Positions 1-64,000 of a stretch of 64,000 nucleotides of DNA are shown here, one piece after another. How positions within the stretch are numbered: the first letter of the stretch is position 1; each line of letters opens with the position of its first letter. Position numbers and translations under genes: made by a program. This DNA comes from Parcubacteria group bacterium. GTDB lineage: Bacteria; Patescibacteriota; Minisyncoccia; Moranbacterales; UBA2206. Where the stretch lies: positions 25,586 through 89,585 of the forward strand of contig JBAZUU010000003.1 in NCBI GenBank assembly GCA_041661275.1, given 5' to 3'. The notes below the pieces were generated by a model that was not told the origin of the DNA, ran no database searches, and saw only the letters and a list, made by a program, of their open reading frames with translations.

Positions 1-75
1 TTGACAAATTATATTGTTATGTGCTATTATTTTTTGACATCACAAGACTAGGTAAAAAGCTAATTTTTCATTCTT

Positions 76-1149
76 ATGAATCATAATACGACCCAAAAAT
101 TGGAAGACGTAAATAAGACGCAAAAAACCGGATCAAAACCGGATTTTTCTGGTTTGGTCAATCAAATCCTGTCATTTTTACCGGAGAGAACGCGAGATAT
201 TTTCAAAAGGCGATATGGATTGGCTCACGAAAAAGGGGAGACGCTGGAAAAAATCGGATCTGATTATGGCATAACCCGCGAGCGCGTTCGCCAGATCGTG
301 GCTGACGCTCAAAAAAATATTTCCGCCAATTTGAGCGAGACTGATTTTTTGCAGGCGGAAAATGGTTTGATTTTTACAATTGAAAAAAATAATGGTATAA
401 TTAAGGAAAGCGTAATAGTTAATCAATTCAATTCGGATGGGATCGCGACAGCGAATGCCATCAAGTTTTTGGCCGAATGTTCCTCTAGGATAAAAATAGC
501 CGAAGAAAAAGGGCTCTTGGAAAAATCCTGGGTCGCTTCTTCCCAGATGGAAGAAAAAGCCAAAAAAGTAGCGCAAAAAGCGGAAGAAATTCTCAAAAAC
601 GAAAAAAAGACATATTCTGCGGAAAAAATGAGCGAAGAGTTGAGAAAAATCTTTCCGGAGATGAGTGAACAGGAGATAATGAACTATCTGGAAGTGTCCG
701 TCAGGGTAAAAAAGAACAAATTTGGAAAATGGGGGATATATAACTGGCCGGAAATCAGCCCAAAAGGAACAAGAGAAAAAGTTTATCTGATCCTCAAAGA
801 GAAGAAACAGCCCCTTCATTTTGCTGAAATTGCCAAGTTGATTGATGAATATAAACTGGGAACAAAGAAAGCTCATCCGCAAACGGTGCACAACGAATTG
901 ATCAAAGACGATCGTTTCGTGCTCATCGGTCGGGGAATGTATGCTTTGGCCGAATGGGGATATAAGGAAGGAACAATTAAAGATGTTCTTCAGGAAATCA
1001 TTGAAAAAAGCGGACATCCATTGAAGCGAGAAGAGATCCTTCGGGAAGTGATGAAGCGCCGAAAAGTGAAAAAAAGCACAGTGCTCATCAATCTTAATAA
1101 TCGTGGAATATTTGAAAAACAAAAAGATCATTACTCTTTGAAAAGATAG
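76..1149 (+). CDS. Sigma-70 region 4-like HTH domain protein (N-terminal sigma region 4.2 motif only, long uncharacterised C-terminus)
   Basis: ORF track 357 aa. Motif ETLEKIGSDYGITRERVRQIVADAQKNI resembles sigma-70 region 4.2 (TLEEVG..GVTRERIRQIEAKAL). Confidence 0.55.
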   Translation: MNHNTTQKLEDVNKTQKTGSKPDFSGLVNQILSFLPERTRDIFKRRYGLAHEKGETLEKIGSDYGITRERVRQIVADAQKNISANLSETDFLQAENGLIFTIEKNNGIIKESVIVNQFNSDGIATANAIKFLAECSSRIKIAEEKGLLEKSWVASSQMEEKAKKVAQKAEEILKNEKKTYSAEKMSEELRKIFPEMSEQEIMNYLEVSVRVKKNKFGKWGIYNWPEISPKGTREKVYLILKEKKQPLHFAEIAKLIDEYKLGTKKAHPQTVHNELIKDDRFVLIGRGMYALAEWGYKEGTIKDVLQEIIEKSGHPLKREEILREVMKRRKVKKSTVLINLNNRGIFEKQKDHYSLKR

Positions 1150-1346
1150 CCCTGATGCTTTACGCGATTGTCTCTGCCGATACGCGCTTCGGCGCGGTAG
1201 TTTGGTTGAAGTAGCTAATTCCGACAGTACGGCTAGATAATCATATCAAAAAACTATCAAGCGCCTCCGTAAGCGTATCGCCATCAACAATCGCGTAAAG
1301 CATATTATAAAACAAAAATATTTAATTTCTACAACGTTAGAAAAAA

Positions 1347-2618
1347 ATGATTATAAACAGCGAACTTTTATATACTCTTCATATCCTCGGTGTAGCTTTT
1401 TATCACACCTGGTGGATAATCTTGCCTTTTGGTCTTTACTGGATTTTTAAAATTCTTCATACAGACTTTGTCTTTATCCGATCTTCCAACTCCTATTTCC
1501 GCAGTTTGCAATGGACGTTTTTAGAAGTTATTCCGCCCAAAGAAATTGAACGAGGGCCGAAAATGATGGAGTCTGTTTTTCAGGGTCTTTCTGGAGTGAC
1601 CACCACTCCTAATAATTTTGATCTCTGGGTCGACGGGAAGTGGATCCAGGATCGTTTTAGTTTTGAAATTTTTGGGGAGAACGGACAGGCTCATTTCATC
1701 ATCCGGGTTCAAAAAAGGCTGCGCAATATGGTGGAGGCTAATATATATGCCCAATATCCGGGCGCGGAGATTATGGAAGTGGATGATTACACACTCCGTT
1801 TCCCCAAGATTATGCCTAACAGAGATTGGGATTTTTGGGGAACGGATTTTAGATTTACCGCTCCCATCCCGATACCTATCAAAACATATGACAAATTTGA
1901 AGAAGATATCACCGGAGAAATGATTGATCCAATGTCTTCTCTTATGGAAGTCATTGGCACTTTGCCGCCCAACCAGTATATTTGGATGCAATATGCTATT
2001 GAGCCGAAACTGGAAAAGTGGAATTATGAGGACGCGCATAAGGTAGTTCTCGATAAGCTCAAAAAGAAAGAAAGTCCGGCCAAGATGAATTTTCTGGATC
2101 ATCTGATGGATGTTTTGTCCAATTTTTTCAAGGGCTTTTCAGCGCCACCGGAATTTGCCGTGGTCGCCAAAAATCAGGATCAGCCGCTGGAGTTCAAATT
2201 GAGCCCCCTGGAAAAAGATCTTTTGAAAGCGACAGAGGAAAAAATGGGAAAAAACATTTTCAATACAAAAATGAGATTTATCTATATCGGCAAGCGGGAA
2301 AATTTCGATAAGAATACAGTAGGCAATTTCATCGGCGGGATAAAACAATTCAACGACATGAACTATAATCAGGTTATTCCGGAAGACGTCAGCAAAACTT
2401 ACGGCAAAATATTTTTCAAGGATGTTACCGCCAGTTTCAGAAAAAGAAAAATATATAAAAGATATAGAGACAGGGATCCGACCGGGGTTACCGTTCTTTT
2501 TTCCACCAAAGAAATGGCCACTGTCTATCACTTTCCGGATATGGGAGTTAAATCTCCCGCTGTTCCGCGCGTGGCTTCGAAATTGGGCAGCGCCCCGGCT
2601 AATTTGCCGATAGAATAG
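1347..2618 (+). CDS. Hypothetical membrane-anchored protein (N-terminal TM helices), likely partner of the downstream ATPase
   Basis: 423-aa ORF with hydrophobic N-terminus (LHILGVAFYHTWWIILPFGLYWIFKIL). Its stop lies 3 nt before the next gene start. Confidence 0.5.
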   Translation: MIINSELLYTLHILGVAFYHTWWIILPFGLYWIFKILHTDFVFIRSSNSYFRSLQWTFLEVIPPKEIERGPKMMESVFQGLSGVTTTPNNFDLWVDGKWIQDRFSFEIFGENGQAHFIIRVQKRLRNMVEANIYAQYPGAEIMEVDDYTLRFPKIMPNRDWDFWGTDFRFTAPIPIPIKTYDKFEEDITGEMIDPMSSLMEVIGTLPPNQYIWMQYAIEPKLEKWNYEDAHKVVLDKLKKKESPAKMNFLDHLMDVLSNFFKGFSAPPEFAVVAKNQDQPLEFKLSPLEKDLLKATEEKMGKNIFNTKMRFIYIGKRENFDKNTVGNFIGGIKQFNDMNYNQVIPEDVSKTYGKIFFKDVTASFRKRKIYKRYRDRDPTGVTVLFSTKEMATVYHFPDMGVKSPAVPRVASKLGSAPANLPIE

Positions 2619-2621
2619 CTT

Positions 2622-4472
2622 ATGAATAAGATTAATTTCTTTGCTAAAACTAATTTCCGCAATCAGGAGAGGACGTTCGGGATAAAAAGGGAGGATCGTA
2701 CCCGCCACATGTATGTCATTGGAAAAACGGGTATGGGGAAAACGAATCTTCTGGAGAATATGGCCATTCAGGATATCCGTGATGGCGAGGGTGTTTGCGT
2801 TGTCGATCCGCACGGAGAATTTGCCGAAAAAATGTTGCGAGCCGTTCCGCCCGAGCGTATAAATGACGTTGTCTATTTCAATCCGGCGGACAAAGAATTT
2901 CCGGTGGCTTTTAATATTCTGGAAGCGGTTGATGAGGACAAAAAAAATCTGGTGGCTTCGGGTATGATGGGTGTTTTCAAAAAAATATGGCCGGACGTTT
3001 GGAGTCCGCGGATGGAATATATTCTCAATAATACAATTCTCGCTCTTCTTGATTATCCTGGCTCAACCATGCTTGGCGTCAACCGGATGATGTTTGACAA
3101 GGATTATCGGAAACGCGTTTATCCTAAAATAAAGGATCCGGTGGTCAAATCATTCTGGATCAACGAATTTGACAAATGGGAAGATAAATTCCGAAAAGAA
3201 GCAGTGGCGGCCATCCAAAATAAAGTCGGCCAATTTTTGTCTTCTGTCGTCATCCGCCATATTGTCGGCCAGCCGAAATCGACGATCGATATGCGAGAGA
3301 TTATGGATAACAAAAAAATTCTTATCGTCAATCTTTCGAAGGGCAGGATAGGAGAAGACGCTATGAGACTTTTGGGCGGTATGGTTGTAACAAAGATCCA
3401 GCTGGCGGCCATGGGAAGAGTGGATATCAATTCTGAAGATCGAAAAGACTTTTATCTCTATGTCGATGAATTCCAGAACTTTGCCACGGAGTCTTTTGCC
3501 AATATTTTATCCGAAGCCAGAAAATATCGCTTGAATCTGATCCTGGCTCACCAATATATCAATCAGCTGGTCTTTGATAATAATTCCGTGGTGCGTGACG
3601 CTGTTTTTGGCAACGTCGGAACGATGGTTACTTTTCGGGTTGGGGCGGATGACGCGGAATTTCTGGAAAAAGAATTCGAGCCGGTTTTTATGATGAATGA
3701 TCTGGTCAACTTGGCAAAATACAATGTTTATCTTAAGCTAATGATTGACGGGATAACCGGCGATGCTTTTTCCGCAACCACTTTACCACCGGCCGATCTG
3801 TCGGAGACTACCGGAAATGAAGAAAAAGCTATTAAGGTTTCCCGAGAAAGATATGGAAAAAGCCGAGCGGAAGTGGAAGAAAAGATCGCCCGCTGGAGCG
3901 GAATGATGGATATGGAAGAATATGATAATCTGGCCGCTAAAAGAAATAATAATGCCAGTCCGGCCGTCCCTATTGCTCCGCCCAGATTTAATCCGCCTGC
4001 AAATCAAGCAGTAACACAAGTCAGAAGAGAAGAAGTCAGAGAAAGAGTAGCTTATACGCCAAGACCAGCTAGTGTTTCTGTTTCGCCTCCAAAACCAGAT
4101 ATAAAACAAAATATTGAGGAAAAACCAATGTTTTCGGCGGTGTGCGACACGTGCGAGGAAAAAATCAGTGTTCCTTTCAAGCCCGATCCATCACGTCCAA
4201 CTTTTTGCAAAGAGTGCCTGAAGGATTATCAAAGGGCTAAAGCCCGGGCGCAAGCCAAGCCGGATAATTATCAAAAGCCTGATAATCGTTACGAAAAAAG
4301 AGAACCGGAAAAGAAAGAATATCAACCGAACGCTTTTGTCCCCAGGGAAAGACCGATGAGTCTCAATCAAATTTCGCATATGGCTCCCAAAAAATTCAAA
4401 CGCGCGCGGCCACAGGTAAATTTGAGCGAAGTGCGGGAATTAATTGATAAAACTAAAAAAAATGATAACTGA
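2622..4472 (+). CDS. P-loop NTPase of the VirD4/TraD/TrwB-like (DUF87/HerA-FtsK-like) family with C-terminal CxxC..CxxC zinc ribbon
   Basis: Walker A YVIGKTGMGKTNLLENM followed by VVDPHGEF (similar to DPKGE of coupling proteins). Walker B-like LYVDEFQNF. C-terminal CDTCEEK...CKEC zinc ribbon. Confidence 0.5.
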   Translation: MNKINFFAKTNFRNQERTFGIKREDRTRHMYVIGKTGMGKTNLLENMAIQDIRDGEGVCVVDPHGEFAEKMLRAVPPERINDVVYFNPADKEFPVAFNILEAVDEDKKNLVASGMMGVFKKIWPDVWSPRMEYILNNTILALLDYPGSTMLGVNRMMFDKDYRKRVYPKIKDPVVKSFWINEFDKWEDKFRKEAVAAIQNKVGQFLSSVVIRHIVGQPKSTIDMREIMDNKKILIVNLSKGRIGEDAMRLLGGMVVTKIQLAAMGRVDINSEDRKDFYLYVDEFQNFATESFANILSEARKYRLNLILAHQYINQLVFDNNSVVRDAVFGNVGTMVTFRVGADDAEFLEKEFEPVFMMNDLVNLAKYNVYLKLMIDGITGDAFSATTLPPADLSETTGNEEKAIKVSRERYGKSRAEVEEKIARWSGMMDMEEYDNLAAKRNNNASPAVPIAPPRFNPPANQAVTQVRREEVRERVAYTPRPASVSVSPPKPDIKQNIEEKPMFSAVCDTCEEKISVPFKPDPSRPTFCKECLKDYQRAKARAQAKPDNYQKPDNRYEKREPEKKEYQPNAFVPRERPMSLNQISHMAPKKFKRARPQVNLSEVRELIDKTKKNDN

Positions 4473-4737
4473 CCCAACGCAGATGAGCGACGAAGACAAA
4501 AAGAGAAAAAAACATTCCATCGAAATGGAAATGGTCATTTTAGAATCGGACCAAAAAAAGATGATCAGTCAAAAAACGGCGTTGGAAGCAGAAATCAGAA
4601 AATTGAAATATGATGAAGAAAGGATAAGGGTGACACTTGATGAAAAGAAAGAAGAACTGGAAAAAGCGACATATATTTTGACTCAAAATGAGGAGGAAGT
4701 GAAAAGGCTCAAAAAGCAACTTAATTTGGTAATATAA
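4462..4737 (+). CDS. Small coiled-coil hypothetical protein
   Basis: ORF track 4444..4737 starts at TTG. Internal ATG at 4462 overlaps the upstream stop by 11 nt. K/E-rich heptad-like sequence. Confidence 0.3.
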   Translation: MITDPTQMSDEDKKRKKHSIEMEMVILESDQKKMISQKTALEAEIRKLKYDEERIRVTLDEKKEELEKATYILTQNEEEVKRLKKQLNLVI

Positions 4738-4741
4738 AAGT

Positions 4742-4984
4742 ATGGCCGCGTCTTATTTAAAAGAAATTGTGACTAAAAGAGCCGAAGATATTAAGTTGGA
4801 ACTGGCTGGTTCGGAAAAAGATGCTATCTTTTATCTTGACAGAAAGCTAGACCATGAAGATATTGATTTTATCGGCGCCATGACCGAACTCCGGAAGAAA
4901 TTCGGCAGAAAATTTACCGAACCTGATTACAAATACATGGGCAATGAGATCCATAGGAAATTATATAATAAGCCTTATTTTTAA
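4742..4984 (+). CDS. Small hypothetical protein (80 aa)
   Basis: ORF track. Tightly spaced with its neighbours. Confidence 0.35.
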   Translation: MAASYLKEIVTKRAEDIKLELAGSEKDAIFYLDRKLDHEDIDFIGAMTELRKKFGRKFTEPDYKYMGNEIHRKLYNKPYF

Positions 4985-4995
4985 ATACAGAAAAT

Positions 4996-6849
4996 ATGAC
5001 AGCGAAAGAACTTCGTCAGAAATATTTGGATTTCTTTGAAAGCAGGGGACATGCAATTGTTCCAAGCGCTTCTTTGATTCCGGAAAATGACCCTACAACA
5101 CTCTTCACCGGTTCGGGAATGCAGCCGATGGTGCCATATCTTTTAGGAGAAAAACATCCATTGGGGACAAGAATTACTGATAGCCAAAAATCTTTTCGGA
5201 CTCAGGATATTGAAGAAGTGGGGGATAATCGGCATACTACTGTTTTTGAAATGTTGGGTAACTGGTCGCTTGGTGATTATTTCAAAAAAGAACAAATAAA
5301 TTGGATGTTTGAATTTTTGACCAATGAATTAAAACTAGATCCTGACCGTATATATGTAACAGTGTTTAGAGGAAATGAAAAGATAGGAATCCCAAGAGAT
5401 GACGAATCAGTAAAAATTTGGCAGGAAGTATTTAAAAAATCCGGAATTGAAGCAAGGCCAATTGATTTTTCTGAGCGGGATGGAATGCAGGGAGGAAGAA
5501 TCTTCTATTACGACGAAACAAAAAACTGGTGGTCGCGCGCCGGAGTGCCAGCCAATATGCCAGTAGGCGAGCCGGGAGGGCCTGACAGTGAAATGTTTTG
5601 GGATTTTGGAGTGGAACATAAGTTTCATGAAAATTCCAAATGGAAAGATGAGCCATGCCATATCAATTGTGATTGCGGAAGATTTTTGGAAATCGGAAAT
5701 AATGTCTTTATGGAGTATGTTAAAACGGAAAAAGGTTTTGAACTTCTGAAACAAAAAAATGTTGATTATGGAGGCGGGCTTGAACGCCAAATCGCAGCTA
5801 AGCTGGATACCCCAGATATATTTCTAACGGATATATTTACCCAAGCTATAAAAACAATTGAAAAACTATCAGGCAAGACATATTCTGGCAATGAAGAAGC
5901 GTTTCGAGTAATCCTGGACCACCTAAGGGCGTCTACACTCTTAATAGGCGATGGCGCATATCCGTCCAATAAGGATCAGGGATATTTTGTCAGAAGGCTT
6001 ATAAGGCGCGCTGTTAGATTTGCGCATAAGTTGGGTATAGAAAATAATTTCTGTTCCCAAATCGCGAAAGTTTATATTGAATATTACAAGGATCCATATA
6101 TAAGTCTTGAAAATGATAAAGAGAAAATTTTTAATGAGTTAGAAAATGAAGAAAATAAATTTAGAAAAACTCTTAAAAAGGGGGAATCTATGATAATAAA
6201 ATTAGAGGCGCACGATGTTACTGGAGAAGCTGCCTTTGATTTATATCAAACTTACGGATACCCAATAGAAATGGTAGAAGAGGCCGCCAAAGAAAGAGGC
6301 CTGAATATAGCAGACAATTTTAAGAATGTATTTCAGCAGGAGCTACAAAAACACCAAGATCTTTCCCGTACCGCTTCTGAAGGAAAATTTAAGGGCGGGC
6401 TGGCTGACCACAGCGAAAGGACTACTCAATTGCATACAACCGCGCATTTGATGCTGGCAGGACTGCGAAAAGTGCTGGGTGATCATATCCATCAGAAAGG
6501 ATCCAATATCAATGGCGAAAGAATCCGTTTTGACTTTTCGCACGGCGAAAAGATGACCGATGAACAAAAAAAAGCAGTAGAAGAATTTGTGAATACGGCC
6601 ATTAAGGCCGCGGTGCCGGTAACCCTGGAAGAAATGAGCCTAGAAGAGGCGCGGGAAGCTGGGGCGGAAGGCGCGTTTGAGGATAAATATGGTGACCGGG
6701 TGAAAGTATATACAATAGTTGGTTTTTCCAAAGAAATTTGCGGCGGCCCGCATGTAGAAAACACCGGCGATATCAAGGGTGTGTTTAAAATCACCAAAGA
6801 AGAGAGCTCCAGCGCGGGTGTGAGAAGGATAAAAGCGGTGGTGGAATAA
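4996..6849 (+). CDS. alaS: Alanine--tRNA ligase (short form lacking C-terminal C-Ala domain)
   Basis: N-terminus LRQKYLDFFESRGH and TGSGMQPM are classic AlaRS catalytic-domain motifs. Editing-domain HTTAHLMLAGLRKVLGDHIHQKGS (HxxxH) and C-terminal GGPH are present. Confidence 0.9.
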   Translation: MTAKELRQKYLDFFESRGHAIVPSASLIPENDPTTLFTGSGMQPMVPYLLGEKHPLGTRITDSQKSFRTQDIEEVGDNRHTTVFEMLGNWSLGDYFKKEQINWMFEFLTNELKLDPDRIYVTVFRGNEKIGIPRDDESVKIWQEVFKKSGIEARPIDFSERDGMQGGRIFYYDETKNWWSRAGVPANMPVGEPGGPDSEMFWDFGVEHKFHENSKWKDEPCHINCDCGRFLEIGNNVFMEYVKTEKGFELLKQKNVDYGGGLERQIAAKLDTPDIFLTDIFTQAIKTIEKLSGKTYSGNEEAFRVILDHLRASTLLIGDGAYPSNKDQGYFVRRLIRRAVRFAHKLGIENNFCSQIAKVYIEYYKDPYISLENDKEKIFNELENEENKFRKTLKKGESMIIKLEAHDVTGEAAFDLYQTYGYPIEMVEEAAKERGLNIADNFKNVFQQELQKHQDLSRTASEGKFKGGLADHSERTTQLHTTAHLMLAGLRKVLGDHIHQKGSNINGERIRFDFSHGEKMTDEQKKAVEEFVNTAIKAAVPVTLEEMSLEEAREAGAEGAFEDKYGDRVKVYTIVGFSKEICGGPHVENTGDIKGVFKITKEESSSAGVRRIKAVVE

Positions 6850-6850
6850 A

Positions 6851-6900
6851 TGTCAGAACCACTGATTATCACATGAACTTGCATGATTTCACTTGATTTT
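6851..6900. repeat. Solo copy of the AACCACTGATT repeat family immediately after the alaS stop
   Basis: cagaaccactgattatcacatgaacttgcatgatttcacttgat shares the core with 11319-11350. Confidence 0.45.
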
Positions 6901-6917
6901 TAAAACTATTAAATAAT

Positions 6918-7259
6918 ATGAAAATTGTTACTGATAAAATTACAATAGCTGAATTAAAAGAAATGTCCGGAAAAATGTTTGGTAATCTGGTCAAGGCTGT
7001 TGTGGATGTGGAAAAAGAAATTATGGCAGTAGATGCCGAACTTCATGCTGACGAAGAGGCCTTGATGTTGGAAAACGGATCAAAGCAGGAAAATCTTTGG
7101 GGGATAAATATTTACCCTGAAATGGAAGGCGAAGATTTTGTGGAATTTGATTCTATGATTAATATCCGTCCGGCGCAAAATAATCGCAGTCGAGGAGTTG
7201 AAAGTGAAGAAATGCAAAAAAGGATATTGGAAATTGTTAATAAGCTTGTAACTAAATGA
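6918..7259 (+). CDS. DUF5674-like small protein
   Basis: 113 aa, MKIVTDKITIAELKEMSGKMFGNLVKAVVDVEKEIMAVDAELHADEE...ENLWGINIYPE resembles the DUF5674 family. Its stop overlaps the next ORF (ATGA). Confidence 0.5.
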   Translation: MKIVTDKITIAELKEMSGKMFGNLVKAVVDVEKEIMAVDAELHADEEALMLENGSKQENLWGINIYPEMEGEDFVEFDSMINIRPAQNNRSRGVESEEMQKRILEIVNKLVTK

Positions 7260-7588
7260 ACATTCAACATAAAGAACTAGCCGGTGGACGGTGGAATAAA
7301 CTTTCTTTTTTTGAGCAGATGGCCAATGTTGGCAGTGAAGTAGAAAGAACAATAAAATGGAAAGACAAAAGTAACAAGGAATATTCTGAACTGGCCTTTT
7401 TTCGCGCGCTTGAACTGCTTGATTTGACTATTGCGGATAAAAAAAATATTTCTAAATTAAGAGAGATAGTCAGAGCGCGGGAGGCTCTGGCAGACTATTT
7501 TGTCTTTGATAATGAATATCACTCAACAGACAAGTCCTGGCAAAATTATTTTTACGCCTTCAGCTTTGCAGCCAGGCTGAATAACTGA
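7256..7588 (+). CDS. Hypothetical protein
   Basis: 110-aa ORF translationally coupled to the upstream gene. Confidence 0.45.
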   Translation: MNIQHKELAGGRWNKLSFFEQMANVGSEVERTIKWKDKSNKEYSELAFFRALELLDLTIADKKNISKLREIVRAREALADYFVFDNEYHSTDKSWQNYFYAFSFAARLNN

Positions 7589-7642
7589 CTTATTAGGTAA
7601 CTATACGATAAAAAGAATGGCCTCAAAAGGGTCTTTTTTCGT

Positions 7643-7671
7643 TTGACAGGCGGATAAAAATATGCTATAAT
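7643..7671 (+). promoter_or_regulatory. Sigma-70 consensus promoter TTGACA-N17-TATAAT
   Basis: ttgaca at 7643-7648 and tataat at 7666-7671 with a 17-nt spacer. It sits upstream of the structured leader and small ORF that precede tyrS. Confidence 0.6.
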
Positions 7672-7708
7672 GGACGGTTAGTTGATCGAACTTTGACAAT
7701 GAAATATG

Positions 7709-7775
7709 CCTACATTCGGCCACTTTTTGCCTTTACTTGGTTATCCATTTTGAGGCAAAAATTGGCTGAATGTGG
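7709..7775 (+). other. Long RNA hairpin (about 21 bp, 20/22 pairs) in the 5' leader
   Basis: cctacattcggccactttttgcc pairs with ggcaaaaattggctgaatgtgg, including one bulge and G-U pairs. Confidence 0.5.
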
Positions 7776-7815
7776 AAGAAAGATAATAAACCCGACAAAA
7801 TTCATAGGAGAAGAG

Positions 7816-7998
7816 ATGAAAAAGAATCTGATGGTAATTTTTGTTTGTGCAGCGCTGCTTTTTTCTGCAGCCGATGTTTTCGCAGTTTCCACGTCCAGAA
7901 CGTTTCTGGGCGACAATATTTCGTTGCCCAAAAATTTTGAAAATGAAACCTCAATCAGAGGTTTTTTATATTTCCAAAAAACCCTTGCTTGCTGGTAA
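7816..7998 (+). CDS. Small secreted protein (60 aa, signal peptide MKKNLMVIFVCAALLFSAADVFA)
   Basis: Strong SD aggagaagag then ATG. In frame within ORF-track ORF 7693..7998. Confidence 0.35.
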   Translation: MKKNLMVIFVCAALLFSAADVFAVSTSRTFLGDNISLPKNFENETSIRGFLYFQKTLACW

Positions 7999-8039
7999 AG
8001 TTTATGTTAAATTTGGCATAAATGTGATAAAATAAATTT

Positions 8040-9260
8040 ATGGTAAAAATAATCACTGACGAAAAACTAGTAGACGAATTTTTGGAACGCGGTGTGGCGG
8101 AAATTTATCCGGATAAAACCACTTTCAAGAAGAAACTTTTGAGCGGAGAAAAAATTCGTGTTTATTGTGGTTTTGATCCGAGCGCGCCGTCACTTCATAT
8201 TGGAAATGCCATTCTTATCAATAAATTATCTGAACTGCAGAAACTTGGTCATGAAGTGATATTTCTTATCGGTGATTTTACCGGAATGATCGGTGATCCG
8301 ACAGATAAATCTGCCGTCAGAAAAAAATTGACACGGGAAGAAGTTCTGGAAAACGCTAAAAATTATCAAAAGGAAGCTTCGGCCTATCTGTTTTTTGATA
8401 AAGAAAATCCAGCGACGGTAAAATACAACAGCGAATGGAATGATAAACTTTCCTATAGGGATCTTATGGAAGTGGCTTCCAATTTTACCGCCCAGCAAAT
8501 GTTTGCGCGAGATATGTTCCAGGAAAGGATAAAAAACGACAAACCGATCTATCTCCATGAATTTCTATATCCTTTGGCGCAAGCCTATGATTCAGTGGCG
8601 ATGGATGTGGATTTGGAAATTGGAGGCAATGACCAGATGTTCAATATGATGTGCGGACGAGATTTAATGAAAGCCATGAAAAACAAAGAAAAATTTGTGC
8701 TGACAATGAAGCTCCTGGCTGACAATGAAGGAAAGAAAATGGGAAAGAGCGAAGGAAATGTAGTTTGGCTTTCCGATAGTCCACAGAATATGTATGGCAA
8801 AGTGATGTCTTGGCCGGACGGAGTCATTGGGATTGGGTTTGAACTTTGTACGAATATTAAATTTAGCGAGGTAAAAGAAATATATGTTGAACTGGAAGAT
8901 GGAAAAATTAATCCTAGAGATCTGAAGATGAAGTTGGCGTATGAAATAACCAAAATTAATCATGGAGAGGAAAAAGCTGACGCGGCGCAGGATTATTTTG
9001 TAAAAACTATCCAAAAAAAAGAAATTCCGGATGATGTTTCTCCGTCGCTGCCTCCTCCGGGAGAAGTTACTCTTGTAGAATTTTTAGTTAGGGAAAACAT
9101 GGCCGAAAGCAAGGGTGATGCGCGTAGAAAAATTGAACAAGGCGGAGTAAGTATCGATGGTGAAATAATTAGAGATTACAAAGGTATTATTGATGAAAGT
9201 TGGGATGGAAAAATTGTAAAAGTCGGAAAGAAAAATTTTCGAAAAATTACGTTTGAATAG
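8040..9260 (+). CDS. tyrS: Tyrosine--tRNA ligase (bacterial type with C-terminal S4-like domain)
   Basis: HIGH motif (SLHIGN), KMSKS-like KMGKS, and a C-terminal S4-like domain (VREN...ARRKIEQGGVSIDGE). Confidence 0.9.
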   Translation: MVKIITDEKLVDEFLERGVAEIYPDKTTFKKKLLSGEKIRVYCGFDPSAPSLHIGNAILINKLSELQKLGHEVIFLIGDFTGMIGDPTDKSAVRKKLTREEVLENAKNYQKEASAYLFFDKENPATVKYNSEWNDKLSYRDLMEVASNFTAQQMFARDMFQERIKNDKPIYLHEFLYPLAQAYDSVAMDVDLEIGGNDQMFNMMCGRDLMKAMKNKEKFVLTMKLLADNEGKKMGKSEGNVVWLSDSPQNMYGKVMSWPDGVIGIGFELCTNIKFSEVKEIYVELEDGKINPRDLKMKLAYEITKINHGEEKADAAQDYFVKTIQKKEIPDDVSPSLPPPGEVTLVEFLVRENMAESKGDARRKIEQGGVSIDGEIIRDYKGIIDESWDGKIVKVGKKNFRKITFE

Positions 9261-9469
9261 CGATAATTCTTGCAAAATTTACTTTTATCTTTTACTTTTT
9301 AATTTTTACCTTGAAAAGTTATCCACAGTTCAAAAAAGGGCATTGACAAATATTCTAAAAGTTTTATATTTAAGACTGTGAGTAGTTTTTAATATAAAAA
9401 TTAATTTAACTAAAAAAACTATCTAGTAATTTTAAATTTTTTACACTGGATATTTTCCTACAATAAAAA

Positions 9470-9949
9470 ATGGAAGAAACAAATGGGGTAGGGACTACGC
9501 AATTTGGTTCCCACCTGACGCTAGACGGTTATGGCGGAGACTTTGACAAATTAAACAGCAAAGAAATAGTGTATAAGTGTCTCGACGAGCTTGTGGAAAA
9601 GTTAGGGATGCATAAGCTGACTGAACCGATGGTGGTGGAATGCGGCGCGGTCAATCCCAAAGATTCCGGAGGCTTTTCCGGGTTCACGATGATCATCGAA
9701 AGCCACATCAGTGTCCACACATTCCCGTATCGGAAGTTCGTCTCCGTGGATGCCTACACCTGCAAGGGCTCAATTGACAAAGAGTTTGTGGTAAATTATT
9801 TTAAAGAAGCATTCGGGCTGAAAGAAGTGGAAATAAACTATATCGTTCGCGGAAAGAAATTCCCGGCAGAAGATATAATCGTCAAAGAAGCTGAAGAAAC
9901 TGAACGAAGCGGCGTTGGAGCGTTGAATCTGCAAACGGAAAACATCTAG
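9470..9949 (+). CDS. speH: S-adenosylmethionine decarboxylase proenzyme (pyruvoyl-dependent, SpeH/class 1 type)
   Basis: Motif ESHISVHTFPY matches the ESH self-cleavage site of small AdoMetDCs. Size is 159 aa. Confidence 0.75.
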   Translation: MEETNGVGTTQFGSHLTLDGYGGDFDKLNSKEIVYKCLDELVEKLGMHKLTEPMVVECGAVNPKDSGGFSGFTMIIESHISVHTFPYRKFVSVDAYTCKGSIDKEFVVNYFKEAFGLKEVEINYIVRGKKFPAEDIIVKEAEETERSGVGALNLQTENI

Positions 9950-10047
9950 CAATTACATAGCAAAAAAAGCGCCGGGTTTCCGGCTCTTTTTAATTGTCGA
10001 AAAACTCTATTTGGTTTATAATAAAGACACAAATACAAAATTTTACA

Positions 10048-11316
10048 ATGGGAATTTTTTCCAAAATTTTAGGTTTTAGCAATATTTCTAACGACTATCT
10101 TTTGTCACTGGATATTGGTACAGAAGTGGTGAAAGCGCTCGTTTTTAAGGTGGACAAGGAAACCGGAGACGGAATTGTTTTGGGTGTGGGGCGGGCACGC
10201 CAGGGATTGGGTGACATGCATAGTGGCGCCGTGTCTGATATTTCCGGCGTCATCGAAAATTGCCGGCGGGCGATCGAAATCGCCAAAACTATGGCCGGAG
10301 TGAAAAAAGCGGAAAAAGCCGTTGTGGGAATTGCCGGAGAACTGGTAAAGGGAACAACTACCACAGTGCACTATGAAAGGATAAAGCCGGAGATCAGGAT
10401 TGATTTGCCGGAATTGAAAAATATAGTCCAGAAAGTCCAGTGGAAAGCTTTTGACCGCATACGCCAGCAATTGGCTTGGGAAACGGGACATAGTGAAATT
10501 GAAGTGAAACTGATAAATGCCGTCATTGTCGATGTCAGGATTGATGGCTATAAAATTACCAATCCGGTCGGATTTCAGGGGCGGGACGTTTCTATCGCTA
10601 TTTTTAACGCTTACGCGCCAATGGTTCATCTGGGGGCTTTGCAAACTATTGCTGACGAATTAAAGTTGCAACTTATAAATATTGCCGCTGAACCATACGC
10701 GGTCGCCAAATCAATGGGTGTGGAAGAAATTACTGATTTTTCTGCCGTATTTATTGATATTGGTGGCGGAACAACAGACATTGCCATTGTTCGCAATGGC
10801 GGATTGGAAGGAACAAAAATGTTCGCGCTCGGTGGCCGGGCTTTTACCAAAAGACTGTCAAGAGATTTAGGCATGAATTTTGAAGAGGCGGAGCTTTTAA
10901 AAATACGCTATGCCGAAGGGAGATTATCGCCTGACGTCAGCGCCAAGATAGAAAAAATTCTGGAAGATGATTGTAATGTCTGGGTTTCGGGAGTGGAACT
11001 TTCGCTTGCTGAATTTGCCGAGGCTGATCTTTTACCTTACCGTTTCTTTTTATGTGGCGGGGGGTCGGGTCTTCCTGGGATAAGAAAAGCGCTTCTTTCT
11101 ACCGCGTGGAGAAAAAATATGCCGTTTGCCAAAGATATTGAAGTTGGATTTCTGCAACCTAAAGACGTGGCCAATATCCATGACAAGACCGGAGCTTTGA
11201 AAGATCCGCAGGACATCACGCCAATGGGGCTGGCCAATCTGGCGCTTGATCTGGTCGGAGAAGAAAAGGTGATGGCGGGGATATTGCGAAGAGCGGTAAA
11301 GATGATACAGAAGTAG
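10048..11316 (+). CDS. ftsA: Cell division protein FtsA (actin-like ATPase)
   Basis: LSLDIGTEVVKALVF (phosphate 1), IAAEPYAVAKS, and FIDIGGGTTDIAIV (phosphate 2) follow the FtsA pattern. ORF track begins at 9994; the ATG at 10048 (MGIFSK) is more likely. Confidence 0.8.
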   Translation: MGIFSKILGFSNISNDYLLSLDIGTEVVKALVFKVDKETGDGIVLGVGRARQGLGDMHSGAVSDISGVIENCRRAIEIAKTMAGVKKAEKAVVGIAGELVKGTTTTVHYERIKPEIRIDLPELKNIVQKVQWKAFDRIRQQLAWETGHSEIEVKLINAVIVDVRIDGYKITNPVGFQGRDVSIAIFNAYAPMVHLGALQTIADELKLQLINIAAEPYAVAKSMGVEEITDFSAVFIDIGGGTTDIAIVRNGGLEGTKMFALGGRAFTKRLSRDLGMNFEEAELLKIRYAEGRLSPDVSAKIEKILEDDCNVWVSGVELSLAEFAEADLLPYRFFLCGGGSGLPGIRKALLSTAWRKNMPFAKDIEVGFLQPKDVANIHDKTGALKDPQDITPMGLANLALDLVGEEKVMAGILRRAVKMIQK

Positions 11317-11490
11317 TCTGAACCACTGATTATCACTGATTTTCACATGAAGACACATGAATTTTGATAAGCAAGTTAGCATTTTAAAAAGCTAAAAGCC
11401 ATTTATTAAAAATCAGAGAAATAAATAAAAAAATGAACACCACTAAACTTCACGTGAAATCAGTGTTTTCGTGTGAGAATCAGTGGTTCA
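11317..11490. mobile_element. MITE-like element bounded by imperfect 40-nt inverted repeats (GTCTGAACCACTGATT...)
   Basis: Left end gtctgaaccactgattatcactgattttcacatgaag. Right end cttcacgtgaaatcagtgttttcgtgtgagaatcagtggttcagac is its imperfect reverse complement. The interior is AT-rich. Related solo copies lie at 6851-6900 and 48041-48058. Confidence 0.45.
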
Positions 11491-11497
11491 GACAATT

Positions 11498-13423
11498 ATG
11501 CATCAAACATTTTATATTGACATCGATGAAGAGATAACTTCAGTCGTGGAGCGTCTCAAAAAAGCTCGCGCCAGCGAGATTATTATGGTTGTTCCGAAAA
11601 GGGCGCTTCTGATTCAGAGCATCATTAATTTGCGGCTTTTGAAAAAAGAAGCAGAAGGAATGGGACTCCAACTGATGATTGTCACGCAGGATAAACTGGG
11701 AAAACTCCTTATTGAAAAAGCCGGAATTCTGGTTCAGCAGAAACTGGATGACGCGGATGATGAAATAGTGGACATTAGAGATAATAGTTCCGGCTATCAC
11801 CAGGAAAATAGTTCGGAATTGCCTTCTGAAAAAAAAGATCCTTCCGATGGCAGGCTGGATAAACTTGGTTCAGACAGCTATTTCCATAGCGCGGGAGCGC
11901 CAAAGGAAAAGCCAAAAGATAAAATATATGCTCTGGCCGGCAATGAAGCGGCGGAAAAAATAACCAACAAGGAATTGGTGACAGAAATTGGAAAAGATAT
12001 CAGAAAAAATTCTCCCAAAAGAATGGATTTGGGAATTGGCGCAAACACAAAGACAATTGCTAGCGGATTAGATAAACCGGACAGCTTATCCTGGGAGCCG
12101 GAAGCGGGACAAGTGGGCAAATATTTTTTGGGGGACAATAAGAATAGTTCTTTTGATCAGGATAAAAAGATAGAGCATTTCTTTCATCCGGAACACGATA
12201 CCCAAGCGCCCAGGCCTGAAAAGATCAGAAAAAAGATGGATTTTTCCAAGCTGAAAAGGGTGGTTTTGGCGATTGTCATCATAGCCATACTTTTTGGTCT
12301 GGGAGTGGCGGCATATGTCTTTATTCCTAAGGCTGACATATCTTTGGCCATCAAGCAAAAAATAAAAGAGCAGGATTATACTTTGAAGGGAGATGCGGCG
12401 AAGTCCGGTATTGATATAGAAAACGAAATCATCCCGGTAAAAATAGTGGAGATAACCAGTGAGGCGACCAGGGATTTTCCCACAACCGGCTCCGGGAAAA
12501 AATCGGTTTCAAGCCAGAAAGCGCATGGAACGATAACTATATACAATGAATTTAGTTCTTCCCCTCAGTCGCTGGTGGCGACCACCAGATTTTTGAGCGA
12601 CAGTGGAAAGCTTTTCCGACTGGTGGGTGCTGTAACTGTTCCTGGAACATCGAGCGTGAATGGAGAAACAAAACCAGGGGCGATCGAAGCAGAAGTAGCG
12701 GCTGATCAGGCCGGAGAAGATTATAACATCGAACCGACAAAATTTTCCATTCCTGGTTTCAAGGATAATGGTAATGACAAATATACCAAAATTTACGCCA
12801 AATCAACCAAAGCCATGAGTGGAGGAGGCAGCTCCACTGCATCAAACGGAGAAGCAAAGGCTATCACCACGGACGACATAGCCAAAGCCAAAAGCGAAAT
12901 ACTCGTTGACCTGAATAAGGATGCCAAGGATAAAATTTCAGCCGGATCCGCTGGCATGGTCGTTTTGAATGATGCTATTAATAATGATGAAGCAACATAT
13001 AAGACTTCTAATTCAGTGGGTGAAGTGGTTGATAAATTTCAGATCATTGCAAGTTCGCGTTCACAGGCCATTGTTTTTAACGAGAAAGACTTGAAAGAAT
13101 TGATCAGCGCGCTTCTGGCCAAATCAGCCGGAGGAACTAAGATGGATTCAAGCGAGATTTCACTGGAGTATGGCAAGTCATTGCCTGATTTCAAAAATAA
13201 GACACTCGATATCAAAGTGCACGCCGTGGGCAAAATCGGAGGCGGAATAGATCTGGAAAAATTCAAGAAAGAAATAGAGGGAAAAAACAACGATGAGTTT
13301 GAAAGTTACTTGAGTAATTATCCGGACATTACTAAAGCGGAAGTTACTTATTGGCCGCCATTTATTTCCAAAATTCCGAGATTTTCTCAAAGAATAGGAG
13401 TGACTCTTGACACATCTCAATAA
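11498..13423 (+). CDS. Hypothetical single-pass membrane protein with D/K/S-rich linker
   Basis: ORF track 11483 has a GTG start that overlaps the right inverted repeat; ATG at 11498. TM helix VVLAIVIIAILFGLGVAAYVFI. Low-complexity acidic regions. Confidence 0.5.
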   Translation: MHQTFYIDIDEEITSVVERLKKARASEIIMVVPKRALLIQSIINLRLLKKEAEGMGLQLMIVTQDKLGKLLIEKAGILVQQKLDDADDEIVDIRDNSSGYHQENSSELPSEKKDPSDGRLDKLGSDSYFHSAGAPKEKPKDKIYALAGNEAAEKITNKELVTEIGKDIRKNSPKRMDLGIGANTKTIASGLDKPDSLSWEPEAGQVGKYFLGDNKNSSFDQDKKIEHFFHPEHDTQAPRPEKIRKKMDFSKLKRVVLAIVIIAILFGLGVAAYVFIPKADISLAIKQKIKEQDYTLKGDAAKSGIDIENEIIPVKIVEITSEATRDFPTTGSGKKSVSSQKAHGTITIYNEFSSSPQSLVATTRFLSDSGKLFRLVGAVTVPGTSSVNGETKPGAIEAEVAADQAGEDYNIEPTKFSIPGFKDNGNDKYTKIYAKSTKAMSGGGSSTASNGEAKAITTDDIAKAKSEILVDLNKDAKDKISAGSAGMVVLNDAINNDEATYKTSNSVGEVVDKFQIIASSRSQAIVFNEKDLKELISALLAKSAGGTKMDSSEISLEYGKSLPDFKNKTLDIKVHAVGKIGGGIDLEKFKKEIEGKNNDEFESYLSNYPDITKAEVTYWPPFISKIPRFSQRIGVTLDTSQ

Positions 13424-13579
13424 TTGCCTTAAGATAATAAAGGAATTTGTAAAACAGAATATTCACACATAAATAGAGGGAATTTCCTGGATTCAGGAAT
13501 TTGGAATGACTCACGCTTCCCGGGGCTTTTTTACGAGCTCTGGAAGTCCGTCTATTTTTTTGTTTTTCCGAGATTTTAT

Positions 13580-13801
13580 ATGGTAAATGATAAAGAATTA
13601 GTCAAATTTGAAGGAGTGGTCGAGGAAACCTTGCCCAGCACTACTTTTCGAGTGAAATTAGATAATGGACACGAAATCCTGGCTCATATTTCCGGCAGAA
13701 TGAGAGTAAACTATATCCGGCTTATTCCGGGCGACCGGGTGCTGGTGGAAATGAGTCCCTATGATCTGACTAAGGGAAGGATAACCCAGAGATTAAAATA
13801 A
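13580..13801 (+). CDS. infA: Translation initiation factor IF-1
   Basis: 73 aa. KGRITQRLK and [20 protein letters not shown] are typical of IF-1. It is the first gene of the alpha operon. Confidence 0.9.
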
Positions 13802-13804
13802 ACC

Positions 13805-13919
13805 TATGAAGGTGAGAGCTTCTGTCAAAAAAATTTGTGATAAATGCAAAACAGTAAAGCGTAAGGGAAAACTTTACGTGATTTGTTCTAATCCAAAACA
13901 TAAGCAAAGACAGGGATAA
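13805..13919 (+). CDS. rpmJ: 50S ribosomal protein L36, apparently disrupted by a +1 frameshift (extra G near 13860/13861)
   Basis: ATG at 13805 encodes [19 protein letters not shown] then hits TAA at 13862. The +1 frame continues [19 protein letters not shown] to 13919. Deleting one G from gcgg restores full-length L36. Confidence 0.5.
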
Positions 13920-13923
13920 AACT

Positions 13924-14310
13924 ATGTTACGAATATCGGGAGTAAATATTCCAGACGACAAAAGAATAGAAGTATCTCTAACCTATATCTATGGCATAGG
14001 ACAGTCTACTGCGACCAAAATTCTGGAAGAATTGGAAATCGACACCTTGAAAAGGACTAAAGATCTGACAGAAGAAGAGCAGAATAAAATCAGAACTCAT
14101 GTAGAAAAAAGGATAAAGGTAGAAGGGGAATTAAAATTGGCCGTGCGGGATAACGTAAAAAGACTGAAAGAAATTGGGTCTTACCGGGGGACAAGACATC
14201 AGAAGGGCTTGCCAACGAGAGGTCAAAGGACTAAAACCAATACCCGAACAGTGAGAGGAAATGTGAGACGAACGATGGGATCAGGAAGAGTGAAGACGGA
14301 GAAAACTTAA
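13924..14310 (+). CDS. rpsM: 30S ribosomal protein S13
   Basis: [26 protein letters not shown] plus conserved operon position. Confidence 0.9.
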
Positions 14311-14400
14311 AACGATGCTAATCCACGAATAAAGGCGAATCTGCGAATTGCTAATAATTCGCAATTAGCGGATTAGCGTATATTAGCAGATTAGCATCAC
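14311..14400. repeat. Array of short GCTAAT/ATTAGC and CGAAT repeats forming an imperfect palindrome between rpsM and rpsK
   Basis: gatGCTAATc...GCTAATaattcgcaATTAGCggATTAGCgtatATTAGCagATTAGCatc. Confidence 0.5.
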
Positions 14401-14408
14401 TTAAAATT

Positions 14409-14885
14409 ATGTCTGAAAAAGAAATTAAAACCGAAGAACTCAAGGAAACAGTTGAAAAGACTGAAAATTTAGCAGTGGAGGAAAAAGTAGCACCATCTGA
14501 CGCGGAAAAAAAGAAGAAAGCCAAAAAGATCAAAAGGCAAATTTCCAAGGGAAAGGCTAGTATCAAATGCACCTATAATAATACCATGGTCACTCTTTCT
14601 GATTCTAATGGACAGGTTTTGGCCTGGGCTACATCAGGGCTTCTGGGATTTAAGGGTGCGAAAAAAGCGACTCCTTATGCCGCGACTCAAGTAGTGGCGA
14701 ACGTTGCAGAAAAAGTGAGAAAATATGGCCTCAAGGAATTGGAAGTTTATGTAAAGGGCGTAGGTTCGGGAAGGGAAGCTTCAATAAGAGCTTTAGCTAA
14801 CAATGGATTCGATCTGATTTTAATAAAAGATATAACACCAATTCCACATAACGGATGCCGGCCGAAAAAGCCAAGGCGAGTATAA
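14409..14885 (+). CDS. rpsK: 30S ribosomal protein S11 (with K/E-rich N-terminal extension)
   Basis: ASIKCTYNNTMVTLSDSNGQVLAWATSG...TPYAA is the S11 core. Confidence 0.9.
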   Translation: MSEKEIKTEELKETVEKTENLAVEEKVAPSDAEKKKKAKKIKRQISKGKASIKCTYNNTMVTLSDSNGQVLAWATSGLLGFKGAKKATPYAATQVVANVAEKVRKYGLKELEVYVKGVGSGREASIRALANNGFDLILIKDITPIPHNGCRPKKPRRV

Positions 14886-14889
14886 ATTT

Positions 14890-15522
14890 ATGGCAAGAAA
14901 CACAGATCCAAAATGCAGACTTTGTCGAAGAGCCGGAGAAAAGCTCTTTCTTAAGGGTGACAGATGCGCTTCGCCCAAATGTGGCATCGTTCGAAAAGCT
15001 TATGCTCCCGGAATGCACGGAAAAAAGATGAGCCGCAACAAAAGCGAATACGGAGCGCAATTGGCTGTGAAACAAAAAATCAAAAGAATTTATGGAGTGA
15101 TGGAAAGACAATTTAGAAAACATTTTGATGAGGTGAAGAATAAAAAAGGAATTACCGGAGACCTTCTGCTCGCGCGATTGGAAACACGACTGGATAACGT
15201 AGTCTACAGACTGGGTCTTGCCAGTTCCCGGGCGCAAGCCAGGCAAATAGTAACTCACGGCCTCATCGCTGTTAATGGCAAAAAGGTTGATATTCCTTCA
15301 TATCAGGTGAAAGTTGGCCAGATAATTTCCGCCAGCGCCACTAAAAAAGACAAAAATTATTATAAATCATTGGAACAGGCTATAAAAAACAAGAAAGATT
15401 TTCCAAGCTGGTTGAGTTTTGACGCCGGGAAAATGGAAGGAAAGATTATGTCCTCTCCTACGCGTGACGATATGGGAGTGATGCTGGACGCGCAGGTTGT
15501 CGTTGAATATTATTCCAGGTAA
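14890..15522 (+). CDS. rpsD: 30S ribosomal protein S4
   Basis: N-terminal zinc ribbon CRLCRRAGEKLFLKGDRCASPKC and an S4 domain. Confidence 0.9.
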   Translation: MARNTDPKCRLCRRAGEKLFLKGDRCASPKCGIVRKAYAPGMHGKKMSRNKSEYGAQLAVKQKIKRIYGVMERQFRKHFDEVKNKKGITGDLLLARLETRLDNVVYRLGLASSRAQARQIVTHGLIAVNGKKVDIPSYQVKVGQIISASATKKDKNYYKSLEQAIKNKKDFPSWLSFDAGKMEGKIMSSPTRDDMGVMLDAQVVVEYYSR

Positions 15523-15539
15523 TTAATTATAAAAAAATT

Positions 15540-16505
15540 ATGCAAGCTATTACACTTCCTCAAAAACCGAAGTATAAGGATGAGGGGAATAACATGGGAA
15601 AATTTGAAATTGAAGGATGCTACCCGGGTTATGGAACAACTCTGGGAAATGCGCTTCGACGCGTGCTTCTTTCCTCGCTTTCCGGCGCGGCTGTTGTTTC
15701 TGTCAAAATCAAAGGCGTGAAACACGAATTTTCTACCATTCCTAATGTTCAGGAAGATGTTATTCAGATCATATTAAACTTGAAACAGGTCAGATTTAAG
15801 CTACATAAAGACGAACCAGCCAGGGTGACACTAAAAGTTAAGGGTGAAAAAGAGATAAAGGCCGGAGCTATCACTTGTTCTTCGGATGTGGAAATTGTGA
15901 ATCCGGAAGCGCATATCGCGACCATTACCAGCGCTAAAGGTGAAATTGAAATGGAAATGGAAGTGGAAAGTGGCATTGGTTATGTTCCAGTGGAGCAACA
16001 GGAAAGAGAGAAAAAGGAAGTGGGGACGATCGCGCTTGATGCCATTTATACTCCAATAAAGAGAGTCAACTATACTATTGAGAATATGCGAGTGGGGAAA
16101 AGAACTGATTTTGAAAGGATTAATCTGATCGTGACAACGGATGGAAGCATTGCTCCTCAGGAAGCTTTTTCCAAGGCGGTCAATATTCTTGCGGAACAGT
16201 TTGAGGTATTGAAAAAACTCGATGAAAAAGATGAAAAAGAAGAAGTGATTGAGGAAAAAGACGAAAAGGATGAAAAAGTCGAAAAAGAGGAAAAAATTGA
16301 CGATCCGAAAGAAGTTTTAGTCACCGACCTCAAAAGTCTTTCTACCAGAACTTTGAATGTTCTGGAAAAAAGCAAAATCAAGAATCTGGGAGGAATTTTA
16401 AAGCTCACCGAAGATCAGCTGAATGATTTGGAAGGAATGGGAGGCAAGGGGATAAAGGAGATAAAAAAAGCTATTGGGGATTATGGATTTAATCTTAAGA
16501 AGTAA
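15540..16505 (+). CDS. rpoA: DNA-directed RNA polymerase subunit alpha (with acidic KDE-rich linker insertion)
   Basis: GYGTTLGNALRRVLLSS is the alpha NTD motif. The CTD follows a low-complexity EKDEK linker. Start may be the ATG at 15594. Confidence 0.85.
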   Translation: MQAITLPQKPKYKDEGNNMGKFEIEGCYPGYGTTLGNALRRVLLSSLSGAAVVSVKIKGVKHEFSTIPNVQEDVIQIILNLKQVRFKLHKDEPARVTLKVKGEKEIKAGAITCSSDVEIVNPEAHIATITSAKGEIEMEMEVESGIGYVPVEQQEREKKEVGTIALDAIYTPIKRVNYTIENMRVGKRTDFERINLIVTTDGSIAPQEAFSKAVNILAEQFEVLKKLDEKDEKEEVIEEKDEKDEKVEKEEKIDDPKEVLVTDLKSLSTRTLNVLEKSKIKNLGGILKLTEDQLNDLEGMGGKGIKEIKKAIGDYGFNLKK

Positions 16506-16532
16506 GAAGAAAGAAGTAAGAAGAAAGCGAAT

Positions 16533-16898
16533 ATGAGACACCAAAAACATGGAAGAAAATTTGGCAGAGTGAGAAATCAAAGAAAGGCGCTCCTGAAAAC
16601 GATGCTGGGGAGTTTGATTATGCGTGAAAAAATCCAAACAACCGAGGCCAAAGCTAAGGAACTGAAAAGCAAGATCGACCGAATCATCAACAAAGCGAAA
16701 AAGACGAAGAATAAGGATATGAAAGTGGCTATCATCAGGGATTTGAAAGATAGCATCCCGATGATGGCGGTAAGCAAATTAATTACCAAAGACTTTATAG
16801 CTAAAGTTGAAGGAAGAACCAGTGGATATTCACGAGTGATCCGATTGCCAAGAAGAAAGGGTGATGGAGCAAGAATGGCAGTAGTGGAGTTAGTTTAA
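16533..16898 (+). CDS. rplQ: 50S ribosomal protein L17
   Basis: MRHQKHGRKFGRVRNQRKALL is the L17 N-terminus. Confidence 0.9.
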   Translation: MRHQKHGRKFGRVRNQRKALLKTMLGSLIMREKIQTTEAKAKELKSKIDRIINKAKKTKNKDMKVAIIRDLKDSIPMMAVSKLITKDFIAKVEGRTSGYSRVIRLPRRKGDGARMAVVELV

Positions 16899-16987
16899 TA
16901 GCGATACGAATGACACGAATTGCATACGAATGCCACGAAGGAGTCAATTAGTATCATTCGCATGTAATTCGTAGATTAGTATCGCTT
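16899..16987. repeat. ACGAAT/ATTCG hexamer array forming an imperfect palindrome between rplQ and rplM
   Basis: Four copies of acgaa(t) followed by two copies of attcg. Outer arms gcgatac...gtatcgc. Confidence 0.5.
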
Positions 16988-16999
16988 TGAAGGAAATTT

Positions 17000-17395
17000 A
17001 TGAAACCGATCAGTCGAAAATATCATTTGTTTAATGCCGAAGGGAAGACTCCTGGACGAATGGCGACAGAGATCGTAAAGGTTCTCCGTGGCAAGAACAA
17101 GGTTGATTGGACTCCACATATTGATGCGGGAGATTTCGCCGTGGTTATCAATTCTGATAAGATAGCGGTTCTTGGTGGAAAAGAAAGCAAAAAAACCTAT
17201 TATCATTTTAGCGGATATCCGGGAGGAATCAGCGCCATAAAATTAAAAGACCAGATTGTGAAGGACTCAAGAAAAGTTATCAAGGACACTCTTTATGGAA
17301 TGCTTCCGAAAAACAAACTGCGCGACCGGATGATGACGAGACTTTTAGTGTATAAAGATGATAAGCATACACATAAGATAGAGATAACGCATTAA
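17000..17395 (+). CDS. rplM: 50S ribosomal protein L13
   Basis: GRMATEIVKVLRGKNK...DAGDFAVVIN is the L13 pattern. Confidence 0.9.
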   Translation: MKPISRKYHLFNAEGKTPGRMATEIVKVLRGKNKVDWTPHIDAGDFAVVINSDKIAVLGGKESKKTYYHFSGYPGGISAIKLKDQIVKDSRKVIKDTLYGMLPKNKLRDRMMTRLLVYKDDKHTHKIEITH

Positions 17396-17506
17396 TTTAA
17401 AATTTTAAATTTAGAATTTTAAATCAAATCTTAATTTTAAATTTAAAATTAAATCATTTAAAATTCATTTCAAATTTCAAATTTAGAATTTAAAATTATT
17501 AGATAT

Positions 17507-17956
17507 ATGGTTACAAAGAAAGTTAAAGAAAAAGCAGAACCCAAAGAAGAAGCAAAAGCTTCCCGGTATTTTTACGGTCTCGGAAAAAGAAAAACAGCTA
17601 TTGCGCAGGTGCGGATCTACGTAGCCGGGAAAGAAGGAAAGGGAGTTGTGGTCAATGAAAAATCATTTGAAAAATATTTTCCGATCGCGCGTCTACGAGA
17701 TCTGGTGAAAGAGCCCTTAGCTTTGGCCGGACAAGACGCCAAGTTCGATGTCAGCGCCAGAGTTCACGGTGGGGGAGTGAATGCCCAAGCGGAAGCTATC
17801 AGACTGGGAATTTCTCGGGCGCTTATTGAATTCAACCCCGAACTGCGAAAATCACTCCGAGACAATGGATTTTTGACCCGTGATTCCAGGATTGTGGAAC
17901 GAAAAAAACCAGGTTTGCGAAAAGCCCGAAGAGCGCCACAGTGGGCAAAACGCTAA
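17507..17956 (+). CDS. rpsI: 30S ribosomal protein S9
   Basis: C-terminal GGGVNAQAEAIRLGISRAL...RKKPGLRKARRAPQWAKR is S9. Confidence 0.9.
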   Translation: MVTKKVKEKAEPKEEAKASRYFYGLGKRKTAIAQVRIYVAGKEGKGVVVNEKSFEKYFPIARLRDLVKEPLALAGQDAKFDVSARVHGGGVNAQAEAIRLGISRALIEFNPELRKSLRDNGFLTRDSRIVERKKPGLRKARRAPQWAKR

Positions 17957-17984
17957 TTTTGAGTACATTACATTTATATATACC

Positions 17985-18011
17985 AAAAATCCTGTGAAAG
18001 CGGGATTTTTG
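17985..18011 (+). terminator. Rho-independent terminator after rpsI
   Basis: Hairpin atcctgtgaaagcgggat followed by ttttt. Confidence 0.55.
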
Positions 18012-18041
18012 GCTTATATAGGGGATAATATGATCTTATGT

Positions 18042-18070
18042 TTGACAAAATGGTTAAAAAGGAGTATAAT
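18042..18070 (+). promoter_or_regulatory. Sigma-70 consensus promoter TTGACA-N17-TATAAT
   Basis: ttgaca 18042-18047 and tataat 18065-18070, spacer 17 nt. A roughly 115-nt leader with nested stems (acagc...gctgt; ctctacgtcgtgtagag) follows. Confidence 0.55.
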
Positions 18071-18188
18071 GTAAGGTTGAACATTAAAAATTTATACCTA
18101 GCCATTTAACAGCCATTTTCTGGCCAGCTCTACGTCGTGTAGAGGCAGCCGGAAATGTGCTGTTAAAAACAAATGAAAGGTAGAGACA

Positions 18189-18704
18189 ATGGAAAACGTA
18201 CTCGAACTTTTTAGTAAAGGCAAGGATCTTTCTGCTGATTTGGCAGAAAAAGTTGAAAAAGTTTGTTTGATTGTTGAAAGGTTGGACAAGTTTAAATCTG
18301 GTGAAGAAAGAAGAATTTTGTGGGAAGAATTTGAAGACATGCTCGGAATTGAAGTCGAGATATGTCATCAAGTAATAAAGGATGATGAGACCGGAGAAGT
18401 GATTGATGAATACGTCGAGTGTTCAGTCAATCAACGCCCGGACAACCTTTTCTGGCACCTCTGTCAGAACTTGCCCTCACTTTACACGGTTGATTGGACT
18501 GAAGGAAGGGATTACGTCATTCTTCCTAATGGTTTTGTAATCGAGCTGTGTAGCACTGGACTGTATTATTCGAAAAACATCAATTCGCTCACGAATCGGA
18601 TTCTTGATGAAATCAAGAGTCAAGAAGAATATCGAAAAGAATGTGAAGAGTCGGAGCGAGAGTATTACTCCTCAGAAGAATGTCGGGAGTGGTACAAGAA
18701 GTAG
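18189..18704 (+). CDS. Hypothetical acidic Cys-rich protein inserted within the ribosomal protein gene cluster
   Basis: 171-aa ORF with six or more Cys and an E/S-rich tail. No recognisable motif. Confidence 0.45.
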   Translation: MENVLELFSKGKDLSADLAEKVEKVCLIVERLDKFKSGEERRILWEEFEDMLGIEVEICHQVIKDDETGEVIDEYVECSVNQRPDNLFWHLCQNLPSLYTVDWTEGRDYVILPNGFVIELCSTGLYYSKNINSLTNRILDEIKSQEEYRKECEESEREYYSSEECREWYKK

Positions 18705-18915
18705 GAACTATTATATCGAAATTGAGTACTGCAAAGAAGCCGGATAGTAGAAAAATAGAAACTTGATTTTGTTTAATTAGGCTAAGAGCACAAGATTAGA
18801 GAAATGGGTCTAATCTTATCAATCCCTAGGATTTACACCGCGCTTGTAAGTCCTTTTTTATTTTCCAAAACAAAACCGCCCTTTTGAGGCGGATTTATTT
18901 TGTTAGAGTTGTATG

Positions 18916-19209
18916 TTATTTCTTCTTTTTCTTGGAAATTGTCTTTTTGATCTCCGGTTTGGTTTTGACGCGTTCTTTCTTTTTCGGTTTCGCAGCCAAT
19001 TTCTTGGCGGCAATTTCTGTCAGTTTCTTGAAGCGGTCAACTCGTCCGGCGGTGTCCATCAGCTTCTTTTTGCCGGTATAAAATGGATGGCAAGCGGAGC
19101 AGATTTCCACTTTCATTTCCGGCATAGTTGAGCCGGCGGTAATGACATTGCCGCAAGCGCAAGTAATTTTGGCGTTTTTGTAGTATTTGGGATGAATATT
19201 CTTTTTCAT
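18916..19209 (-). CDS. rpmE: 50S ribosomal protein L31 (with K-rich C-terminal tail)
   Basis: [28 protein letters not shown]...[13 protein letters not shown] is the L31 zinc-ribbon pattern. Confidence 0.85.
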
Positions 19210-19260
19210 GATATCTCTACGAATTACGAATCTGTACGAATGTACGAATTACGAATCCTG
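19203..19260. repeat. Five tandem ACGAAT hexamers upstream of rpmE (minus strand)
   Basis: ctACGAATtACGAATctgtACGAATgtACGAATtACGAATcc. Confidence 0.5.
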
Positions 19261-19479
19261 TTAAAATCTAGTTTTAGTTACTAAATTAGCCTATCACAAG
19301 GGTTTAAAATTGACAAGAGGCGCCGGAGTTGATATATTGTATTAGTACCATTTGGTATAAAACACATACTTATTTAGGCTTTATCCTGTCCCGCCATAAT
19401 TTTGCGAAGCAAAACTAAAGCGGGTTATTAAAGCCATACAGCAAATAAGTAGAGGATAATTAATTAAGGAATAAACAAT

Positions 19480-20307
19480 ATGACAAATGGAAAAAACGCT
19501 CCAAAAGCGGAGCAGGAAAGTGCCGGCCAGGTGAAAAAATCTGCCGGGTGTTTTGACGGTTTTGATTTTTCGTCGCTCGAAATCAAAATTGAAGACATGT
19601 TCAAGGGCGGCGTCCATTTCGGACACAATAAGTCCAGGAAAGATCCGAGGATGGATCAATATCTATTTGGCGTCAAAAATGACATCAGCATCATCGATCT
19701 GGAAAAGACTGAAGAGAAACTGAAAGAGGCGATGGAGTTTGTCACTAATACAGTGGCTGAAGGGAAAAATATTCTTTTTGTCGGAACGAAAAAACAAGCT
19801 CAAAAAATGATTGTGGAAGCGGCCAGGATTTGTGAGATGCCCTATGTCAGTGAAAGATGGCTGGGGGGAACATTCACTAATTTCGACATCATCTCCAAGA
19901 GAACGAAATTTTTGCGTGATGGTCAGGAAAAGATGAAAAGAGGGGAATATACCCACTATACAAAATTTGAGCAGATGAAAATTGCCGAAGAGCTCAATCG
20001 ATTGGAATCAAGAATGGGCGGGATAAAAGAGATGGTAAAATTGCCCGGAGCTATATTCATCGTCGGCGTCATTGAAGACGATCTGGCCATCAAGGAAGCG
20101 ACAGCCAAAAATATTCCCATCGTGGGGCTGGTTGATTCCAATGTCAATCCGGAGCGTGTCACGTATCCCATTCCGGCCAACGAAGACGCGCTGTCTTCGA
20201 TAAAGCTAATGCTGGCCTATATGGTGAAAGCAGTATTGGAGGGAAAAAATAACGCGGTAGTGGCAAAAGCTAAGGAAGAGAAAGAAAAAATCAAGGAGGA
20301 GAAATAA
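19480..20307 (+). CDS. rpsB: 30S ribosomal protein S2
   Basis: MFKGGVHFGHNKSRKDPRM and ILFVGTKKQA are S2 motifs. Confidence 0.9.
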   Translation: MTNGKNAPKAEQESAGQVKKSAGCFDGFDFSSLEIKIEDMFKGGVHFGHNKSRKDPRMDQYLFGVKNDISIIDLEKTEEKLKEAMEFVTNTVAEGKNILFVGTKKQAQKMIVEAARICEMPYVSERWLGGTFTNFDIISKRTKFLRDGQEKMKRGEYTHYTKFEQMKIAEELNRLESRMGGIKEMVKLPGAIFIVGVIEDDLAIKEATAKNIPIVGLVDSNVNPERVTYPIPANEDALSSIKLMLAYMVKAVLEGKNNAVVAKAKEEKEKIKEEK

Positions 20308-20449
20308 ATTTAAAAATCACAAATCCAAAATTACAAATCACAAATAAATTACAATATCAAAATCCAAAATTAAAAACCGTTTTGGATTTAGAAAATTAGA
20401 GTTTTGAATTTATTTGGAATTTGGCGCTTGAGATTTGGAATTTAATAGC

Positions 20450-20893
20450 ATGTTGGATAAAATTAAAAATTTACGAGAAAAAACCGGCGCGGGAATGGTG
20501 GAGATCAAAAAAGCGCTTGAAGAAACAGGTGGAGATGAGGCGAAAACTCTCGAAATTCTAAGAGCTCATGGGCAGGAAAAGGCTCAAAAAAAATCCGACC
20601 GGGTCGCCGGCGAGGGTTTTATCGTTTCCTATGTTCATCCCAATGGGAAAGTTGGATCTATGGTGAAACTAATGTGTGAGACAGACTTTGTGGCTATGAA
20701 TGATGATTTCAAAAATCTTGCTCGTGACATCGCTATGCATGTGGCGGCGATGAATCCGGAAGATGCGGTCGCGCTTCTTGCTCAACCGTTCGTCAAGAAT
20801 CCTGAAATAACCGTCGGAGAGCTGATCATTCAAAACATTTCGAAGATTGGTGAGAATATCCAAGTGGGAGAATTTTCAAGAATGGAAATATAA
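20450..20893 (+). CDS. tsf: Elongation factor Ts (short form)
   Basis: IKNLREKTGAGMVEIKKALEETGGD is the UBA-like N-terminus of EF-Ts. The gene follows rpsB. ORF track starts at TTG 20435. Confidence 0.8.
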   Translation: MLDKIKNLREKTGAGMVEIKKALEETGGDEAKTLEILRAHGQEKAQKKSDRVAGEGFIVSYVHPNGKVGSMVKLMCETDFVAMNDDFKNLARDIAMHVAAMNPEDAVALLAQPFVKNPEITVGELIIQNISKIGENIQVGEFSRMEI

Positions 20894-20910
20894 TTATTGC
20901 CAGAAGTATT

Positions 20911-21687
20911 ATGCCTAAATTTTTGATAAGAGTTTATTCCTGGGAAACGCCGAAGGTATATTTTTCCGAGATCGTTCTGGCCAAAGGGGAAAGCGTCATT
21001 GTAGCTACTGATTTTTGCAATGAATTGGGAATAGTTGAAGAGGCTGCCACGGAAAATAAGGAAGAAGCGGCGTTAAAAATATTACGGGTGGCAACATCCA
21101 GAGATAGAGAAGTTTTTTCCGGATATGAAAAAGAAGGGCCGCAACTAATGTCTGTTTGCCGGGAAGAAGCAAAGAAAATGAATTTGGAAATGAAAGTAGT
21201 TGACGCGCGAGTCAGTCTTGACGGAAAGCAGGTGATATTTGTTTTCACGGCTGACGGACGGATCGATTTTCGGGAGCTGGTCAAAAAACTTTCCAAAGAT
21301 CTGAAGAAAACTATCCGAATGCAGCAAATCGGTTCACGAGATGAGGCAAAAAAATTAGGCGGATTTGGAATATGTGGAAGGACTTTGTGTTGTGTTAATT
21401 CCAAGGGAAATATTCCGTCCATTTCTACTGATATGGCCAGGATCCAGCAAATTTCCCATCGCGGCGCGGAAAGAATTTCCGGGCTTTGCGGACGCCTCAT
21501 GTGTTGTCTGGCTTATGAAACGGAACAATACAAAGAAATGATGGCCGGTATGCCTGAAATGTACAGCGTAGTTAATACTAAAGAAGGCAGAGGGACAGTC
21601 ATTGAAATCAATGCTATCGAGCAGAAGATAAAGGTCAAATTGGAAAAAGGAGAATATATCACCATAACCAAAGAAGATTTGAAATAA
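20911..21687 (+). CDS. PSP1 C-terminal domain protein (RicT/YaaT-like)
   Basis: Repeated GICGRTLCC and GLCGRLMCCLAYE motifs are characteristic of PSP1/RicT. Confidence 0.7.
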   Translation: MPKFLIRVYSWETPKVYFSEIVLAKGESVIVATDFCNELGIVEEAATENKEEAALKILRVATSRDREVFSGYEKEGPQLMSVCREEAKKMNLEMKVVDARVSLDGKQVIFVFTADGRIDFRELVKKLSKDLKKTIRMQQIGSRDEAKKLGGFGICGRTLCCVNSKGNIPSISTDMARIQQISHRGAERISGLCGRLMCCLAYETEQYKEMMAGMPEMYSVVNTKEGRGTVIEINAIEQKIKVKLEKGEYITITKEDLK

Positions 21688-21690
21688 CAT

Positions 21691-22386
21691 ATGGCTTATT
21701 CCATTATACCTCCAATAGTAGTAGTCTTGAGCCTTATCGGTATAATTTTGTTTTTGATGAAAAAGGCTCCGCAAGTGAGACAGCTGAGAGAAGATGTTTC
21801 GAAGAGAGAATCGGGCGTCCTTTCTCCGGTAGCCAATGGCATTTCCAACGGATCGAAAATGCAATCAGTGAAACACGGATTTTTTCTGACACTGGAAAAA
21901 ATGACAAGAAAATTCAAGGTGATGTTTTTGAAGCTGGAAAATAAATTTACCTCATGGAACGAATCGATGAGGCAAAAGAGAAAAAATCATTCAGAAGAGG
22001 CAATGCCGAAAACGGATCAGCATAACGAAGTTTTTTCCGGTGACTTCAGACGCTCAGAAGATAATACTCAAAAAGTTGGCAGAAGAGGAATTTTCGTTCG
22101 GGAATCACTGGAAGAAAGGCTGAATCGTCCGATGGTGAGCGAAAAAGCAGTTATGCCGGAAGCGATACAACCGGAAATAAAAGACAGATTTGAAAAATTG
22201 CTCATCGAAAGGATCGCCGTCAATCCGAAAGACACCGAAGCTTATGAACGGTTGGGTGAATATTATTTTGAAATCCGCAATTACAATTATGCCAAAGAAT
22301 GTTTCAAGCAAGTGATCAAGCTCAATCCTGCCAACCAGGATGCCAAGAACCGGATGAAGAGATTGGAAAAGATTTTGTCGAGATAA
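21691..22386 (+). CDS. Membrane-anchored protein with C-terminal TPR-like repeat
   Basis: N-terminal TM helix (IIPPIVVVLSLIGIILFLM). C-terminus EAYERLGEYYFEIRNYNYAKECFKQVIKLNPAN is TPR-like. Confidence 0.5.
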   Translation: MAYSIIPPIVVVLSLIGIILFLMKKAPQVRQLREDVSKRESGVLSPVANGISNGSKMQSVKHGFFLTLEKMTRKFKVMFLKLENKFTSWNESMRQKRKNHSEEAMPKTDQHNEVFSGDFRRSEDNTQKVGRRGIFVRESLEERLNRPMVSEKAVMPEAIQPEIKDRFEKLLIERIAVNPKDTEAYERLGEYYFEIRNYNYAKECFKQVIKLNPANQDAKNRMKRLEKILSR

Positions 22387-22403
22387 ATTCTTTTTGTCAA
22401 TGT

Positions 22404-22475
22404 GCCGAAGTAGCTCAATGGTAGAGCAGCGCTCTTGTAAAGCGAAGGTTGGGGGTTCAAGTCCTCTCTTCGGCT
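22404..22475 (+). tRNA. tRNA-Thr (anticodon TGT)
   Basis: Manual fold. Acceptor gccgaag/cttcggc. D-arm gctc-aatggta-gagc. Anticodon loop cttgtaa. T-arm ggggg-ttcaagt-cctct. No encoded CCA. Confidence 0.7.
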
Positions 22476-22493
22476 CGTTAAAATAAAAATAAA

Positions 22494-22892
22494 ATGCACA
22501 TAAAAACAAAAGGATATATTGCAGAAATGTATGTAACGGCGCGGCTAATTGAAGACGGATGGCGAGTGTTGCATCCAATCGGAGAAAATAATCGGTATGA
22601 TCTGGTTGCTGAACGCGACGGAAAATTTATCAGAATCCAGGTTAAATATGTGACACCTAAAAAAGGTGTTTTGGATGTAAATTGCAGAAGTAGTAATAAT
22701 TGGTCAGTTTTGCATTATTCAGCTAAGGAAATTGATGTTATAGCAGCTTATAATGCGCAAACCAGAGATATCTATTACATACCAGTTTCAAAAATAAATA
22801 GAAGTTTGATAAAATTAAGAATATTTCCAACAAAAAACAACCAGAAGATAAATATTAATTCAGCAGAAAAATTTTTAAAATTAGAATATTAA
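22494..22892 (+). CDS. YraN-like (UPF0102) PD-(D/E)xK endonuclease family protein
   Basis: GYIAEMYVTARLIEDGWRVLHPIGENNRYDLVAERDGKFIRIQVKY matches the YraN pattern (G..aE..a...L...G..il.....GEIDLIa.dg...FVEVKtR). The gene is embedded in the tRNA cluster. Confidence 0.5.
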   Translation: MHIKTKGYIAEMYVTARLIEDGWRVLHPIGENNRYDLVAERDGKFIRIQVKYVTPKKGVLDVNCRSSNNWSVLHYSAKEIDVIAAYNAQTRDIYYIPVSKINRSLIKLRIFPTKNNQKININSAEKFLKLEY

Positions 22893-22897
22893 TATAT

Positions 22898-22980
22898 GGG
22901 TGTGTCGCATAGTGGCAATTGCTCCTGACTGTAAATCAGGCGTCCTACGGACTTCGCAGGTTCGAGTCCTGCCGCACCCA
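22898..22980 (+). tRNA. tRNA-Tyr (anticodon GTA, long variable arm)
   Basis: Acceptor gggtgtg/cgcaccc. Anticodon stem-loop cctga-ctgtaaa-tcagg. Variable arm cgtcctacggacttcg. T-arm gcagg-ttcgagt-cctgc. Confidence 0.8.
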
Positions 22981-23013
22981 CATAAAATAAATAGTTTGCC
23001 GTTGTTTCGATGT

Positions 23014-23088
23014 CGGGATTGCCGAGATAGCTCAGTTGGTAGTCGCCTCATCGGCGACCTGCCGAAGAGGCAGGAGCACGTCCTTGCC
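23014..23088 (+). pseudogene. Disrupted tRNA-Gly(GCC)-like 5' half: intact D-arm, 31-nt insertion, sequence through anticodon GCC, then truncated (no T-arm or 3' acceptor)
   Basis: gccgagaTAGCTCAGTTGGTAG[tcgcctcatcggcgacctgccgaagaggcag]GAGCACGtCCTTGCCt matches tRNA-Gly(GCC) up to position 36, then diverges. No TTCRA T-loop before the next tRNA. Confidence 0.35.
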
Positions 23089-23102
23089 TGATTTCGTTTA
23101 AT

Positions 23103-23174
23103 GCCCAGGTAGTTCAGTGGCAGAACGCTTCCATGGTAAGGAAGAGGTCGAGAGTCCGATTCTCTCCCTGGGCT
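23103..23174 (+). tRNA. tRNA-Thr (anticodon GGT)
   Basis: Acceptor gcccagg/cctgggc. D-arm gttc-agtggca-gaac. Anticodon stem-loop cttcc-atggtaa-ggaag. T-arm gagag-tccgatt-ctctc. Confidence 0.75.
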
Positions 23175-23273
23175 CAAGTTTAATAAAATTAATTGTATCC
23201 CTCATCCGTCTCCGACTATCCGTCGGAGCCACCTTCTCCCAGAGGGAGAAGGGGATTTGAAGGGACTGAATAT

Positions 23274-23429
23274 ATGGCGCGAGAAAATTTGGTGAAAATG
23301 CGATGCTCCGATTGTAAAAGTATCAATCATTTCACAACCAGAAACAAGAAAAAAATCAAAGAGAAATTGGAACTAAAAAAGTTCTGCAAAAAATGCCGGA
23401 AAAATACCGTGCACAAAGAGATGAAATAA
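23274..23429 (+). CDS. rpmG: 50S ribosomal protein L33
   Basis: MARENLVKMRCSDCKSINHFTTRNKKKIKEKLELKKFCKKCRKNTVHKEMK is the L33 zinc-ribbon pattern. ORF track 23193 has extra upstream residues. Confidence 0.8.
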   Translation: MARENLVKMRCSDCKSINHFTTRNKKKIKEKLELKKFCKKCRKNTVHKEMK

Positions 23430-23473
23430 GTGAGTGTCCGCCTTCGCTCTTTTCGAGCTTCGGCGGGACGAAG

Positions 23474-23547
23474 GCGGGATTCGTACAGTGGTAGTACATC
23501 GGTCTCCAAAACCGACGACGTAGGTTCGATTCCTACATCCCGTGCCA
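23474..23547 (+). tRNA. tRNA-Trp (anticodon CCA, CCA end encoded)
   Basis: Acceptor gcgggat/atcccgt. D-arm gtac-agtggtag-tac. Anticodon stem-loop tcggt-ctccaaa-accga. T-arm gtagg-ttcgatt-cctac. Discriminator g, then cca. Confidence 0.8.
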
Positions 23548-25137
23548 ACGTGTAATCAGCGAGCTTAATTGCTCGCTTTTTACTTTGTTAGAGCCACTTT
23601 CTCTCGGTTCTAACCCTTCATATTCACTATGCAAGGCAGGATACTTGTTTGTGATAGGCACAAACCAATCTTTGGCTTGAATGGCGGATATTTTGTCTTT
23701 TATGGCGTGGTTCGAGCCTAAATGCAAAATAAGCTCTCGTTTGCCCTCAAGGTCTCTTTTGAGAAATTCATTATGGGCGTAAGCCGCAAAAGAAAATGTC
23801 TTTTCCGTGAGCTCCAGCGTTTTTTCTTTGTTTTCTTCGGCGTGTTTCAGTTTATCCTCAAACTGGGCGATATTTTTCTTTAGCGTTTCCCGTTCAACTA
23901 CAAATTCATCATCGGTAATCAAATTTTTATAACGCATAGCCGTGAGGCTGGCAAGCTGATTTTTAGTTTCCGAAAGCGTTCTCTCTTGCATCTCTTTTAT
24001 TTTCTTCTCGTTATCAATCTCGGTGCCCTTTTTACTTTCGATAACTTCCAACGCCCAAGACAAAAATTCGGGAATCATTTCGTATTTTTCCAGTTCATAT
24101 TCCAGTTGCTCAAAAAGTTTTCTTTCCTCTAAAACTTTATTCTGCGTGCATTTTCTTTTTTTACTCTTTCTGGTGCAGTGATAATACGTATAGGCTCTTA
24201 GCTCGCCCGTGCTTTTAATGAGTTTATATTTTGTCTCTGCGGTATACATACAGCCACATTCCGGACAGCGGAACAAGCCAGTGAAAGGGAAATGGTGTTT
24301 TTTGGGTCTGGGTTTTCCCGCTCGTCCCAAAATGGCTTGAGCTCGGTCATATTCTTCGAGCGTTATCATTGGGGTGTGTTTTCCTGGATATTGTATGTTA
24401 TTGTGTTCGATAATTCCTGCATAAAAGATATTGGTAAAAATTTTATACATACCGCTCATTGCTAATGGCTTGTCTCCTAATCTCTTTTTCTTTATTGTCC
24501 GGAATCCCCATTCATTATTGAGCTTATTAAGGACTTGAGGCACTGTGTAATCACCAGTAAGCATTAAATCCCAAGCTTTACGAAGCAATCTGAATCGCAA
24601 TGGGTCTATTGGCATTGTGTGCGTTGCCAAATCATTTAAATAGCCTGTAGGTGCCATTCCAGGTCTCCACCCATCCTCTCGTTTCTTCTGGTTTCCTCTT
24701 TTAACAACCGTGCTTAAATCTCGAGAATACTGGTTAGCCATTCCACTTTCAACACTAAAAAGCAATACATTGTCCTCGGGTTTGTATTCCTTTTCTATTG
24801 TTTGGATTGATTTAATAACTCCTTGTTGCAAGAGCCAGCTTATTTTCCCGCTGTCTATTGGATTTCTGGAAAGACGGTTAAGGTGCCAGCATAAAATGCC
24901 ATCCGCCTCTCCACTTTCAATTCTTTTTATCATCTCATCGAATAGGGGACGATTGTTCGGTTTTTTGGCGGACTTTGATTCTTTGTAGGTATTCTTCACA
25001 TTAAAGCCCCTGTCCTTGGCTAATCGCTCCAGGCTTCCAACTTGGTCTTCGATTGATTGCACCTGGCGGTCTTCGCTTTCTGAAGATTTTCGAGCGTAGA
25101 GAAAATATTTTATTTCTTGCGGTTTAGTTGTTGCCAT
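23533..25137 (-). CDS. Large serine recombinase (phage/ICE integrase type)
   Basis: 534 aa. N-terminal resolvase catalytic domain (YARKSSESEDRQVQSIEDQ with catalytic Ser). Recombinase domain, zinc ribbon (CPECGC...YYHCTRK), C-terminal coiled coil. Confidence 0.8.
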   Translation of the reverse strand: MATTKPQEIKYFLYARKSSESEDRQVQSIEDQVGSLERLAKDRGFNVKNTYKESKSAKKPNNRPLFDEMIKRIESGEADGILCWHLNRLSRNPIDSGKISWLLQQGVIKSIQTIEKEYKPEDNVLLFSVESGMANQYSRDLSTVVKRGNQKKREDGWRPGMAPTGYLNDLATHTMPIDPLRFRLLRKAWDLMLTGDYTVPQVLNKLNNEWGFRTIKKKRLGDKPLAMSGMYKIFTNIFYAGIIEHNNIQYPGKHTPMITLEEYDRAQAILGRAGKPRPKKHHFPFTGLFRCPECGCMYTAETKYKLIKSTGELRAYTYYHCTRKSKKRKCTQNKVLEERKLFEQLEYELEKYEMIPEFLSWALEVIESKKGTEIDNEKKIKEMQERTLSETKNQLASLTAMRYKNLITDDEFVVERETLKKNIAQFEDKLKHAEENKEKTLELTEKTFSFAAYAHNEFLKRDLEGKRELILHLGSNHAIKDKISAIQAKDWFVPITNKYPALHSEYEGLEPRESGSNKVKSEQLSSLITRWHGM

Positions 25138-25249
25138 ATGATTATTATAATAATTTATTACTGATATAATTTTACCAAAAACGATTAGTTAAATTACATT
25201 TCAGGAAAAATGTGAAAAATTTTTGGAAAATTTATTGATGTTTTCATTA

Positions 25250-26002
25250 TCAACGAAAAAGTCGACTAAAAATATCCGGAGGCTCTTTTACGGGTATTAT
25301 TTTTTTCTTATGACGTAACTGCTCGAGTTTTTGTGTAATTTCTTTCATCCCGAGGATTCCACCCACGCCCCTAATTTCATTGATAGCCAGTTTTATATCT
25401 TCTTTCTTATAATATGTCTTATAAAATGACAAAGCCTTATTGGTTTCAGATTCTTCTGTATTTATTTTTTTTGGCTCGATTTCATCATATGATTTAATCC
25501 TATGATTTACAGGGTCAAATTCTACCTTAGTTGCGAGTTCATTTTGACTCTCTACCTTGTCCATTTTGACACTAGGCTCCAGATAGATGTTTTCCTTTTC
25601 AAAGCCAGGAAGCTTTTTCCAGACGGAAGTATCCAGAAGATAATAATTATTTACCATTCTTTTTCCAGGACGATTTACAAAAATCAGGTTGTACCTCTCA
25701 AGTTCTTTTAAGCCCTTCGATACGTACCGATTGTTGCAAATCCCGCCCTCTCTAACGATTTTTTCCATTCCTGGGAAGCACGCCTGAGTTTTTGCGTTAG
25801 CGTGTTTTGCTAATGAAAAATAAACCAGCGTAGCGTGCTTCGAAAGATTTTTGGCGTATCCCCATTCGTAATACTCATTGTCCACAAAAAATCTCTTTTG
25901 CTTGCCCTTTCTTCTAATCGGAAAATCAGGAGAAAACCCTCCGTGAGTCATTTTGAAAGCGGTGCTTCTGATTATTTTGTCTATACGTTTTATTTCACTC
26001 AT
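25250..26002 (-). CDS. HTH (winged-helix) DNA-binding protein, replication-initiator/HTH_36-like
   Basis: LVYFSLAKHANAKTQACFPGMEKIVREGGICNNRYVSKGLKELERYNLIFV resembles plasmid/phage HTH replication proteins. Confidence 0.4.
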   Translation of the reverse strand: MSEIKRIDKIIRSTAFKMTHGGFSPDFPIRRKGKQKRFFVDNEYYEWGYAKNLSKHATLVYFSLAKHANAKTQACFPGMEKIVREGGICNNRYVSKGLKELERYNLIFVNRPGKRMVNNYYLLDTSVWKKLPGFEKENIYLEPSVKMDKVESQNELATKVEFDPVNHRIKSYDEIEPKKINTEESETNKALSFYKTYYKKEDIKLAINEIRGVGGILGMKEITQKLEQLRHKKKIIPVKEPPDIFSRLFR

Positions 26003-26193
26003 ATTATTTTCATTTCCCGCCGCCTTTTTTGTAATAGCTTAAATTCCCGTTCCATCATCGGTTTATAAGTAAGCTCGACCTCACGTACAAGGCTTTCTGC
26101 CTGTTCGTGAGCCTCACTTAAATCAAGCTCCTTCCCGAGAAGCTCTCTATATAAAATCTGAAATTTTTTGATTTGTTTATCGGATAACGACAT
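25999..26193 (-). CDS. Small hypothetical protein (64 aa)
   Basis: ORF track. 4-nt overlap with the downstream gene. Confidence 0.35.
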   Translation of the reverse strand: MSLSDKQIKKFQILYRELLGKELDLSEAHEQAESLVREVELTYKPMMEREFKLLQKRRREMKII

Positions 26194-26311
26194 TTTTTGA
26201 AAATTAAAAATAGGCTATGTTTCAAGCCTACTTAAATTAAAAATGATTGTCGTTCTAGTCCGAGTGTTTCTTACATTTCTATGTGAATTTCTTAATACTT
26301 CTTAATGTTTC

Positions 26312-27001
26312 TTACTCGTCGATGTTTTTTAATTTTGCAATCCCTTCAGCAAGTTTATCTGGGTCTATGCTAAATTCTTCTATTTTATCTTTGGGAATGA
26401 AATTTCTAAATTTTACAGCATTCATTGAAACCTCAAAAAATAATTTCCGTATCTCATTGTTAAATCCAAGGTCGTTTAATATATGATGAAAGTCTTTTCC
26501 GATGGTCGCTTTCTCATTTTTTTCAATTTCATCCCTACGAATCAGTCTGTTGGGATTGCAAAAGACGTAGTTAAAAAAGTGGTCATTTTCTGACTCAAAG
26601 TTCGGCTTAGAAAGTTTATATTTATCATCCAGCGATATAGTTCTGTCTTCTTTGATGCTTATGTAATGACAATCCTTTTTGTTTATACGTCTTTCAAATT
26701 TTATTCCGTGTTCTTCACATAATTTGTCAAACCCAGGGCTTATTATTTTAATATCATACCAATTCGTTTTATTTTTATTTGCCTTTGCTCCATTTCTTGA
26801 TTTTTTTCTGCTCAAAATTTTTATAGCCTCAAAAACTTCTAAAACTTTTTCGACTATGTCTCTCTGGGTTTCTGGAAGTGGGTCTGTTTCTTGCGTATCA
26901 ATCTTGTACCACGTCCTGTCGCTTATTTTGGGATAATTTTCAAAATTATTTACAATTTTTTCAAGTACCCATTTTCTTTGTCGGGCTGATACTGAACTCA
27001 T
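26312..27001 (-). CDS. Hypothetical protein
   Basis: 229-aa ORF. No motif recognised. Confidence 0.45.
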   Translation of the reverse strand: MSSVSARQRKWVLEKIVNNFENYPKISDRTWYKIDTQETDPLPETQRDIVEKVLEVFEAIKILSRKKSRNGAKANKNKTNWYDIKIISPGFDKLCEEHGIKFERRINKKDCHYISIKEDRTISLDDKYKLSKPNFESENDHFFNYVFCNPNRLIRRDEIEKNEKATIGKDFHHILNDLGFNNEIRKLFFEVSMNAVKFRNFIPKDKIEEFSIDPDKLAEGIAKLKNIDE

Positions 27002-27269
27002 ATTTTTTATATTATTATTGATTCTTATATCCTTAACTTACCTCAAATCCGCCTTAAAATCAACTGAAAAACTTGATATTCTGGCTTTTTTGTAGTATCT
27101 TATAAGTGTTCACCTGCAGCAAATTTTTCGTGAGGAAAACTGCCTTTTCTATCCGATTACGGGTAGTAAGCGGCGGTCGAGTTCCATAATCGGACTTCCT
27201 CACGGATTGTCTGTTGTGGGTGAACGGCTCGGTCGTCGCTTTTTGTTTTGGCTAAATATTTATTTTAAT

Positions 27270-27842
27270 ATGATGAAAACTAAAATTCTGCCGATTATCA
27301 TTGGTTTAGGAATCGGAGTCGTAATATCTCCCGTCCTGGGAATGGCAATCAGCCCAACTAGAAATCTAATTATGAAACTGGCTCCCCAAGAAGCTATCTT
27401 GAGCTTGGCAGATAAAATCAAACAAAAGGAGACGAGCGAACAACAAAAATTAAGTTCTGAAGAAAAAGTCCAAGAAGTAATTCAGGAATCACAACCTGCA
27501 GAAAGTATTACGGAACCTCGACAGGAAATTATTCCCGCAGTTCAATCAGAAAACGACAAGGGACAGATAGAAGCCTGCCAAAATGCCAAAACCGAATGTG
27601 AGAAAAAAATAAAAAATATCAATAATGAAATAGATGATTTGGAAAACCAGGTCAAGGAGCAAGAAAAATTATATGGTGAAGCCAAAGAAAAGTATGGAAA
27701 CAGTACGAGCGACGGAGAGATAAAAATGTTGAAATATCGTGAGGCTATGTTGAAAAAATCAGAAGGAGATTTGAAATCCAGAAAGAAAGAGCTCCAGAAT
27801 ATCACTGGCGGAGAATGTAAAAATTATAATAAAACTTGTTAA
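27270..27842 (+). CDS. Membrane-anchored/secreted coiled-coil protein
   Basis: Start MMKTKILPIIIGLGIGVVISPVLG (TM/signal) within ORF-track ORF 27207. E/K-rich coiled coil. Confidence 0.45.
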   Translation: MMKTKILPIIIGLGIGVVISPVLGMAISPTRNLIMKLAPQEAILSLADKIKQKETSEQQKLSSEEKVQEVIQESQPAESITEPRQEIIPAVQSENDKGQIEACQNAKTECEKKIKNINNEIDDLENQVKEQEKLYGEAKEKYGNSTSDGEIKMLKYREAMLKKSEGDLKSRKKELQNITGGECKNYNKTC

Positions 27843-27846
27843 AAAA

Positions 27847-28239
27847 ATGAATCCACACTTTCAAAAAATAGGCGATGTTTTCCTAAATATTTCCAAAATT
27901 TGGGCTGGCGGGTGGGTTGTTATTATAGTCGCGTCTTTTCTAATAAATTCTGATAGCGATTTTATTCAAAATTTTTCGATACTGGATTTTTTCATTTTTT
28001 TAACCTTGGCATTTAGTCCATATATAATCATTAAAATAATAAAAATCGGGATGGAAAACAAAATAATAAATAACCAAGCAAAAAAGTATTGGCTGGTTTT
28101 AATTTTTATATTGATTTTTGGAGTTATTTTTTATTGGTTTGAATACCGACCAAGCCAGGCAAGAAAACAATGTTCCGCAAAATCATTCAGCGATAACTTA
28201 TATAAAAAATGTTTGCGGGAAAAGGGCTTGGAAAAATGA
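27847..28239 (+). CDS. Small multi-pass membrane protein
   Basis: 130 aa with three hydrophobic segments. Confidence 0.45.
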   Translation: MNPHFQKIGDVFLNISKIWAGGWVVIIVASFLINSDSDFIQNFSILDFFIFLTLAFSPYIIIKIIKIGMENKIINNQAKKYWLVLIFILIFGVIFYWFEYRPSQARKQCSAKSFSDNLYKKCLREKGLEK

Positions 28240-28694
28240 GCTATAAATCAAGCCAGTTTTACTTTTTATCTCTTTTGCTCTATATTTAAGGCACTTCACA
28301 AAGAAATCGAAACAAAGTATCCCGAAGGGAAGCGGACAGGAAACTGACCCAGAAGCCATATAAAATACCAGCGAGCATTAGTTCTTTTGTCGCCCTTGGC
28401 GAATAAGTCTCGCAGTATTTCCAATGAGAAGGTTGTCATCTTCTCACCGCACCGACCAAAAAGACGCTGGAAAGAATAATCCGCCGTAGGAGGAAAAATC
28501 TCAGCCTCGGGGTGTATCGAACGGTGCTAACATCCCCTAGACCAAGTAAAGGCCACTGCTTGTTTCGCAGAACAGTTCCATATCCTTACACGGGCAACCG
28601 TAGATGTAGGGTTATAGTTTATTTGTCCCAATTTAGCTTTTTGAGCTATATAGCTTTTTATACAGTTAATCCAATAAAGCCTTTGGCAACAAAA

Positions 28695-29402
28695 ATGCTT
28701 AGGAAAAAGCTATTAAGCAAAAAAGGGGCGATTTTGTCTCTTATTCTACTTTTTGGCATAATCGCAGTTATTTTTCTTTGGAATTATGAATTTAAGCCGG
28801 AAGAGAAACAGCAGATATGCCAACCGCTATTTTTGGAATACACCTTCGGCGATATTGATTCCCGCTTCAATCTGAAAAACGAAGAACTTATCGAAATGCT
28901 GAAAGACAGTGAGAAGATTTGGGAGGAACCGTTGGAATACGACGTTCTTCGCTACAATCCCGAAGCGTATTTTAAGATAAATTTTGTCTTTGACGAAAGA
29001 CAAGAATACGATATGCTCGAACAGGAATATTCCGAGCTTCAATATTCCCTCAATTTCTCGGAAAAAACCAAGAAAGAAACAGCAAAAATCCAAAAAGAAA
29101 TGGCTGTCATAGAAGCCAAGCAAGATTTGCTCTCCGATAAAATTTACAGCTCGGGAGAAAAATACGAGAAAGACGAAGCTTATACCCAGGGAGATTATAC
29201 GGGAAACTCCATCAATATTTATAATTTTGACGATAGGGATGAATTAGTAACGCTTCTCGCTCACGAGTTCGGGCACGCCTTGGAAGTTCCTGACAACCAA
29301 GACCCTGATTCGATTATGTGTGGGATTAACAGCGGACATTTTCGGCAGGCTACCCCAGATGATTTGGAAAAGGCGAAAGATTTTTGTGTAAGTTCAGAAT
29401 AG
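28695..29402 (+). CDS. Zincin-like metallopeptidase (HExxH) with N-terminal signal anchor
   Basis: HEFGHALEV...D..DSIMCG zinc-binding motif. Start at ATG 28695 (MLRKKLLSKKGAILSLILLFGIIAVIF); ORF track extends upstream to 28512. Confidence 0.5.
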   Translation: MLRKKLLSKKGAILSLILLFGIIAVIFLWNYEFKPEEKQQICQPLFLEYTFGDIDSRFNLKNEELIEMLKDSEKIWEEPLEYDVLRYNPEAYFKINFVFDERQEYDMLEQEYSELQYSLNFSEKTKKETAKIQKEMAVIEAKQDLLSDKIYSSGEKYEKDEAYTQGDYTGNSINIYNFDDRDELVTLLAHEFGHALEVPDNQDPDSIMCGINSGHFRQATPDDLEKAKDFCVSSE

Positions 29403-29449
29403 ATTTTTCGACATATAGCTTACAGTATTGAGAAATCTAAAAAAGTAAA

Positions 29450-30727
29450 ATGGACATACTTAGAAAGCCAATAAATTCATTTGGTCATAGCGATATAGTA
29501 TCTTTTTGTCAGGAAAAAAATCCTGAAGGTGTCCAGTTGGATTATAAGAAGGAACTTCCTCAAAGAGGCCTTGCTAAACATTTTGCCGCATTTTCAAATA
29601 CCAGAGGCGGTGTATTGATAATCGGGGTCGAGGAGGATAAAAAATCAGGATTTCCAGTTATGTGGGACGGAATCGAAGGAGATGCAAAAATGATTGAAAA
29701 AATTCACCAGGAAGCAAGTAATGTTGAGCCGATTCCTTCGTATGAAGTGCACGCTACCGATAAAATTGACGGCAGAAATTTTATTATTATTAGAATATTT
29801 GAAGGAGACAAAACTCCTTATTATGTCCAAAATGATTCTAATGTTTGGGTAAGGACTGGAAACATAAGTAATCCTATTGATATTGCCTCTCCAGATGGAT
29901 TGGAGTTGTTGTTTGGAAAAAAGGAAAAAGCTGAAAAGGCTAGAAATAATTTTTTACTGATAGGCAAGGAATTACACGAAGCGGCGATTGAGAAAGAAGA
30001 GAAAAAAATAAGAGAAGGATGGAAAAAAGAAATAGAAAAAGAAGGAGGTACGACTATTTTTAGATATGAAAAAATAATCGGAATTGATGATGCGATATGC
30101 AAAATAACACTACAGCCATATTTTCCAAGTAAATCACTTGTAGCTCCAAAAGAAATTAAAGACAATATTGATTCAATCCGCTTTAGAAATGGCAATTTTA
30201 CATTTCCGCAGTTAAATGTCGAGCCATCACCAAAAGGAATAAGATATTTTTCTTATCAAAGAAGCAGAGAAATACTTGAATCTCAGATAGTTCTTGGACA
30301 AGGACTAATTCAAAATATTTTTACAGTTTCAAGGAAAGGTCAGGATGAAGAACCTAGAATAATAAGCCTCCAAGCAATCGCCACTAGAGTTTTTGGAATA
30401 TTTAGATTTGCCGATAAATTCTACAATAAATACGGCTATCAGGGAGTGCTCATTGGAAGTATAGAAATAAGCGGGGCTGAAGATGCTCTAGCCAGAAGGA
30501 TAGTGCCATCGGGTATGGATTTTTGGGATAATGATAAAATAAAAGATAGCTTGCTGTCCGATTATTTATGGGAAATAAAAATTGATACAAGGATATTAAA
30601 AGAAAAGGATAAACTGAAAAAATATTACGAAGAAGTTCTGGAAGAAATTTATTGGGATTTTGGTTTTGAAGAATTTGGCGAAGGTGTTATTGATAAATTT
30701 TTTAAAGATAGCGGGTTCACATTCTGA
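29450..30727 (+). CDS. AlbA_2/Schlafen-like (divergent AAA, putative DNA-binding) domain protein
   Basis: N-terminus VQLDYKKELPQRGLAKHFAAFSNTRGGVLIIGVEED follows the AlbA_2 (PF04326) pattern E..lE.K......l.k.i.AfaN..GG.l.iGv.d. Confidence 0.5.
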   Translation: MDILRKPINSFGHSDIVSFCQEKNPEGVQLDYKKELPQRGLAKHFAAFSNTRGGVLIIGVEEDKKSGFPVMWDGIEGDAKMIEKIHQEASNVEPIPSYEVHATDKIDGRNFIIIRIFEGDKTPYYVQNDSNVWVRTGNISNPIDIASPDGLELLFGKKEKAEKARNNFLLIGKELHEAAIEKEEKKIREGWKKEIEKEGGTTIFRYEKIIGIDDAICKITLQPYFPSKSLVAPKEIKDNIDSIRFRNGNFTFPQLNVEPSPKGIRYFSYQRSREILESQIVLGQGLIQNIFTVSRKGQDEEPRIISLQAIATRVFGIFRFADKFYNKYGYQGVLIGSIEISGAEDALARRIVPSGMDFWDNDKIKDSLLSDYLWEIKIDTRILKEKDKLKKYYEEVLEEIYWDFGFEEFGEGVIDKFFKDSGFTF

Positions 30728-31006
30728 TGATTTATCAAGGTCAATTTCAGGGGGTAATTTTGGTTCATATTACATTTTTAATACCCACCTCTTCATAGAA
30801 GGGTTTGAAATCTTAATAGAATCTGGAATATCTGATAGCTAAACTCCAGATTATAATTTCCGCGAAAATGTTGACAAAATGCCGAAAGTGTTATACGATA
30901 GCACATCGGTTCTTTTTATTTCTATGCGGGCTATAAATGGCTGAAATCCATTAAAAATATAGGTGACTTCAACATCAGAAAAAAAACCAAAAGGAGGCAA
31001 GTAATT

Positions 31007-31885
31007 ATGAAATCCGTAAAAACAGTAATGATACTGGCGGAAGAAAAAAGGAAGCGTGCAGATGTTCTGGCTCAACAGGCCAAGGACATTTACACCGAAG
31101 TCAGTCAGGATTGGAACAACATTGCCCAACGTATCAGGGATGGAGAAACCTCGGGCGACCCGCTCAAGGATTTTATCGCCACAAGGTATTTCGCATTCGA
31201 CGAAAAAACCGAAGAGCGTTTCCGTGCCCTTCAAGCAAGGTTCAAGAATTTTCAAGGGCAATATGCAATGCTGGTGCGGGTAAGTAAGGAGAGGAGTCAC
31301 GCACATAGCGATAATTTCGTCGAAAAAACGGAGTTGAGCGTCGGTGTCCTCAGCGGAGACTCATTTATCCTTGACCCGCCTCAGGCACTGTTCTGGTTTC
31401 CTACGGGCGGTAAGAATGCCGTTTGCTACGACCGCTTCAATCAAAACCCCGTTTATATGCGTGAGGGCGACCTGACTCTTCCGCTCCTTGAAGATATGGG
31501 GCTCAAAACATCGTCTGAACTGCAAATCCTCATCGGAGACGAAGAAGTTGCTGGCTGGTTTGAGGAACAGCGTGGTGAAAATTATTTCAAGGTTTTTTGT
31601 GGCTTCAATGCAGTTCTGGGCAGGTCAGTGATACATCCCAGGCTCTCGGTCTATCTCAGCAAAAAACGGGACGAGTGGCTTAAGGAACACGACGCCTTGA
31701 AAGCCAAGAAGGTCTGGCTGGAAGCCGAGTGCAAGCGACTCAAGAAGCCAGGCGTAACCGACGGCAGTGTGGTCAAAATGGAAAAAGAAATTCAGGAAAT
31801 TCCCGAAAGGATAAAGGCCATCATCTCTGAGGCTTCTGGCTGGGGCGTCAATGACCTGGACTGGGAAAACGCCACCGCAGCCTAA
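31007..31885 (+). CDS. Hypothetical protein (gene 1 of a GC-rich three-gene cassette)
   Basis: 292-aa ORF. SD aaaaggagg before ATG. Promoter-like ttgaca-N17-tacgat at about 30873-30901. GC markedly higher than flanks. Confidence 0.5.
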   Translation: MKSVKTVMILAEEKRKRADVLAQQAKDIYTEVSQDWNNIAQRIRDGETSGDPLKDFIATRYFAFDEKTEERFRALQARFKNFQGQYAMLVRVSKERSHAHSDNFVEKTELSVGVLSGDSFILDPPQALFWFPTGGKNAVCYDRFNQNPVYMREGDLTLPLLEDMGLKTSSELQILIGDEEVAGWFEEQRGENYFKVFCGFNAVLGRSVIHPRLSVYLSKKRDEWLKEHDALKAKKVWLEAECKRLKKPGVTDGSVVKMEKEIQEIPERIKAIISEASGWGVNDLDWENATAA

Positions 31886-32101
31886 CGCAGTCCATTACAG
31901 CCCGTGTTTTTTGGAGAAGGAACACTACCGTTCCTTCTCCCCATTTCTAAGTTTGGCAGTAAATGGTAAATTTGGATGATGGATTAAATAAAGTTCTTTT
32001 TAGCGATATGACTTCGGGATGAAGTCATATAAAAAATTATTAACTCGATAGTAAGCGGGATGCTTCCTATCATAACCAGCTAAAAGCTGAAGGAGTTTGT
32101 G

Positions 32102-32662
32102 ATGAGCACTATGTCCGAAAAAAGAAGAGATGCGTTTTTTGAGGAATTTCCTTGGCTCAGCAAATATGTAAAGTTGAAACACAGGAAATATATCAGAAGC
32201 ATCAAGGTGTCCAGAGCGGATAAAGACTTACTCGGAAGAACTGCTTTGTCTGAGTTTATCGACAAAGGCGAGGACAGCTACTATATTTTCGAGCAACTCG
32301 TCCTTCTTGATGAAAATGGCGACATCCTAAAGCGAGAACTTCCCTCAGAGGATTTCAGTATCTGGAGACCTTGCACCTGGAGAAGGCATCGTTTCATTGT
32401 TGGCAGAGTAACCGAACCTCATACTGTTGCAGAATGTATTGTTAGTCTCGGTTCTGAATCTGAAAGGATTGCGTTTATCTTTTCTGTTTTCTGTAATAAC
32501 CTTGTAATCTACAAGCCTCCCAAGAAGTTTAATATTCAGACGCTTCTAGAAGAGGTTGAAGAAGATAAGAGACGGGAAGCGGAAGAAGAGAAGAAAAAAG
32601 AAGCAGAAATCTTTGATGCTCAAAAACAATCTATCCGAAAAGAATGGGAATCGCTGGATTAA
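32102..32662 (+). CDS. Hypothetical protein (gene 2 of the GC-rich cassette)
   Basis: SD aaggag then ATG 32102. K/E-rich C-terminus. Confidence 0.45.
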   Translation: MSTMSEKRRDAFFEEFPWLSKYVKLKHRKYIRSIKVSRADKDLLGRTALSEFIDKGEDSYYIFEQLVLLDENGDILKRELPSEDFSIWRPCTWRRHRFIVGRVTEPHTVAECIVSLGSESERIAFIFSVFCNNLVIYKPPKKFNIQTLLEEVEEDKRREAEEEKKKEAEIFDAQKQSIRKEWESLD

Positions 32663-32681
32663 CTAAAAAGGAGAACCTTCT

Positions 32682-33041
32682 ATGGTTGCCGAGACGTGGA
32701 CAGTTTCAACTGAGGACAAGCTCGGGTTTAGGATGTATCCTCTTCGGGACGAGAAACGCCAGTTTCCTGATATGGTGCCTGTGAGCATACACATTGGTAA
32801 GTTTTCCTGTCGTGGATATGTGCCCAGCGAAGAATACGACGGGCATTACGAGTCGCCGTATGCGGAACTCATCGTTAAATATGACAGTTCCGAAAGGATG
32901 CAACCCGACCTGACCAAGTGGAATTTCCAGAAGATGTCCTGCTGGCTGACAAAGGACGCTGTAGCCTATTCGCTCTATATCAAGAAGCAGAAATTGGAGC
33001 GGTTACGAACTTACCTGCGAAATTCCTGCAGGCTTCCGTAA
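32682..33041 (+). CDS. Hypothetical protein (gene 3 of the GC-rich cassette)
   Basis: 119-aa ORF 19 nt after gene 2. SD aaaaggag. Confidence 0.45.
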   Translation: MVAETWTVSTEDKLGFRMYPLRDEKRQFPDMVPVSIHIGKFSCRGYVPSEEYDGHYESPYAELIVKYDSSERMQPDLTKWNFQKMSCWLTKDAVAYSLYIKKQKLERLRTYLRNSCRLP

Positions 33042-33070
33042 CAGCATCTTTCAGACAATCATTGACCAAA

Positions 33071-33110
33071 AGGCGGCACAGAGAACCATATTCTGCACCG
33101 CCTTTTTCTT
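33071..33110 (+). terminator. Rho-independent terminator closing the GC-rich cassette
   Basis: ggcggcacagagaaccatattctgcaccgcc hairpin followed by tttttctttt. Confidence 0.5.
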
Positions 33111-33148
33111 TTGAACGAAAAAAATTAAAAATTTTTATCTAGAAAGTT

Positions 33149-33200
33149 TTTAGAAGTATTTCTGGCTATGTCTCATTTTTATCCCCCCTCCCTCTTGTTA
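33149..33200 (-). pseudogene. 5' gene remnant A (SD GGGAGGGGGG plus ATG, ORF MRHSQKYF*), paralogous to remnant B
   Basis: Minus-strand ATG at 33173-33175 preceded by gggagggggg. About 85% nt identity with 36222-36272. Confidence 0.4.
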
Positions 33201-33225
33201 GGGGTTTGTGTTATAATTTGCTTGT

Positions 33226-34210
33226 GATGCTATCATTAGAAACTAAAACTAAAGAAATAATCGACAGTCTAGTCCGACTAGCTAGGGAAGTAGAAATTTG
33301 CAATGGAATGGGCTTTTTTGATGGCAATAAATGTGCCGAAGATTTTTTTAAGGGCATTTTGAACCGTGTTTATGACTGCAATCTTATCAATCTTAATTTG
33401 GAAAAAAATAATTTTCCAGCAGTTGACTTAGGCGATAAATCCAAGAGATTAGCAATTCAAGTTACAGCGAGCACGGGGAGAGCAAAAATTTCAAATTCTA
33501 TAACGAAATTTGTAAATCATAACCTCTACGAAACTTATAAAAAGCCAATATTCTTAATCATTGGAAAAAAGCCAAAATATTCCAAAAATTTCGATGCCGA
33601 CACGGAGGGAAAATTTATTTTCAACCCTTCTGAAGATATTTTAGATATTACCGATTTAATAAAAATAATTTCTTCTTTACCCGTTGAAAAAATCACAGAC
33701 CTTAATGAGTTTATTATTTCTAATGTTACCGACGTATTATCTATTGACCCGATTAAAATTAACGAGCAGGATATTAAAAATTTAATTCTAGGCATAAGAG
33801 ATGCTATAAATGACGATACCTCGTTTAAACAAAAATATTCCAGTGATATTCCGATGAGATTCCAGGATTATATTGTAGAAAAAAATAAACTAAACGAGAT
33901 AGATAAATTGTTTTTTGAACAGGTGTTCGCTAGAAGTCTCGCGTATAGCGATGATATTAAGAATTTTTTATCCGACCCCATAAACGCAGAGATAAAAGAG
34001 TGGTATTTTACTATTAGTAGTGAACTTCAGAATGAATATATAAAAAATAGAGATAATTTCGATTTGTTGGAATTTATAGACAAGATTTATGATAAGGTCT
34101 GTAGAAAATTTAAGGCGGATTTGTCATATGACAAAAGAAAAATTAAGGTAATGCTTCATTGTATGTATTTTCATTGTGATTTAGGAATAAATCCAGAGGA
34201 AAAAACATAA
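33226..34210 (+). CDS. Putative effector with SMEK-like/restriction-endonuclease-fold N-terminal domain (candidate ABC-3C C-component)
   Basis: Motif NFPAVDLGDKSKRLAIQVTASTG (D...QVT, PD-(D/E)xK-like). ATG 33226 preceded by tataat at 33211. ORF track begins at TTG 33206. Confidence 0.4.
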
Positions 34211-34452
34211 TGATAACACCAAATAAATATACAAATTTAGACTTATCAGTCTTGAATATCGGGGCTGAAATTGTTAAGGTGCTTCAGAAAAGCAGTCTTC
34301 TTAAATATGATGACCTGTTAAATCAGATTCTGCTAAAGAAGGGGAGGGGGGCGAAAGAAATTTTTGTCTATTCTTTAAATTTTTTATTTGTTCTGAATAT
34401 AATTAAATACCATAGTTCTGAGGATATAATCGAATTTTATGAAACTCGTTAA
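34210..34452 (+). CDS. Small protein (80 aa), candidate ABC-3C middle component
   Basis: Start overlaps the upstream stop (TAATG). Its end overlaps the downstream ATPase by 14 nt. Confidence 0.4.
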   Translation: MITPNKYTNLDLSVLNIGAEIVKVLQKSSLLKYDDLLNQILLKKGRGAKEIFVYSLNFLFVLNIIKYHSSEDIIEFYETR

Positions 34453-36199
34453 GATATATTCTAATATTTCCAGTATGAAGCCAGTTATTTTTAATTCTGG
34501 CTTAAATATAATATACGGCGATGTAAGTCAATATGAAGGAGACAGCAATGAGCATAATTTAGGAAAAACTTCGCTTGTCTACCTGATAGATTTTTTGTTA
34601 TTAAAAAAAATAGATAAAAATAATATATTTAGGAAAAGAAGGAGTAATTTCTTAGGCTGGGATTTTTATTTGGAAGTAGAGCTGGATGATAAATCATACC
34701 TTACGATTAAAAGAAATCTGGTTAATGATTCCAGAATATCAATTAAGCTTCATAAGGAAGGAAATCAGGACTTGTCGTCGGAGGTGTTTTGGGACTATAA
34801 AGATAAATCAATAAGTGCGAAAAAAGAAGAGGAAAATGCGGTTAAGATTTTGAAAAATATATTGAAATTCGATGTCTTAAGCGAATATAATTTGAGGCAT
34901 TTTCTTTCCTATCTTCTAAGAACCCAAAATGATTATGCGGATGTTTTTAGATTAAGCACGTTCAAAAAAGACAAAAACTGGAAGCCACCCCTTCTTTCTC
35001 TATTTGGATATAACGGACAACTATTTGAGAAGAAGTATGATTTAGAGCAGGAAATTTCTATCCGTAGAGAATTGATTGCAAAAATGAAGTCGGATAATCT
35101 CATAGAGAAATCAGAGGAAGCTTTCAAATTACAAGCTGCCATTAAGGCTAGGGAGGATGAAAAGAAATCAATAGAAAAAAATCTTGAAATGCTCAATTTT
35201 TTTACCAGGGATGAACAAATGACGGAAAAAATAGTGAAAGAATTTGAGACAAAAATTAGTATCCTAAATTCTGAGGAATATAGCCTAAAATACGAGGTCG
35301 ACAAGATTAATAAATCATTGGAAAATAATGTTTCCGTTAAAGTTTCTGATGTTAAAAAGATATATGAAGAGGTGGAAATATTTTTTCCAGATAAGCTTAC
35401 TAAATCTTATGAGGAATTAGCCAATTTTAATAAGCAAATTTCAGACGAGAGGTCAAAATACCTAAAAAAAGAATTGGACAATCTGAATGATAGGCTGATG
35501 ATTATTAAAAAAGACCTCAAGGAATATAATGATAAGTTATCAGAAGCCTTATCGATAATAAAGGAGAAAGATGCATTTATAAAATTTAGGAAATATCAAA
35601 ATGAGCTTATAAAAATAGAAACAGACATTGCCATATATAAACAAAAAATTGAGAGTATAGACACTATAGAAAATTATAGTAATGCGATTAGCGAGATAAG
35701 AGAAAAATCCAAAGAAATATCCTCAATAATTAAGGGGGATTTGGCGGAAGAAAAAAATCCATTGCAAGAAATACGTGAGATGTACACTGAGATTTTTAGA
35801 AAAACTATGGATGGAACTGCTACTTTCGCAATAACTCCAAATAAATATGGTTATTTTGATTTTGAGCCGTTTGTAATAAGCGGCGGTGATTTAACAGGGC
35901 AGGGAGATGGATACACCGCTACAAAAGTTCAATGTGCCGCGTTTGTTATAGCGGCATTGGCTTACTATTCAAAAAATTCTTTTTATAAATTTGCCTATCA
36001 CGATGGCATTTTTGAGGGCTGGGGAGATAATCCTAAGATAAATTTTATCAATCTAATTAGGGAATATTGTGATAAATATAAAATTCAGTATATCGCAAGT
36101 ATGATAAAAAGTGATATTCCCAAAAACTTTGATTTTGAAAAAGAAGAAATAATAATTACTTTAGACAAAAACCAGCCATTATTTGGTATCAAATTTTGA
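34439..36199 (+). CDS. SMC/ABC-type ATPase with long coiled-coil insert (candidate ABC-3C ATPase)
   Basis: N-terminal head KLVKIYSNISSMKPVIFNSGLNIIYGDV...NLGKTSLVYL (RecF/SMC-like Walker A). Roughly 230-aa heptad-rich coiled coil. C-terminal head with FAYHDGIFEGWGD (Walker B/D-loop-like). Confidence 0.5.
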   Translation: MKLVKIYSNISSMKPVIFNSGLNIIYGDVSQYEGDSNEHNLGKTSLVYLIDFLLLKKIDKNNIFRKRRSNFLGWDFYLEVELDDKSYLTIKRNLVNDSRISIKLHKEGNQDLSSEVFWDYKDKSISAKKEEENAVKILKNILKFDVLSEYNLRHFLSYLLRTQNDYADVFRLSTFKKDKNWKPPLLSLFGYNGQLFEKKYDLEQEISIRRELIAKMKSDNLIEKSEEAFKLQAAIKAREDEKKSIEKNLEMLNFFTRDEQMTEKIVKEFETKISILNSEEYSLKYEVDKINKSLENNVSVKVSDVKKIYEEVEIFFPDKLTKSYEELANFNKQISDERSKYLKKELDNLNDRLMIIKKDLKEYNDKLSEALSIIKEKDAFIKFRKYQNELIKIETDIAIYKQKIESIDTIENYSNAISEIREKSKEISSIIKGDLAEEKNPLQEIREMYTEIFRKTMDGTATFAITPNKYGYFDFEPFVISGGDLTGQGDGYTATKVQCAAFVIAALAYYSKNSFYKFAYHDGIFEGWGDNPKINFINLIREYCDKYKIQYIASMIKSDIPKNFDFEKEEIIITLDKNQPLFGIKF

Positions 36200-36203
36200 T
36201 TTT

Positions 36204-36272
36204 TTAAATAAGAGGTTTCAGGAAGGATTTCTGGCTAAGCCTCATATTTTAGACCCCCTCCCCCCATTCGGC
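36204..36272 (-). pseudogene. 5' gene remnant B (SD GGGGGGAGGGGG plus ATG, ORF MRLSQKSFLKPLI*), paralogous to remnant A
   Basis: Minus-strand ATG at 36243-36245. Peptide MRLSQKSF vs MRHSQKYF in A. Confidence 0.4.
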
Positions 36273-36325
36273 GGGTTTGGAGTCAGCTTTTTATAAAAAA
36301 TATAATAGTGGGTAGGGGATAGCGA

Positions 36326-36517
36326 TTACTGATGATTTTTTCTTAGGTCAGGTATGTAAATATACTCTTTTTTGTTCTCAAAGATAGTTATGACTTCCTC
36401 TACAACTGCGTGCCAGTCAAAACAAGGCTTATTTAGGCCTTGTTTTTGTATGGGGGTGGTAGGATGTTCGAACTGGCCGGCAAGCCGTTGACTTATGGCT
36501 GATTTTATGCAAGTATA
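36326..36517 (-). pseudogene. 3' gene remnant C1 (63 codons, no start; ends ...WHAVVEEVITIFENKKEYIYIPDLRKNHQ*)
   Basis: Codon-by-codon minus-strand translation from stop at 36326-36328 up to the in-frame stop at 36518-36520. Paralogous to 37980-38087. Confidence 0.45.
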
Positions 36518-36606
36518 TTAAGTCATAGCTCTTTTACAGGCAAAAAGCAGGCTACAGGCAGTAGCCAGAATTGCACCGGCTGATTATCAGAAAAAGGAGA
36601 ATAGGC

Positions 36607-37221
36607 ATGCAGGCGAGAATTAAAGGCTTTGTAGTAGGAGCCGACAGACCCTTTGAGGGTGGCGTCAGAGGCAAAAAGGTTTGGAAAGTCCGAGTCAAGG
36701 ATGAAAGTCACGAAGACAACGGCAAAAAGTTTGAGGTTGCCGAAGGCCATTGGAAGAGATTTTTTTCCAAAGGGCTTGATGTGACATTTGAACTCGGAAA
36801 TTTCCAGGAAGGCGGACAGGCAGTTCGCAAAGCTATCAATGTCAAGTTGTTAGACAACAAAACGGAAGCAAAGGAGCTTCCAATGGAAAAAGCGAAAATT
36901 GTCCAAGACCCTGACACTCTGTACGTGCTTATCACGGAATGTCGCGGCGAACTCAGCGTCTACTTCACTGGCTTTGAGACCGAGGAAGAAGCGGTTGCAT
37001 TTTTTATCAAGGAAACTGGCGAGAATGAAGCGGATTCGGAAAAGGTTGTTTGTTTTATTCCCTTCAATATCTATGATTGGACAGAAGACGCTCTTGATCC
37101 TGATATTGTAAATGGATTCGCGGTCGTTCGTTCTCTCGTAGGTATTACTTCCGCTCAGGAAGCCTTGGAAAAAATGATGACTGTTATTCTCAGGTCTTTT
37201 GCTACCAGAAAGGAAGAATAA
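36607..37221 (+). CDS. Hypothetical protein (gene 1 of a two-gene cassette)
   Basis: SD aaaaaggagaatagg then ATG 36607 (MQARIKGF...). ORF track starts at 36571. Confidence 0.45.
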   Translation: MQARIKGFVVGADRPFEGGVRGKKVWKVRVKDESHEDNGKKFEVAEGHWKRFFSKGLDVTFELGNFQEGGQAVRKAINVKLLDNKTEAKELPMEKAKIVQDPDTLYVLITECRGELSVYFTGFETEEEAVAFFIKETGENEADSEKVVCFIPFNIYDWTEDALDPDIVNGFAVVRSLVGITSAQEALEKMMTVILRSFATRKEE

Positions 37222-37222
37222 C

Positions 37223-37891
37223 ATGCGTATTCTGGTCATTGACGATACTCAGGGACATCTCGATGCGGCTCGACAAACTCTTTCAGGGCACGACCTTACT
37301 CTTTGCTCTTCTCATGACGAAGCTGTTAAGCTTCTCCTTTGGAAATACGATGATAATGAGAAGAGTCAAAGAATCAAGCAATATGAATCAGAAGGTCTGA
37401 AGTGGACTGATGCCTACGAAAAGGCGGAACAGGAAACAAGATTGCCCTATTGGGAGGTCGTTCTTTGTGACCTGCTCATGCCTGCTGGTAGCAGAGAACA
37501 GGGTTCGGGTCGTCATTTAGTTGGTCAAGAAATGGCTGTTGGTTGGTCACTCGCTTTGCAGGCAGTAAAAAACGGTGCCAACTATGTAGCCGTGATTACT
37601 GAATTAAATCATCACCAACATCCTGCTAGTGCCATGATTGATAAAATCAATGGGCACATTTTCACCATTGACAATGCTAAAATGCTCATGACCAATTACG
37701 TCGAAACCGTTGGTATTAAGGGTACCGAGGGTAAATGTATTGAATGCGGTGGTACTGGCAAGCACAGAAAGTGGGGATATGAAGATAATTGCCACTTCTG
37801 CAAAAACGGCATCGACTTTTTGGTAAAGGGCAAGGATTGGGGTAAGATTCTCAACCTGCTTCTCACAGGAAAAAGCATCGATGACGAATAA
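37223..37891 (+). CDS. REC (CheY-like receiver)-like domain protein with C-terminal zinc ribbon
   Basis: MRILVIDD start and VVLCDLLMP (phospho-acceptor-like D). C-terminus CIECGGTGKHRKWGYEDNCHFCKNG. Confidence 0.4.
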   Translation: MRILVIDDTQGHLDAARQTLSGHDLTLCSSHDEAVKLLLWKYDDNEKSQRIKQYESEGLKWTDAYEKAEQETRLPYWEVVLCDLLMPAGSREQGSGRHLVGQEMAVGWSLALQAVKNGANYVAVITELNHHQHPASAMIDKINGHIFTIDNAKMLMTNYVETVGIKGTEGKCIECGGTGKHRKWGYEDNCHFCKNGIDFLVKGKDWGKILNLLLTGKSIDDE

Positions 37892-37892
37892 T

Positions 37893-37955
37893 AGTGTGGA
37901 CTGAGCAGACCTACTGCTCCTGCCAAGGCGAACGCTTTGGCAGTTTTTTATTTAT
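37893..37955 (+). terminator. Tandem hairpins plus T-run after the two-gene cassette
   Basis: ctgccaaggcgaacgctttggcag followed by ttttttatt. Confidence 0.45.
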
Positions 37956-37979
37956 ATAGTGAGCGACACAGTGGGGTAG

Positions 37980-38087
37980 CTATACATTTAAACTCAAATC
38001 AGGAATATAAATATACTCTTTTTTATTCTCAAAAATAGTTCTAACGTCCTTTACTAAGGCGTGCAAATATCCTAAAAATGGCTCTAA
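37980..38087 (-). pseudogene. 3' gene remnant C2 (35 codons; ...LEPFLGYLHALVKDVRTIFENKKEYIYIPDLSLNV*)
   Basis: Minus-strand translation. In-frame stop immediately upstream. The C-terminal 20 aa match C1. Confidence 0.45.
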
Positions 38088-38180
38088 TTAGCCATTTTTT
38101 GTTGGGTAGGCACGCAGCTGGGGTTATGTTAGGCTAAAAACGTGAAAATACCATATTTATTCTTCTTTTTCACGGTTATG

Positions 38181-38209
38181 TTGACAAAAACGTGAAAAAA
38201 GAGTATAAT
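38181..38209 (+). promoter_or_regulatory. Perfect sigma-70 consensus promoter TTGACA-N17-TATAAT with flanking aaaacgtgaaaa direct repeats
   Basis: ttgaca 38181-38186 and tataat 38204-38209. Two copies of aaaacgtgaaaa at 38138 and 38187. Confidence 0.6.
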
Positions 38210-38217
38210 TGTAATAT

Positions 38218-39105
38218 ATGACAAAAACACTCAATGTCTACAATAAAATAAGTTTTCTTCGTGAAAGATATTATAAAGCGTCTATTGGTAAAGAAGCGCT
38301 TATTAAACTTATTGCTGAAACTGAAATTGCCGAGCAGGTATATAACTCGAATGCAATAGAAAACAGCACGCTCACGCTTGAAGAAACTGAAAAAATACTC
38401 CTTCAAATTGATCTGGACAGATATATAACTGAACGAGAAATTTTTGAGGCTAAAAATCTAGCGAGAGTCGTGTCGTATATTAGCAAGAGGGCCAAGGAAC
38501 AAGAGCTTGCTCTTGAGGTGATTTTGTCGCTACACAAGATGCTGATTTCTAATATTCGTGATGATATTGCGGGAAGATTCAGGCGTGACAATGAATTTGT
38601 TCGAGTTGGAAATTATATCGCTCCTGGTCCGCAAGAAGTGTTGGGTCGTCTTGAAAAAATGTTAAATGAATATAACGCGGAAAGTCATGAAAATATTATC
38701 AAACGCATAGCAAGATTACATCTTGCTTTTGAGCATATTCACCCTTTCTGCGATGGTAATGGACGAATCGGGCGAGTAATTAATAATTATTTGCTGATGC
38801 GAGAGGGATTTGTTCCAATAAACATAAAATTTATTGATAGAAAAAAATATTACGAAGCATTTAAAGAATTTGACGTGAAAGGCGCGACTGCTGTCATGGA
38901 GGAAATTGTAGGAAAGGCGTTGACCAATAGTTATTACAAGCGTTTGGCCTATTTGGAGGGAAAGGAAATTATCACCCTGGCTGATTATGCGAAAAAGAAT
39001 AAAATTTCTCACTCGAATCTTATTAATAAAGCAGGAAGACAAACTATCGAAGCTTTTTTAGAAAAAGGAATTTGGAAGATTGGCGTCGATCATAACGGAA
39101 AATAA
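38218..39105 (+). CDS. Fic family protein (AMPylase/Fido domain)
   Basis: HPFCDGNGRIGR is the Fic motif HPFx(D/E)GNGR. Confidence 0.8.
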   Translation: MTKTLNVYNKISFLRERYYKASIGKEALIKLIAETEIAEQVYNSNAIENSTLTLEETEKILLQIDLDRYITEREIFEAKNLARVVSYISKRAKEQELALEVILSLHKMLISNIRDDIAGRFRRDNEFVRVGNYIAPGPQEVLGRLEKMLNEYNAESHENIIKRIARLHLAFEHIHPFCDGNGRIGRVINNYLLMREGFVPINIKFIDRKKYYEAFKEFDVKGATAVMEEIVGKALTNSYYKRLAYLEGKEIITLADYAKKNKISHSNLINKAGRQTIEAFLEKGIWKIGVDHNGK

Positions 39106-39289
39106 TTAATATTTGCGTGATTGATGGTTAAATCTATCCCATCAACGCCATTGCGCGCTCCTTTTTTACCTCAATTCGATCCCAATTTTCCAAAATATTG
39201 TTTCTAGTCGTATCTACTAGCCCGTGCGAAATTTGCTAAAATAGCCGTTAGATTATAAAATAGAGCCAAGGGAAGAACCCCTTGGTTTT

Positions 39290-41092
39290 TTGTTGAAAAA
39301 TATGATTAGCAGAAATTCGAAAAAAGATAATACTGTCCAATTTGATTTTCGTCAATTTTGGATCAAACTCTGGAGGCTTTTGGTTCCGGCGCACGGCAAA
39401 ATAATAAAGTTTGTCATTTTTGTCGTGGTTTTGGAAATTTCCAGGATGGCCGGGCCGTATATTTTAAAATACATAATCGACCTTATCACTAATTTTCAAG
39501 CGGAAAAGATTGGCCAGATGATCGGGCTCATCGCTCTGATGTTTGTGGCTAATCAAGCGGTGTCTATAATGAACTTTTTTTCTGACAGAAGGATTTTTGA
39601 TATTCTCATTACCGTCGAATCATATCTTTCTGACATATCATTTAAAAAATTAGTCTTTCTTGATTTGGGCTATCACGAACGGGAGAATAGCGGAAATAAG
39701 GTGTATAAGATCCAAAAAGGGATTACCAAGATCGATGAGATGATCAGCAGTTTTTCCTGGGAGGTCATTCCGACAAGTATTCAAGTTGTCGTAACTACAG
39801 TTGTCCTCTTTTTCATTAATTGGCGATTTGGAGTGACCATTTTGGTTTTTGTGCCGATATTTTTGTGGTTATCTTTGATTGTAAACAGCACTAATTATTT
39901 AACCAGAAAAAAACGACATGATTTGCAGGAAGACGCGGCCGGATTTATGGCTCAATCGATTGTTAATATAAATACGGTTCAATCATTTGTCCAGGAAAAG
40001 CGGGAGAGGAAAAATTTTCGCGGTATGATGGATCGGGTCTTTGAAATGATTCTTTGGGAATATGGTCGGTATATGAAATATAATCTTTGGCGCAACCTGG
40101 TGATTGACCTTGGGAGAGCGTCCATGTTGCTTTTTAGCATCTATCTTGTGTGGAATAACTCTATTACGGTAGGCAGTATGATATTTGTTTTCACAATTTC
40201 TGAAAAAGCATTAATTTCTCTTTATCGCATCTCGAGGATTTATGACAAAATCATGGAAGCAGGGGAGTCGGTAGTAAGAGTCGATGATTTATTTCAGGAA
40301 AAAGAAGATATTTTCAATAATCCGAAAGGAATTAGACCTAAGGAAATGGAAGGTGCTATCGAATTCAAGCAAGTGGATTTTTCCTACAGGAGTAGCGATA
40401 TTAAGGCATTGGAAAATGTTAGTTTTAAAATCACTTCCGGTTCAGTAACGGCTTTAGTTGGACCATCGGGTGGAGGGAAAACTACTGTTGCCAGGATGGT
40501 TTATCGACACTATGACCCTCAGGAAGGTCAAGTGTTTTTGGATGGTAAGGACTTGAGGGAATATGACCTCTTTTCTTTTCGAAAATTTTTTGCCATTGTT
40601 CCGCAGGAAGTAGAGATATTTAACACATCAGTAAGAGATAATATTTCTTATGCCAAGCCGAGTGCCAGCATGAAAGAAATTGTGGCAGCGGCGCGCATAG
40701 CTAATGCAGAGGAATTTATTTTGAAGTTAAGGGAAGGCTATGATACAGTGGTTGGAGAGCGCGGGGTAAAATTATCCGGCGGACAAAGGCAGAGAATTGG
40801 GATTGCCCGGGCGGTACTGGCTAATCCACGAGTTTTAATCTTTGATGAAGCGACATCCAACCTGGATTCATACTCAGAAAAACTAATTCAGGAGGCGCTG
40901 GATAAAATTGAGAAGGGTCGGACAGTGATAATCATTGCCCACCGCTTAAGTACCATCAAAAAGGCGGATAAGATAATTGTTTTGGAAAATGGAAGAGTGG
41001 TGGAAGAGGGGAGTCACATTGAACTTTCCCGTGAGGAGAAGGGACTTTATCATAAACTTCTGGAGTTACAGAGAATGGGGGATGTGGAGTAG
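39290..41092 (+). CDS. ABC transporter permease/ATP-binding protein (type I exporter, MsbA-like)
   Basis: Six-TM N-terminal domain. NBD with Walker A GPSGGGKTT, signature LSGGQRQRIGIARAV and Walker B ILIFDEATS. Confidence 0.85.
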   Translation: MLKNMISRNSKKDNTVQFDFRQFWIKLWRLLVPAHGKIIKFVIFVVVLEISRMAGPYILKYIIDLITNFQAEKIGQMIGLIALMFVANQAVSIMNFFSDRRIFDILITVESYLSDISFKKLVFLDLGYHERENSGNKVYKIQKGITKIDEMISSFSWEVIPTSIQVVVTTVVLFFINWRFGVTILVFVPIFLWLSLIVNSTNYLTRKKRHDLQEDAAGFMAQSIVNINTVQSFVQEKRERKNFRGMMDRVFEMILWEYGRYMKYNLWRNLVIDLGRASMLLFSIYLVWNNSITVGSMIFVFTISEKALISLYRISRIYDKIMEAGESVVRVDDLFQEKEDIFNNPKGIRPKEMEGAIEFKQVDFSYRSSDIKALENVSFKITSGSVTALVGPSGGGKTTVARMVYRHYDPQEGQVFLDGKDLREYDLFSFRKFFAIVPQEVEIFNTSVRDNISYAKPSASMKEIVAAARIANAEEFILKLREGYDTVVGERGVKLSGGQRQRIGIARAVLANPRVLIFDEATSNLDSYSEKLIQEALDKIEKGRTVIIIAHRLSTIKKADKIIVLENGRVVEEGSHIELSREEKGLYHKLLELQRMGDVE

Positions 41093-41151
41093 GAGGATAA
41101 TAGAAAAACGAACCATCAAGGCTCGTTTTTTTTGTGGGCTGTGGATAACTT

Positions 41152-42384
41152 TTAAGATAGTATTTTTTCGATTTCAGCAGGGGAGACTACTTTCGAATCA
41201 TGCTCCCCTCTTTTTTTAATTTCTACTCCCCCACTGGCCAAACTTTTTTTGCTAACAACGACGCGGTATGGGATTCCAATGAGATCAGAATCGGCAAACT
41301 TTTCTCCGGCGCTTATCTCTTCCCTATCGTCATAAAGCACTTCAATATTTTTCTTCGTCAAATCATTATAAATTTTTTCCGATTCCAAATTTTGCCCAAG
41401 GCTAATCAAATGGACTTTGAAGGGCGCGACAGTTTCCGGCCAGATTATTCCTTTGTCGTCATGAAAAACTTCGACAATCGTTCCCATCGTTCTTTGCGGT
41501 CCGATGCCGTAACAACCCATGATGATATCTTTTTTCTGTCCGGACTCATCAGTGTAGTTAAGATCAAATGGTTTGGAGTATTTTGTTCCCAGCTTAAAAA
41601 TATTTCCCACTTCCACTGCCTTGTCTTCTGTTAGTTTTGTATTTCCGCAGAGTGGGCATTTATGCTCTAAATCTTCAATTATTTCTTTATTGATAGCGAT
41701 GTGGCATTTTTCGCAAATATAAATCGTGTCCTCTCCGGCCGCAGTTACAGTTTGAAATTCGTGGGAATATTTGGAAAATGATCCTCCGGAAGCATAAGTC
41801 AGATATGTTTTTTCGCCCAGTCCCACGCGTTCAAAAACATTTTTGTAGGCCTGCGTTGCCCGATCATAATATTTATCCAAATCTTCTTGTGAAGCGTGGA
41901 AGGAATATAGATCTTTCATAATAAATTCGCGCATTCTTAAAATCCCCGATTTAGCTCTCTTTTCTTTTCGAAATTTATTCTGAAATTGATAGACATATTT
42001 TGGCAGGTCTTTATATGAACTGACAAATTTTTTGGCCAGTGGCGAGACAATTTCTTCGTGGGTCGGCGCCAACGCCATATTATTGTCGTCATCATATCCA
42101 AACTTGACCAGTGCGTCGAGAGTTTCCCATCGTCCAGTCTTTTCCCAATTTTCCTTGGGGTTGATAGACGGCATAAAAATTTCCTGTCCGTCGATGGCGT
42201 TCATCTCTTCGCGGATTATATCTTCCACTTTTTGATAAACCCTGATTCCTAGTGGCAGATAGGTATAAACGCCGGCCATGAGCTTGTCGATATATCCCGC
42301 TCTGATTAACAATTGAGCGTTCACGCTTTCTTCATCTCTCGGCGCGTTCTTTTGAGTTTTGGTGAATAGTTGTGATTGATACAT
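41152..42384 (-). CDS. proS: Proline--tRNA ligase (short form without editing insertion)
   Basis: LIRAGYIDKLMAGVYTYLPLG is a ProRS motif. Class II motifs and a C-terminal anticodon-binding domain are present. Confidence 0.85.
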   Translation of the reverse strand: MYQSQLFTKTQKNAPRDEESVNAQLLIRAGYIDKLMAGVYTYLPLGIRVYQKVEDIIREEMNAIDGQEIFMPSINPKENWEKTGRWETLDALVKFGYDDDNNMALAPTHEEIVSPLAKKFVSSYKDLPKYVYQFQNKFRKEKRAKSGILRMREFIMKDLYSFHASQEDLDKYYDRATQAYKNVFERVGLGEKTYLTYASGGSFSKYSHEFQTVTAAGEDTIYICEKCHIAINKEIIEDLEHKCPLCGNTKLTEDKAVEVGNIFKLGTKYSKPFDLNYTDESGQKKDIIMGCYGIGPQRTMGTIVEVFHDDKGIIWPETVAPFKVHLISLGQNLESEKIYNDLTKKNIEVLYDDREEISAGEKFADSDLIGIPYRVVVSKKSLASGGVEIKKRGEHDSKVVSPAEIEKILS

Positions 42385-42460
42385 AAGTTTTATATATATA
42401 GTAATTTAATAATCTCATAACCATATTTAAAAATCAAATACTTATTTTTATGACGGGCTA

Positions 42461-42488
42461 CCTGACAACGCGCATGCGCGTTGTCAGG
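42461..42488. promoter_or_regulatory. Perfect 28-bp palindrome cctgacaacgcgcatgcgcgttgtcagg upstream of proS
   Basis: A 14-bp inverted repeat with no spacer, 77-104 bp upstream of the proS start. Confidence 0.45.
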
Positions 42489-43332
42489 CTTGATTTCAAT
42501 AGATCGCATATTACTTTCCCAAAGATATTATGCCGTTTTTCAATGGTACCTTTTTGGGGATATCAGTGCTGTTGGTGAGTCGATGATAGAGAAGAATCCA
42601 CATTTTTTCTCTGTCGAGTTCTTTGTGGAAGACGAAGAAGTCTAATAGACAACACTCATCTTCAACAAAACATCCAGCGTATGCCAACACTTTTCCGCAT
42701 CCACCGACTACAACCTGACAGTTAGTATGTCGAATATCGCGCGGCCTTCTTTTTGTGGATGCCTCGTCGTTTTGGAGCAGTTTGCATACCTGACGTGACT
42801 GTGACCAGCTGGGCTTTTTGATCCGTGCCATTGATATTTCTCCTAGTCGCTGAGTTTTGGTTGATCGTTACTTCTGGAAATACCACAGTTTTTTTCTTGT
42901 TTCTATTGAAATTAAAGAACTAAAAAACAACCCCTCCTGAGGTCGTTCATCTTATTCTCTATTGTCCTAAAAATTAGGCTCTACGAAACAACCTCAAAGC
43001 GGGGGTTATTTCTGGTCGCGGGCTTTTGATTGTCGCTAATGTCTTCATGATTTTAGTATAGAGCGGGTATGTGGTTTTTGTCAAATTTCCAAGGCTAAAT
43101 TTAATCTGAAAGAGTCAGTGGATAAAAATAATAGTTGTTATTCAAAAAAGAGCGGCATACCCCTTAAGATTGTCAAAAGAAAATTTAAGGATTGTCTTTT
43201 AGTAACGGATGGTTCAGGTGATTGTTGCGGGGCAAAGTTAGCGCGCATACCTTGTATTTTGATTCAGCCCAGAAAAATCCCGTTATTTTTATTTGATAAA
43301 CAAGCGAAAATGTGTCATTATGGGGTAAATCA

Positions 43333-43605
43333 ATGAAAAAAGGAAATAATAAGATTATTATTTATACGACTGATGACGGTAAGGCGAAGATTGAGGTGAA
43401 ACTGGATAATGAAACCGTTTGGCTAACGCAGAAGCAGATGGCGGAGCTTTTTAATTGTAGCGTGGAAAATGTTATTTTTCATTTGCAGAATGTGCTTGAA
43501 AGCGGTGAAATAAGGGAAAAAGCAACTACTAAGGATTCCTTAGTAGTTCAAAAAGAGGGAAGCCGCACCGGGTTTATCAGGCTATTTTTCCATTTAAATA
43601 TATGA
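43333..43605 (+). pseudogene. RhuM-family (virulence/Fic-associated) N-terminal fragment, about 90 aa (full-length about 330 aa)
   Basis: IIIYTTDDGKAKIEVKLDNETVWLTQKQMAELFNCSVENVIFHLQNVLESGEI matches the RhuM N-terminal domain. Confidence 0.4.
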
Positions 43606-43615
43606 TTAGAATAAT

Positions 43616-44416
43616 ATGAAACCATTATACATCCTCAAAATAGGCGGGAGTGTGGCGACTTATAAAAATAAGCCAGGCATATCCGTTCGAAACTCGCTTC
43701 TCAAAAAAATCGGTCAGTCAATAAAAAAATCCCAGGAAAAGGGAAATTTTGATTTGATTCTGATTCATGGCGCGGGAGCAGCCGGACATCAGCTAGCCAA
43801 AAAATATAGTTTACAGGAGGGGATTGGCGTAAATCCAAAAAAATGGTACGGAGCTTTGATTTCTAGACTTGCTAATAATAAATTAAACACAGCTATCGCG
43901 GAAACTTTTACAAAAATCGGACTTAGAATAGCGCCGGTACACACTGCATCGGCCATCATTCAAAAAAATAAAAAAATTAGTCGCTGCAGCTTAAAAATGA
44001 TTCAAGAGGCATTGCGGCAAAATTGCATTCCTATTCTTTATGGTGAAATGGTTTTTGATACTAAACTTGGCATGTCGATCTGTTCTGGTGATGCCATTGC
44101 GCCATACCTGGCCAAAAAACTGGAGGCCAAAAAAATCATGTTTGCTTCTGACATTGATGGTATATTTACTCAAGATCCACATATTTATAAGGATGCCGAA
44201 TTGATCGAAAAAATAAATTTGAAAGAGATAAATCAAAAAGCGAAAGTTTCTCATTCGCATAATGTTGACGTGACAGGCGGGCTTTTAGGAAAAATAAACA
44301 AAATAGAATTTTCTGATAATTTGCAATCGATTGAAATTTTTAATGGTCTTGATCCGGAAAATTATCAAAAAATATTTCTTGGTCAAAAATTTTCACACAC
44401 AATAATTCTGCCATAA
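43616..44416 (+). CDS. Isopentenyl phosphate kinase (amino acid kinase family)
   Basis: ILKIGGS, LIHGAGAAGH, CSGDAIAPYLA, ASDIDGI and DVTGGL align with IPK motifs (ILKLGGS, LVHGGGAFGH, ISGDDIVPYLA, ATDVDGV, DVTGGM). Confidence 0.65.
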   Translation: MKPLYILKIGGSVATYKNKPGISVRNSLLKKIGQSIKKSQEKGNFDLILIHGAGAAGHQLAKKYSLQEGIGVNPKKWYGALISRLANNKLNTAIAETFTKIGLRIAPVHTASAIIQKNKKISRCSLKMIQEALRQNCIPILYGEMVFDTKLGMSICSGDAIAPYLAKKLEAKKIMFASDIDGIFTQDPHIYKDAELIEKINLKEINQKAKVSHSHNVDVTGGLLGKINKIEFSDNLQSIEIFNGLDPENYQKIFLGQKFSHTIILP

Positions 44417-44426
44417 GAAAAGCGGC

Positions 44427-44915
44427 CTAGGCCGCTTTGGCAAGCTTTTTGATGAGCTTGCGGTAATAAGGAGAATCAAGGAAATGATCCAGTATCGGAC
44501 TGGTTTCAATCCGGACGGAATGACGAAAGAGCTCGGGGATAGTTTTCCAGCCGAAGTAGGCGACGTCATCATCTTCGGGTTGAAGAATTTGGTTACGGTC
44601 GCCAGTGAAAATTCCATAGCCGTAGGCAGTGAAAACGTCACGCCTTCCCGGTATCAAATTGAATTTTTCCCGAAAGATGTGGCAGATCTTCACCTGGCCG
44701 TTAAGAAATCCCATTTCCTCCTTGATAAGACGGAGGATTGTGCCATGTGGAGTAACATCTTTTTCCTCAAAAGTTTCCAGAGGAAAAGAAATCATCCCTT
44801 TCTTTTTAAAATACTCCGGCTTATCTCGCAGCTCTTTTACGGTAAAAACTTCAAGTTCACCGGAGTCGTTTATAGAAAAAACCGGAAACCCTACTCCTAA
44901 AATATTTTTGGCCAT
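44427..44915 (-). CDS. NUDIX hydrolase-like protein (degenerate Nudix box)
   Basis: PLETFEEKDVTPHGTILRLIKEEMGF resembles GX5EX7REUXEEXGU. Confidence 0.4.
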   Translation of the reverse strand: MAKNILGVGFPVFSINDSGELEVFTVKELRDKPEYFKKKGMISFPLETFEEKDVTPHGTILRLIKEEMGFLNGQVKICHIFREKFNLIPGRRDVFTAYGYGIFTGDRNQILQPEDDDVAYFGWKTIPELFRHSVRIETSPILDHFLDSPYYRKLIKKLAKAA

Positions 44916-45088
44916 GATCCCCTCCTTTTTTGAGCCAAAGCTAAAAGTGCTATATTAGAGATTAGCACAAGAAAGTAGGGGTAGGCAAATAGCGTTTGCG
45001 CAAATTGGCGGCTGTATTATAATAGAAATAGACATAAAAACGCATCCAAGAAAGTTTGAGCAATCAAACATAATTGGTGTGGGGATAA

Positions 45089-45634
45089 ATGGACAACAAA
45101 AACAAAATTTTCTTCGCGGTGTTTTTTACGCTTATTGCGGCAGTGGTGATCATCACTTTCACTAAATACTTCGTAGCCAAGGACTATTATATAGAAGCCC
45201 AGGCCGATTGTGATCCTTATACGCAAAAGTGTTTTATCTGGAACTGCGATCCTAATTCGCAAGTTGAGGGTGAAAAATGCACCGGGGATCCGGAAACGGA
45301 TATCTGGTATTATCAAAACGTTAAAAAAATAGCTAACGAAATTCCTCTTTGCGATCCAAATTCTGAAAATTGCAACGCGTTGGCATGTGAAGCCGGAATG
45401 GATTGTGAAGTGACATATTGCGATGAGTCAACAGTCGAGGAAGGAATAACGTGCAATGATCCGGTGAAATATACAGAGGAAAATCCAGTCGAAGAAGAAA
45501 GTAGTGCCGAAGAATGCGCTCCGGATGACGAGGAATGCATAAACACCGAGGACTCGAGTGATAGTATTGATTCCAGTGATGAGAGTAGTTCGGGCGATGA
45601 ATCGAGTGTCAATGTTGAAAATTTTGTGAGTTAA
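45089..45634 (+). CDS. Secreted/membrane-anchored Cys-rich acidic protein
   Basis: N-terminal hydrophobic segment, 12 or more Cys, D/E/S-rich tail. Confidence 0.45.
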   Translation: MDNKNKIFFAVFFTLIAAVVIITFTKYFVAKDYYIEAQADCDPYTQKCFIWNCDPNSQVEGEKCTGDPETDIWYYQNVKKIANEIPLCDPNSENCNALACEAGMDCEVTYCDESTVEEGITCNDPVKYTEENPVEEESSAEECAPDDEECINTEDSSDSIDSSDESSSGDESSVNVENFVS

Positions 45635-45782
45635 GGTTTCAAGGGAACGCGTAACAGCGTTCCCTTTTTAAGTTGTACAAAGGAGTTGTTATTTGACAAT
45701 CTTTTTTTGCGGCTGTATAAGATAGTCAGCATAGTGTTCATTAAATTTATATTGCAACTAACCCGAAAAAGGGAGAAAGTCG

Positions 45783-47114
45783 ATGTTAAAAGTACTGAAG
45801 ATGTCAATGATTTTGGTTTGCTCGATTTTTTTTGTCACGTCAGTCGATGCCGGCGGCAAGCCGGAAAACAGGCCGGCTCCAGCGCCAAGAGCAGCTCCTG
45901 CGCCTCGACAACAAGCGCCAAGACAGCAGATGGCACCAAGGCAACAAGCGCCAAGACAGCAGATGGCACCAAGGCAACAAATGGCGCCAAGGCAAGCGCC
46001 CCAGCAGCGTCCTCAGATGCAGCAGCAACGTCCACAGGGTTTCGGGCAACAGAAATCCTTCGGCAATCAGGGATCTGCTGGCAATAGATTTGGCAACCAG
46101 GGAGCCAATGATCGAGGTAATAGATTCGGTCAGCAGGGATCCGGAAAAGCCGGTAGTACAGGAAGTAGATTTGGCAACCGGGGATCCGACGGTAGCAAAT
46201 TCAGTCAGCAAGGAACTGGCAAGTCTGGCGACAAAACCAGTAGCAAATTTGACCATCAAGGTGCCCAGGGAACTGGAAAGGCCGGTAGTAAATTTGGCCA
46301 GCAAGGAACTGGTAAAGCCGACAGTAGATTTGACAGGCAAAAAACCGGAAAATCTGGCAACAAGCTTGGAAAAACCGGTGAAAAATCCAGTGTCCAGGGT
46401 GCTGGCAAAGGTAAGCAGCCTGACACGGGAAAAATCGCCTCGGACAAAAACAAGCCGGGTGGCGAGAAGATCGGCGGTAAGAATCAGCCGATTGCCGGAA
46501 AACCATCTATGGATGGCAAAAAGCCTATGGACGGAAGAATGTCCGGCCAGAAAATGAACAGACCCAACAGATCCGAGCTGGGCGAGAAAATGAAGAGATC
46601 GCCCAACAAAGAGGCTCTTCGCGACGCGAAGATGGGGCGAAAAGCCGAGCGCGCGAAATTCAGGGACGATCCTAAGCATCACAGACTCAGAGAGCATGAG
46701 CACTCGATGGTGCGCAGTAGCTTTGAATCGCATTCCTGGAGTTACTCAGAATATTCCTACACCTCCACCACTTTTTATGAATCATATGGATATGCACCAG
46801 CACCGTGGTGCTTCGAACTGGCGCCGTATTACGGCGTTTGGGACACAACGTATCTTGGATTCGTTGTAGCCAATGCCGTCGAAATGGAAAGTTCCATTTT
46901 TTATTACCATCACAGAGGGGAAGAGGAGTTGATGGCATGGCGCGCAGAAATGGATCGATTGGCTCAGCAGGATGCTGAACTGGCCGCGCAACTAGCGGTG
47001 CTGGATGAACAAGCGCAGCTGCTGGCAAGCCAAGGCATTGCGGTCAACCCAAACTATGTTCCTGATGCTCCTGTTTTTGCTCCGGAAATTGTGGAGCAAA
47101 TGCAATTAGAATAA
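45783..47114 (+). CDS. Secreted low-complexity repeat protein (APRQQ and FGQQGTGK repeats)
   Basis: Signal peptide MLKVLKMSMILVCSIFFVTSVDA. Tandem peptide repeats. GC-rich relative to the window. Confidence 0.55.
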   Translation: MLKVLKMSMILVCSIFFVTSVDAGGKPENRPAPAPRAAPAPRQQAPRQQMAPRQQAPRQQMAPRQQMAPRQAPQQRPQMQQQRPQGFGQQKSFGNQGSAGNRFGNQGANDRGNRFGQQGSGKAGSTGSRFGNRGSDGSKFSQQGTGKSGDKTSSKFDHQGAQGTGKAGSKFGQQGTGKADSRFDRQKTGKSGNKLGKTGEKSSVQGAGKGKQPDTGKIASDKNKPGGEKIGGKNQPIAGKPSMDGKKPMDGRMSGQKMNRPNRSELGEKMKRSPNKEALRDAKMGRKAERAKFRDDPKHHRLREHEHSMVRSSFESHSWSYSEYSYTSTTFYESYGYAPAPWCFELAPYYGVWDTTYLGFVVANAVEMESSIFYYHHRGEEELMAWRAEMDRLAQQDAELAAQLAVLDEQAQLLASQGIAVNPNYVPDAPVFAPEIVEQMQLE

Positions 47115-47156
47115 CAAGCTCTTCTGGTTTCAGTGAGAACTGGATCTGAGCAATAT

Positions 47157-47200
47157 AAACCCCCGGCTTCGCCTTGTGCGAGATCGGGGTCCTTTTTTTC
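47157..47200 (+). terminator. Rho-independent terminator
   Basis: ccccggcttcgccttgtgcgagatcgggg hairpin followed by tcctttttttc. Confidence 0.55.
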
Positions 47201-47266
47201 AATTTAAAAACCCCGCCGACGTAGCGCCGATGGGGGTAGTGCATTGGCAGCCGATGGGGGTAGTGA

Positions 47267-47875
47267 TCAGCGACGTTTGCCGCTGGATTTGCCATGGATC
47301 CTTCTATCTGAATCTTTGATCGCTTGCGCGGGAAACCTCTTGCCATCGATCCGGCAAAACGATAAACCGTAGCCAGTCGACGAGTCGCTGGCACAGCAAT
47401 TGAATTTCTTGTCCACGAAAAGAAGAACCGGCAATTTACAGGCATCGGCTGGTCCGATGTCCAGCAATTCCATAAACTTCTTCTCCGCTTCGGAGCGCGA
47501 TGTTTCGATGTCGATATCCGTAATGATGATTCCGAAAGGATATTTACTGTTTTTGAGAGCATATATTCCATAGCTCTCATTTTCAAAAAGACATGGCTCA
47601 TCGACGTTACAGTCGATAAACTGGCAGAAATCGGTCACCGACACCGCGCCACGGCCGAAATTGAAGTTGACTCTTTCTCCGGTTGGCGCTGGCGTCGGGC
47701 TTTGGGCGCGCTGTTGTTGGCGCGCATTTTCGTTTTCAATAATGGTGCCGAATACTCCGCCGATAATTCCACTAATCGCATTGGCGGTATCCTCATCCAA
47801 TCCAGCCCTGGCAGGTGGCGCCAAAAAGGCGAAACAAAGGGACACAACGAAAAGCACGGTCAAAATTTTTTTCAT
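47267..47875 (-). CDS. Secreted protein (signal peptide, Cys-containing)
   Basis: MKKILTVLFVVSLCFAFLAPPARA signal. GC-rich. Confidence 0.5.
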   Translation of the reverse strand: MKKILTVLFVVSLCFAFLAPPARAGLDEDTANAISGIIGGVFGTIIENENARQQQRAQSPTPAPTGERVNFNFGRGAVSVTDFCQFIDCNVDEPCLFENESYGIYALKNSKYPFGIIITDIDIETSRSEAEKKFMELLDIGPADACKLPVLLFVDKKFNCCASDSSTGYGLSFCRIDGKRFPAQAIKDSDRRIHGKSSGKRR

Positions 47876-48034
47876 GACTCTCTCCTTGTTTATAGGTAGT
47901 AGGAACTATTGAAATGCGATAAAAAATGATCTTTCGACTTTTGCTCAATGTATCACCGCTTGGAAAAAGTGTCAAACGAGACAATCCGTGGTTATGATAA
48001 TTTTAATTTTCTTACGGTTCATAGCCTTGCTTAT

Positions 48035-48105
48035 TTGACGAACACCACTGATTTTCTCTATAATACACTCATGCAGGAACTTTGGTGGAAAAGGACAAAA
48101 AATAT
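48035..48105 (+). promoter_or_regulatory. Promoter (TTGACG-N18-TATAAT) plus partial copy of the repeated RNA element, serving as 5' leader of the DUF4143 gene
   Basis: ttgacg 48035-48040 and tataat 48059-48064. Transcribed sequence acactcatgcaggaactttggtggaaaagg is homologous to 49463 and 55428. The spacer contains the aacaccactgatt repeat core. Confidence 0.45.
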
Positions 48106-48165
48106 GGAATAGAATTTAATAACCTATACTTGACTAAAATATACAATTATAATAAACTATAGTCT

Positions 48166-49434
48166 ATGAAAATAGATAAGGAACAATTAGTGAGAATAAT
48201 CGATTTTTGGCGGGAAAACGCGCGGGAAAATAACCTTTTTGACCGCGATGTTTTGAATGGAATCGATTTGAAAAGCAAAGAAATCATTGATTTGGTCGGG
48301 CCGAGACGAAGCGGAAAATCGTCGGTATTAAAACTGATTATAAAAAAAATGGCGCTGGGAAACGATTTCTTATATCTCAATTTTGAGGATCCGTTTTTTG
48401 TTGAAAATAACAATCCTCAAATAATAGAAGAGTTTGTAAATGTTTACAGGGAGTATTTTGACGCCAAGGTAAAATATCTTTTTCTTGATGAAATACAAGA
48501 AATAAAAAATTGGGAAAAAGCGGTGAGAAAATTAAGAGACGGGGGAAAATACAAAATATTCATAACCGGTTCCTCATCCAAATTATTGAGTCGGGAGCTG
48601 GCAACTCTTCTGACCGGACGGCACCTGTCATATCGCGTTTTTCCTCTTTCTTTTTCTGAATTTCTAAAATTTGAAAAGGTGGAAATAAGGAACAAGCGGG
48701 ATCTGATTCTTAAGGATAAATTGTTGCAAAAGAAATTTGATCAATATCTTGATCAAGGAGGATTTCCTGAACCGGTTTTGGAAAAAAATCATGAGCTCCT
48801 CAAAAATTATTTTTTTGATATTTTGGAAAAAGATATCATGGCTCGCCATGAAGTGAGGGACAGGATAACACTGGAAAAGATGGCTGTTTTTCTTTTGACT
48901 AATTCGGCTAAAATCGTTACCCAGGAGTCTTTGAAAAATAATTTTAATATTTCTTTTGAAACTGTTTCAACTTATCTGGAATATTTCAAAAACGCGTTTT
49001 TATTGTTTGATCTTATGCAATTCTCATATTCTCTCAAAAAACAACAGAAGGCTTTCAAGAAATTTTATGCCGTGGATACCGGACTGGCCGGAAACGTGAG
49101 CTTCAGGTTTTCCGAAGATAAAGGCAGAATATTGGAAAACGCGGTTTTTTTGGAATTAAAAAGAAGAGGCGGTGAAGTCTATTACTATAAGACGAAGGAG
49201 GGGCTGGAAACAGACTTTTATGTGAAAAACTCGGCGGGCGGAAATCTTATTCAGGTTTCCTGGAGTATTAGTGAAAAAGACGTCAAGGACAGGGAGATAA
49301 AAAACATATTCGCCGCCATGGATGAGTCGAAAATAAAAAAAGGTCTGATGCTTACTTATGGGGAAAATGATATAATAAAAAAAGATGGCAAGGAAATAAG
49401 AGTAATGCCGGCGTATCGCTGGATGCTGGAGTAG
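48166..49434 (+). CDS. ATP-binding protein, DUF4143/AAA_14 family
   Basis: Walker A GPRRSGKSS and Walker B LFLDEIQ are typical of archaeal-type ATPase (DUF4143) proteins. Confidence 0.6.
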   Translation: MKIDKEQLVRIIDFWRENARENNLFDRDVLNGIDLKSKEIIDLVGPRRSGKSSVLKLIIKKMALGNDFLYLNFEDPFFVENNNPQIIEEFVNVYREYFDAKVKYLFLDEIQEIKNWEKAVRKLRDGGKYKIFITGSSSKLLSRELATLLTGRHLSYRVFPLSFSEFLKFEKVEIRNKRDLILKDKLLQKKFDQYLDQGGFPEPVLEKNHELLKNYFFDILEKDIMARHEVRDRITLEKMAVFLLTNSAKIVTQESLKNNFNISFETVSTYLEYFKNAFLLFDLMQFSYSLKKQQKAFKKFYAVDTGLAGNVSFRFSEDKGRILENAVFLELKRRGGEVYYYKTKEGLETDFYVKNSAGGNLIQVSWSISEKDVKDREIKNIFAAMDESKIKKGLMLTYGENDIIKKDGKEIRVMPAYRWMLE

Positions 49435-49469
49435 TTCAATTTTATTAATAGGAGTGCTATAATACAACT

Positions 49470-49587
49470 ATGCAGGAATTTTGGCAGAAAAAGATAAAAA
49501 TACATATAATATTTGAGTCGCTGGAGAGTTATAACGAAAGCGTATATTTTTAGATTTTGAAAGCCGTCCATTTGGACGGTTTTTTTG
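49470..49587 (+). ncRNA. Candidate small RNA (copy 1 of repeated element) with own promoter and intrinsic terminator
   Basis: Promoter ttcaat-N17-tataat (49437-49463). Terminator ccgtcc-attt-ggacgg plus ttttttt (49564-49587). About 85% identical to 55435-55551. Confidence 0.45.
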
Positions 49588-49669
49588 TAAAAAAACAGAC
49601 AATTTAGAAGTTGACAAATAAACCAAACAGGTATATAATAACCAGTTATCATAACGTCTTTAAATAACT

Positions 49670-50269
49670 ATGAAAAAGTCAAAAAGAACCATCGAACAAG
49701 ATAAATTTTCAGTGGAAATATTGGATCATAATAGCAAAAGAGTTGTGGATGAATTGGTGTGTCTTGAAGAAAAATGCTTTCCGTTGGAAATGAGAAATCC
49801 TTCGAGTGATGATTATTATTCTGCCGTTCTCAACGACCCGAAAAACATCAGTCTACTTCTAAAATACAAAGGAAAAGTTGTTGGTTTTTTGGTAGCCAAG
49901 GAATATAAGCGAGTTTATGATTCTTTGTCTAACCATGACCCCGATCTTCGGGAAAATAAGAAAAGACTCTTTTATGTCGACCTCATTCAGATCCATCCTC
50001 GCTTCAAAATTAACGGAGGGCTTAGTCTTCTTGTTTCCAAGCTGATTGAAAAGGCTCTGGAAAAAGATCTTCAGGGATTTTGCCTGCATGCTCGAAAGAA
50101 AAATGGATTGAGCCAATTTTTGCAGAAAATTTTTGATTGCAAAAGACTTCACTCTATCGACAACTGGCTGGGATTTGGCGAACAGTTTGATTATCTCGAA
50201 TTTGCTATAAATAAAAAGATCGTAAAAAAAATAATCGGAAAACTCAATCCGATACACGCGCTGAATTAA
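49670..50269 (+). CDS. GNAT-like acetyltransferase family protein (weak)
   Basis: 199-aa ORF with a weak acetyl-CoA-binding-like segment. Confidence 0.3.
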   Translation: MKKSKRTIEQDKFSVEILDHNSKRVVDELVCLEEKCFPLEMRNPSSDDYYSAVLNDPKNISLLLKYKGKVVGFLVAKEYKRVYDSLSNHDPDLRENKKRLFYVDLIQIHPRFKINGGLSLLVSKLIEKALEKDLQGFCLHARKKNGLSQFLQKIFDCKRLHSIDNWLGFGEQFDYLEFAINKKIVKKIIGKLNPIHALN

Positions 50270-50281
50270 TGAATTAAACTT

Positions 50282-51583
50282 ATGCGAATATTAGTTGTTT
50301 CAATGGATGCGTCAGGGGGGGATTTGGCCTGGAGGCTTCAGGAGGAGGGCAATGAAGTGAAAACCTATATCCACAAAAAGGCTCACCAAAAACATTACGA
50401 CGGAATTTTAGAAAATAAAATCAAGGATTGGGAGAAAGAACTTCACTGGGTCGGGAAAAAAGGACTCATTGTTTTTGACTATTCTGGGATGGGCGAAATC
50501 CAGGACAGTCTCCGGAAAAAAGGATATAATGTCGTCGGCGGATGCCGGATCGGCGATCTTCTGGAAGGTAATAGAAAATTTGGACAAAGGATTTTTTCCC
50601 AAGTGGGGATGGAGATAGAAGCTTCCCGGACTTTTTATTGTATTGATGAAGCGATAGATTTTATCCGGAGGAACCCGGCCGCCTGGGTTATCAAACAAAA
50701 TGGCCAGCTGGACAAAGATTTAAATTATGTAGGGAAGCTGGAAGATGGGCGGGACACTATCGCGGTTCTGGAACTTTATAAAAAAATTCTTCCCAAAACT
50801 TTTGTTAATCTGGATCTCCAAAAAAGGATAGACGGAGTGGAAATCGGAGTCGGCCGCTATTTCAACGGCAAGGATTGGGTTGGTCCGATCGAATTCAACA
50901 TTGAACACAAATCACTTTTTCCTGGAGGCTTGGGACCAAAGACATATGAAATGGGAACGATTATGTGGTACTCTGATAATGAGAAGAATAAACTCTACCA
51001 GGCGACAACAGCGAGAATGAAAAAATTTCTCCAAAATATCGGATTTATCGGAGACTTTGAGATAAATTGCATAGTTAGCAAAGATCACATTTTCCCTTTG
51101 GAAGCGACTACCCGTTTTGGCTATCCCGCACTGCAACTGCAGGCTCAATTCCATCAGTCGCCGTGGGGAGAATTTCTTTTGGCTCTGGCCAGAGGAAAAA
51201 AATATGATTTGAAATGGAAAAAGGGGATGGGGATTATAAATCTGGTAGCTGCTCCCCCATTTCCTTATCATGCCAGAGAACCAAGGCAATCTTCCGAGGG
51301 GATGGAAGTGATTATTGATCCAAAAACTTTCAAGCATAAGAGAAAAAATATCCATCTGGAAGAAGTTTATCAGTCAAAAAAGGACGGAAAACTTTATGTT
51401 TCTTCTGAGCAAGGATACGTTCTTCATGTTTCGAGCGTCAAAGACACGCTTTTCGAAGCAAGAGCAGAAGTTTTGGAAATTATAAAAGACATTACTATTC
51501 CCAAAATGTTCTTCCGAAACGACATCGGCGCCAAATTCCTGAACGAAGAAAAACCGAAGTTGAAGAAGTGGGGGTATATTTAA
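50282..51583 (+). CDS. ATP-grasp enzyme, phosphoribosylamine--glycine ligase (PurD)-like
   Basis: MRILVVSMDASGGDLAWRLQEEGNEV resembles the PurD N-terminus (MKVLVIGSGGREHALAWKL). Size 433 aa. Confidence 0.45.
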   Translation: MRILVVSMDASGGDLAWRLQEEGNEVKTYIHKKAHQKHYDGILENKIKDWEKELHWVGKKGLIVFDYSGMGEIQDSLRKKGYNVVGGCRIGDLLEGNRKFGQRIFSQVGMEIEASRTFYCIDEAIDFIRRNPAAWVIKQNGQLDKDLNYVGKLEDGRDTIAVLELYKKILPKTFVNLDLQKRIDGVEIGVGRYFNGKDWVGPIEFNIEHKSLFPGGLGPKTYEMGTIMWYSDNEKNKLYQATTARMKKFLQNIGFIGDFEINCIVSKDHIFPLEATTRFGYPALQLQAQFHQSPWGEFLLALARGKKYDLKWKKGMGIINLVAAPPFPYHAREPRQSSEGMEVIIDPKTFKHKRKNIHLEEVYQSKKDGKLYVSSEQGYVLHVSSVKDTLFEARAEVLEIIKDITIPKMFFRNDIGAKFLNEEKPKLKKWGYI

Positions 51584-51668
51584 ATTTGCTCAATTTTAAG
51601 GGTCGAAGTATTGCGTGATTATTGCGCGATTCTTGCGCGATTCATGAAAATCGTGTATAATAGAGATA

Positions 51669-52723
51669 TGCTAAAACCACAATATAAACTCACCAACAAA
51701 ATACTTAAAAACCTGACGGATATCGCTGAAGCAAAGGGGATTATTGAAAAAGCTAAACTTCTCCCCAGGCACGAACTAAAGCTCAAGCGTCAGGCGATGA
51801 TAAGGATGTCTCATAGTTCCACGGCTATTGAAGGCAATATTTTGGACATCCGCCAGGTTGAGGCTCTCTATGCTAATAAGAAAATAGACGCACCGGATCG
51901 GGATATTTATGAAGTAAAAAACTATTTGGAAGCTCTGAAATATATAGAGAAGTTTGTCAAAAGTGGAAAGCCGATTTCAGTAAAAGTGTTACTCAAAATT
52001 CATTCGCTGGTAACCAACAAAACTTTGCCAGTCGAGCAGTCGGGTCATTTTCGCCAAAGTCCGGTCTATGTCGTCAAAAGAAGATTGGGATTTCCGGACG
52101 AAATAGTTTATGCCGGGCCTGTCGCGGCGAATGTTCCTTATCTTTGTAACGATTTGATTGAGTGGATAAACAAAAGCGAAAAAGAAGAAACAAATCCGGT
52201 TATTGTGGCCGGAGTAACTCATTTGGAAATTGCGGCCATCCATCCGTTCAGCGATGGTAACGGAAGAACGGCCAGAGCTTTGGCTACTTTGATATTATAT
52301 AAGCGAGGCTATGATTTTAGACATTTATTCGCTTTGGAAGATTATTATAATAAAGATCTGCCAAGCTATTACAAGGCCATAAATGTCGGTAAAAATTATG
52401 AAGAGAGAAAGACAGAAATTACCTATTGGCTGGAATATTTTGTGGAGGGTTTTAGAGACGAAATTATGAGCGTCAAAAATCAAGTTACAACACTAGCTCT
52501 TAAAAAGGTAGATAAAAATATTGGAAGTCAGGTGTATCTAACGCCAAAGCAACAGCAGATATTGGATTTTGTTGATCAGCTGGGAAGAATAAAGGTTAGT
52601 GATGTAGTGGATATTTTGAAATGTCCTCAAAGAACGGCTCAGCTGGAACTACAGAAACTCAAAAAGCTGGGGATTATCAAACAAGTCGGTAAAGGTAAGG
52701 CGACTTATTACAAGTTGAAGTAA
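51669..52723 (+). CDS. Fic family protein with C-terminal winged-helix domain
   Basis: HPFSDGNGRTAR Fic motif. Start ATG 51669 (MLKPQYK) is preceded by tataat and a triplicated ttgcgcgatt repeat. Confidence 0.75.
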
Positions 52724-52791
52724 AAATATGCGAGAAGTTGCTTATTGCAGGGCTGCTATTTTTCAGTAGAATTAATATAAAAGTGCGAGAT

Positions 52792-53542
52792 AAAAGGGGT
52801 CAAGTACCTTTTCTATCAAACAGTAATATGAGCAATATGATATACTCAACACATGGCTAGAATTCCAAGAAATCCAATAGGTGATGTTGCCTATCATGTG
52901 CTTAATCGTGCCAATGGGCGAGAGCAGATTTTTAATAAAGAAAAAGATTACGAAGCTTTCATAAAAATCATTCAAGAAGCCAAGGAAAAATATCCAGTGG
53001 ATATTTTTACCCTTTGCCTCATGTCCAATCATTGGCATTTTTCTTTGAGTGCCAAAAAAGGAGAAAATATTTCCAATTTCATGCGCTGGGTAACTCACAC
53101 CCATACTCAACGTTATCATTCCCATTACAAAACTATCGGTTACGGCCATCTCTATCAGGGTAGATATAAATCTTTCCCTATTGAAAAAGATAACCATTTT
53201 CTCCAAGTTTGCCGCTATATTGAAAGAAATCCGATCAGGGCTGGATTAGTAAGAAAAGCTCAGAATTGGAAATGGTCAAGTCTTTGGATAAGAAAAAATG
53301 GAACCAAAGAACAAAAAGCATTATTATCAGACTGGCCGGTAGAAATGCCGATTGGATATCTGGAATGGGTTAATGTTTTAGATAAAAACGAAGAAGACAA
53401 GCTAAACAAAATACGATATGCTCTCAAAAGAGGGTGCCCCTATGGCGAAGATAGCTGGGTTAAGAAAACAGCAAAAAAACTAAACTTAATTTCCACATTA
53501 ATTCCCAGAGGCAGACCGAAAAAAGGTACCTGACCCCTTTTT
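52792..53542. mobile_element. REP-RAYT-REP unit: IS200-like HUH Y1 transposase gene flanked by inverted REP-like hairpins
   Basis: Left aaaaggggtcaagtaccttttc (52792-52813). Right gaaaaaaggtacctgaccccttttt (53518-53542) is its imperfect reverse complement. Each is itself a small hairpin. Confidence 0.55.
52853..53533 (+). CDS. REP-associated tyrosine transposase (RAYT) / IS200-like Y1 HUH transposase
   Basis: HuH motif LMSNHWH and catalytic Tyr region YQGRYKS. 226 aa with a C-terminal extension typical of RAYTs. Confidence 0.65.
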   Translation: MARIPRNPIGDVAYHVLNRANGREQIFNKEKDYEAFIKIIQEAKEKYPVDIFTLCLMSNHWHFSLSAKKGENISNFMRWVTHTHTQRYHSHYKTIGYGHLYQGRYKSFPIEKDNHFLQVCRYIERNPIRAGLVRKAQNWKWSSLWIRKNGTKEQKALLSDWPVEMPIGYLEWVNVLDKNEEDKLNKIRYALKRGCPYGEDSWVKKTAKKLNLISTLIPRGRPKKGT

Positions 53543-53554
53543 CTCTCTCCCCAA

Positions 53555-53720
53555 GAAAGCTATCATAGAGGCGTTGAAAAAAAGCGGTATTAAAAAAGGA
53601 GAAAAACTGTATGATTTAGGTGCGGGAAATGGAAGGATTTTAGTGATTGCTGAAAAAGAATTTGGCTTAAAATCAATTCTGTCCAAATTTGTTAGGATTG
53701 ATACTAGTGTATGTTTAATT
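53555..53720 (+). pseudogene. Class I SAM-dependent methyltransferase N-terminal fragment (motif I) with no start and truncated after about 55 codons
   Basis: Translation KAIIEALKKSGIKKGEKLYDLGAGNGRILVIAEKEFGLKS contains the DLGAGNG SAM-binding motif. Confidence 0.35.
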
Positions 53721-53858
53721 TAATTTTGCTGATTAATAAGTTACAAATAGGCCTGTTTATTAAACTTTATTTATTTTTTCGACCATCGAAATTAAATTAA
53801 TAACGCACTAGTCCTATAATTATTGTTAAATTCAATAAATATTATTACAATCATCAAT

Positions 53859-55181
53859 ATGCCAAATGAAATATACGCAGGTCACATCTATCCAAACGAA
53901 CTTCTTCGTCCTCCTAAAGATAATATTCCTTCATTAGAACACGTATATTTTGTTGTAGGTACAGTTATGAGTGACATTGGTAAAGGATGGCTTTCAGGTT
54001 CGATAGCTAGTACTTTAGATAATCCCCTGATAATAAAAATAGATCCGATGCTAAATCAAAGTTTTCCTGAAAACGTAGGTATCCCTATGGACAATACACA
54101 CGTAACAGATGACTTTAAAACATATCAGCGTTTAGGATTAGAGACAAAAGTTGATAACAATATCGTAATGGGACAGATATGGAGAGAATATCTAAGTCAT
54201 TCCCAAATTCCTATGCAGATAACCGAAGGATCAATTAAAAAACAGACTTATGCGGATGTGGCGGATTATTTTTCAGATAAACTACTCAATATGATTAAAT
54301 CATCTCATGCTAAAAATGTTGTAATTGAAATTGGAGGTACGCCAGTAGATTCAGAACAAGATGTACTTCCATCCACTTTCCGTTTAATGGGGATCAAGAC
54401 GAATGTTGTACCTGAGCTCATTCTTCTCTCATATTTTGAAACGAGAGAGGATAATGCTAACGATGGGAAAAAAGGTTTGAAAACTCAAATTATTCGACAA
54501 GGAATACGCGATGCAACCACAAAATATGCAGGATTACCATTAAAATCTGTATTTGTACGAAGAAGGCGCGTTTCCGAGTCAATTGTGTCTGTATCATTGC
54601 AGGATGAATTATTGAGGGTGGCATATGAGACACAAATATCTCCACAAAAATTAACACTTCTTGAAAATTATCAAGATGTTACAGAATTAATGAAATATAT
54701 ATCGGAATCTGGTATTTTTAAAGAAATTGATAAACCACTGATGGTTAGTGCATGTATCTTGGGAATACCATGTAGGTTTGATGGAGCATCAAAACCAGTG
54801 GGAGATCGAAAAATGAATGTTATTTTATCAAATGGATCTGCTTTAATTTTATGTCCTGAAATATTAGCAGGTTTACCCACACCAAGAGGACCGTATAATA
54901 TAACTTCAGGTAGTGGAGAAGATGTTTTAAATGGAATTGCAAAAGTAGTTGATAACGATGGAAATGACGTGACGGATCTATTTATAAAAGGTGCAGTAGC
55001 AACATTAAAAGCACTTATGAATAGGGGTATTAAAAAAGCATATTTACGTGAAGGTAGTCCATCATGTGGAATAAATAGAATTACTACAAAATTGGATGGA
55101 AAAGTATCTGCTATGGGTGTAACGACTGCTTTACTACAACGCTGGGGTATAGAGTGCATCTCATCTGATGCAGTTGTTTAG
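53859..55181 (+). CDS. Fusion protein: CTP synthase N-terminal (amidoligase)-like domain plus DUF523 (TudS-like, Cys-rich) domain
   Basis: N-terminus VYFVVGTVMSDIGKGWLSGSI, IIKIDPMLN and VVIEIGGTPVDSEQD parallel CTP synthase motifs. C-terminus ACILGIPCRFDGASKP...ILCPEILAGLPTPRGP matches DUF523. AT-rich codon usage. Confidence 0.45.
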   Translation: MPNEIYAGHIYPNELLRPPKDNIPSLEHVYFVVGTVMSDIGKGWLSGSIASTLDNPLIIKIDPMLNQSFPENVGIPMDNTHVTDDFKTYQRLGLETKVDNNIVMGQIWREYLSHSQIPMQITEGSIKKQTYADVADYFSDKLLNMIKSSHAKNVVIEIGGTPVDSEQDVLPSTFRLMGIKTNVVPELILLSYFETREDNANDGKKGLKTQIIRQGIRDATTKYAGLPLKSVFVRRRRVSESIVSVSLQDELLRVAYETQISPQKLTLLENYQDVTELMKYISESGIFKEIDKPLMVSACILGIPCRFDGASKPVGDRKMNVILSNGSALILCPEILAGLPTPRGPYNITSGSGEDVLNGIAKVVDNDGNDVTDLFIKGAVATLKALMNRGIKKAYLREGSPSCGINRITTKLDGKVSAMGVTTALLQRWGIECISSDAVV

Positions 55182-55434
55182 GACATATATGGATAATTCA
55201 GTAATACTTTGTAGCGCATGTTTGGGATGGAAAACATGGTGTTTTTGCAGTAGCTACTAGCGAGAAAATAACTAGCTCGGTCACTTTCTCGTTAGAACCT
55301 ACCGTATGGCAAGAGCCAAGCTATCCAGAGCCAGGAGAAATCGTTCTTCTTGGTAATCTTCGTAAGAAGCGGGCTTGATCAAAAATGAGCCACATGTGTT
55401 TGACTAACAGAGCTTGTTTTTCGTATAATACACT

Positions 55435-55551
55435 TATGCAGGAAATCAGGAATAAGAAGATAAAAATACATACAATATTCGAGTCGCTCGAGAATCAAAA
55501 CGAAAGCGTATATTTTTAGTTTTTGAAGGCCGTCCATTGGGGCGGTTTTTT
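55435..55551 (+). ncRNA. Candidate small RNA (copy 2 of repeated element) with promoter TTGACT-N18-TATAAT and intrinsic terminator
   Basis: ttgact 55399-55404 and tataat 55423-55428. Terminator gccgtcc-attg-gggcgg plus ttttttt. Its G-U replaces the A-U of copy 1, keeping the stem. Confidence 0.45.
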
Positions 55552-55573
55552 TGTCGGAAAAGATTGAGGATTG

Positions 55574-55860
55574 ACCCCGCACTAACTTTTGTTTGTTATG
55601 CATTACGTTTATATTATACAGAATGAATTAGCCGAATTATATTATGGTTGTACCGGTAATCTTAAGAAAAGATTTTTTGAGCATAACAACAATAAATCCT
55701 TTTCTACCAAAAGTCATAAGTGGAAACTGATCTATTACGAAGCATATACGGCCGAGGAAGACGCATGGAATAGAGAAAAACAGCTAAAGCAATATGGCCA
55801 AGCCCTGGGTCAGTTGAAAAGGAGACTTAAAAAATCTTTGAACAAAAGTTAGTGCGGGGT
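55574..55860. repeat. Perfect 20-bp inverted repeats (accccgcactaacttttgtt / aacaaaagttagtgcggggt) bracketing the GIY-YIG gene
   Basis: 55574-55593 and 55841-55860 are exact reverse complements. The right copy contains the stop codon. Confidence 0.6.
55598..55852 (+). CDS. GIY-YIG nuclease family protein (UPF0213/YhbQ-like)
   Basis: YVYIIQNE...YYGCTGNLKKRFFEHN is the GIY-YIG motif with conserved R and E. Confidence 0.65.
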   Translation: MHYVYIIQNELAELYYGCTGNLKKRFFEHNNNKSFSTKSHKWKLIYYEAYTAEEDAWNREKQLKQYGQALGQLKRRLKKSLNKS

Positions 55861-55927
55861 TGACAAACGGCCTTTTGCGTAGTATTATATCTAGTCAACT
55901 AAAACCGTTTGCTTTATAGAAAATATA

Positions 55928-56752
55928 ATGGAAATTTTTGAAAATAAAACAATACAGACTAAGGAGATGCTGGATTTTCATCTGGACATTAAAAAACTAA
56001 GGGAAATTCCAGTCGAAATTGATAGTTGGGCGTATAAGCAGGTAGGCAAGAAAAATGACGGGTCGTTTAAGGATAATTATCAGAATCTGGAAGTCAGGGA
56101 ATGCGGAGAAAGCCTGGTTGATATAAGCGATTTTAATTTATCAAATAAAGATTATTATTTTCAGAAGTTTTCTGGAGAAAAAGAAATTTTGGCCAAAAAA
56201 CTAGTTACCGAAAAAGTTTTTCTCAGAAAAAGTCATGCTGAACGATTAGCCAGGGCGGATAAATATTTTCGAGAAAGAGGACTGTATATTAACATTGTTT
56301 CGGGCTGGCGGCATCCAGAGTTTCAAAAAATAATCAAAGAAGAATATGCGAAAAAATTTGGACAAGAAAAAGCGGATAGATTATTTGCTTCTGTTGACAG
56401 AAGAGTTCCAGCTCCGCATTCCACAGGCGCTTCCTTTGATGCTGAGTTACGAGATTTATCCTCAAGTAAAAAGATAAAAATGAACGTTTGTTTTAATAAC
56501 GAAGTGATTCATGGCCTGTATTGGGCAGAAGAACTATTAAAAGAAGGGAAACTCGATAATATTAGTGCGGAGGCTGTGAGAAATCGAAGAATTCTTTATC
56601 ATGGCTTGTGTTCAAAAGGCGTGGTTTTTGAAAAAAAAGAAGATCTCTTTGTTGCCCATCCGGGGGAATACTGGCATTATGGCGATGGCGATACATTAAG
56701 CTCCTTTTTAAAGAAAAAAAAGTTTATAAAATACGGCATAGTTTATCCGTGA
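55928..56752 (+). CDS. M15 family D-Ala-D-Ala dipeptidase (VanX/DdpX-like)
   Basis: SGWR...PHSTGASFD...EYWHYGDGD follows the VanX zinc-binding pattern (SxHxxGxAxD, WEWWH). Confidence 0.6.
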   Translation: MEIFENKTIQTKEMLDFHLDIKKLREIPVEIDSWAYKQVGKKNDGSFKDNYQNLEVRECGESLVDISDFNLSNKDYYFQKFSGEKEILAKKLVTEKVFLRKSHAERLARADKYFRERGLYINIVSGWRHPEFQKIIKEEYAKKFGQEKADRLFASVDRRVPAPHSTGASFDAELRDLSSSKKIKMNVCFNNEVIHGLYWAEELLKEGKLDNISAEAVRNRRILYHGLCSKGVVFEKKEDLFVAHPGEYWHYGDGDTLSSFLKKKKFIKYGIVYP

Positions 56753-56777
56753 TTTAATAAATTATAAGCTAATAATT

Positions 56778-57929
56778 ATGAGTAAAAAAGGAAAAAAGTA
56801 TTTTAACAATAGCGTAGTTAATCCTATACATACTTCTGCTACGTACTACTTTGAAGACACAAAGCAGGTTGTTAGATATCATAACAAAAAGGAAAAAGTT
56901 GGTAGATATGGGCGGTATGATAATCCTAATTGGCTAGAAGTAGAAGAAAAATTAGCTAAACTGGATCTTTGCGAAAGCGCTCTTATTTTTCCTTCCGGAA
57001 TGAGCGCGATTGCCACAACGTTAATGAGTCTCAGTGAAAAAGGAAAAAGAATAATTTATACAGGAAAAGGATATCGAAACATACGAAACTTATGCGGTAA
57101 TATTCTAACTAAATTTGGAGTAGATGCTATTTCGTTGTCGCCAGCCAATTCAGAAAAATTCATGGCTGATTTTAAAAAATACTATAATGATAATACTAGT
57201 GTCGTATTTTTAGAGATTCCATCAAATCCTCATCTTCATCTCGTTGATTTGGAAAAAATTAAAAAAATAATCAACAAAAATACTTTGTTAATCGTCGATA
57301 GTACATTTTCTTCTCCCATAAATTTTCAACCTGTTGAGTGGGGCGCTGATATAGTTATTCATAGTTGCGGAAAATATATAGGTGGTCACGCTGATTTGAT
57401 GGCAGGAAGCGTTGCGGGAAAAAAGGAAATTATCGAAAAAATTAGAAATTATAGAAATGTAATGGGAAGTATTGCTGAATCCCATAGTGCATATTTATTG
57501 AATCGAAGCATTGCGACATTGAAAATGAGGATTGAATATTTGAATCAGTCGGGGCTTAAGTTAGCCAACTTTTTGGAAAATCATCCGAAAGTCAAAAAAG
57601 TTTTTTATTCCGGATTGCCGTCATATTTCAATCGAGATCTTGCGGAAAAATATTTAAAGGGTCATGGTGGAGTGGTAACATTTGAATTGGATTTGTCGAA
57701 AGAGAAAACGGCTAAATTTGTAGATTCACTGAAAATTCCATATATGGGAACCAACTTTGGATCATGCCATTCTATGGTCGAGCAATGCTCAATTTTCACT
57801 TATTATAATGAAACAAAAAAGGTTAGGGACGATTTGGGGATTAGCGACACCTTAATCAGGTATAGTATTGGATTTGAGAATGTAGAAGATATCATAAATG
57901 ATATCAGTAAAGTGTTGGAGAAAATTTAG
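56778..57929 (+). CDS. Cys/Met metabolism PLP-dependent enzyme (cystathionine gamma-synthase/beta-lyase/methionine gamma-lyase family)
   Basis: YGRYDNPNW, SGMSAI and PLP-lysine region SCGKYIGGH. AT-rich codon usage. Confidence 0.75.
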   Translation: MSKKGKKYFNNSVVNPIHTSATYYFEDTKQVVRYHNKKEKVGRYGRYDNPNWLEVEEKLAKLDLCESALIFPSGMSAIATTLMSLSEKGKRIIYTGKGYRNIRNLCGNILTKFGVDAISLSPANSEKFMADFKKYYNDNTSVVFLEIPSNPHLHLVDLEKIKKIINKNTLLIVDSTFSSPINFQPVEWGADIVIHSCGKYIGGHADLMAGSVAGKKEIIEKIRNYRNVMGSIAESHSAYLLNRSIATLKMRIEYLNQSGLKLANFLENHPKVKKVFYSGLPSYFNRDLAEKYLKGHGGVVTFELDLSKEKTAKFVDSLKIPYMGTNFGSCHSMVEQCSIFTYYNETKKVRDDLGISDTLIRYSIGFENVEDIINDISKVLEKI

Positions 57930-58027
57930 GCCATCGGATTTGAGATGGAAAATATGCATTTAATGATAGAGCGGGGTTTTTGCAGTATCGTCGTTGTTTA
58001 ACAATCTGTTCAGAAAGGAAGTGGCAT

Positions 58028-59086
58028 ATGTCGCAAAAAATTTCCAGTTTATTGGACGGTTTAAGTAAGAAGTGGCTTTTAAGGGAAGATGACGATACTT
58101 GGAAAAAGTGGGTGGATTTCAAGTCTCGGGATCGGGAAGATCTTATCGACCTCTTGTCGGCTAATATCAGAGACACTTTAAAAGCCAGAGCCCTTTTTTT
58201 GCTTTTGATTCTGGTAGATCGTTGGAATACGATCTATTGGAAGGGCGAGATCGGTGTTTTTCGTAAGGCTGGATTTTTCAAAGATCTTTCGCCAGTATTG
58301 GCGAATCTGGCGGTTATGTTGCTCCGTACATTTTTGGATGCAACCGCTGAAAAAATTGAAGGAGTGAGTCGTCATGAGATAGGAAGCGCTAGAAATTATT
58401 ACAATGACTCTCTTCTTAGCGTCCTGTCGGCATTACCAGAAAAGGAAGCACTGAAAGTTTTTGAGTCGTATTCGTTTAATGATCTTGTTTCTCCCTGGTG
58501 TGATACGGAGAGTTGTTCCGGCTACAAACCCTTGAAAACACTTTTTTTCCGTAGTGATGTTGATGTAAAGTGGAAGCTTCTTGCTCACGAAAAGATGCAA
58601 CAGATTATTGCGGACGAAGTGTCTGGTAAGGCACTACCTCGTACTAGCTGGGAGACGGCGCTTCCTCACTATATAGAGGTAGTGCAGCAACAGCTCTATC
58701 TTCGAAGGGGATTAAACTACCCTACGGAATTATTTGCTGATCAGATCAGGCTTGTTACCGATGAAACTCATTATGGTAAGGCTTCTATTGAGCTTCGCCA
58801 TCTCCCCCAAATCATAACTCTGTTGGCAGGAGATTCTTACCGAGATATCCGATGCCAGCTCTACAGATTTATTCTGTTGGGCAATGCACAAGAATTTCAG
58901 ATATGGGATGAAAGCCTCTTTCATTCGGCCAAGCTTATGCTAGATGAGTTGGGGGAGGGTGATAGCAATATCACCAAACGTCTCCAATCTGCCATCGATG
59001 ATTGGCAGAAAAAAGGCAGAGAGAACAAGGATCGTCAGTTTGAGGCTAGGCGAGACGAAGAGTCGGTTCTGTCTCAAATGAGATAG
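58028..59086 (+). CDS. Hypothetical protein
   Basis: ORF track 57980..59086; ATG 58028 (MSQKISS) is preferred. Higher GC. Confidence 0.45.
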   Translation: MSQKISSLLDGLSKKWLLREDDDTWKKWVDFKSRDREDLIDLLSANIRDTLKARALFLLLILVDRWNTIYWKGEIGVFRKAGFFKDLSPVLANLAVMLLRTFLDATAEKIEGVSRHEIGSARNYYNDSLLSVLSALPEKEALKVFESYSFNDLVSPWCDTESCSGYKPLKTLFFRSDVDVKWKLLAHEKMQQIIADEVSGKALPRTSWETALPHYIEVVQQQLYLRRGLNYPTELFADQIRLVTDETHYGKASIELRHLPQIITLLAGDSYRDIRCQLYRFILLGNAQEFQIWDESLFHSAKLMLDELGEGDSNITKRLQSAIDDWQKKGRENKDRQFEARRDEESVLSQMR

Positions 59087-59194
59087 GCATAATTTTTTTA
59101 CAGAGCTCCCAGCAGATTCAGTCTGTCGGGGGCTCGTTTTTATTAAAATCCAAAACTGCTAAAAGTTTAAAATTCCCCGATTTTGTGCTAAAAT

Positions 59195-59677
59195 TTGAGT
59201 ATGGAGAAAGGAAAATTGGTATGTGTGTTGTTCAATGCTGGCAGGAAAGACGAGCTGACTTCGGAATGCCGGCTAAGGATAAAAGCGGGGCTGACAATTG
59301 AAAACGCAACTCTTTGTTTGGTCGGGGAAAAGACGTGGCTAATGAAAACTATTTGTTCCGACAGATTTATAATAGAACTGAATAACTGTAGTGATACTAT
59401 CGGCAATATTAGAGAAATAGAGAAATTTGCGCGACAAGAGGGTTTTCACGATATTTTAATAATAAGCAGCTCCTATCATCTAAGAAGAATCAAGTTATTA
59501 CTGAACATAATTGGGCTTGAGGCGGATGTGCGGGCGGCGGAGGATATTATGGGCGTGAAAAAAGCAATCAGTTTCACAGAGCCTTTAATATACTTCGCGA
59601 CTCTTATTTTTTGGAAGTTGAGAATTATAAACAAGCAGAAGATAAAAGGAGAAGTCAATATTCAGAAAAAATTATGA
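59195..59677 (+). CDS. DUF218/YdcF-like family protein
   Basis: LVCVLFNAGRKDE...ILIISSSYHLRRIKLL resembles DUF218 motifs. Confidence 0.4.
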   Translation: MSMEKGKLVCVLFNAGRKDELTSECRLRIKAGLTIENATLCLVGEKTWLMKTICSDRFIIELNNCSDTIGNIREIEKFARQEGFHDILIISSSYHLRRIKLLLNIIGLEADVRAAEDIMGVKKAISFTEPLIYFATLIFWKLRIINKQKIKGEVNIQKKL

Positions 59678-60159
59678 CAGCAGAAGAAGGCAAGACTATA
59701 TTAATCAAGCCGCATCATTTTTTGGATATTATAAAACTATACGGTTCTGGTTTGGAAGAATTTATTCCCGATAAAGAGTACAGCCACGATTTTTGGAAAG
59801 TGGGAAATGATATTCTTCGAAATCCGAATATTGAAATGGAATTAACTTTGGGAGCTGATGATATTTGCGTGCCGTGTAAATTTATCAAAAATGGATTATG
59901 CTCCGATATGACTGATATAGATTCCGGTGAAATTTCCAAGGACGAGTGGAATAAAACGATCGACAGGAGATTGTTGGAAATGTTGGGTCTTAATGAGGGG
60001 GATAAAATTACGGCAATTGAATATTGCAACTTAGCGAGTAGAATTATTACCAGGGAAAAAATATTGAAAGTGTGGAAAGAAAAGCCGGTCGAGATTACGG
60101 AAAAGAGGGTGGACTTACTGTTGAAAGGTATTGAGAAATATATTAAAAATGTGGGTTAG
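59674..60159 (+). CDS. Hypothetical protein
   Basis: ATGA overlap with the upstream stop. ORF track extends to 59611. Confidence 0.4.
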   Translation: MTAEEGKTILIKPHHFLDIIKLYGSGLEEFIPDKEYSHDFWKVGNDILRNPNIEMELTLGADDICVPCKFIKNGLCSDMTDIDSGEISKDEWNKTIDRRLLEMLGLNEGDKITAIEYCNLASRIITREKILKVWKEKPVEITEKRVDLLLKGIEKYIKNVG

Positions 60160-60301
60160 GTGCTAAGATTTGGATATGGAAAAAGCGAGCGTCAAAAACT
60201 GCCTTTCGGGTGGTTTTTTGATCCAAAAAACTCTTTGACAAAACGGCCATTTGGGTGTATAATGTTAGGTTATGTCAATAAACACGAGCAGGGACAAAGG
60301 A

Positions 60302-61378
60302 ATGACTTTTTTCTACCTTTTTCTGGTAGATTTTCTTATCGCAACTCAATCCGTGTTGTTTTCTGTTTTTCCCGAGAGCTTTATCCAGCTTGAAGGAACC
60401 GGATCGATGAAAATCTATCTGCTTTCTTTTATTTTGTCATTTTTTGTCTTTTGTCTTTTTTCTGGTGTATTCAAAAATCATAAGGAAAATGAGAGGGTGG
60501 TGAGGCAGGGACTGGCGTTTTTTATGTTGGGGAATTTAATTTGCCTTCTTTTTCCTCAGTCTGATTTTTTTATCCTGGGAATAATTCTATCGGGTCTGGC
60601 GACGGGTATGATACTTTTGGGCCAAATCGGAATTATCTGGATTACGGAAAACAAAAAATCAAAGAAATTTTCTTTTTGGATGGTATTGGCTTTTTTTCTG
60701 GGATTTTTTATCGGACCTTATGCAATGAATTTTCTTTCAGGCCCGAATTTTGACCAGGTCAAAGTTTTTTCTATTTTGGGGGCGACAATCGCTTTTTTAG
60801 CGATCTTTTTCATATGTCGAATACCGGACAAGATTTTTTCTGTATTTTCCTTTATAATAAAAGATATGCCGAAGTATATAAGAAACAAAAAGAGAAGACT
60901 GGCTATTTTGGGAATAGGATATCTTGGAAATGCTATCATTGTTTATGGATTTGATTACTTTTTATATCCCTATGTCATTTGGAAATTTGGAATTTTGAAA
61001 GGTGGAGCAGTGATGACTCTCCTTTCTTTTATCATTTGTTATGTCACGATACTTTTCTATGATTGGGCCAAGCAGGACTGGCTGGGCATAGAAATCATAA
61101 AAGAAGTCAAGGAATATAACGGGAAATCAATGATTGGCCGATTTACTTCCTGGATATTGAAAAAAAGCGAGCCGGTCGTACTTATATTTCTTTCCATTAA
61201 ATTTGATCCCTTCATAACCACAGCTTACATGAGAAAAGGAGCGGAAAAATATAATGGGTTGGGGAAGCGTGACTGGGTCATATTTATGTCCAGTTTATTT
61301 GTAGGAAATGTTTATTGGACTTTTGTGGCATTTACAGGAGTTTCAGTGATTGAATATGCTTGGAAATTTATCAGCTAG
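60302..61378 (+). CDS. Multi-pass membrane protein
   Basis: Multiple hydrophobic helices. Start is ambiguous (60272, 60302 or 60407). Confidence 0.5.
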   Translation: MTFFYLFLVDFLIATQSVLFSVFPESFIQLEGTGSMKIYLLSFILSFFVFCLFSGVFKNHKENERVVRQGLAFFMLGNLICLLFPQSDFFILGIILSGLATGMILLGQIGIIWITENKKSKKFSFWMVLAFFLGFFIGPYAMNFLSGPNFDQVKVFSILGATIAFLAIFFICRIPDKIFSVFSFIIKDMPKYIRNKKRRLAILGIGYLGNAIIVYGFDYFLYPYVIWKFGILKGGAVMTLLSFIICYVTILFYDWAKQDWLGIEIIKEVKEYNGKSMIGRFTSWILKKSEPVVLIFLSIKFDPFITTAYMRKGAEKYNGLGKRDWVIFMSSLFVGNVYWTFVAFTGVSVIEYAWKFIS

Positions 61379-61437
61379 GGCGCTTTTGCTTTAATGTTTT
61401 TTGTGGTAAAATTTAATCATTGGAATTTAGAAAAAAT

Positions 61438-61956
61438 ATGGCAAAAAGAATGTTTTCTTGGATGAATCCGAAATTAGAAGTAAGGGAGACAGAAAAATAT
61501 GGAAAAGGTGTTTTTGCAAAAGAAGATATAGAAAAAAACGAACTACTTGCAATTTTTGGTGGCTATGTTTTGACATTAGAGGAAGAAGAAGGATTATCAG
61601 GAGAATTTGCAGATACAGGAGTTCAGATCCATGATGATTTCGTATTAACTTCCAAAGAACAAAAAGAAGATACGGATTGTTTTAATCATAGTTGCGATCC
61701 AAATGCTGGATACAATGGGCAAATATTTCTGGTGGCTATGGAAAATATCGAAAAAGAAAAAGAAGTAACTTTCGATTATGCTATGGTGTTGCATAAAGCA
61801 GAGAAATCAAGGGAGTATAAGATAAAATGTCTTTGCGGTTCGGAAAAATGCAGAGAATATATAACAGAGAATGACTGGAAAATACCAGAACTTCAAAAAA
61901 AATATGATGGATATTTCCAATATTTTTTGCAAGAGAAAATAAATAAATTAAAATAA
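61438..61956 (+). CDS. SET domain protein (protein-lysine methyltransferase-like)
   Basis: C-terminus FDYAMVLHKAEKSREYKIKCLCGSEKCREYI matches the SET/post-SET pattern (FDY...C.CG...CRG). Confidence 0.6.
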   Translation: MAKRMFSWMNPKLEVRETEKYGKGVFAKEDIEKNELLAIFGGYVLTLEEEEGLSGEFADTGVQIHDDFVLTSKEQKEDTDCFNHSCDPNAGYNGQIFLVAMENIEKEKEVTFDYAMVLHKAEKSREYKIKCLCGSEKCREYITENDWKIPELQKKYDGYFQYFLQEKINKLK

Positions 61957-61960
61957 AAAA

Positions 61961-63619
61961 ATGTTTTGCACGGACATACCAGCTCCTTTCTGGCTAATCT
62001 TTTCCAAAACCACACCTGCGTTACTTTATTATTCCCATATACCAACGGCCATCATCTCATTACTTATTGGTTTTTTTGTATTCTACAAAAACAGAACTCT
62101 TGCAAGTAAAATATTATTTGCCATATCTATAGTATTTTCTTTGTGGATTTTTTCAAGCTTAATTGCTTGGACAAACATTGATAGTAGAATAATAATGTTT
62201 TCATGGGCATTATCTGGCTTGCTTTATTCTTCGATATACATTTTGGGGCTATATTTCGTGTATGTTTTTATAGATAAGAAAGACATATCTATTTGGATAA
62301 AATCAATAATCGGACTACTTTTTCTGCCAGTTATATTGCTTTCAGCTACAAAGTTTAATTTAGCGGGATTTGATTTAGTTAACTGCGAAGCGCAAGAAGG
62401 AGTATATTTCACAAATTATTATTATTTTTTGGGTCTTTTAATTTCTGTGTGGATATTAATACTGGCTGTTTTGCGGTATCGAAAAGCTGAAAAAGAATTT
62501 AAAAAACAAATAATATATCTGACAATCGGAATAGAATTATTCTTATTTTCTTTTTTCGTCACCGGATTTTTGGCGAGCTACATGGTAGAAAAAGGAATGA
62601 TCACTGATTTTGGACTTGAGCAATACGGCCTCTTCGGCATGACAGTTTTTATGGGATTTTTGGCCTATCTGATCGTCAAATTCAAAGCGTTTAATATAAA
62701 AATGATCGCCACTCAAGCCTTGGCAGTGGCGATGGTAATTTTGATTGCTTCGCAATTTGCGTATGTTCAAAATTTTACTAATAAAATTCTAACTGGTATA
62801 ACACTGGCACTTTCCATTATTGGCGGGTGGATGCTGGTGCAGTCAGTAAAACTGGAGGTACAGAGGAAAGAACAACTCCAGGAAATGACGGACAAGCTGG
62901 CGTCGGCCAATGATAAGTTGCGCACGCTCGACAATGCCAAATCGGAATTTATTTCTATCGCTTCCCATCAATTGCGAACTCCTCTCACCGCGGTGAAGGG
63001 CTACGGCTCTCTGCTTTTGGAAGGATCGTATGGCAAAGTGACGGAAAAACAGAAAGATGTTCTCAATAAGATGTACCAATCCAATGAACGCCTCATAACG
63101 TTGGTCGAAGATATGCTCAATCTGTCGAGAATTGAATCGGGCAGGATGGAATATAAGTTTGAGAAAGTGAAGATAGAGGAGCTTTTGAGCGAAACTTATG
63201 ACACTTTCATTTTGCGGGCTAAAGAGCGGGGATTGACGCTCGAGATGGTGAAGAATGAAAAACCGCTTCCCGAAGTGATGACCGACAGAAACAAGATTAG
63301 AGAAATTATTTCCAATTTTACAGACAATGCCATCAAATATACGCCTTCCGGCGGAGTGAAAATCAAAGCCTTTGAAAAAGACGGCAAGCTGACAGTGGCG
63401 GTGAGCGACACCGGAATTGGCATTCCCAAAGACGAAATTCCCTATTTGTTCGAAAAATTCTCGCGTGGAAAGGATGTTTCTCGGCTCAACGCCGGAGGCA
63501 CAGGTCTTGGGCTGCACGTGGGGATAAAGATGATAGAAGAACTGCACGGTCGCATCTGGATAGAATCCGCAGGCACGGGGAAGGGCTCGACATTTTTTGT
63601 GGAACTGCCGGTGGGGTAG
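61961..63619 (+). CDS. Membrane sensor histidine kinase
   Basis: Seven-TM N-terminus. HisKA H-box ASHQLRTPLTAVKGY. HATPase G-boxes DTGIGIP and GGTGLGL. Confidence 0.8.
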   Translation: MFCTDIPAPFWLIFSKTTPALLYYSHIPTAIISLLIGFFVFYKNRTLASKILFAISIVFSLWIFSSLIAWTNIDSRIIMFSWALSGLLYSSIYILGLYFVYVFIDKKDISIWIKSIIGLLFLPVILLSATKFNLAGFDLVNCEAQEGVYFTNYYYFLGLLISVWILILAVLRYRKAEKEFKKQIIYLTIGIELFLFSFFVTGFLASYMVEKGMITDFGLEQYGLFGMTVFMGFLAYLIVKFKAFNIKMIATQALAVAMVILIASQFAYVQNFTNKILTGITLALSIIGGWMLVQSVKLEVQRKEQLQEMTDKLASANDKLRTLDNAKSEFISIASHQLRTPLTAVKGYGSLLLEGSYGKVTEKQKDVLNKMYQSNERLITLVEDMLNLSRIESGRMEYKFEKVKIEELLSETYDTFILRAKERGLTLEMVKNEKPLPEVMTDRNKIREIISNFTDNAIKYTPSGGVKIKAFEKDGKLTVAVSDTGIGIPKDEIPYLFEKFSRGKDVSRLNAGGTGLGLHVGIKMIEELHGRIWIESAGTGKGSTFFVELPVG

Positions 63620-63781
63620 GAAGAGGATGAGTTATATAGCCGTTGTCATATAGCCGTTTGACATACTTACTTTAACATGATAACCTAAGTCATTAGACCT
63701 TTAAAAATTTAATAGAGGGTCTAGACAGGCGTAGAACTCATGATAAAATGAACTAATTGCTTTGTATAAAGGAGACTTTGT

Positions 63782-64000
63782 TATGAATAGGGCAAAAATC
63801 ATTGAGGATATTTCAAGAACAACCGAGGAGATTTTTTCCTTGGAGGAGTTAAAGAAGCTGTTGAAGTCAGGACGTCAACTTCGTATTAAATACGGAATAG
63901 ATGTGACTGCGCCCACGCTTCACATCGGCCATGCTGTTAATCTCTGGATGATGAGAAAATTTCAGGATTTGGGTCACAAAGTCGTCTTTTTAATTGGAGA
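63782..64000 (+). CDS. Class I aminoacyl-tRNA synthetase of the TyrRS/TrpRS family, second TyrRS-like paralog (partial, runs off window)
   Basis: [39 protein letters not shown] has the HIGH motif and resembles tyrS at 8040. Confidence 0.55.

What the first reader, a model, noticed from the sequence alone, without database searches (positions are those of the whole stretch)
6851..11490. AACCACTGATT repeat family, with one inverted pair forming a MITE-like 174-bp element between ftsA and the next gene
The same roughly 25-45-nt sequence (c(a/t)gaaccactgattatcac...ttcacatgaa) follows the alaS stop (6851-6900) and the ftsA stop (11317-11352). An imperfect inverted copy (11445-11490) lies 90 bp downstream, giving TIR-like ends around an AT-rich core. 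The right inverted repeat overlaps the alternative GTG start of the downstream membrane-protein gene. A degenerate copy (aacaccactgattttct) forms the promoter spacer at 48041-48058. This could be a terminator or REP-like family, or miniature transposable elements.
Basis: seen in the sequence. Interest (0 to 1): 0.5.

Follow-up and report, generated by a model that had tools for sequence, protein, structure and literature searches.

The report
Palindromic selfish repeats linked to GxxExxY nuclease
The repeats are gene-less copies of a small palindromic selfish DNA element, common in Moranbacteria and seen in other phyla, whose full-length relatives carry an uncharacterised 128-residue nuclease gene between the same two inverted arms; this suggests a role for that large protein family.

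Summary
The window holds exactly three "arms" of one repeat family. One is a solo arm after alaS (6853-6899). Two are inverted arms (11317-11361 and 11441-11492) that form a single 176-bp palindrome filling the ftsA/next-gene gap. The claimed 48041 copy and the "GTG start overlap" are not supported.

Each arm is TCWGAAC followed by four ~10-nt sub-repeats (CAC(N)TGATT). A 20-nt pattern scan found the family in about 48 species-level genomes, mostly Moranbacteria, with up to 21 arms recovered per genome. The usual form is a ~96-bp palindrome lying flush between a stop codon and the next ATG, often inside operons.

Both window copies are absent from the closest relatives (FtsA 96% and 86% identical). 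There are no target-site duplications, no pairing covariation and no strand bias. So this is neither a terminator nor a classical DDE-type MITE.

In at least eight loci from six or more Moranbacteria assemblies the same arms enclose a 128-aa GxxExxY (PF13366/TIGR04256) PD-(D/E)XK nuclease gene. Of 72 metagenomic homologues, 53 had GTCTGAAC-type arms (background 4%).

I read the window copies as non-autonomous derivatives of an IVS-like, nuclease-carrying selfish element. Mobilisation by the nuclease is inferred, not shown.

The parts
6853..6899 (+). Solo arm A. TCAGAAC followed by the sub-repeats CACTGATT (6860), CACATGAA (6870), CATGATTT (6882) and CACTTGAT (6890). It starts 3 nt after the alaS TAA (6847-6849). 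The next gene's ATG is at 6918.
   Evidence: nhmmer E=4e-12. Absent downstream of alaS in L119, L120 and L055. A solo arm is also present in L086.
11317..11361 (+). Left arm B of the palindromic element. TCTGAAC plus CACTGATT, CACTGATT, CACATGAA and CACATGAA at an exact 10-nt period (11324, 11334, 11344, 11354). It begins directly after the ftsA TAG (11314-11316).
   Evidence: E=2.2e-10. Its best match is the left arm of the nuclease-carrying element in L018.
11362..11440 (.). AT-rich central region (loop) of the element, about 80 nt. The usual loop is 5-30 nt. In full-length relatives the GxxExxY gene sits at this position.
   Evidence: No recognisable ORF remnant was found.
11441..11492 (-). 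Right arm C. Read on the minus strand it is TCTGAAC plus CACTGATT (11485), CACACGAA (11475), CACTGATT (11465) and CACGTGAA (11456). It ends 5 nt before the conserved ATG at 11498 of the 646-aa gene.
   Evidence: (E=2.5e-11)
11317..11492 (.). The whole 176-bp palindromic element, which fills the ftsA/downstream-gene intergenic gap.
   Evidence: The hairpin folds at -52.1 kcal/mol. The orthologous site is empty in L119 (19-nt spacer) and L120 (11 nt), and holds a 116-bp copy in L055.

Best explanation
The three repeats are gene-less copies of a small palindromic selfish element: one solo arm and one complete 176-bp palindrome.

Shown:
- The family is abundant in Moranbacteria and related Patescibacteria and also occurs in other phyla.
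- Each end is a conserved terminus, (T)TGTCWGAAC, followed by about four short sub-repeats, one per ~10 nt.
- Full-length relatives of ~490 bp have exactly the same two inverted arms around a 128-aa GxxExxY (PF13366/TIGR04256) PD-(D/E)XK nuclease gene.
- That gene is under strong purifying selection.
- Similarity between copies at unrelated loci starts and stops exactly at TCWGAAC...GTTCWGA.
- Copies sit in the tiny gaps between a stop codon and the next start codon, in either orientation, without target-site duplication. They are present or absent at orthologous sites.

Inferred:
- The sub-repeats are an array of binding sites for the nuclease, which drives or maintains spread of both full-length and gene-less copies, by homing or transposition.
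- Once transcribed within an operon, the long arm-arm stem is cut by RNase III, as for 23S rRNA intervening sequences. That would explain why insertion inside essential operons is tolerated.
- In this window both copies are recent gains with no demonstrated host function.
For: **Family and anatomy**
- The 20-nt pattern hit 115 or more stretches in 52 assemblies, 48 of them with profile arms, up to 21 arms per genome.
- The compact form is 76-117 bp, median 96.
- There are four TGA(TT) sub-repeats per arm at 9-11-nt spacing.

**Mobility-type evidence**
- The ftsA junction is empty in L119 (FtsA 96%) and L120 (86%), and occupied in the window and in L055 (82%).
- The alaS arm is present in the window and L086, and absent in L055, L119 and L120.
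- Arms are more alike within a genome than between genomes (p=1e-42). For 47 of 209 arms the best match is in the same genome, against 7.8 expected.

**Nuclease link**
- Arm pairs about 490 bp apart enclose PF13366 genes in L018, L021, L031 and L071. The same holds in L205, L209-212 and L213.
- The genes match TIGR04256 at E=5e-39.
- dN/dS is 0.05-0.08 with dS saturated, yet the arm termini are identical.
- Of 72 metagenomic homologues at 60-87% identity, 53 have GTCTGAAC (up to 1 mismatch) in a flank, and 32 have it in both flanks inverted. Background is 4% of windows. 44 of 72 have a flank inverted repeat with z>4.
- Arm similarity tracks protein identity (Mantel p=0.001).
- Distant homologues have arms built from other sub-repeats, including a cultured Bacteroides finegoldii.

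**IVS parallel**
- The Coxiella 23S IVS has a 28-bp terminal inverted-repeat stem, tandem heptamers before the ORF's ATG, an ORF in the loop, and is excised by RNase III (PMC4990558).
- A PF05635 IVS-protein gene in L213 is likewise flanked by inverted sub-repeat arrays.
Against: - No GxxExxY gene is present in the 64-kb window or in the flanks of its relatives. A trans-acting partner in this genome is therefore unproven.
- No biochemical activity of any PF13366 protein is reported in the searched literature.
- A lone PD-(D/E)XK nuclease has no known strand-transfer activity, so the insertion mechanism is open.
- The one filled/empty comparison is between sequences too diverged to fix exact boundaries.
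- The same operon junctions (atp, POR, ABC/HlyD) are occupied in several species. That could mean host-level selection rather than selfish spread.
- The loci were ascertained by the motif itself, so frequencies are biased.
- The nuclease gene could be cargo that settled in the loop rather than the driver.
Confidence: 0.65

Rival explanations
1. A host cis-acting RNA element. The intercistronic hairpin would be kept by selection to terminate transcription, to stabilise or process polycistronic mRNA (like REP/BIME in E. coli), or to couple translation. On this view the nuclease gene is an occasional passenger.
For: - Copies lie almost only at 3' ends of genes: 97 between co-directional genes, 19 between convergent genes, 10 between divergent genes.
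- They start 0-5 nt after the stop codon, or supply the stop themselves, and end about 5 nt before the ATG.
- They sit inside atp, POR and ABC/HlyD operons at recurring junctions.
- The hairpins are very stable, about -39 kcal/mol.
- Solo arms are biased 28:9 towards the sense orientation.
Against: - The two arms of one element are no more complementary than arms from different elements (10.1 against 11.9). The motif is conserved, not the pairing.
- Sense-strand folding is not favoured (15 against 30, p=0.017).
- The arm types show no orientation bias relative to transcription (22:17:12).
- The elements are absent from the closest relatives at both window sites.
- The same termini occur in unrelated phyla.
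- Tight spacing follows trivially from the 11-19-nt native spacers.
- No U-tract follows the hairpin, and separate canonical terminators lie beside or inside some copies.
Confidence: 0.15
2. A classical MITE, that is an internal-deletion derivative of a DDE-transposase insertion sequence (for example the IS110-type transposase just upstream of the window), mobilised in trans by that transposase.
For: - It has terminal inverted repeats, small size, many copies and insertion polymorphism.
- The extended termini often read TG...CA.
- A Transposase_20 gene lies at L001 2051-3394.
Against: - No target-site duplication was found for k=2-5 at offsets 0-4.
- No transposase family recurs among 825 ORFs in 115 element-bearing loci.
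- There is no match to any plasmid or phage element.
- IS110-family elements lack terminal inverted repeats (background knowledge).
- The only gene found between the arms is the GxxExxY nuclease.
Confidence: 0.07
3. A REP/REPIN family mobilised by a RAYT (IS200/IS605-like Y1 transposase).
For: It forms inverted doublets about 100 bp long in extragenic positions at gene 3' ends, is vertically persistent, and shows genome-specific homogenisation.
Against: - A single arm is not itself a palindrome. It is a run of direct sub-repeats.
- It has no GTAG or CGTC head.
- No Y1-transposase-like family appears among the recurrent neighbours.
- The family crosses phyla, unlike typical REP families.
Confidence: 0.04
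4. A chance or low-complexity similarity, or operator sites for a local transcription factor. The latter was the reader's idea for the promoter-spacer copy.
For: The sub-repeats have a one-per-helical-turn spacing typical of protein-binding arrays. The 48043 site lies between a -35 and a -10 hexamer.
Against: - There are 8 matches against 1.1 expected, and the profile E-values reach 1e-12.
- More than 200 arms occur in 48 assemblies.
- The 48043 site fails the profile and is absent from the paralogous promoter.
- The arms lie after stop codons, not at promoters.
Confidence: 0.02

Closest known systems
Intervening sequences (IVS) of bacterial 23S/16S rRNA genes, for example the 428-444-nt Coxiella burnetii IVS (PMC4990558)
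   Same: - It is a small selfish insert of about 100-750 bp.
- Its complementary termini form a long stem.
- Short tandem repeats lie just upstream of the ORF's ATG.
- A small ORF of unknown function sits in the loop, and ORF-less variants exist.
- Its distribution is patchy and suggests horizontal transfer.
- PF05635 IVS-protein genes lie beside the GxxExxY genes and carry analogous inverted sub-repeat arrays.
   Different: - The elements here lie between protein-coding genes, not in rRNA helices.
- The ORF is a PD-(D/E)XK nuclease, not the four-helix-bundle S23p/IVP protein.
- RNase III excision is untested here.
- The terminus GTCTGAAC and the ~10-nt periodic arms are not described for IVS.
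Bacterial MITEs (Correia/NEMIS, RUP, ERIC-type elements)
   Same: They are short, non-coding, multi-copy and intergenic, with terminal inverted repeats. They are co-transcribed with neighbouring genes, show insertion polymorphism, and can fold into long RNA hairpins.
   Different: No target-site duplication was found. No DDE-transposase parent was found. The putative parent is about 490 bp and carries a 128-aa nuclease. The arms are built from periodic sub-repeats.
REP/BIME and REPIN-RAYT systems
   Same: They are extragenic palindromic doublets at gene 3' ends and inside operons, present in tens of copies and homogenised within a genome.
   Different: The arms are not individually palindromic. 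There is no GTAG or CGTC tag. No RAYT was found. The same termini are shared across phyla.
Free-standing and intron-borne homing endonuclease genes with a PD-(D/E)XK fold (I-Ssp6803I, PF11645; listed in PMC3424549)
   Same: Each is a small selfish gene encoding a restriction-fold nuclease, found at polymorphic sites and transferred horizontally.
   Different: Homing endonuclease genes are not bounded by inverted arrays of sub-repeats, and they do not spawn gene-less palindromic copies. PF13366 is a different family with no known activity.
Integron attC sites
   Same: They are imperfect palindromes of 57-141 bp placed immediately after a stop codon and before the next gene. Their outer ends contain AAC...GTT.
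   Different: TCTGAAC/GTTCAGA does not fit RYYYAAC/GTTRRRY. There is no integrase and there are no cassette arrays. The neighbours are housekeeping operon genes.

Membership tests
Classical MITE (DDE-transposon derived) | Terminal inverted repeats bounding a short non-coding, multi-copy sequence | tested here: met
   Arms B and C are inverted. There are 58 compact pairs of 76-120 bp in other genomes.
Classical MITE (DDE-transposon derived) | Target-site duplication flanking the element | tested here: not met
   In 70 elements, no excess of direct flank repeats was seen for k=2-5 at boundary offsets 0-4.
Classical MITE (DDE-transposon derived) | An autonomous parent with the same terminal inverted repeats that encodes a transposase | tested here: inconclusive
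   A parent-like unit with identical arms exists. It encodes a PD-(D/E)XK nuclease, not a known transposase. No DDE or HUH gene was found in the 115 loci.
Classical MITE (DDE-transposon derived) | Presence/absence polymorphism at orthologous sites | tested here: met
   Both window sites are empty in L119 and L120. The ftsA site is occupied in L055, and the alaS site in L086.
REP/REPIN-RAYT | The unit is a 20-40-bp imperfect palindrome with a conserved GTAG or CGTC head | tested here: not met
   Arms are direct arrays of ~10-nt sub-repeats behind TCWGAAC.
REP/REPIN-RAYT | An associated Y1 (RAYT) transposase gene flanked by the repeats | tested here: inconclusive
   None was found among the recurrent ORF clusters or sampled Pfam scans of 115 loci. 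Whole genomes could not be read.
Intrinsic (Rho-independent) terminator | A short GC-rich stem-loop followed by a U-tract | tested here: not met
   The terminator scan places none at the arms. The right flanks read caattATG or ttatt. Separate canonical terminators lie beside or inside some copies.
rRNA-type intervening sequence (IVS) | Complementary termini forming a long stem, with an optional small ORF in the loop | tested here: met
   For comparison, PMC4990558.
rRNA-type intervening sequence (IVS) | Located within an rRNA helix | tested here: not met
   All copies lie between protein-coding genes. There is no rRNA in the window.
rRNA-type intervening sequence (IVS) | Excised from the transcript by RNase III | not testable with these tools
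   This needs transcript-end mapping or an in vitro RNase III assay.
Integron attC | R''/R' core sites RYYYAAC and GTTRRRY, with an integron integrase or cassette array nearby | tested here: not met
   TCWGAAC/GTTCWGA violates the R and Y positions, as the sequence shows directly. The neighbours are alaS, ftsA, atp and POR genes.
GxxExxY protein family (TIGR04256 / PF13366 PDDEXK_3), applied to the gene inside full-length relatives | Scores above the curated cut-off, with intact D...ExK catalytic residues and a PD-(D/E)XK fold | tested here: met
Any Rfam RNA family | A match at the gathering threshold | tested here: not met
   Only tRNAs were found in the window and in 18 element-bearing loci. 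Sub-threshold hits were to generic miRNA-like hairpins.
DNA uptake sequence (DUS/USS) | A short motif at about 1 per kb, including within genes | tested here: not met
   There are 3 arms in 64 kb, all intergenic.

The most novel reading that the evidence does not exclude
GxxExxY (PF13366) proteins are the mobility or homing nucleases of a previously unrecognised class of minimal selfish elements. These are about 440-490 bp: a single ~125-aa PD-(D/E)XK nuclease gene between inverted arms made of about four periodic sub-repeats. They make no target-site duplication. They spawn ~100-bp palindromic gene-less copies, invade intercistronic gaps of essential operons across many phyla, and are rendered harmless by RNase III excision of the arm stem. 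On this reading rRNA intervening sequences and their PF05635 ORFs are the rRNA-resident branch of the same phenomenon.
Probability: 0.35. Interest if true: 0.85.

Novelty: new variant of a known kind. Interest (0 to 1): 0.7.

Why it matters
- PF13366/TIGR04256 is a very large family. The PD-(D/E)XK survey lists its function as unknown (PMC3424549). Linking it to a defined DNA partner gives a directly testable function.
- The link would also explain a whole layer of conserved-looking intergenic palindromes in streamlined Patescibacteria genomes. These could otherwise be misread as regulatory RNAs, terminators or alternative gene starts.
- It connects these palindromes conceptually to the long-unexplained rRNA intervening sequences.
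- Cultured carriers exist, for example Bacteroides finegoldii, so experiments are feasible.
- For annotation, the elements supply stop codons to some host genes (the -5 and -13 classes) and create spurious upstream starts, such as the GTG at 11483 here.

Tried and rejected
- **Terminator.** Rejected: no U-tract, both orientations, copies inside operons.
- **Structured RNA under pairing selection.** Rejected. Same-element arms are not more complementary than random arm pairs. There is no sense-strand advantage. There is no Rfam hit.
- **Target-site duplications.** None found.
- **Promoter-spacer copy at 48041.** Chance.
- **Right-hand partner for solo arm A near 7953 (AATCAGAGGTT).** This is an ordinary terminator hairpin.
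- **ORF remnant in the B-C loop.** No convincing similarity to the nuclease gene.
- **GxxExxY gene in the window or its relatives' flanks.** None found by tblastn or HMM.
- **Transposase among neighbours.** None recurrent.
- **Plasmid and phage collections with the consensus element.** Nothing found. Only one viral contig holds the pattern.
- **Literature.** Searches for the sequence itself, for CPR plus REP, and for GxxExxY/PDDEXK_3 found no description of the element.
- **P0126 contig as the window organism.** It belongs to a different genome.
- **parS, IHF, DUS, Tn3, Tn7 and Mu end resemblances.** These were recalled from memory and treated as leads only. None was supported by a test.
Full report
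**1. What is in the window**

The 11-mer AACCACTGATT occurs exactly at 6857 (+), 11321 (+) and 11478 (-). With one mismatch allowed there are 8 sites against 1.1 expected. Extended copies were aligned, and a profile HMM was built from 178 arms of other genomes. Together they show exactly three "arms":
- A at 6853-6899 (+), 3 nt after the alaS TAA;
- B at 11317-11361 (+), directly after the ftsA TAG;
- C at 11441-11492 (-), ending 5 nt before the ATG at 11498.

Profile E-values run from 4e-12 to 2e-10.

Each arm is TCWGAAC followed by four sub-repeats of the form CAC(N)TGAWW. In B these start at 11324, 11334, 11344 and 11354, an exact 10-nt period.

B and C pair into one long hairpin (z = -6.5; -52.1 kcal/mol). 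They are therefore one 176-bp palindrome with an unusually long AT-rich centre. A is a solo arm without structure of its own.

Two details of the finding fail.
- The 48041 "copy" is not found by the profile. It is the kind of one-mismatch hit expected by chance, and it is missing from the paralogous promoter at 55399.
- The GTG at 11483 is not the gene start. Every relative starts at ATG-CAT-CAA, which is 11498.

The flanking genes are a class II AlaRS, an FtsA-like protein and a 646-aa protein without a Pfam match. The window is part of a 101.5-kb metagenomic contig from a Parcubacteria/Moranbacteria-type organism.

**2. The family elsewhere**

I scanned one genome per species with TCWGAACCACTGATTNTCAC. 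About nine chance hits were expected. They came from 52 assemblies, 48 of which carry profile-detectable arms, with up to 21 arms recovered per genome. Nearly all are Moranbacteria or other Patescibacteria. Clear copies also occur in a Saprospiraceae genome, a Synechococcaceae MAG with 58% GC, an LCP-89 MAG and others.

The standard form is a compact palindrome of 76-117 bp, median 96 bp. It has two ~45-nt arms around a short AT-rich loop. About 60 solo arms and some wide pairs also occur. Within each arm the TGA(TT) boxes are spaced 9-11 nt apart.

No Rfam family matches. Nothing similar is found in plasmid or phage collections. Only one viral contig holds the pattern. Literature searches found no description.

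**3. Context**

Of 126 elements with callable neighbours, 97 lie between co-directional genes, 19 between convergent genes and 10 between divergent genes. The element starts 0-5 nt after the stop codon, or itself supplies the stop through the TGA in TCTGAAC or in CACTGATT. It ends about 5 nt before the next ATG.

Many copies are inside operons: between ATP synthase subunit genes, between 2-oxoacid:ferredoxin oxidoreductase subunit genes, and between ABC-transporter and HlyD genes.

This tight fit needs no functional explanation. Empty orthologous sites have spacers of only 11-19 nt.

**4. Tests between explanations**

*Pairing or motif.* In the variable 30 nt, the two arms of one element are no more complementary to each other than arms taken from different elements (mean score 10.1 against 11.9). 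The periodic motif is conserved, not the base pairs.

*Strand.* The two arm variants show no orientation preference relative to transcription (22:17:12). Sense-strand RNA folds are not favoured (15 against 30). Only solo arms are biased, 28 sense to 9 antisense.

*Polymorphism.*
- At the ftsA junction the closest relatives are empty: L119 (FtsA 96% identical) and L120 (86%).
- L055 (82%) has a 116-bp copy at the same junction.
- L123 and L086 carry different AT-rich palindromes there.
- At the alaS junction a solo arm is present in the window and in L086, where TCTGAAC supplies the alaS stop codon. It is absent in L055, L119 and L120.
- The 21-kb syntenic regions of L119 and L120 contain no arm at all.

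*Target-site duplication.* None was found at any tested offset or length.

*Homogenisation.* Arms are more alike within a genome than between genomes (p = 1e-42). For 47 of 209 arms the nearest relative is in the same genome, against 7.8 expected.

Together these results reject a plain terminator, a pairing-selected RNA and a classical DDE-type MITE. They point to a repeat family that is gained and lost.

**5. The gene-carrying relatives**

I clustered the 825 ORFs of the element-bearing loci. No transposase family recurred. One small family was always found between two arms about 490 bp apart.

In L018, L021, L031 and L071 the order is: host stop codon, left arm, ATG, 128-codon ORF, stop, right arm, about 5 nt, host ATG. 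The same arrangement holds for two paralogues in one genome at unrelated loci (L205 and L209-212) and in L213. An alignment of four such units shows that similarity begins exactly at TCWGAAC and ends exactly at GTTCWGA. The flanks are unrelated.

Between copies dS is saturated and dN/dS is about 0.05-0.08. The 15-nt arm termini remain identical. Both the gene and the arm ends are therefore under constraint.

**6. Generality**

A metagenome scan with the nuclease alignment returned 80 loci at 60-87% identity. Seventy-two had usable flanks.
- 44 show a significant inverted repeat between the upstream and downstream flanks (z > 4).
- 53 carry GTCTGAAC (up to 1 mismatch) in at least one flank.
- 32 carry it in both flanks, inverted. 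The background is 4% of control windows.

The arms again consist of about four periodic boxes, but the box differs by lineage: TGATT, GGATT, GAATT or CAGAT. The gene's ATG often lies in the last box. Arm similarity rises with protein identity (Mantel p = 0.001).

More distant homologues have arms of other sub-repeats: ACAGAA in L095 and AGCGAAT in L098. In a cultured Bacteroides finegoldii the box is CACAGAGGA, and the gene sits between radA and the next gene.

A PF05635 "23S rRNA intervening-sequence protein" gene lies next to the nuclease gene in L209-212. In L213 it lies nearby, in the same glycosyltransferase operon, and there it is itself flanked by inverted AGAGAGTT arrays.

**7. Interpretation**

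The window copies are best read as gene-less derivatives of this nuclease-carrying element: one solo arm and one palindrome with a long loop.

The closest described architecture is the rRNA intervening sequence. The Coxiella IVS has a 28-bp terminal inverted-repeat stem, tandem heptamers just before the ATG of a small loop ORF, and is excised by RNase III (PMC4990558).

I infer, but have not shown, two things. First, the periodic boxes are nuclease binding sites, and the nuclease drives or maintains spread. Second, the arm stem is cut by RNase III in operon transcripts, which would make insertions in essential operons tolerable.

The main weaknesses are these.
- No GxxExxY gene lies in the 64 kb available for this genome.
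- The family has no known biochemistry.
- A lone PD-(D/E)XK nuclease has no known integration chemistry.
- The loci were ascertained through the motif.
- The same operon junctions recur across species, which leaves room for host-level selection.

**8. Verdict**

The "miniature element" reading is right in spirit but wrong in type.

As a bare repeat family in one window this would be ordinary. The link to an uncharacterised, very large nuclease family, and the parallel with rRNA intervening sequences, make it notable. I rate it a new variant of a known kind, with interest 0.7.

Noticed in passing
window 14311-14405: A second palindromic family fills the rpsM/rpsK gap. Its arms are tandem GCTAAT/GCGAAT boxes, and the RNA hairpin folds at -34.6 kcal/mol. 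The same family sits at the same junction in L120 and is absent in L119. The boxes resemble the AGCGAAT arms around the GxxExxY gene in L098.
   Followed up: partly
window 17385-17507: An AT-rich palindrome built of TTTAAAT-type sub-repeats lies just upstream of the ATG at 17508 (-17.6 kcal/mol). It may be a third family of the same architecture. L086 (TTTTCAA boxes) and L123 (AGTAAAA boxes) carry similar elements at the ftsA junction.
   Followed up: partly
window 1155-1303: A GC-richer inverted repeat, with 31-nt arms (87% complementary) 87 nt apart, lies between the sigma-70-region-4 protein gene and the next gene. It is unrelated to the family studied and remains unexplained.
   Followed up: no
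L012 7046-7066, L068 374-394, L061 ~3190, L213 6108-6128: A 21-nt GC-rich palindrome (CCTGCCTCGCCGGCAGGCGGG and variants) is nested at the same position inside arms, between CCACTGA and TT, in four genomes. It looks like a site-specific mini-insertion within the element.
   Followed up: no
L213 4800-5320; L209 3432-3815: PF05635 (23S_rRNA_IVP/bAvd) genes sit beside or near GxxExxY genes. In L213 the IVP gene is flanked by inverted arrays of AGAGAGTT boxes. This suggests the same element architecture for a second family of small ORFs.
   Followed up: partly
L216 1420-1905 (Bacteroides finegoldii plasmid NZ_OY725952.1): A cultured organism carries a GxxExxY gene (WP_032839887.1) between inverted CACAGAGGA x3 arrays. 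It lies flush between radA and a FAD-dependent protein gene, and offers an experimentally tractable example.
   Followed up: partly
window 6900-8040: The alaS-tyrS interval is a variable hotspot. The window has DUF5674, a 110-aa ORF and a small secreted protein with its own perfect sigma-70 promoter (7643-7671). L119 has a 148-aa ORF on the other strand, L123 has a 193-aa ORF, and L120 and L086 have nothing.
   Followed up: partly
L001 2051-3394 (about 1.6-3 kb upstream of window position 1): An IS110-family (Transposase_20) gene lies next to dprA on the source contig. It shows no link to the repeat family.
   Followed up: no
L142 878-1505; L201 60-1290: Arm-containing units form tandem arrays, with periods of 104 nt and 84 nt, beside GxxExxY genes. 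The elements can therefore amplify locally into minisatellite-like arrays.
   Followed up: no
window 48034-48101 and 55399-55466; 49458-49595 and 55424-55561: Promoter and 5' regions are duplicated between paralogous genes at 72-85% identity. This explains the promoter context of the spurious 48043 hit.
   Followed up: no
window 46080-46408: In-frame tandem repeats of 27-33 nt lie in a high-GC (0.50) stretch. This is probably a Gly/Ser/Gln-rich repetitive protein segment.
   Followed up: no

Follow-up and report, generated by a model that had tools for sequence, protein, structure and literature searches.

A tRNA-Thr(GGT) remnant in a tRNA cluster of Patescibacteria, and its probable origin in a nested tRNA-in-tRNA arrangement

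The window studied here (the whole stretch of DNA analysed, 64,000 nucleotides) contains, between an intact tRNA-Tyr(GTA) and an intact tRNA-Thr(GGT), a tRNA-derived fragment (23021-23083) that the initial annotation took for the 5' half of a tRNA-Gly(GCC). Judged from its sequence, this fragment reads as positions 1-31 of a former tRNA-Thr(GGT), and not as tRNA-Gly. We think that the region 23021-23102 is probably the decayed front of a nested tRNA-in-tRNA arrangement, in which an older tRNA-Thr(GGT) was displaced by an incoming copy of the GCCCAGG type. The scar itself is minor; the nested tRNA-in-tRNA cassettes that recur in relatives are not mentioned in the literature that we searched, where neither nested tRNA genes nor tRNA remnants with hairpins turned out to be described for Patescibacteria. 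The comparison covers about 90 related loci from Candidatus Moranbacteria and other CPR bacteria (designated L with a number), and the features of the cluster are collected in Table 1.

Table 1. Layout of the tRNA cluster, in window coordinates
Feature	Position	Strand	Evidence
tRNA-Thr(TGT), intact	22404..22476	+	ARAGORN; Rfam tRNA 67.6 bits
PF11645 gene, 132 aa, PD-(D/E)XK homing-endonuclease-like (predicted), free-standing	22494..22892	+	Pfam
tRNA-Tyr(GTA), intact	22898..22981	+	ARAGORN, Rfam
Spacer and GCCGTTGT (apparent oldest tRNA-Thr(GGT) remnant layer)	22982..23005	+	match to L074
15 nt, TTCGATGTCGGGATT, between both remnants	23006..23020	+	sequence reading
Dead tRNA-Thr(GGT), positions 1-22: acceptor 5' strand GCCGAGA and D-arm to G22	23021..23042	+	L082 identity
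Two-hairpin module, 32 nt, between tRNA positions 22 and 23	23043..23074	+	L013 identity
Dead tRNA-Thr(GGT), positions 23-31, AGCA CGTCC (D-stem 3' strand, anticodon-stem 5' strand)	23075..23083	+	L082 identity
Left linker of the putative incoming tRNA cassette, 19 nt, TTGCCTGATTTCGTTTAAT	23084..23102	+	motif common with L053, L068
tRNA-Thr(GGT), intact, intron-less, rare GCCCAGG type	23103..23175	+	ARAGORN; Rfam 64.3 bits
Two more GC-rich hairpins, spacer 5' of rpmG	23210..23252	+	hairpin scan
rpmG (ribosomal protein L33)	23274..23429	+	PF00471 E 6.6e-16
tRNA-Trp(CCA), intact; cluster end and edge of integrated island	23474..23547	+	ARAGORN; Rfam 67.8 bits

The four intact tRNAs, rpmG and the 132-aa ORF were real and correctly placed in the initial annotation, as judged by ARAGORN, Rfam and Pfam. 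ARAGORN recovered the four tRNAs again in intron mode and with lowered thresholds, Rfam RF00005 scores them at 56-68 bits, and at gathering thresholds Rfam reports tRNAs only, both in the whole window and in 12 loci. At the end of the cluster, the stop codon of a serine recombinase gene (23533-25137, minus strand) overlaps the 3' end of tRNA-Trp; an att site in the form of a duplicated tRNA-Trp end was searched for, and none was found. A hairpin scan indicates that GC hairpins are enriched around the cluster, the two in front of rpmG being CTCCGAC-TATCC-GTCGGAG and then CCTTCTCCC-AGA-GGGAGAAGG.

The cluster had been likened to the E. coli-type thrU-tyrU-glyT-thrT-tufB arrangement. This holds for the shared order Thr(TGT)-Tyr(GTA)-...-Thr(GGT), followed further on by rpmG and tRNA-Trp, but not for Gly and tuf, which are found neither at this position nor in any related locus examined. 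Indeed, the order Thr-Tyr-Thr-(rpmG)-Trp occurs in about 80 related loci, with Tyr-to-Thr gaps down to 3-30 nt and Thr-to-Trp gaps of about 200-400 nt, and none of these clusters contains Gly or tuf; tRNA-Gly is not called in any of 84 loci, and no tuf is present among the window ORFs scanned. Since neither gene belongs to the cluster in any of these relatives, a cluster without Gly and tuf is the norm of the lineage, and the two absences should not be read as anomalies.

The identity of the fragment is best seen by comparison with L082. Both intact tRNA-Thr genes of this locus, (ggt) and (tgt), start with the same 22 nt as the fragment (22/22), and once the hairpin module is removed, 33 of 36 positions agree with the L082 tRNA-Thr(GGT), with positions 1-31 all identical. 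All three differences sit in the anticodon loop, which the linker reading explains. In addition, GAGCACGTCCTTG is identical (13/13) to the 5' exon of tRNA-Thr(GGT) in L079 and L028, and the identity of D-arm plus module with the metagenome locus L013 (48/48) goes far beyond chance. The near-twins L042 and L043 (99.97% identity over 6.2 kb) give a direct picture of such a remnant: L042 has the plain intact gene, the 5' remnant of L043 consists of the first 22 nt of that gene, and the identity between the two breaks exactly at GGTAG. The homologous fragments of L013 and L043 run directly into an intact tRNA-Thr(GGT), and in L026, L032, L053, L068 and L076, as in L013, a 5' remnant lies immediately in front of such an intact gene.

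We consider it very unlikely that the fragment is instead the relic of an ancestral tRNA-Gly(GCC), decaying in place within a thrU-tyrU-glyT-thrT-type cluster. It does sit between Tyr and Thr, like glyT in E. coli, and once the insert is removed, 32 of 36 positions agree with the tRNA-Gly(GCC) of E. coli, CCTTGCC included. However, this alignment has mismatches in the acceptor stem, where GCCGAGA is Thr-type and has C3 against the G3 of tRNA-Gly (GCGG...) in the two references compared, E. coli and B. subtilis; over its first 31 nt the fragment is identical to the tRNA-Thr(GGT) of L082, the homologous fragments of L013 and L043 are tRNA-Thr remnants, and Gly is absent from all of the ~80 syntenic clusters, many of which leave no more than 3-30 nt between Tyr and Thr. 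The "TTGCC" that suggested glycine is part of TTGCCTG.TTTCG, a linker common with L068 and L053. That a short piece of the fragment derives from Gly is a formal possibility. As to the candidate anticodon, the apparent GCC was rejected: it lies in the 19-nt linker (23084..23102), outside the tRNA part.

As the initial annotation had noted, no T-arm follows the fragment. No tRNA model matches there even at E<=10 (Rfam RF00005). A search of 22300-23700 with Rfam at the same threshold leaves the fragment without a match to any family, tRNA included, no cloverleaf is found in 22982-23102 by ARAGORN (default, intron mode or lowered thresholds) or by Rfam RF00005, and neither program folds a complete tRNA at 23014-23102. 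The window contains no 3' half able to pair with GCCGAGA, that is, no TCTCGGC with a T-arm, the single match with 3 mismatches, at 37588, being due to chance. The truncation had been placed after position 36/37, at the canonical intron site; it is near to this site, but the tRNA part stops at position 31, so that the break is at 31/32. For the tRNA-Thr(GGU) of Patescibacteria, a group I intron of divergent sequence, located at 36/37, has already been published (PMC13011429), and 14 of our related loci carry an intron of 193-212 nt at 36/37 of tRNA-Thr(GGT), which Rfam RF00028 does not detect, in agreement with that work. The window remnant breaks close to the same site; unlike these loci, the window is intron-less, and what comes after the remnant, at 31/32, is a linker and then a complete tRNA gene. 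One may ask if the linker is a remnant of the 5' end of such an intron, as TTGCC is also found as the internal guide region of the intron; this similarity is very short.

These observations bear on the split or intron-containing tRNA put forward in the initial annotation, and also on a permuted one; in each case the fragment would be a 5' half made whole in trans or through splicing. The position of the break in the anticodon arm, the relatives with a group I intron at 36/37 of tRNA-Thr(GGT) (PMC13011429) and the nested cloverleaves predicted by RNAfold for the full nested form of L068 all point in this direction. Nevertheless, we find this idea barely conceivable: the matching 3' half is absent from the window, the next complete tRNA begins after just 19 nt, an insertion of 32 nt splits the D-stem, ARAGORN finds nothing in intron mode, and no function is missing, because an intact tRNA-Thr(GGT) is next door. 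In addition, bacteria are not known to have a tRNA splicing endonuclease.

The linker leads to a different comparison. In L068, positions 1-31 of a resident tRNA-Thr(GGT) are followed by CCGCCTGCTTTCGCTAAT, an intact gene, AAGCATTGCGGGCAGGC and then positions 32-76 of the resident, whose two halves agree with the intact L020 allele (31/31, and 98% over 44 nt). The layout of L053 is the same, and there the split resident is of the GCCCAGG type found intact in the window. In both loci, a complete tRNA-Thr(GGT) with the linker motif of the window and complementary GC-rich flanks thus lies inside the anticodon arm of a split resident tRNA-Thr(GGT), and these relatives have the arrangement in a state before decay. 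We have defined the nested tRNA-in-tRNA cassette from these two loci, L010, L051/65, L007 and others: an intact gene between both halves of a gene of the same isoacceptor is present in at least 9 distinct loci, and the linkers of the nested genes are complementary (-14 to -27 kcal/mol).

The window has the front of such a cassette in the same order, with a 5' half (23021-23083), a linker (23084-23102) and an intact gene of the same isoacceptor (23103-23175). Neither a right linker nor a resident 3' half is found in 23176-23273, their position in L068 and L053, and the simplest reading is that both have been lost. The probable assignment of the window to the nested family is supported by the 5' half and by the 19-nt linker with its 11-nt motif GCCTGNYTTCG. 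In the loci, which amount to about 0.75 Mb, this motif is present at four distinct places. Three of these (window, L053 and L068) come after position 31 of a tRNA-Thr(GGT) 5' half and 4-6 nt 5' of an intact tRNA-Thr(GGT); the linkers of the window and L068 share about 13 of 18 positions, counted by eye. The initial annotation had also proposed a scar from an earlier integration. A scar it seems to be, but of another gene and by another process, namely the 5' remnant of a displaced tRNA-Thr(GGT).

The site may have a longer history. GCCGTTGT corresponds to the first 8 nt of tRNA-Thr(GGT) of the GCCGTTG type, the commonest type of this gene in the lineage and the one found in the nearest relatives of the backbone. 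Window positions 22986-23005 (AATAAATAGTTTGCCGTTGT) are identical (20/20) to positions 5993-6012 of L074, where the sequence continues into an intact tRNA-Thr(GGT), and 95% identical to L011/L087; the 15 nt that follow in the window (TTCGATGTCGGGATT) have no match among the loci. With these 8 nt of an older GCCGTTG-type gene upstream of the GCCGAGA remnant, the site therefore appears to hold three generations of tRNA-Thr(GGT).

The two-hairpin insertion described in the initial annotation does consist of two hairpins, (G)TCGCC-TCATC-GGCGA(C) and then CCTGCC-GAAGA-GGCAGG, and measures 32 nt; it is located inside the D-loop, after position 22. It occurs once in the window, and is known otherwise from L013, where it is 100% identical, and from L043, where a third hairpin separates the two. 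In all three cases it is preceded by the GGTAG of a 5' remnant of tRNA-Thr, and the acceptor stem of this remnant differs from case to case. The first hairpin has nine matches in viral contigs, all of them GC-rich and without tRNA-like flanks, which we judge to be due to chance. Short GC-rich inverted repeats inside conserved genes, with related stems at several sites, are likewise typical of REP, Rickettsia palindromic elements and MITEs; unlike these, the hairpins described here are found only in and around tRNA genes, with the module once in 64 kb and with no assigned transposase, so that we speak of resemblance only.

Could the remnant and its module be retained for a function at the RNA or DNA level, for instance as a leader for tRNA processing or stability or as a recognition site, and not be neutral debris? 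The 48 nt common to the window and L013 are 100% identical, although the flanking protein genes are only about 74% identical at the DNA level, a fold of -31.3 kcal/mol (z -2.5) is predicted, similar stems are seen again in hairpins of dead tRNAs of several identities, and the linkers of nested genes stay complementary, with compensatory differences. However, among some 60 loci with an intact tRNA-Thr(GGT) just 3 carry the module, the sequence 3' of it is different in every locus, a third hairpin is tolerated in its middle in L043, and recent horizontal transfer would account for the identity too. We regard a retained function as unlikely.

An assembly artefact, with different strains chimerically joined at conserved tRNA sequence, has also to be considered. 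Metagenome assemblies often break at tRNA clusters, many nuclease-bearing contigs are very short, and the contigs of two relatives end directly after tRNA-Tyr. Against this, the NCBI MAG and the ENA primary assembly agree in having this 121-nt gap, two further metagenomes, independent of this one, also yielded contigs with the module (one contig of 172 kb), and the hairpins and linkers at the junctions are absent from either putative parent. An artefact is in our opinion highly improbable.

Displacement of one tRNA-Thr(GGT) by another fits a cluster in which the nearest relative differs for each segment. The nearest allele of the window tRNA-Thr(TGT) is that of L014 (94.5%), unlike the nearest relatives of the backbone; for tRNA-Tyr(GTA) the nearest alleles are those of L042/L043 (92.9%), both of which carry the same nuclease gene; the tRNA-Thr(GGT) is 97% identical to L048/L059, and the nearest relatives of rpmG are L011/L087 (85%). 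The window tRNA-Tyr(GTA) has the type of allele that accompanies the nuclease gene; in L052, a close relative of L042, the nuclease is missing, and the alleles of both Thr(TGT) and Tyr are different.

This nuclease gene begins 17 nt 3' of tRNA-Thr(TGT) and stops 5 nt 5' of tRNA-Tyr. The initial annotation called it YraN-like, which does not hold: its sole strong Pfam match is PF11645 (PDDEXK_5, E 9.7e-33, 113.6 bits against a cut-off of 26.1), and PF02021 (YraN / UPF0102) gives no match at E<=0.01. It aligns with PDB 2OST (E 6.8e-8) over the YDLV and QVK motifs, and D36, Q49 and K51 are invariant across 4 copies of the gene. The product is thus a predicted nuclease, homing-endonuclease-like and of the I-Ssp6803I family. 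In the sequence collection, the ORF is entered as a gene call of 121 aa. The gene is present in 5 of about 84 syntenic loci, and its homologues form at least 189 clusters with 58-89% identity. In every copy whose surroundings were read, including all of 8 further contexts (8/8), it is situated just 3' of tRNA-Thr(TGT), or 5' of tRNA-Tyr where the contig begins at the gene, and a tRNA-Tyr(GTA), where ARAGORN calls one, lies at most about 125 nt 3' of it; one of these contexts, L103, has the same placement with unrelated flanking genes. Family membership and this distribution suggest a homing mechanism. More generally, relatives show the cluster to be a hot spot for apparently selfish nuclease genes. 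Small nuclease-type genes of three families have entered it, and every one of them lies a few bases in front of a tRNA: PF11645, GIY-YIG, and an HTH family in which an LYWxEG motif is conserved. With the profile of the ~200-aa ORF family, only an N-terminal HTH was matched in PDB, Pfam and PHROGs.

Two known systems come to mind. I-Ssp6803I (PDB 2OST), encoded in an intron of cyanobacterial tRNA-fMet, belongs to the same Pfam family and has as its target a tRNA gene region, as is proposed for the window gene, and PF11645 enzymes have been reported in introns of tRNA-fMet and tRNA-Arg(UCU) (PMC13011429). Unlike the intron-encoded enzyme, the window gene is outside any intron, between complete tRNAs 17 and 5 nt away. 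In this respect it is closer to the free-standing homing endonucleases of phages, among them SegB of phage T4, also a small intron-free nuclease gene between tRNAs. SegB, a GIY-YIG enzyme, reportedly promotes its own inheritance together with that of the adjoining tRNAs. By analogy, inheritance with the adjoining tRNA alleles would be expected here, and the mosaic alleles around the gene fit such co-conversion. The differences are that we have here a putative PD-(D/E)XK enzyme, on CPR bacterial chromosomes, at a fixed site between tRNA-Thr(TGT) and tRNA-Tyr.

The history of the site could then be proposed as follows. The nucleases would cut tRNA alleles that are nuclease-free, and repair from the donor would copy in either the nuclease gene with its resistant flanking tRNA alleles, or a cassette with a whole replacement tRNA. 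In the window, the resident tRNA-Thr(GGT), with acceptor GCCGAGA, would have been interrupted at the anticodon stem/loop boundary (31/32), and a complete tRNA-Thr(GGT) of the other allele type, GCCCAGG, which now supplies the function, would have arrived with the 19-nt linker. The interrupted resident copy would then have been free to decay and to gather GC hairpins. A counterpoint to this homing model is that several nested cassettes (L021/L022, for example) occur in clusters without a nuclease ORF, and the complementary linkers and the hairpin module go beyond what a simple homing model requires.

A wider interpretation, which we put forward only tentatively, is that the fragment may be the footprint of undescribed, tiny mobile cassettes in Patescibacteria, each consisting of a whole tRNA gene bounded by GC-rich inverted repeats, that would enter the resident gene for the same isoacceptor, in one of its loops or arms, and bring their own replacement. 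Solo GC hairpins in dead tRNA copies would be empty or collapsed cassettes, and the PF11645, GIY-YIG and HTH-LYWxEG nucleases their likely mobilisers. A parallel is with the integrase-borne islands that restore their target tRNA gene: there also, incoming DNA splits a tRNA and supplies a replacement, and a partial duplicate adjoins the intact gene. In classical islands, the integrase is accompanied by no more of the tRNA than its 3' part, and a 3' fragment is left kilobases away. The nested cassettes differ in that the insert is of about 110 nt and contains a whole tRNA gene, no recombinase and complementary GC-rich ends, and in that both halves, or the 5' half, stay within 20 nt.

For the window genome our results are mainly corrective: there is no broken tRNA-Gly and no missing tuf, the cluster is functionally complete, and the fragment 23021-23083 should not be counted in annotation as a lost or split tRNA. 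For Moranbacteria and other CPR bacteria, they present the Thr-Tyr-Thr-rpmG-Trp cluster as a place of constant turnover, with nucleases a few bases from tRNAs, tRNA alleles swapped between distant genomes and tRNAs nested in older copies. If the cassette interpretation is true, it would describe a splicing-free counterpart of the tRNA intron. If the cassettes are indeed mobile, selfish DNA would have a way into an essential RNA gene that needs no splicing, by means of a spare copy, and this would explain both why metagenome assemblies fragment at tRNA clusters and why tRNA counts can be misleading as a measure of completeness in these phyla.

The 121-nt gap between tRNA-Tyr and tRNA-Thr(GGT) in the window reads, in order, ATAAAATAAATAGTTT GCCGTTGT TTCGATGTCGGGATT GCCGAGATAGCTCAGTTGGTAG [TCGCCTCATCGGCGACCTGCCGAAGAGGCAGG] AGCACGTCC TTGCCTGATTTCGTTTAAT. 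The initial annotation had described here a tRNA 5' part, with an insert of roughly 31 nt forming two hairpins after the D-loop and without a T-arm, and all of this is accurate; it is the identification as a disrupted tRNA-Gly(GCC) that does not hold. With the insert removed, positions 1-31 of the fragment are fully identical to the tRNA-Thr(GGT) of L082 (L-numbers designate related genome or metagenome loci), and the three differences found over the first 36 nt are all in the anticodon loop; its first 22 nt, GCCGAGATAGCTCAGTTGGTAG, also open both the intact tRNA-Thr(ggt) and the tRNA-Thr(tgt) of L082. The E. coli tRNA-Gly(GCC) matches at 32 of 36 positions, and its mismatches fall in the acceptor stem. 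Furthermore, TTGCCTGATTTCGTTTAAT of the window aligns with the left linkers of L068 and L053, two loci in which an intact tRNA gene is nested between the halves of a resident gene of the same isoacceptor, and the motif GCCTGNYTTCG occurs at four distinct places in ~0.75 Mb of loci and at three has exactly this nested-linker context, so that the tRNA part of the fragment ends at position 31. We think that, judged from its sequence, the fragment is a remnant of tRNA-Thr(GGT), and that the TTGCC previously taken for a Gly anticodon loop is linker. Neither a right linker nor a resident 3' half was found in the window.

The gene predictors agree on the intact genes: ARAGORN calls four tRNA genes in the window, unchanged when introns are allowed and the threshold is lowered, and the Rfam tRNA model scores these four at 56-68 bits and has no hit in 22982-23102 even with the cut-off relaxed to E<=10. 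The hairpin module occurs elsewhere. In L013, its nearest relative, the 48 nt comprising D-arm and module are 100% identical to the window, and in L043 the two hairpins of the module are separated by a third; in L013 and L043 the module is preceded by a 5' remnant whose acceptor stem differs (GTCGTTG and GCCGTTG), and an intact tRNA-Thr(GGT) begins 7 nt past it. To the left, L042 and L043 share 99.97% identity over 6.2 kb, which breaks exactly at GGTAG; L042 has a plain intact tRNA-Thr(GGT) opening with the same 22 nt as L043. Upstream in the window, AATAAATAGTTTGCCGTTGT is identical (20/20) to L074, where the counterpart continues into an intact GCCGTTG-type tRNA-Thr(GGT), so that a still older layer is left here as 8 nt.

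Using the TPR gene as an anchor, we gathered 3 genome and 80 metagenome loci. All loci that extend far enough have the order Thr-Tyr-Thr-(rpmG)-Trp, in which either Thr isoacceptor may come first, and none has a tRNA-Gly in the cluster. In many, Tyr and the second Thr are merely 3-30 nt apart; the last Thr and Trp are usually separated by 200-400 nt, which leaves space for rpmG only. The lack of Gly and of tuf, initially regarded as an anomaly, is therefore the rule in this lineage and not a peculiarity of one genome. The nearest named genomes are Candidatus Moranbacteria/Moraniibacteriota of the CPR/Patescibacteria lineage, and the window lies in contig JBAYID010000003.1 (101.5 kb) of the metagenome-assembled genome GCA_041665805.1, its sequence being present in an ENA primary assembly too. 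In the window the cluster is preceded by rpsB, tsf, a PSP1-domain gene and the TPR gene.

Coordinates of features in the window and in related loci
Locus	Feature	Position	Remark
Window	tRNA-Thr(tgt)	22404-22476	ARAGORN
Window	132-aa ORF		occupies the Thr(tgt)-Tyr gap
Window	tRNA-Tyr(gta)	22898-22981	ARAGORN
Window	fragment	23021-23083	
Window	hairpin module	23043-23074	within the fragment
Window	linker	23084-23102	19 nt
Window	tRNA-Thr(ggt)	23103-23175	ARAGORN
Window	rpmG	23274-23429	
Window	tRNA-Trp(cca)	23474-23547	ARAGORN
Window	island	23533-39105	adjoins tRNA-Trp
Window	616-aa protein	2622-4472	
Window	GC-rich region	45800-47900	
Window	tandem repeats	45900-46408	
L068	complete nested tRNA-in-tRNA	6685-6867	
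L053	complete nested tRNA-in-tRNA	6831-7015	
L011	tRNA-Thr(GGT) with insertion at 36/37	6610-6880	
L005	GIY-YIG gene	3231-3553	followed by tRNA-Trp
L007	GIY-YIG gene	7905-8288	followed by tRNA-Tyr
L081	GIY-YIG gene	5624-5925	followed by tRNA-Thr-ggt
L010	HTH-LYWxEG gene	6125-6763	26 copies besides these four
L033	HTH-LYWxEG gene	6480-7133	
L030	HTH-LYWxEG gene	2233-2823	
L014	HTH-LYWxEG gene	5493-6116	
L079	~130-nt GC-rich stretch	6085-6224	
L055	~130-nt GC-rich stretch	6530-6634	
L047	~130-nt GC-rich stretch	4190-4301	
L025	~130-nt GC-rich stretch	1790-1924	

The complete version of the structure is carried by L068 and L053. In L068, positions 1-31 of the resident tRNA-Thr(GGT) are followed by CCGCCTGCTTTCGCTAAT, a complete tRNA-Thr(GGT) belonging to a different allele type, AAGCATTGCGGGCAGGC and resident positions 32-76; compared with the intact allele of L020, the first resident half is identical (31/31) and the second agrees at 98% over 44 nt. 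That this outer gene is almost identical to a working allele means either a recent insertion or continuing constraint on the outer halves. L053 has the same layout, its split resident being of the GCCCAGG type, that of the window's intact gene. A census, in which intact genes were masked and all intact tRNAs then served as queries against the clusters, yielded 77 tRNA fragments spread over 38 loci; a part of these are simply genes cut by contig ends. In at least nine distinct loci an intact gene has both halves of a same-isoacceptor gene within ~20-50 nt: besides the two Thr(GGT) cases, split at 31/32, there are Thr(TGT) genes split at ~35/36 in L010, L021/22, L028, L032/34, L051, L065 and L007/55/56. 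The left linker of nested genes is complementary to the right one (for example TCCCGCACCTTTT / AAAAGGTGCGGGA in L007 and CCCGCCCGCCT / AGGCG..CGGGCGGG in L051), with duplex energies of -14 to -27 kcal/mol, and the linker differences between L006 and L007 are compensatory. For L068, RNAfold predicts two nested cloverleaves, the inner one in the anticodon arm of the outer (-73 kcal/mol, z -3.2).

GC-rich hairpins, whose stems resemble the linker stems, are frequent in the loops of dead copies: CCTGCC..GGCAGG in the window, L013, L043, L016, L050 and L057, TCCGCC..GGCGGA in L026, L032 and L076, and CCCCGC..GCGGGG in L005 and L081. GC hairpins are ~4x commoner in the window than in shuffled sequence, five of them lying within 23042-23577. 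They are candidates for halves of palindromic sites, collapsed cassettes or small palindromic elements surviving only in dead copies, or else for RNA stems insulating the folding of the inner tRNA. Separately, a GC-rich stretch of ~130 nt, starting GGGATTCGAA and ending as the 3' end of tRNA-Tyr (AATCCCTCCCTnCCCAC), lies 3' of intact tRNA-Tyr in some loci; Rfam at gathering thresholds gave no family on it in L079.

The 132-aa ORF, initially called YraN-like, has no YraN match in Pfam and belongs instead to PF11645 (E 9.7e-33); it aligns with I-Ssp6803I (PDB 2OST, E 6.8e-8), including the YDLV and QVK motifs. Homing endonucleases of this family, encoded in introns of tRNA-fMet and tRNA-Arg(UCU), have been reported (PMC13011429), and the window nuclease is a new, free-standing placement of it. 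Of the syntenic loci, five (the window, L035, L042, L043, L084) have the gene, each time between Thr(tgt) and Tyr, the other copies being 75-76% identical in protein to the window's. L052, which is 94-96% identical in nucleotides to L042/L043 in the left flank and whose TPR gene aligns to that of L042 in its 3' part almost without mismatch, has no nuclease gene, and its Thr(tgt) and Tyr alleles differ from right after the TPR stop codon. In a large protein collection its homologues form at least 189 clusters with identities of 58-89%, and many of them come from very short contigs. The eight further contexts that we read include MAGs under the names Staskawiczbacteria and Omnitrophica, with unrelated upstream genes in the Omnitrophica case. 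Seven of the contigs extend upstream of the nuclease; in six, a gap of 17-23 nt separates it from the preceding tRNA-Thr(tgt), and for L101 and L102 small called ORFs intervene, the tRNA-Thr(tgt) call closest to the gene being ~470 nt upstream. In L103 and L104 the gene is followed by a tRNA-Tyr after 7-15 nt, in L099 and L100 after ~125 nt, and none is called in L097, L098, L101 and L102. The distribution of this putative nuclease is as expected of a site-specific, horizontally moving, free-standing homing endonuclease.

Related clusters hold other nuclease-type genes. One family of ~200-224 aa (30 copies) combines an N-terminal HTH with a C-terminal domain, possibly LAGLIDADG-like, with invariant LYWxEGxK, N, W and QF; its four subfamilies each lie directly 5' of one particular tRNA gene. 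There are also nine GIY-YIG genes. Where the sequence was read (L005, L007 and the twins L055/L056 of the latter, and L081), these genes have a dead tRNA with a CCCCGC..GCGGGG-type hairpin 5' and the same tRNA, intact, 3'; in L081 two hairpin-bearing dead copies flank the gene and its intact tRNA. The L028 gene was grouped with them by a shared N-terminal extension. Finally, 14 loci (L011, L010, L028, L030, L045/46, L049, L061, L064, L067, L071, L073, L079, L087) have an insertion of 193-212 nt after the anticodon GGT (36/37) of a GCCGTTG-type tRNA-Thr(GGT), missed by ARAGORN as well as by Rfam RF00028. It is the 'divergent group I intron' already reported in Patescibacteria tRNA-Thr(GGU) (PMC13011429); the window's tRNA-Thr(GGT) is without it.

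tRNA-Trp is followed by an island. Its opening gene, for a large serine recombinase, has a stop codon overlapping the 3' end of the tRNA. The island also encodes HTH_36, Schlafen AlbA_2, SMEK / ABC-3C CTD12, DUF2326 and Fic proteins and looks like an integrated defence-type element; neither a tRNA-Trp duplicate nor its far boundary was found. Right of tRNA-Trp, L042 and L043 are unrelated to each other as well. Mobile DNA in the window is indicated a second time by a 616-aa protein that carries type IV secretion coupling protein (TrwB/TraG-like) and HerA-type domains. Elsewhere, a region at 48-51% GC (against ~39% in the rest) contains overlapping ORFs with tandem 27-33-nt repeats, suggestive of a gene for a repetitive protein.

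The nearest relative differs for each segment of the window's cluster: L011, L087 and L010 for PSP1/TPR and rpmG, L014 (94.5%) for Thr(tgt), L035, L042 and L043 for the nuclease gene and Tyr, L048 and L059 (97%) for Thr(ggt). Architecture, homologies and distribution are demonstrated by these comparisons; for the mechanism we infer that nuclease-free tRNA alleles would be cut by the nucleases, and that donor-templated repair would bring in either the nuclease gene together with flanking alleles that resist cutting or a short cassette containing a whole tRNA. The incoming copy would take over the function and the interrupted resident copy would decay, and at least two such rounds may have occurred at the window's tRNA-Thr(GGT) site. 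A partial tRNA duplicate beside an intact gene is familiar from integrase-borne islands, whose cargo is a 3' part and a recombinase; unlike these, the nested cassette packs a whole tRNA gene and inverted-repeat ends into ~110 nt and lies inside its own target. Neither the papers on tRNA introns of Patescibacteria nor full-text searches gave a description of the nested arrangement, which is not proof of novelty. The broken, split or intron-bearing tRNA-Gly, the YraN protein and the missing tuf were largely misreadings of a real sequence feature. That feature is itself a minor scar, and its interest lies in the recurrent process to which it points in the relatives.

Follow-up and report, generated by a model that had tools for sequence, protein, structure and literature searches.

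The segment 23541–39227 of the window, the 64,000-nucleotide stretch of Parcubacteria group DNA analysed here, is very probably a composite genomic island that arose by integration of a large serine recombinase (LSR) element at the 3′ end of tRNA-Trp, ahead of an ABC exporter gene (Table 1). The recombinase gene appears to contain its own phage-type attachment site, attP, and sequences encoding the detached C-terminal tail of the enzyme mark the junctions of the island.

Table 1. Features of the island and its flanks (window coordinates)
Feature	Coordinates	Strand	Evidence or remark
tRNA-Trp (CCA)	23474–23547	+	ARAGORN; 3′ end forms the attachment-site B arm
LSR, 534 aa, integrated tail-less form	23533–25137	-	Pfam Resolvase, Recombinase, Zn_ribbon_recom
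attL core CGTGCCA	23541–23547		Exact-string search
Hairpin plus T-run within LSR codons SEQLSSL	23558–23577	+	Terminator scan; 11 nt past tRNA
HTH_36 protein, candidate replication initiator	25250–26002	-	Pfam PF13730; PHROG replication-initiation families, E 4e-8
Conserved 64-aa protein of core module	25999–26193	-	tblastn matches in 57/80 LSR loci
229-aa gene of unknown function (-), two membrane proteins and zincin-like protein (+)	26312–29402		Matrixin match
Schlafen AlbA_2 protein	29450–30727	+	Pfam PF04326, E 1e-15
Three-gene cassette of unknowns	30757–33174	+	Genes 31007–33041, GC 0.45–0.49
ABC-3C conflict system	33206–36199	+	Pfam; PADLOC PDC-M68B
attR1, right end of E1	36325–36415	-	Tail 1 (HAVVEEVITIFENKKEYIYIPDLRKNHQ*, 36325–36412) plus core CGTGCCA 36409–36415
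Module 2, LSR-less	36416–38064	+	Ends at core CGTGC 38060–38064
Module 2 hairpin	36420–36452		Homologous to sequence directly past tRNA-Trp in L135
Module 2 cargo, two genes of unknown function	36607–37221; 37223–37891
Tail 2	37980–38063	-	82–85% identical to L192 and L171 tails; HMM 51 bits
Module 3, LSR-less, outer island end	38065–39227	+	Core CCCGTGC 39221–39227
Module 3 hairpin	38078–38104
Fic promoter	38181–38209		12/12 promoter match
Fic gene	38218–39105		Pfam match
Tail 3	39134–39226	-	Homologous to L010 LSR extension and L135
Native flank B′	39228–41092	+	Spacer, terminator hairpin 39266–39285, ABC exporter 39380–41092

Integration at the 3′ end of tRNA-Trp

The first-pass annotation, made from the sequence alone, described an LSR-borne integrated element of about 15.7 kb at tRNA-Trp, and this outline holds. 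The 534-aa LSR ORF overlaps the tRNA 3′ end by 12–15 nt, and the island measures 15,682 bp from core to core. The last LSR codons are antisense to the acceptor and T arm of the tRNA, which Rfam RF00005 places at 23474–23544 (67.8 bits), and the TGG antisense to the tRNA CCA is the codon of the near-invariant W531. The tail-less protein retains every recognised domain, with catalytic and DNA-binding regions and invariant residues all intact. It matches a PHROG integrase and has 4152 homologues at E ≤ 1e-20; its NCBIfam similarity to XisF and Ccr is weak, with all scores far under the family cut-offs. At 54 of 80 homologous genome loci, a convergent tRNA has its 3′ end overlapped in antisense by the LSR ORF (contig ends truncate 6 more loci), and the targets comprise nine isoacceptors (His 21, Trp 9, Asn 9, Gln 7, Ser 3, Asp 2, and Lys, Glu and Ile 1 each). 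Exact-string searches found 7-nt cores at attL, attR1 and attR3, including a CCCGTGC at 23539–23545 that overlaps the attL core and is common to the outermost junction. The hairpin and T-run that follow the tRNA were seen with identical spacing in every tRNA-Trp attL site inspected, and the P′ arm of the element supplies this hairpin as the tRNA-Trp terminator.

What does the island interrupt? The annotation had proposed a broken rpmG-tRNA-Trp-(secE-nusG) neighbourhood and expected secE-nusG-rplK to follow an empty site. The comparison that it recommended, with genomes lacking the insert, yielded empty or near-empty sites in related Patescibacteria that share the rpmG-tRNA-Trp arrangement, and these carry an ABC-exporter orthologue instead. 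In L141/L099, tRNA-Trp is followed by a terminator and by this orthologue, whose gene starts 86 nt past the core, and in L110 one gene lies between tRNA-Trp and the orthologue. Therefore, the island interrupts rpmG-tRNA-Trp-ABC exporter, not secE-nusG, and the ABC exporter is where housekeeping genes resume past the distal site, as annotated. The reported absence of nusG is borne out, in that L11, L1 and NusG are undetectable in the window; nor does L11 or NusG occur downstream. In most other metagenome loci, which have tRNA bodies unlike that of the window and which we would label Bacteroidota-like, the same tRNA-Trp 3′ sequence precedes secE-nusG-rplK. The predicted empty junction of the whole island had 0 matches in JGI metagenomes.

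A detached recombinase tail marks the junctions

LSRs that are free of a tRNA run 25–35 aa beyond the Trp codon and carry a conserved motif there, xIVxDVRTxI..YIPDL (contiguous examples are L010, L025, L044, L057, L078, L084, P0006 and P0119). In integrated loci outside the training set of our tail profile (L054, L036, L018, L039, L028, L023, L032 and L068), detached copies of the motif lie 4–9 kb upstream on the LSR strand. Fusing the LSR to its distal tail restores the conserved C-terminus (xIVxDVRTxI...YIPDL): joining at the shared 6–9-nt core gives an in-frame full-length ORF at six loci with five tRNA types, and all three window tails also fuse in frame with the LSR (for tail 2, the script chose a spurious core, and the frame was confirmed by hand at CGTGC). 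In addition, most of the codon changes that separate detached tails are silent, with synonymous to non-synonymous ratios of 9:2 (window tail 1 versus L009), 11:2 and 15:2. Therefore, attP is placed inside the LSR gene. The tail profile was partly trained on the window's own three tails, and support for this placement thus rests on the other loci, blastn and the contiguous full-length ORFs. Several tailed LSRs (L044, L057 and L078) lie within large chromosomal contigs, so a tail alone does not mean the excised state.

This result changes the reading of 39167–39232, which had been taken for a degenerate tRNA-Trp piece at a distal att site. The junction near 39.2 kb is real and conserved: it shares the core CCCGTGC with attL, and the similarity extends to the L135 junction region (79%, E 7e-15) and to the 3′ extension of the L010 LSR. 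The displaced tRNA fragment was rejected because the window contains no direct repeat of the tRNA longer than 10 nt. The sequence comprises a detached LSR tail of ~30 codons plus the core. The P arm of attP is the preferable reading: it resembles the tRNA half-site (CTAC..CGTGC) and contains the coding sequence of the LSR tail.

A fossil island, in which integration has truncated and disabled the LSR in the manner of "suicidal" SSV-type integrases and left the element fixed and immobile, is unlikely. The integrated LSR is indeed without its conserved tail, no circular or excised form of the island was found, and PMC7253208 describes SSV-family integrases as disrupting their own gene when they integrate. 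However, the retained domains and invariant residues argue against a disabled enzyme, cargo is more alike between hosts than host genes are, and the detached tails are under purifying selection, which requires that tail and LSR be rejoined time and again.

Three junctions and a probable composite island

Tail-plus-core junctions of the attR type occur at 36409, 38060 and 39221, and the island is therefore composite, not the single element first described. The tRNA-proximal element, E1, is an apparently intact 12.9-kb unit with the core CGTGCCA at 23541–23547 and 36409–36415. A single 15.7-kb element from the tRNA to 39227, with the inner tail-like sequences as roleless internal repeats, is improbable. 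The outermost junction does share a 7-nt core with attL, its tail fuses in frame and the whole block is missing from L141 and L110; however, tail-1-type sequence terminates the elements of three independent LSR relatives (L009, L230 and, at its own distal end, L010), and attR1 carries a separate 7-nt core that includes CCA. Moreover, homology links the sequence just past attR1 to the stretch that comes directly after tRNA-Trp in L135, and many relatives (L135, L192, L171, L126, L127 and L143) have units without an LSR between tRNA-Trp and a tail relic.

Modules 2 and 3 of the composite island may be remains of, or cassettes from, earlier insertions that later ones pushed outward. Related loci are also stacked: in L018, the element nearest the tRNA has its tail joined to a second LSR, in L229 an LSR-less unit lies between the tRNA and a full-length LSR, and in L010 three detached copies of the tail (one strong, two weak) lie upstream of the LSR, which also bears an attached tail. 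Modules 2 and 3 of the window contain no detectable trace of an LSR, an HTH_36 gene or the 64-aa gene. The flanks right of the inner cores resemble native terminator flanks (B′), not LSR 3′ ends (P′), and newest-nearest-tRNA stacking with subsequent LSR deletion therefore stays a proposal.

It is conceivable, though doubtful, that the LSR-less modules are instead small cassettes captured in trans by a resident LSR, with the tRNA 3′ end as an integron-like platform; hairpin, cargo and tail plus core would together form a minimal attP. Units of 0.75–1.5 kb with one to three cargo genes at tRNA-Trp (L126, L127, L135, L143, L192 and L229) fit this idea, as do their recurring layout with a hairpin directly past the core and a tail at the opposite end, the position of the L229 unit, the pairing of one hairpin family with differing cargo (L229, L009 and the window), and the missing remnants in modules 2 and 3. 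Nevertheless, the same cassette did not appear in any two arrays, the GTGTAAT motif of LSR-borne P′ arms is missing from the hairpin flanks, and LSR-side deletion plus selection for a tRNA terminator gives the same pattern.

Gene content

The core module of E1 consists of the 64-aa gene, the HTH_36 gene and the LSR, in the same order as in L229 and L230. The HTH gene had been called replication-like, in agreement with its PHROG replication-initiator matches, and the 64-aa protein, which has no family match in Pfam, PHROG or NCBIfam, might be a directionality factor. The backbone at 26312–29402 is common to L230 (86.6% nucleotide identity over window 27043–29428). Pfam upholds the annotated zincin and Schlafen-like genes (Matrixin-like and SLFN_AlbA_2), and the Schlafen protein is 76% identical to that of L009. 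The annotated three-gene cassette of unknowns is likewise present and is an insertion relative to the L009 element, whose homology skips from window 30756 to 33175; copies of a ~65–100-nt motif bound it (30729–30829, 33128–33216 and 36197–36301). The predicted ABC-3C-like cassette comprises an SMEK_N+CTD12 effector, an MC6/MC8 middle component and a DUF2326 ABC ATPase. Its identity to L009 (91% nucleotide, 91–97% amino acid) compares with 72% for the LSRs and 51–67% for host proteins. E1 cargo appears to be defence-type, swappable and exchanged between elements. Base composition differs strongly along the island, as first noted (GC 0.45–0.49 at 31–33 kb, 0.28–0.32 at 33.5–36 kb and 0.43–0.46 at 36.5–38 kb). 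In the outer modules, the Fic assignment is confirmed, and the "REC" label for 36571–37891 finds no support in Pfam, PHROG or NCBIfam.

A prophage would also fit a tRNA-associated integrase and a gene resembling replication initiators, but is most improbable here: none of ten E1 and module-2 proteins matched capsid, tail, terminase or lysis families (PHROGs), the Pfam or PADLOC assignments of the remaining island ORFs are non-phage, LSR relatives in IMG/VR are only 32–38% identical, and 12.9 kb filled with defence-type cargo is too small.

Discussion

The LSR shares its Resolvase catalytic and Recombinase domains and a Zn ribbon with a long insert with known large serine integrases (phiC31, Bxb1, A118, TnpX/TndX, CcrAB and XisF), and in both the attL/attR identity is short (5–7 nt) and the integrase gene adjoins the att site. 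In contrast to those enzymes, the target here is the extreme tRNA 3′ end and attP lies inside the recombinase ORF. A passage in Mageeney et al. (2020) calls tRNA use by serine integrases unreported. SSV-family tyrosine integrases of archaeal viruses and plasmids also have the recombination site within the integrase ORF, and PMC7253208 and PMC8371274 describe how insertion into a tRNA gene breaks the integrase gene in two, with one part on either side of the element. However, the tyrosine and serine enzymes are unrelated, only the last 25–30 codons are removed here with the known domains left in one piece, and the hosts are bacteria, mostly Patescibacteria. Prochlorococcus tycheposons, of which 910 of 937 have tyrosine recombinases, are likewise cargo elements with replication genes beside tRNA genes, in which successive insertions push older ones outward and degenerate remnants build islands (10.1101/2020.12.28.424599). 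Stacked tycheposons are separated by partial tRNA copies, whereas detached LSR tails and a 5–7-nt core separate the units here, without tRNA duplication.

Classical tyrosine-integrase tRNA islands also keep the tRNA target intact, place the integrase beside it and carry accessory or defence cargo, but differ in recombinase family, in having a long direct repeat of the tRNA 3′ part and in crossing over at the anticodon or T loop rather than the CCA/discriminator end. In cluster G mycobacteriophages, the subject of Broussard et al. 2013, attP reportedly lies inside the repressor gene, and integration is said to remove a C-terminal tag. There too attP is near an ORF 3′ end and integration alters the C-terminus, but a repressor is split and the integrase is a tyrosine enzyme, whereas here the recombinase itself is split and no degradation tag is evident. 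On sequence grounds, a serine recombinase acting at tRNA 3′ ends with attP inside its own gene would differ from known large serine integrases.

The comparisons place attP within the LSR ORF directly past the conserved Trp codon, with a predicted attP junction of CTCTACAACTG-CGTGCCA-ACGTGTAATCAGC and a predicted attB junction of CCTACATCC-CGTGCCA-GTCAAAACAAGG. Integration at the tRNA terminus severs the last 25–30 LSR codons and leaves them at the far end of the element (attR); the integrated ORF then reads antisense into the tRNA up to a chance stop codon, and the hairpin plus T-run of the P′ arm, itself LSR coding sequence, replaces the tRNA's own terminator. We propose that excision restores the full-length LSR. 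The conserved tail would make the enzyme of the excised state differ in form from that of the integrated state, which might favour one direction of the reaction, and repeated insertion could be permitted by an attL that again resembles a tRNA plus terminator or by a P arm that mimics the B arm.

The tRNA-Trp site and its native neighbourhood

The window belongs to a 101.5-kb MAG contig (ENA ERZ27249449, equal to GCA_041665805.1). The 534-aa large serine recombinase (LSR) encoded at tRNA-Trp (23533-25137, minus strand) carries a catalytic domain (Pfam PF00239, E 9e-21, residues 12-156), a Recombinase domain (PF07508, 24.4 bits against a cut-off of 21.1) and a zinc ribbon (Zn_ribbon_recom, PF13408, 32.7 bits against a cut-off of 25.3). 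The Y-A-R-K-S-S-E-S motif and the Cys residues are invariant in an alignment of 36 homologues. This predicted domain set is that of a typical large serine recombinase. The identity blocks between attL and attR measure 5-7 nt, and the named relatives of the enzyme belong to Patescibacteria. The closest homologue, P0001, is 85% identical overall; by eye, the two proteins are near-identical from about residue 280 to the C-terminus and far more diverged in the N-terminal half, a pattern that suggests recombination between LSR genes.

The LSR stop codon lies 12-15 nt within the 3' end of tRNA-Trp, which is preceded by tRNA-Thr, tRNA-Tyr, tRNA-Thr and rpmG. What sequence did the element interrupt? 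The first-pass annotation named secE-nusG as the displaced neighbour. When metagenomes were scanned for the 3' sequence of tRNA-Trp, 120 loci were obtained, most of which do continue into secE-nusG-rplK; their tRNA bodies are unlike that of the window, and we infer that this group is Bacteroidota-like. In the relatives that share rpmG-tRNA-Trp, however, an ABC exporter follows. Loci L141 and L099 have tRNA-Trp, a terminator hairpin and an ABC-exporter orthologue that starts 86 nt past the core, the short identity shared by the att sites. Locus L110 reads TPR, tRNAs, rpmG, tRNA-Trp, one exonuclease-like gene and the exporter orthologue (55-79% aa identity). No L11, L1 or NusG was found in the window, in L141/L099 or in L110. 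Thus, the island interrupts rpmG-tRNA-Trp-ABC exporter rather than a path to secE-nusG, and its outer end falls between Fic and the exporter, as the first-pass annotation had placed it. The comparison with relatives that it proposed supplies both unoccupied sites and defined junctions, which mark the island as a probable site-specific integrative element (see table). No strain-level empty site was found; the predicted empty-site junction has 0 matches in JGI metagenomes and the attL/attP string has 0 matches in IMG/VR, and no excised form was found in metagenome or viral collections.

Features of the tRNA-Trp island, predicted junctions and copies of the recurrent motif (E1, tRNA-proximal element; window positions unless a locus is named)
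Feature	Position	Strand	Core, sequence or source
tRNA-Trp	23474-23544/47		ARAGORN and Rfam
attR1, tail 1	36325-36412	minus	CGTGCCA, 36409-36415
attR2, tail 2	37980-38063	minus	CGTGC, 38060-38064
attR3, tail 3	39134-39226	minus	CCCGTGC, 39221-39227
Predicted attP(E1) junction			…GACTTCCTCTACAACTG/CGTGCCA/ACGTGTAATCAGCGAGC…
Predicted attB junction after E1 loss			…TTCGATTCCTACATCC/CGTGCCA/GTCAAAACAAGGCTTATTT…
Predicted whole-island empty site			…CCTACAT/CCCGTGC/GAAATTTGCTAAAATAGCC…
Recurrent ~65-100-nt motif	30729-30829, 33128-33216, 36197-36301		
Same motif, locus L009	5447-5550, 2376-2480		
Same motif, locus L010	4993-5066		

Unoccupied tRNA-Trp sites (L135, L141 and L110) have A or T after the gene and do not encode CCA. 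At window positions 23545-23547, the element side gives CA and the gene reads …GTGCCA, so that tRNA-Trp becomes CCA-encoding upon integration. The CA is supplied by the element at most of the inspected LSR-occupied tRNA-Trp sites, L009 being the exception. The core-adjacent LSR codons also form a hairpin with a T-run (23558-23577), 11 nt past tRNA-Trp, which replaces the native terminator of empty sites. The tRNA cluster itself holds a PDDEXK_5 nuclease-family gene (22494-22892) between tRNA-Thr and tRNA-Tyr, for which tblastn found no homologue in syntenic relatives among the LSR loci.

Comparative evidence that integration splits the recombinase gene

Targeting of tRNA genes is a property of the LSR family. 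Among 80 loci collected by a genome scan that used an alignment of LSR homologues, the LSR ORF runs antisense over a tRNA 3' end in 54, and 6 others are cut by the contig end. The targets are tRNA-His (21 loci), Trp (9), Asn (9), Gln (7), Ser (3) and Asp (2), together with Lys, Glu and Ile in a single locus each. TGG, the codon of the near-invariant LSR residue Trp531, is the antisense of the tRNA CCA.

A tyrosine-integrase-style model, in which attR would be a directly repeated copy of the tRNA 3' end, was dropped because no such repeat exceeds 10 nt, the chance level, in the window; none rises above chance in the upstream flanks of the loci (up to 10 kb, shorter at contig ends) except in L028. 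The L028 repeat (3294-3317, tRNA-Asn) is the sole long one, at 24 nt, and lies about 100 nt outside a detached LSR tail, a position for which the simple model does not account.

The distal junction instead holds a piece of the recombinase gene. LSRs without an abutting tRNA, including the full-length proteins P0006 and P0119, have 25-35 extra residues with the conserved motif xIVxDVRTxI…YIPDL. The extension of the L010 LSR is homologous in DNA to window 39176-39228, and L135 matches window 39140-39228 at 79% (E 7e-15), adjoining an identical CCCGTGC. This core is a copy of 23539-23545. The first-pass annotation had proposed a candidate attR here, a degenerate sequence resembling the tRNA T-arm and acceptor. 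The site is real, but it is the attP P arm, encoding the LSR tail and followed by CCCGTGC, and not a tRNA duplication. Its likeness to tRNA is confined to CTAC…CGTGC, as would be expected for two half-sites bound by one enzyme.

Searched with a profile of the tail, loci that had contributed nothing to the profile (L054, L036, L018, L039, L028, L023, L032 and L068) proved to carry a detached tail, encoded on the same strand as the LSR and lying 4-9 kb upstream of it. Joining the LSR and its distal tail at their common 6-9-nt core, which consists of TGG and the first acceptor-strand bases, yields an in-frame ORF with the conserved tail. This reconstitution holds in six independent loci at tRNA-Gln, Trp, Lys, Asn and His, and all three window tails fuse in frame with the LSR, the frame of tail 2 having been verified by hand at CGTGC. 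Where the codons of detached tails differ, most of the changes are synonymous (9 synonymous and 2 non-synonymous between window tail 1 and L009, 11 and 2 between window tail 1 and L010, and 15 and 2 between L009 and L010), which indicates that the tail is translated in some state. We conclude from these sequence comparisons that attP lies within the LSR ORF and that integration swaps the conserved tail for tRNA-antisense residues. With a putative attP in the ORF, gene pieces at both element ends and contiguous full-length forms known, the arrangement is that of a split integrase, although the enzyme is a serine recombinase and not a tyrosine recombinase of the SSV family.

Many public contigs (L013, L021, L039, L041, L050, L073, L086, L088, L230 and L231) stop no more than a few hundred bases from the distal tail or from the 3' end of the LSR gene. 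Assemblies seem to break at att sites, and elements may thereby be hidden from island-finding tools.

A composite island and its cargo

Three tail-core junctions divide the island. Elements whose LSRs are the closest relatives of this one, those of L009, L230/L231 and, at its distal end, L010, finish in a tail of the tail-1 type. L009, whose LSR is 72% identical and whose host synteny is the same, loses homology at window 36456, and L230/L231, with an 85% identical LSR, show 91% nt identity over window 36222-36421. The tRNA-proximal element, E1, thus spans 23541-36415, 12,868 bp core to core. The hairpin just past attR1 (AAAACAAGGC…) is homologous to the sequence immediately 3' of tRNA-Trp in L135, and the hairpin just past attR2 (AAAATGGCT…AGCCATTTT) is the one found after tRNA-Trp in L229 and after attR in L009. 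LSR-less units with one to a few cargo genes each lie between tRNA-Trp and a tail relic in L126, L127, L135, L143, L171, L192 and L229. L018 carries two LSR elements in tandem, and L010 has, besides the LSR-attached tail, one strong and two weak detached copies upstream of the LSR. Members of this family thus commonly insert more than once at a single tRNA. The LSR-less units may be either deletion remnants or cassettes captured in trans.

Outward from the tRNA, the LSR is followed by an HTH_36 protein, 64-aa and 229-aa ORFs, a pair of membrane proteins, a zincin resembling matrixin and a Schlafen AlbA_2 protein. Next come three genes of unknown function, the ABC-3C system, two further unknown genes (the 'REC' pair) and Fic, beyond which lie the ABC exporter and proS. 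GC content shifts from cassette to cassette. The predicted ABC-3C operon combines SMEK_N+CTD12, MC6/MC8 and DUF2326 (Pfam), and its DUF2326 protein matches PADLOC PDC-M68B. Searches of Pfam, PHROGs, NCBIfam and PADLOC assigned no family to the 64-aa gene, the 229-aa gene, the 'REC' pair or the cassette of three genes. The 64-aa protein (25999-26193, minus strand) occurs in 57 of the 80 LSR loci at about 50-65% identity, its gene always preceding those of the HTH_36 protein and the LSR, and may act as a recombination directionality factor or as a regulator. The HTH_36 protein matches phage replication-initiator PHROGs. A prophage was considered and rejected: among ten scanned proteins, only integrase and replication-initiator PHROGs appeared, with no virion, packaging or lysis genes. 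IMG/VR holds no close LSR relatives, those present being 32-38% identical.

Cargo varies among related loci. The ABC-3C operon matches that of L009 at 91% nt and 91-97% aa identity, against 72% for the LSRs and 51-67% for host proteins. L009 lacks the three-gene cassette (30757-33174), which has copies of a ~65-100-nt motif on both sides. L230 shares the backbone 27043-29428 at 87% and otherwise differs in cargo, and the Fic module (38166-39086) recurs in L085 at 77% nt identity beside another tRNA. The motif (consensus TTTCAGGrrGwATTTCyGGC…ATTTTTA.CCCCCTCCC…GGGTTTG) stands after every E1 cargo cassette and is confined to the E1 element lineage. It was rejected as a structured RNA, since the consensus folds only weakly, at -4.9 kcal/mol and with two covarying pairs.

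The L085 homology of the Fic module begins exactly at window 38166. The Fic promoter (38181-38209) is a perfect TTGACA-17-TATAAT, and three copies of CGTGAAAA/TTTTCACG around it (38136-38210) look like an operator arrangement.

Two 14.68-kb Logan contigs (SRR6484324 and SRR18595301) match 23516-38196 with 100% identity, and neither extends beyond it. We rejected these ends as att sites: de Bruijn-graph break models (attB/attL/attR and attP) gave no common dinucleotide in any case, the left break is compatible with any co-occurring relative that has an identical tRNA 30-mer, as L135 does exactly, and the right break falls where the Fic module starts. Nor are the ends evidence of mobility, since a third contig from SRR6484324 covers 38358-45938, including the host flank, in the same run. 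The gap (38167-38387), which spans the Fic promoter and the first 57 Fic codons, suggests that the samples contain this segment in another sequence context or in a variant form.

Discussion

Serine integrases have been said not to use tRNA genes, a contrast that enters arguments on integrase mechanism, and in 2020 their tRNA targeting was described as previously unreported, with 14 of 297 candidates (PMC7192596). The LSR family revises this generalization: it has roughly 4000 members, and its regular target is the tRNA 3' end, of at least nine isoacceptors. No description of the family was found in the part of the literature covered. Its split-gene design parallels that of SSV-type archaeal tyrosine integrases (PMC7253208, PMC8371274), and we regard the family as the bacterial serine-recombinase counterpart of that architecture. 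The stacking of insertions at LSR-occupied tRNAs parallels that of tycheposons, the tRNA-associated cargo elements of Prochlorococcus (10.1101/2020.12.28.424599).

Could such a site accumulate cargo in the manner of an integron? The island is not an integron itself, because it has no tyrosine recombinase (IntI) and its cassettes end in the LSR tail and core or in the ~65-100-nt motif, not in attC. Our proposal that the LSR family makes tRNA 3' ends integron-like capture platforms is tentative and, taken as a whole, rather doubtful. Under this proposal, integration and excision would toggle the LSR between a full-length form and one with an exchanged C-terminus, which would serve as an inherent sensor of state; either attL or the P arm of attR, which mimics the tRNA, would remain a usable target; and LSR-bearing elements and minimal LSR-less cassettes, each composed of a terminator hairpin, cargo and tail plus core, would be added serially to build defence islands in Patescibacteria. 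The split is mild and conserved under selection, which makes an integration-state-dependent form of the enzyme directly testable. Because their natural attB, the tRNA end, is short and universally conserved, such LSRs would also be attractive as genome-insertion tools, including in organisms not yet cultivable.

Patescibacteria have tiny, reduced genomes. To our knowledge, few mobile elements have been recognized in them. The LSR family may explain how these bacteria gain and stack defence genes.
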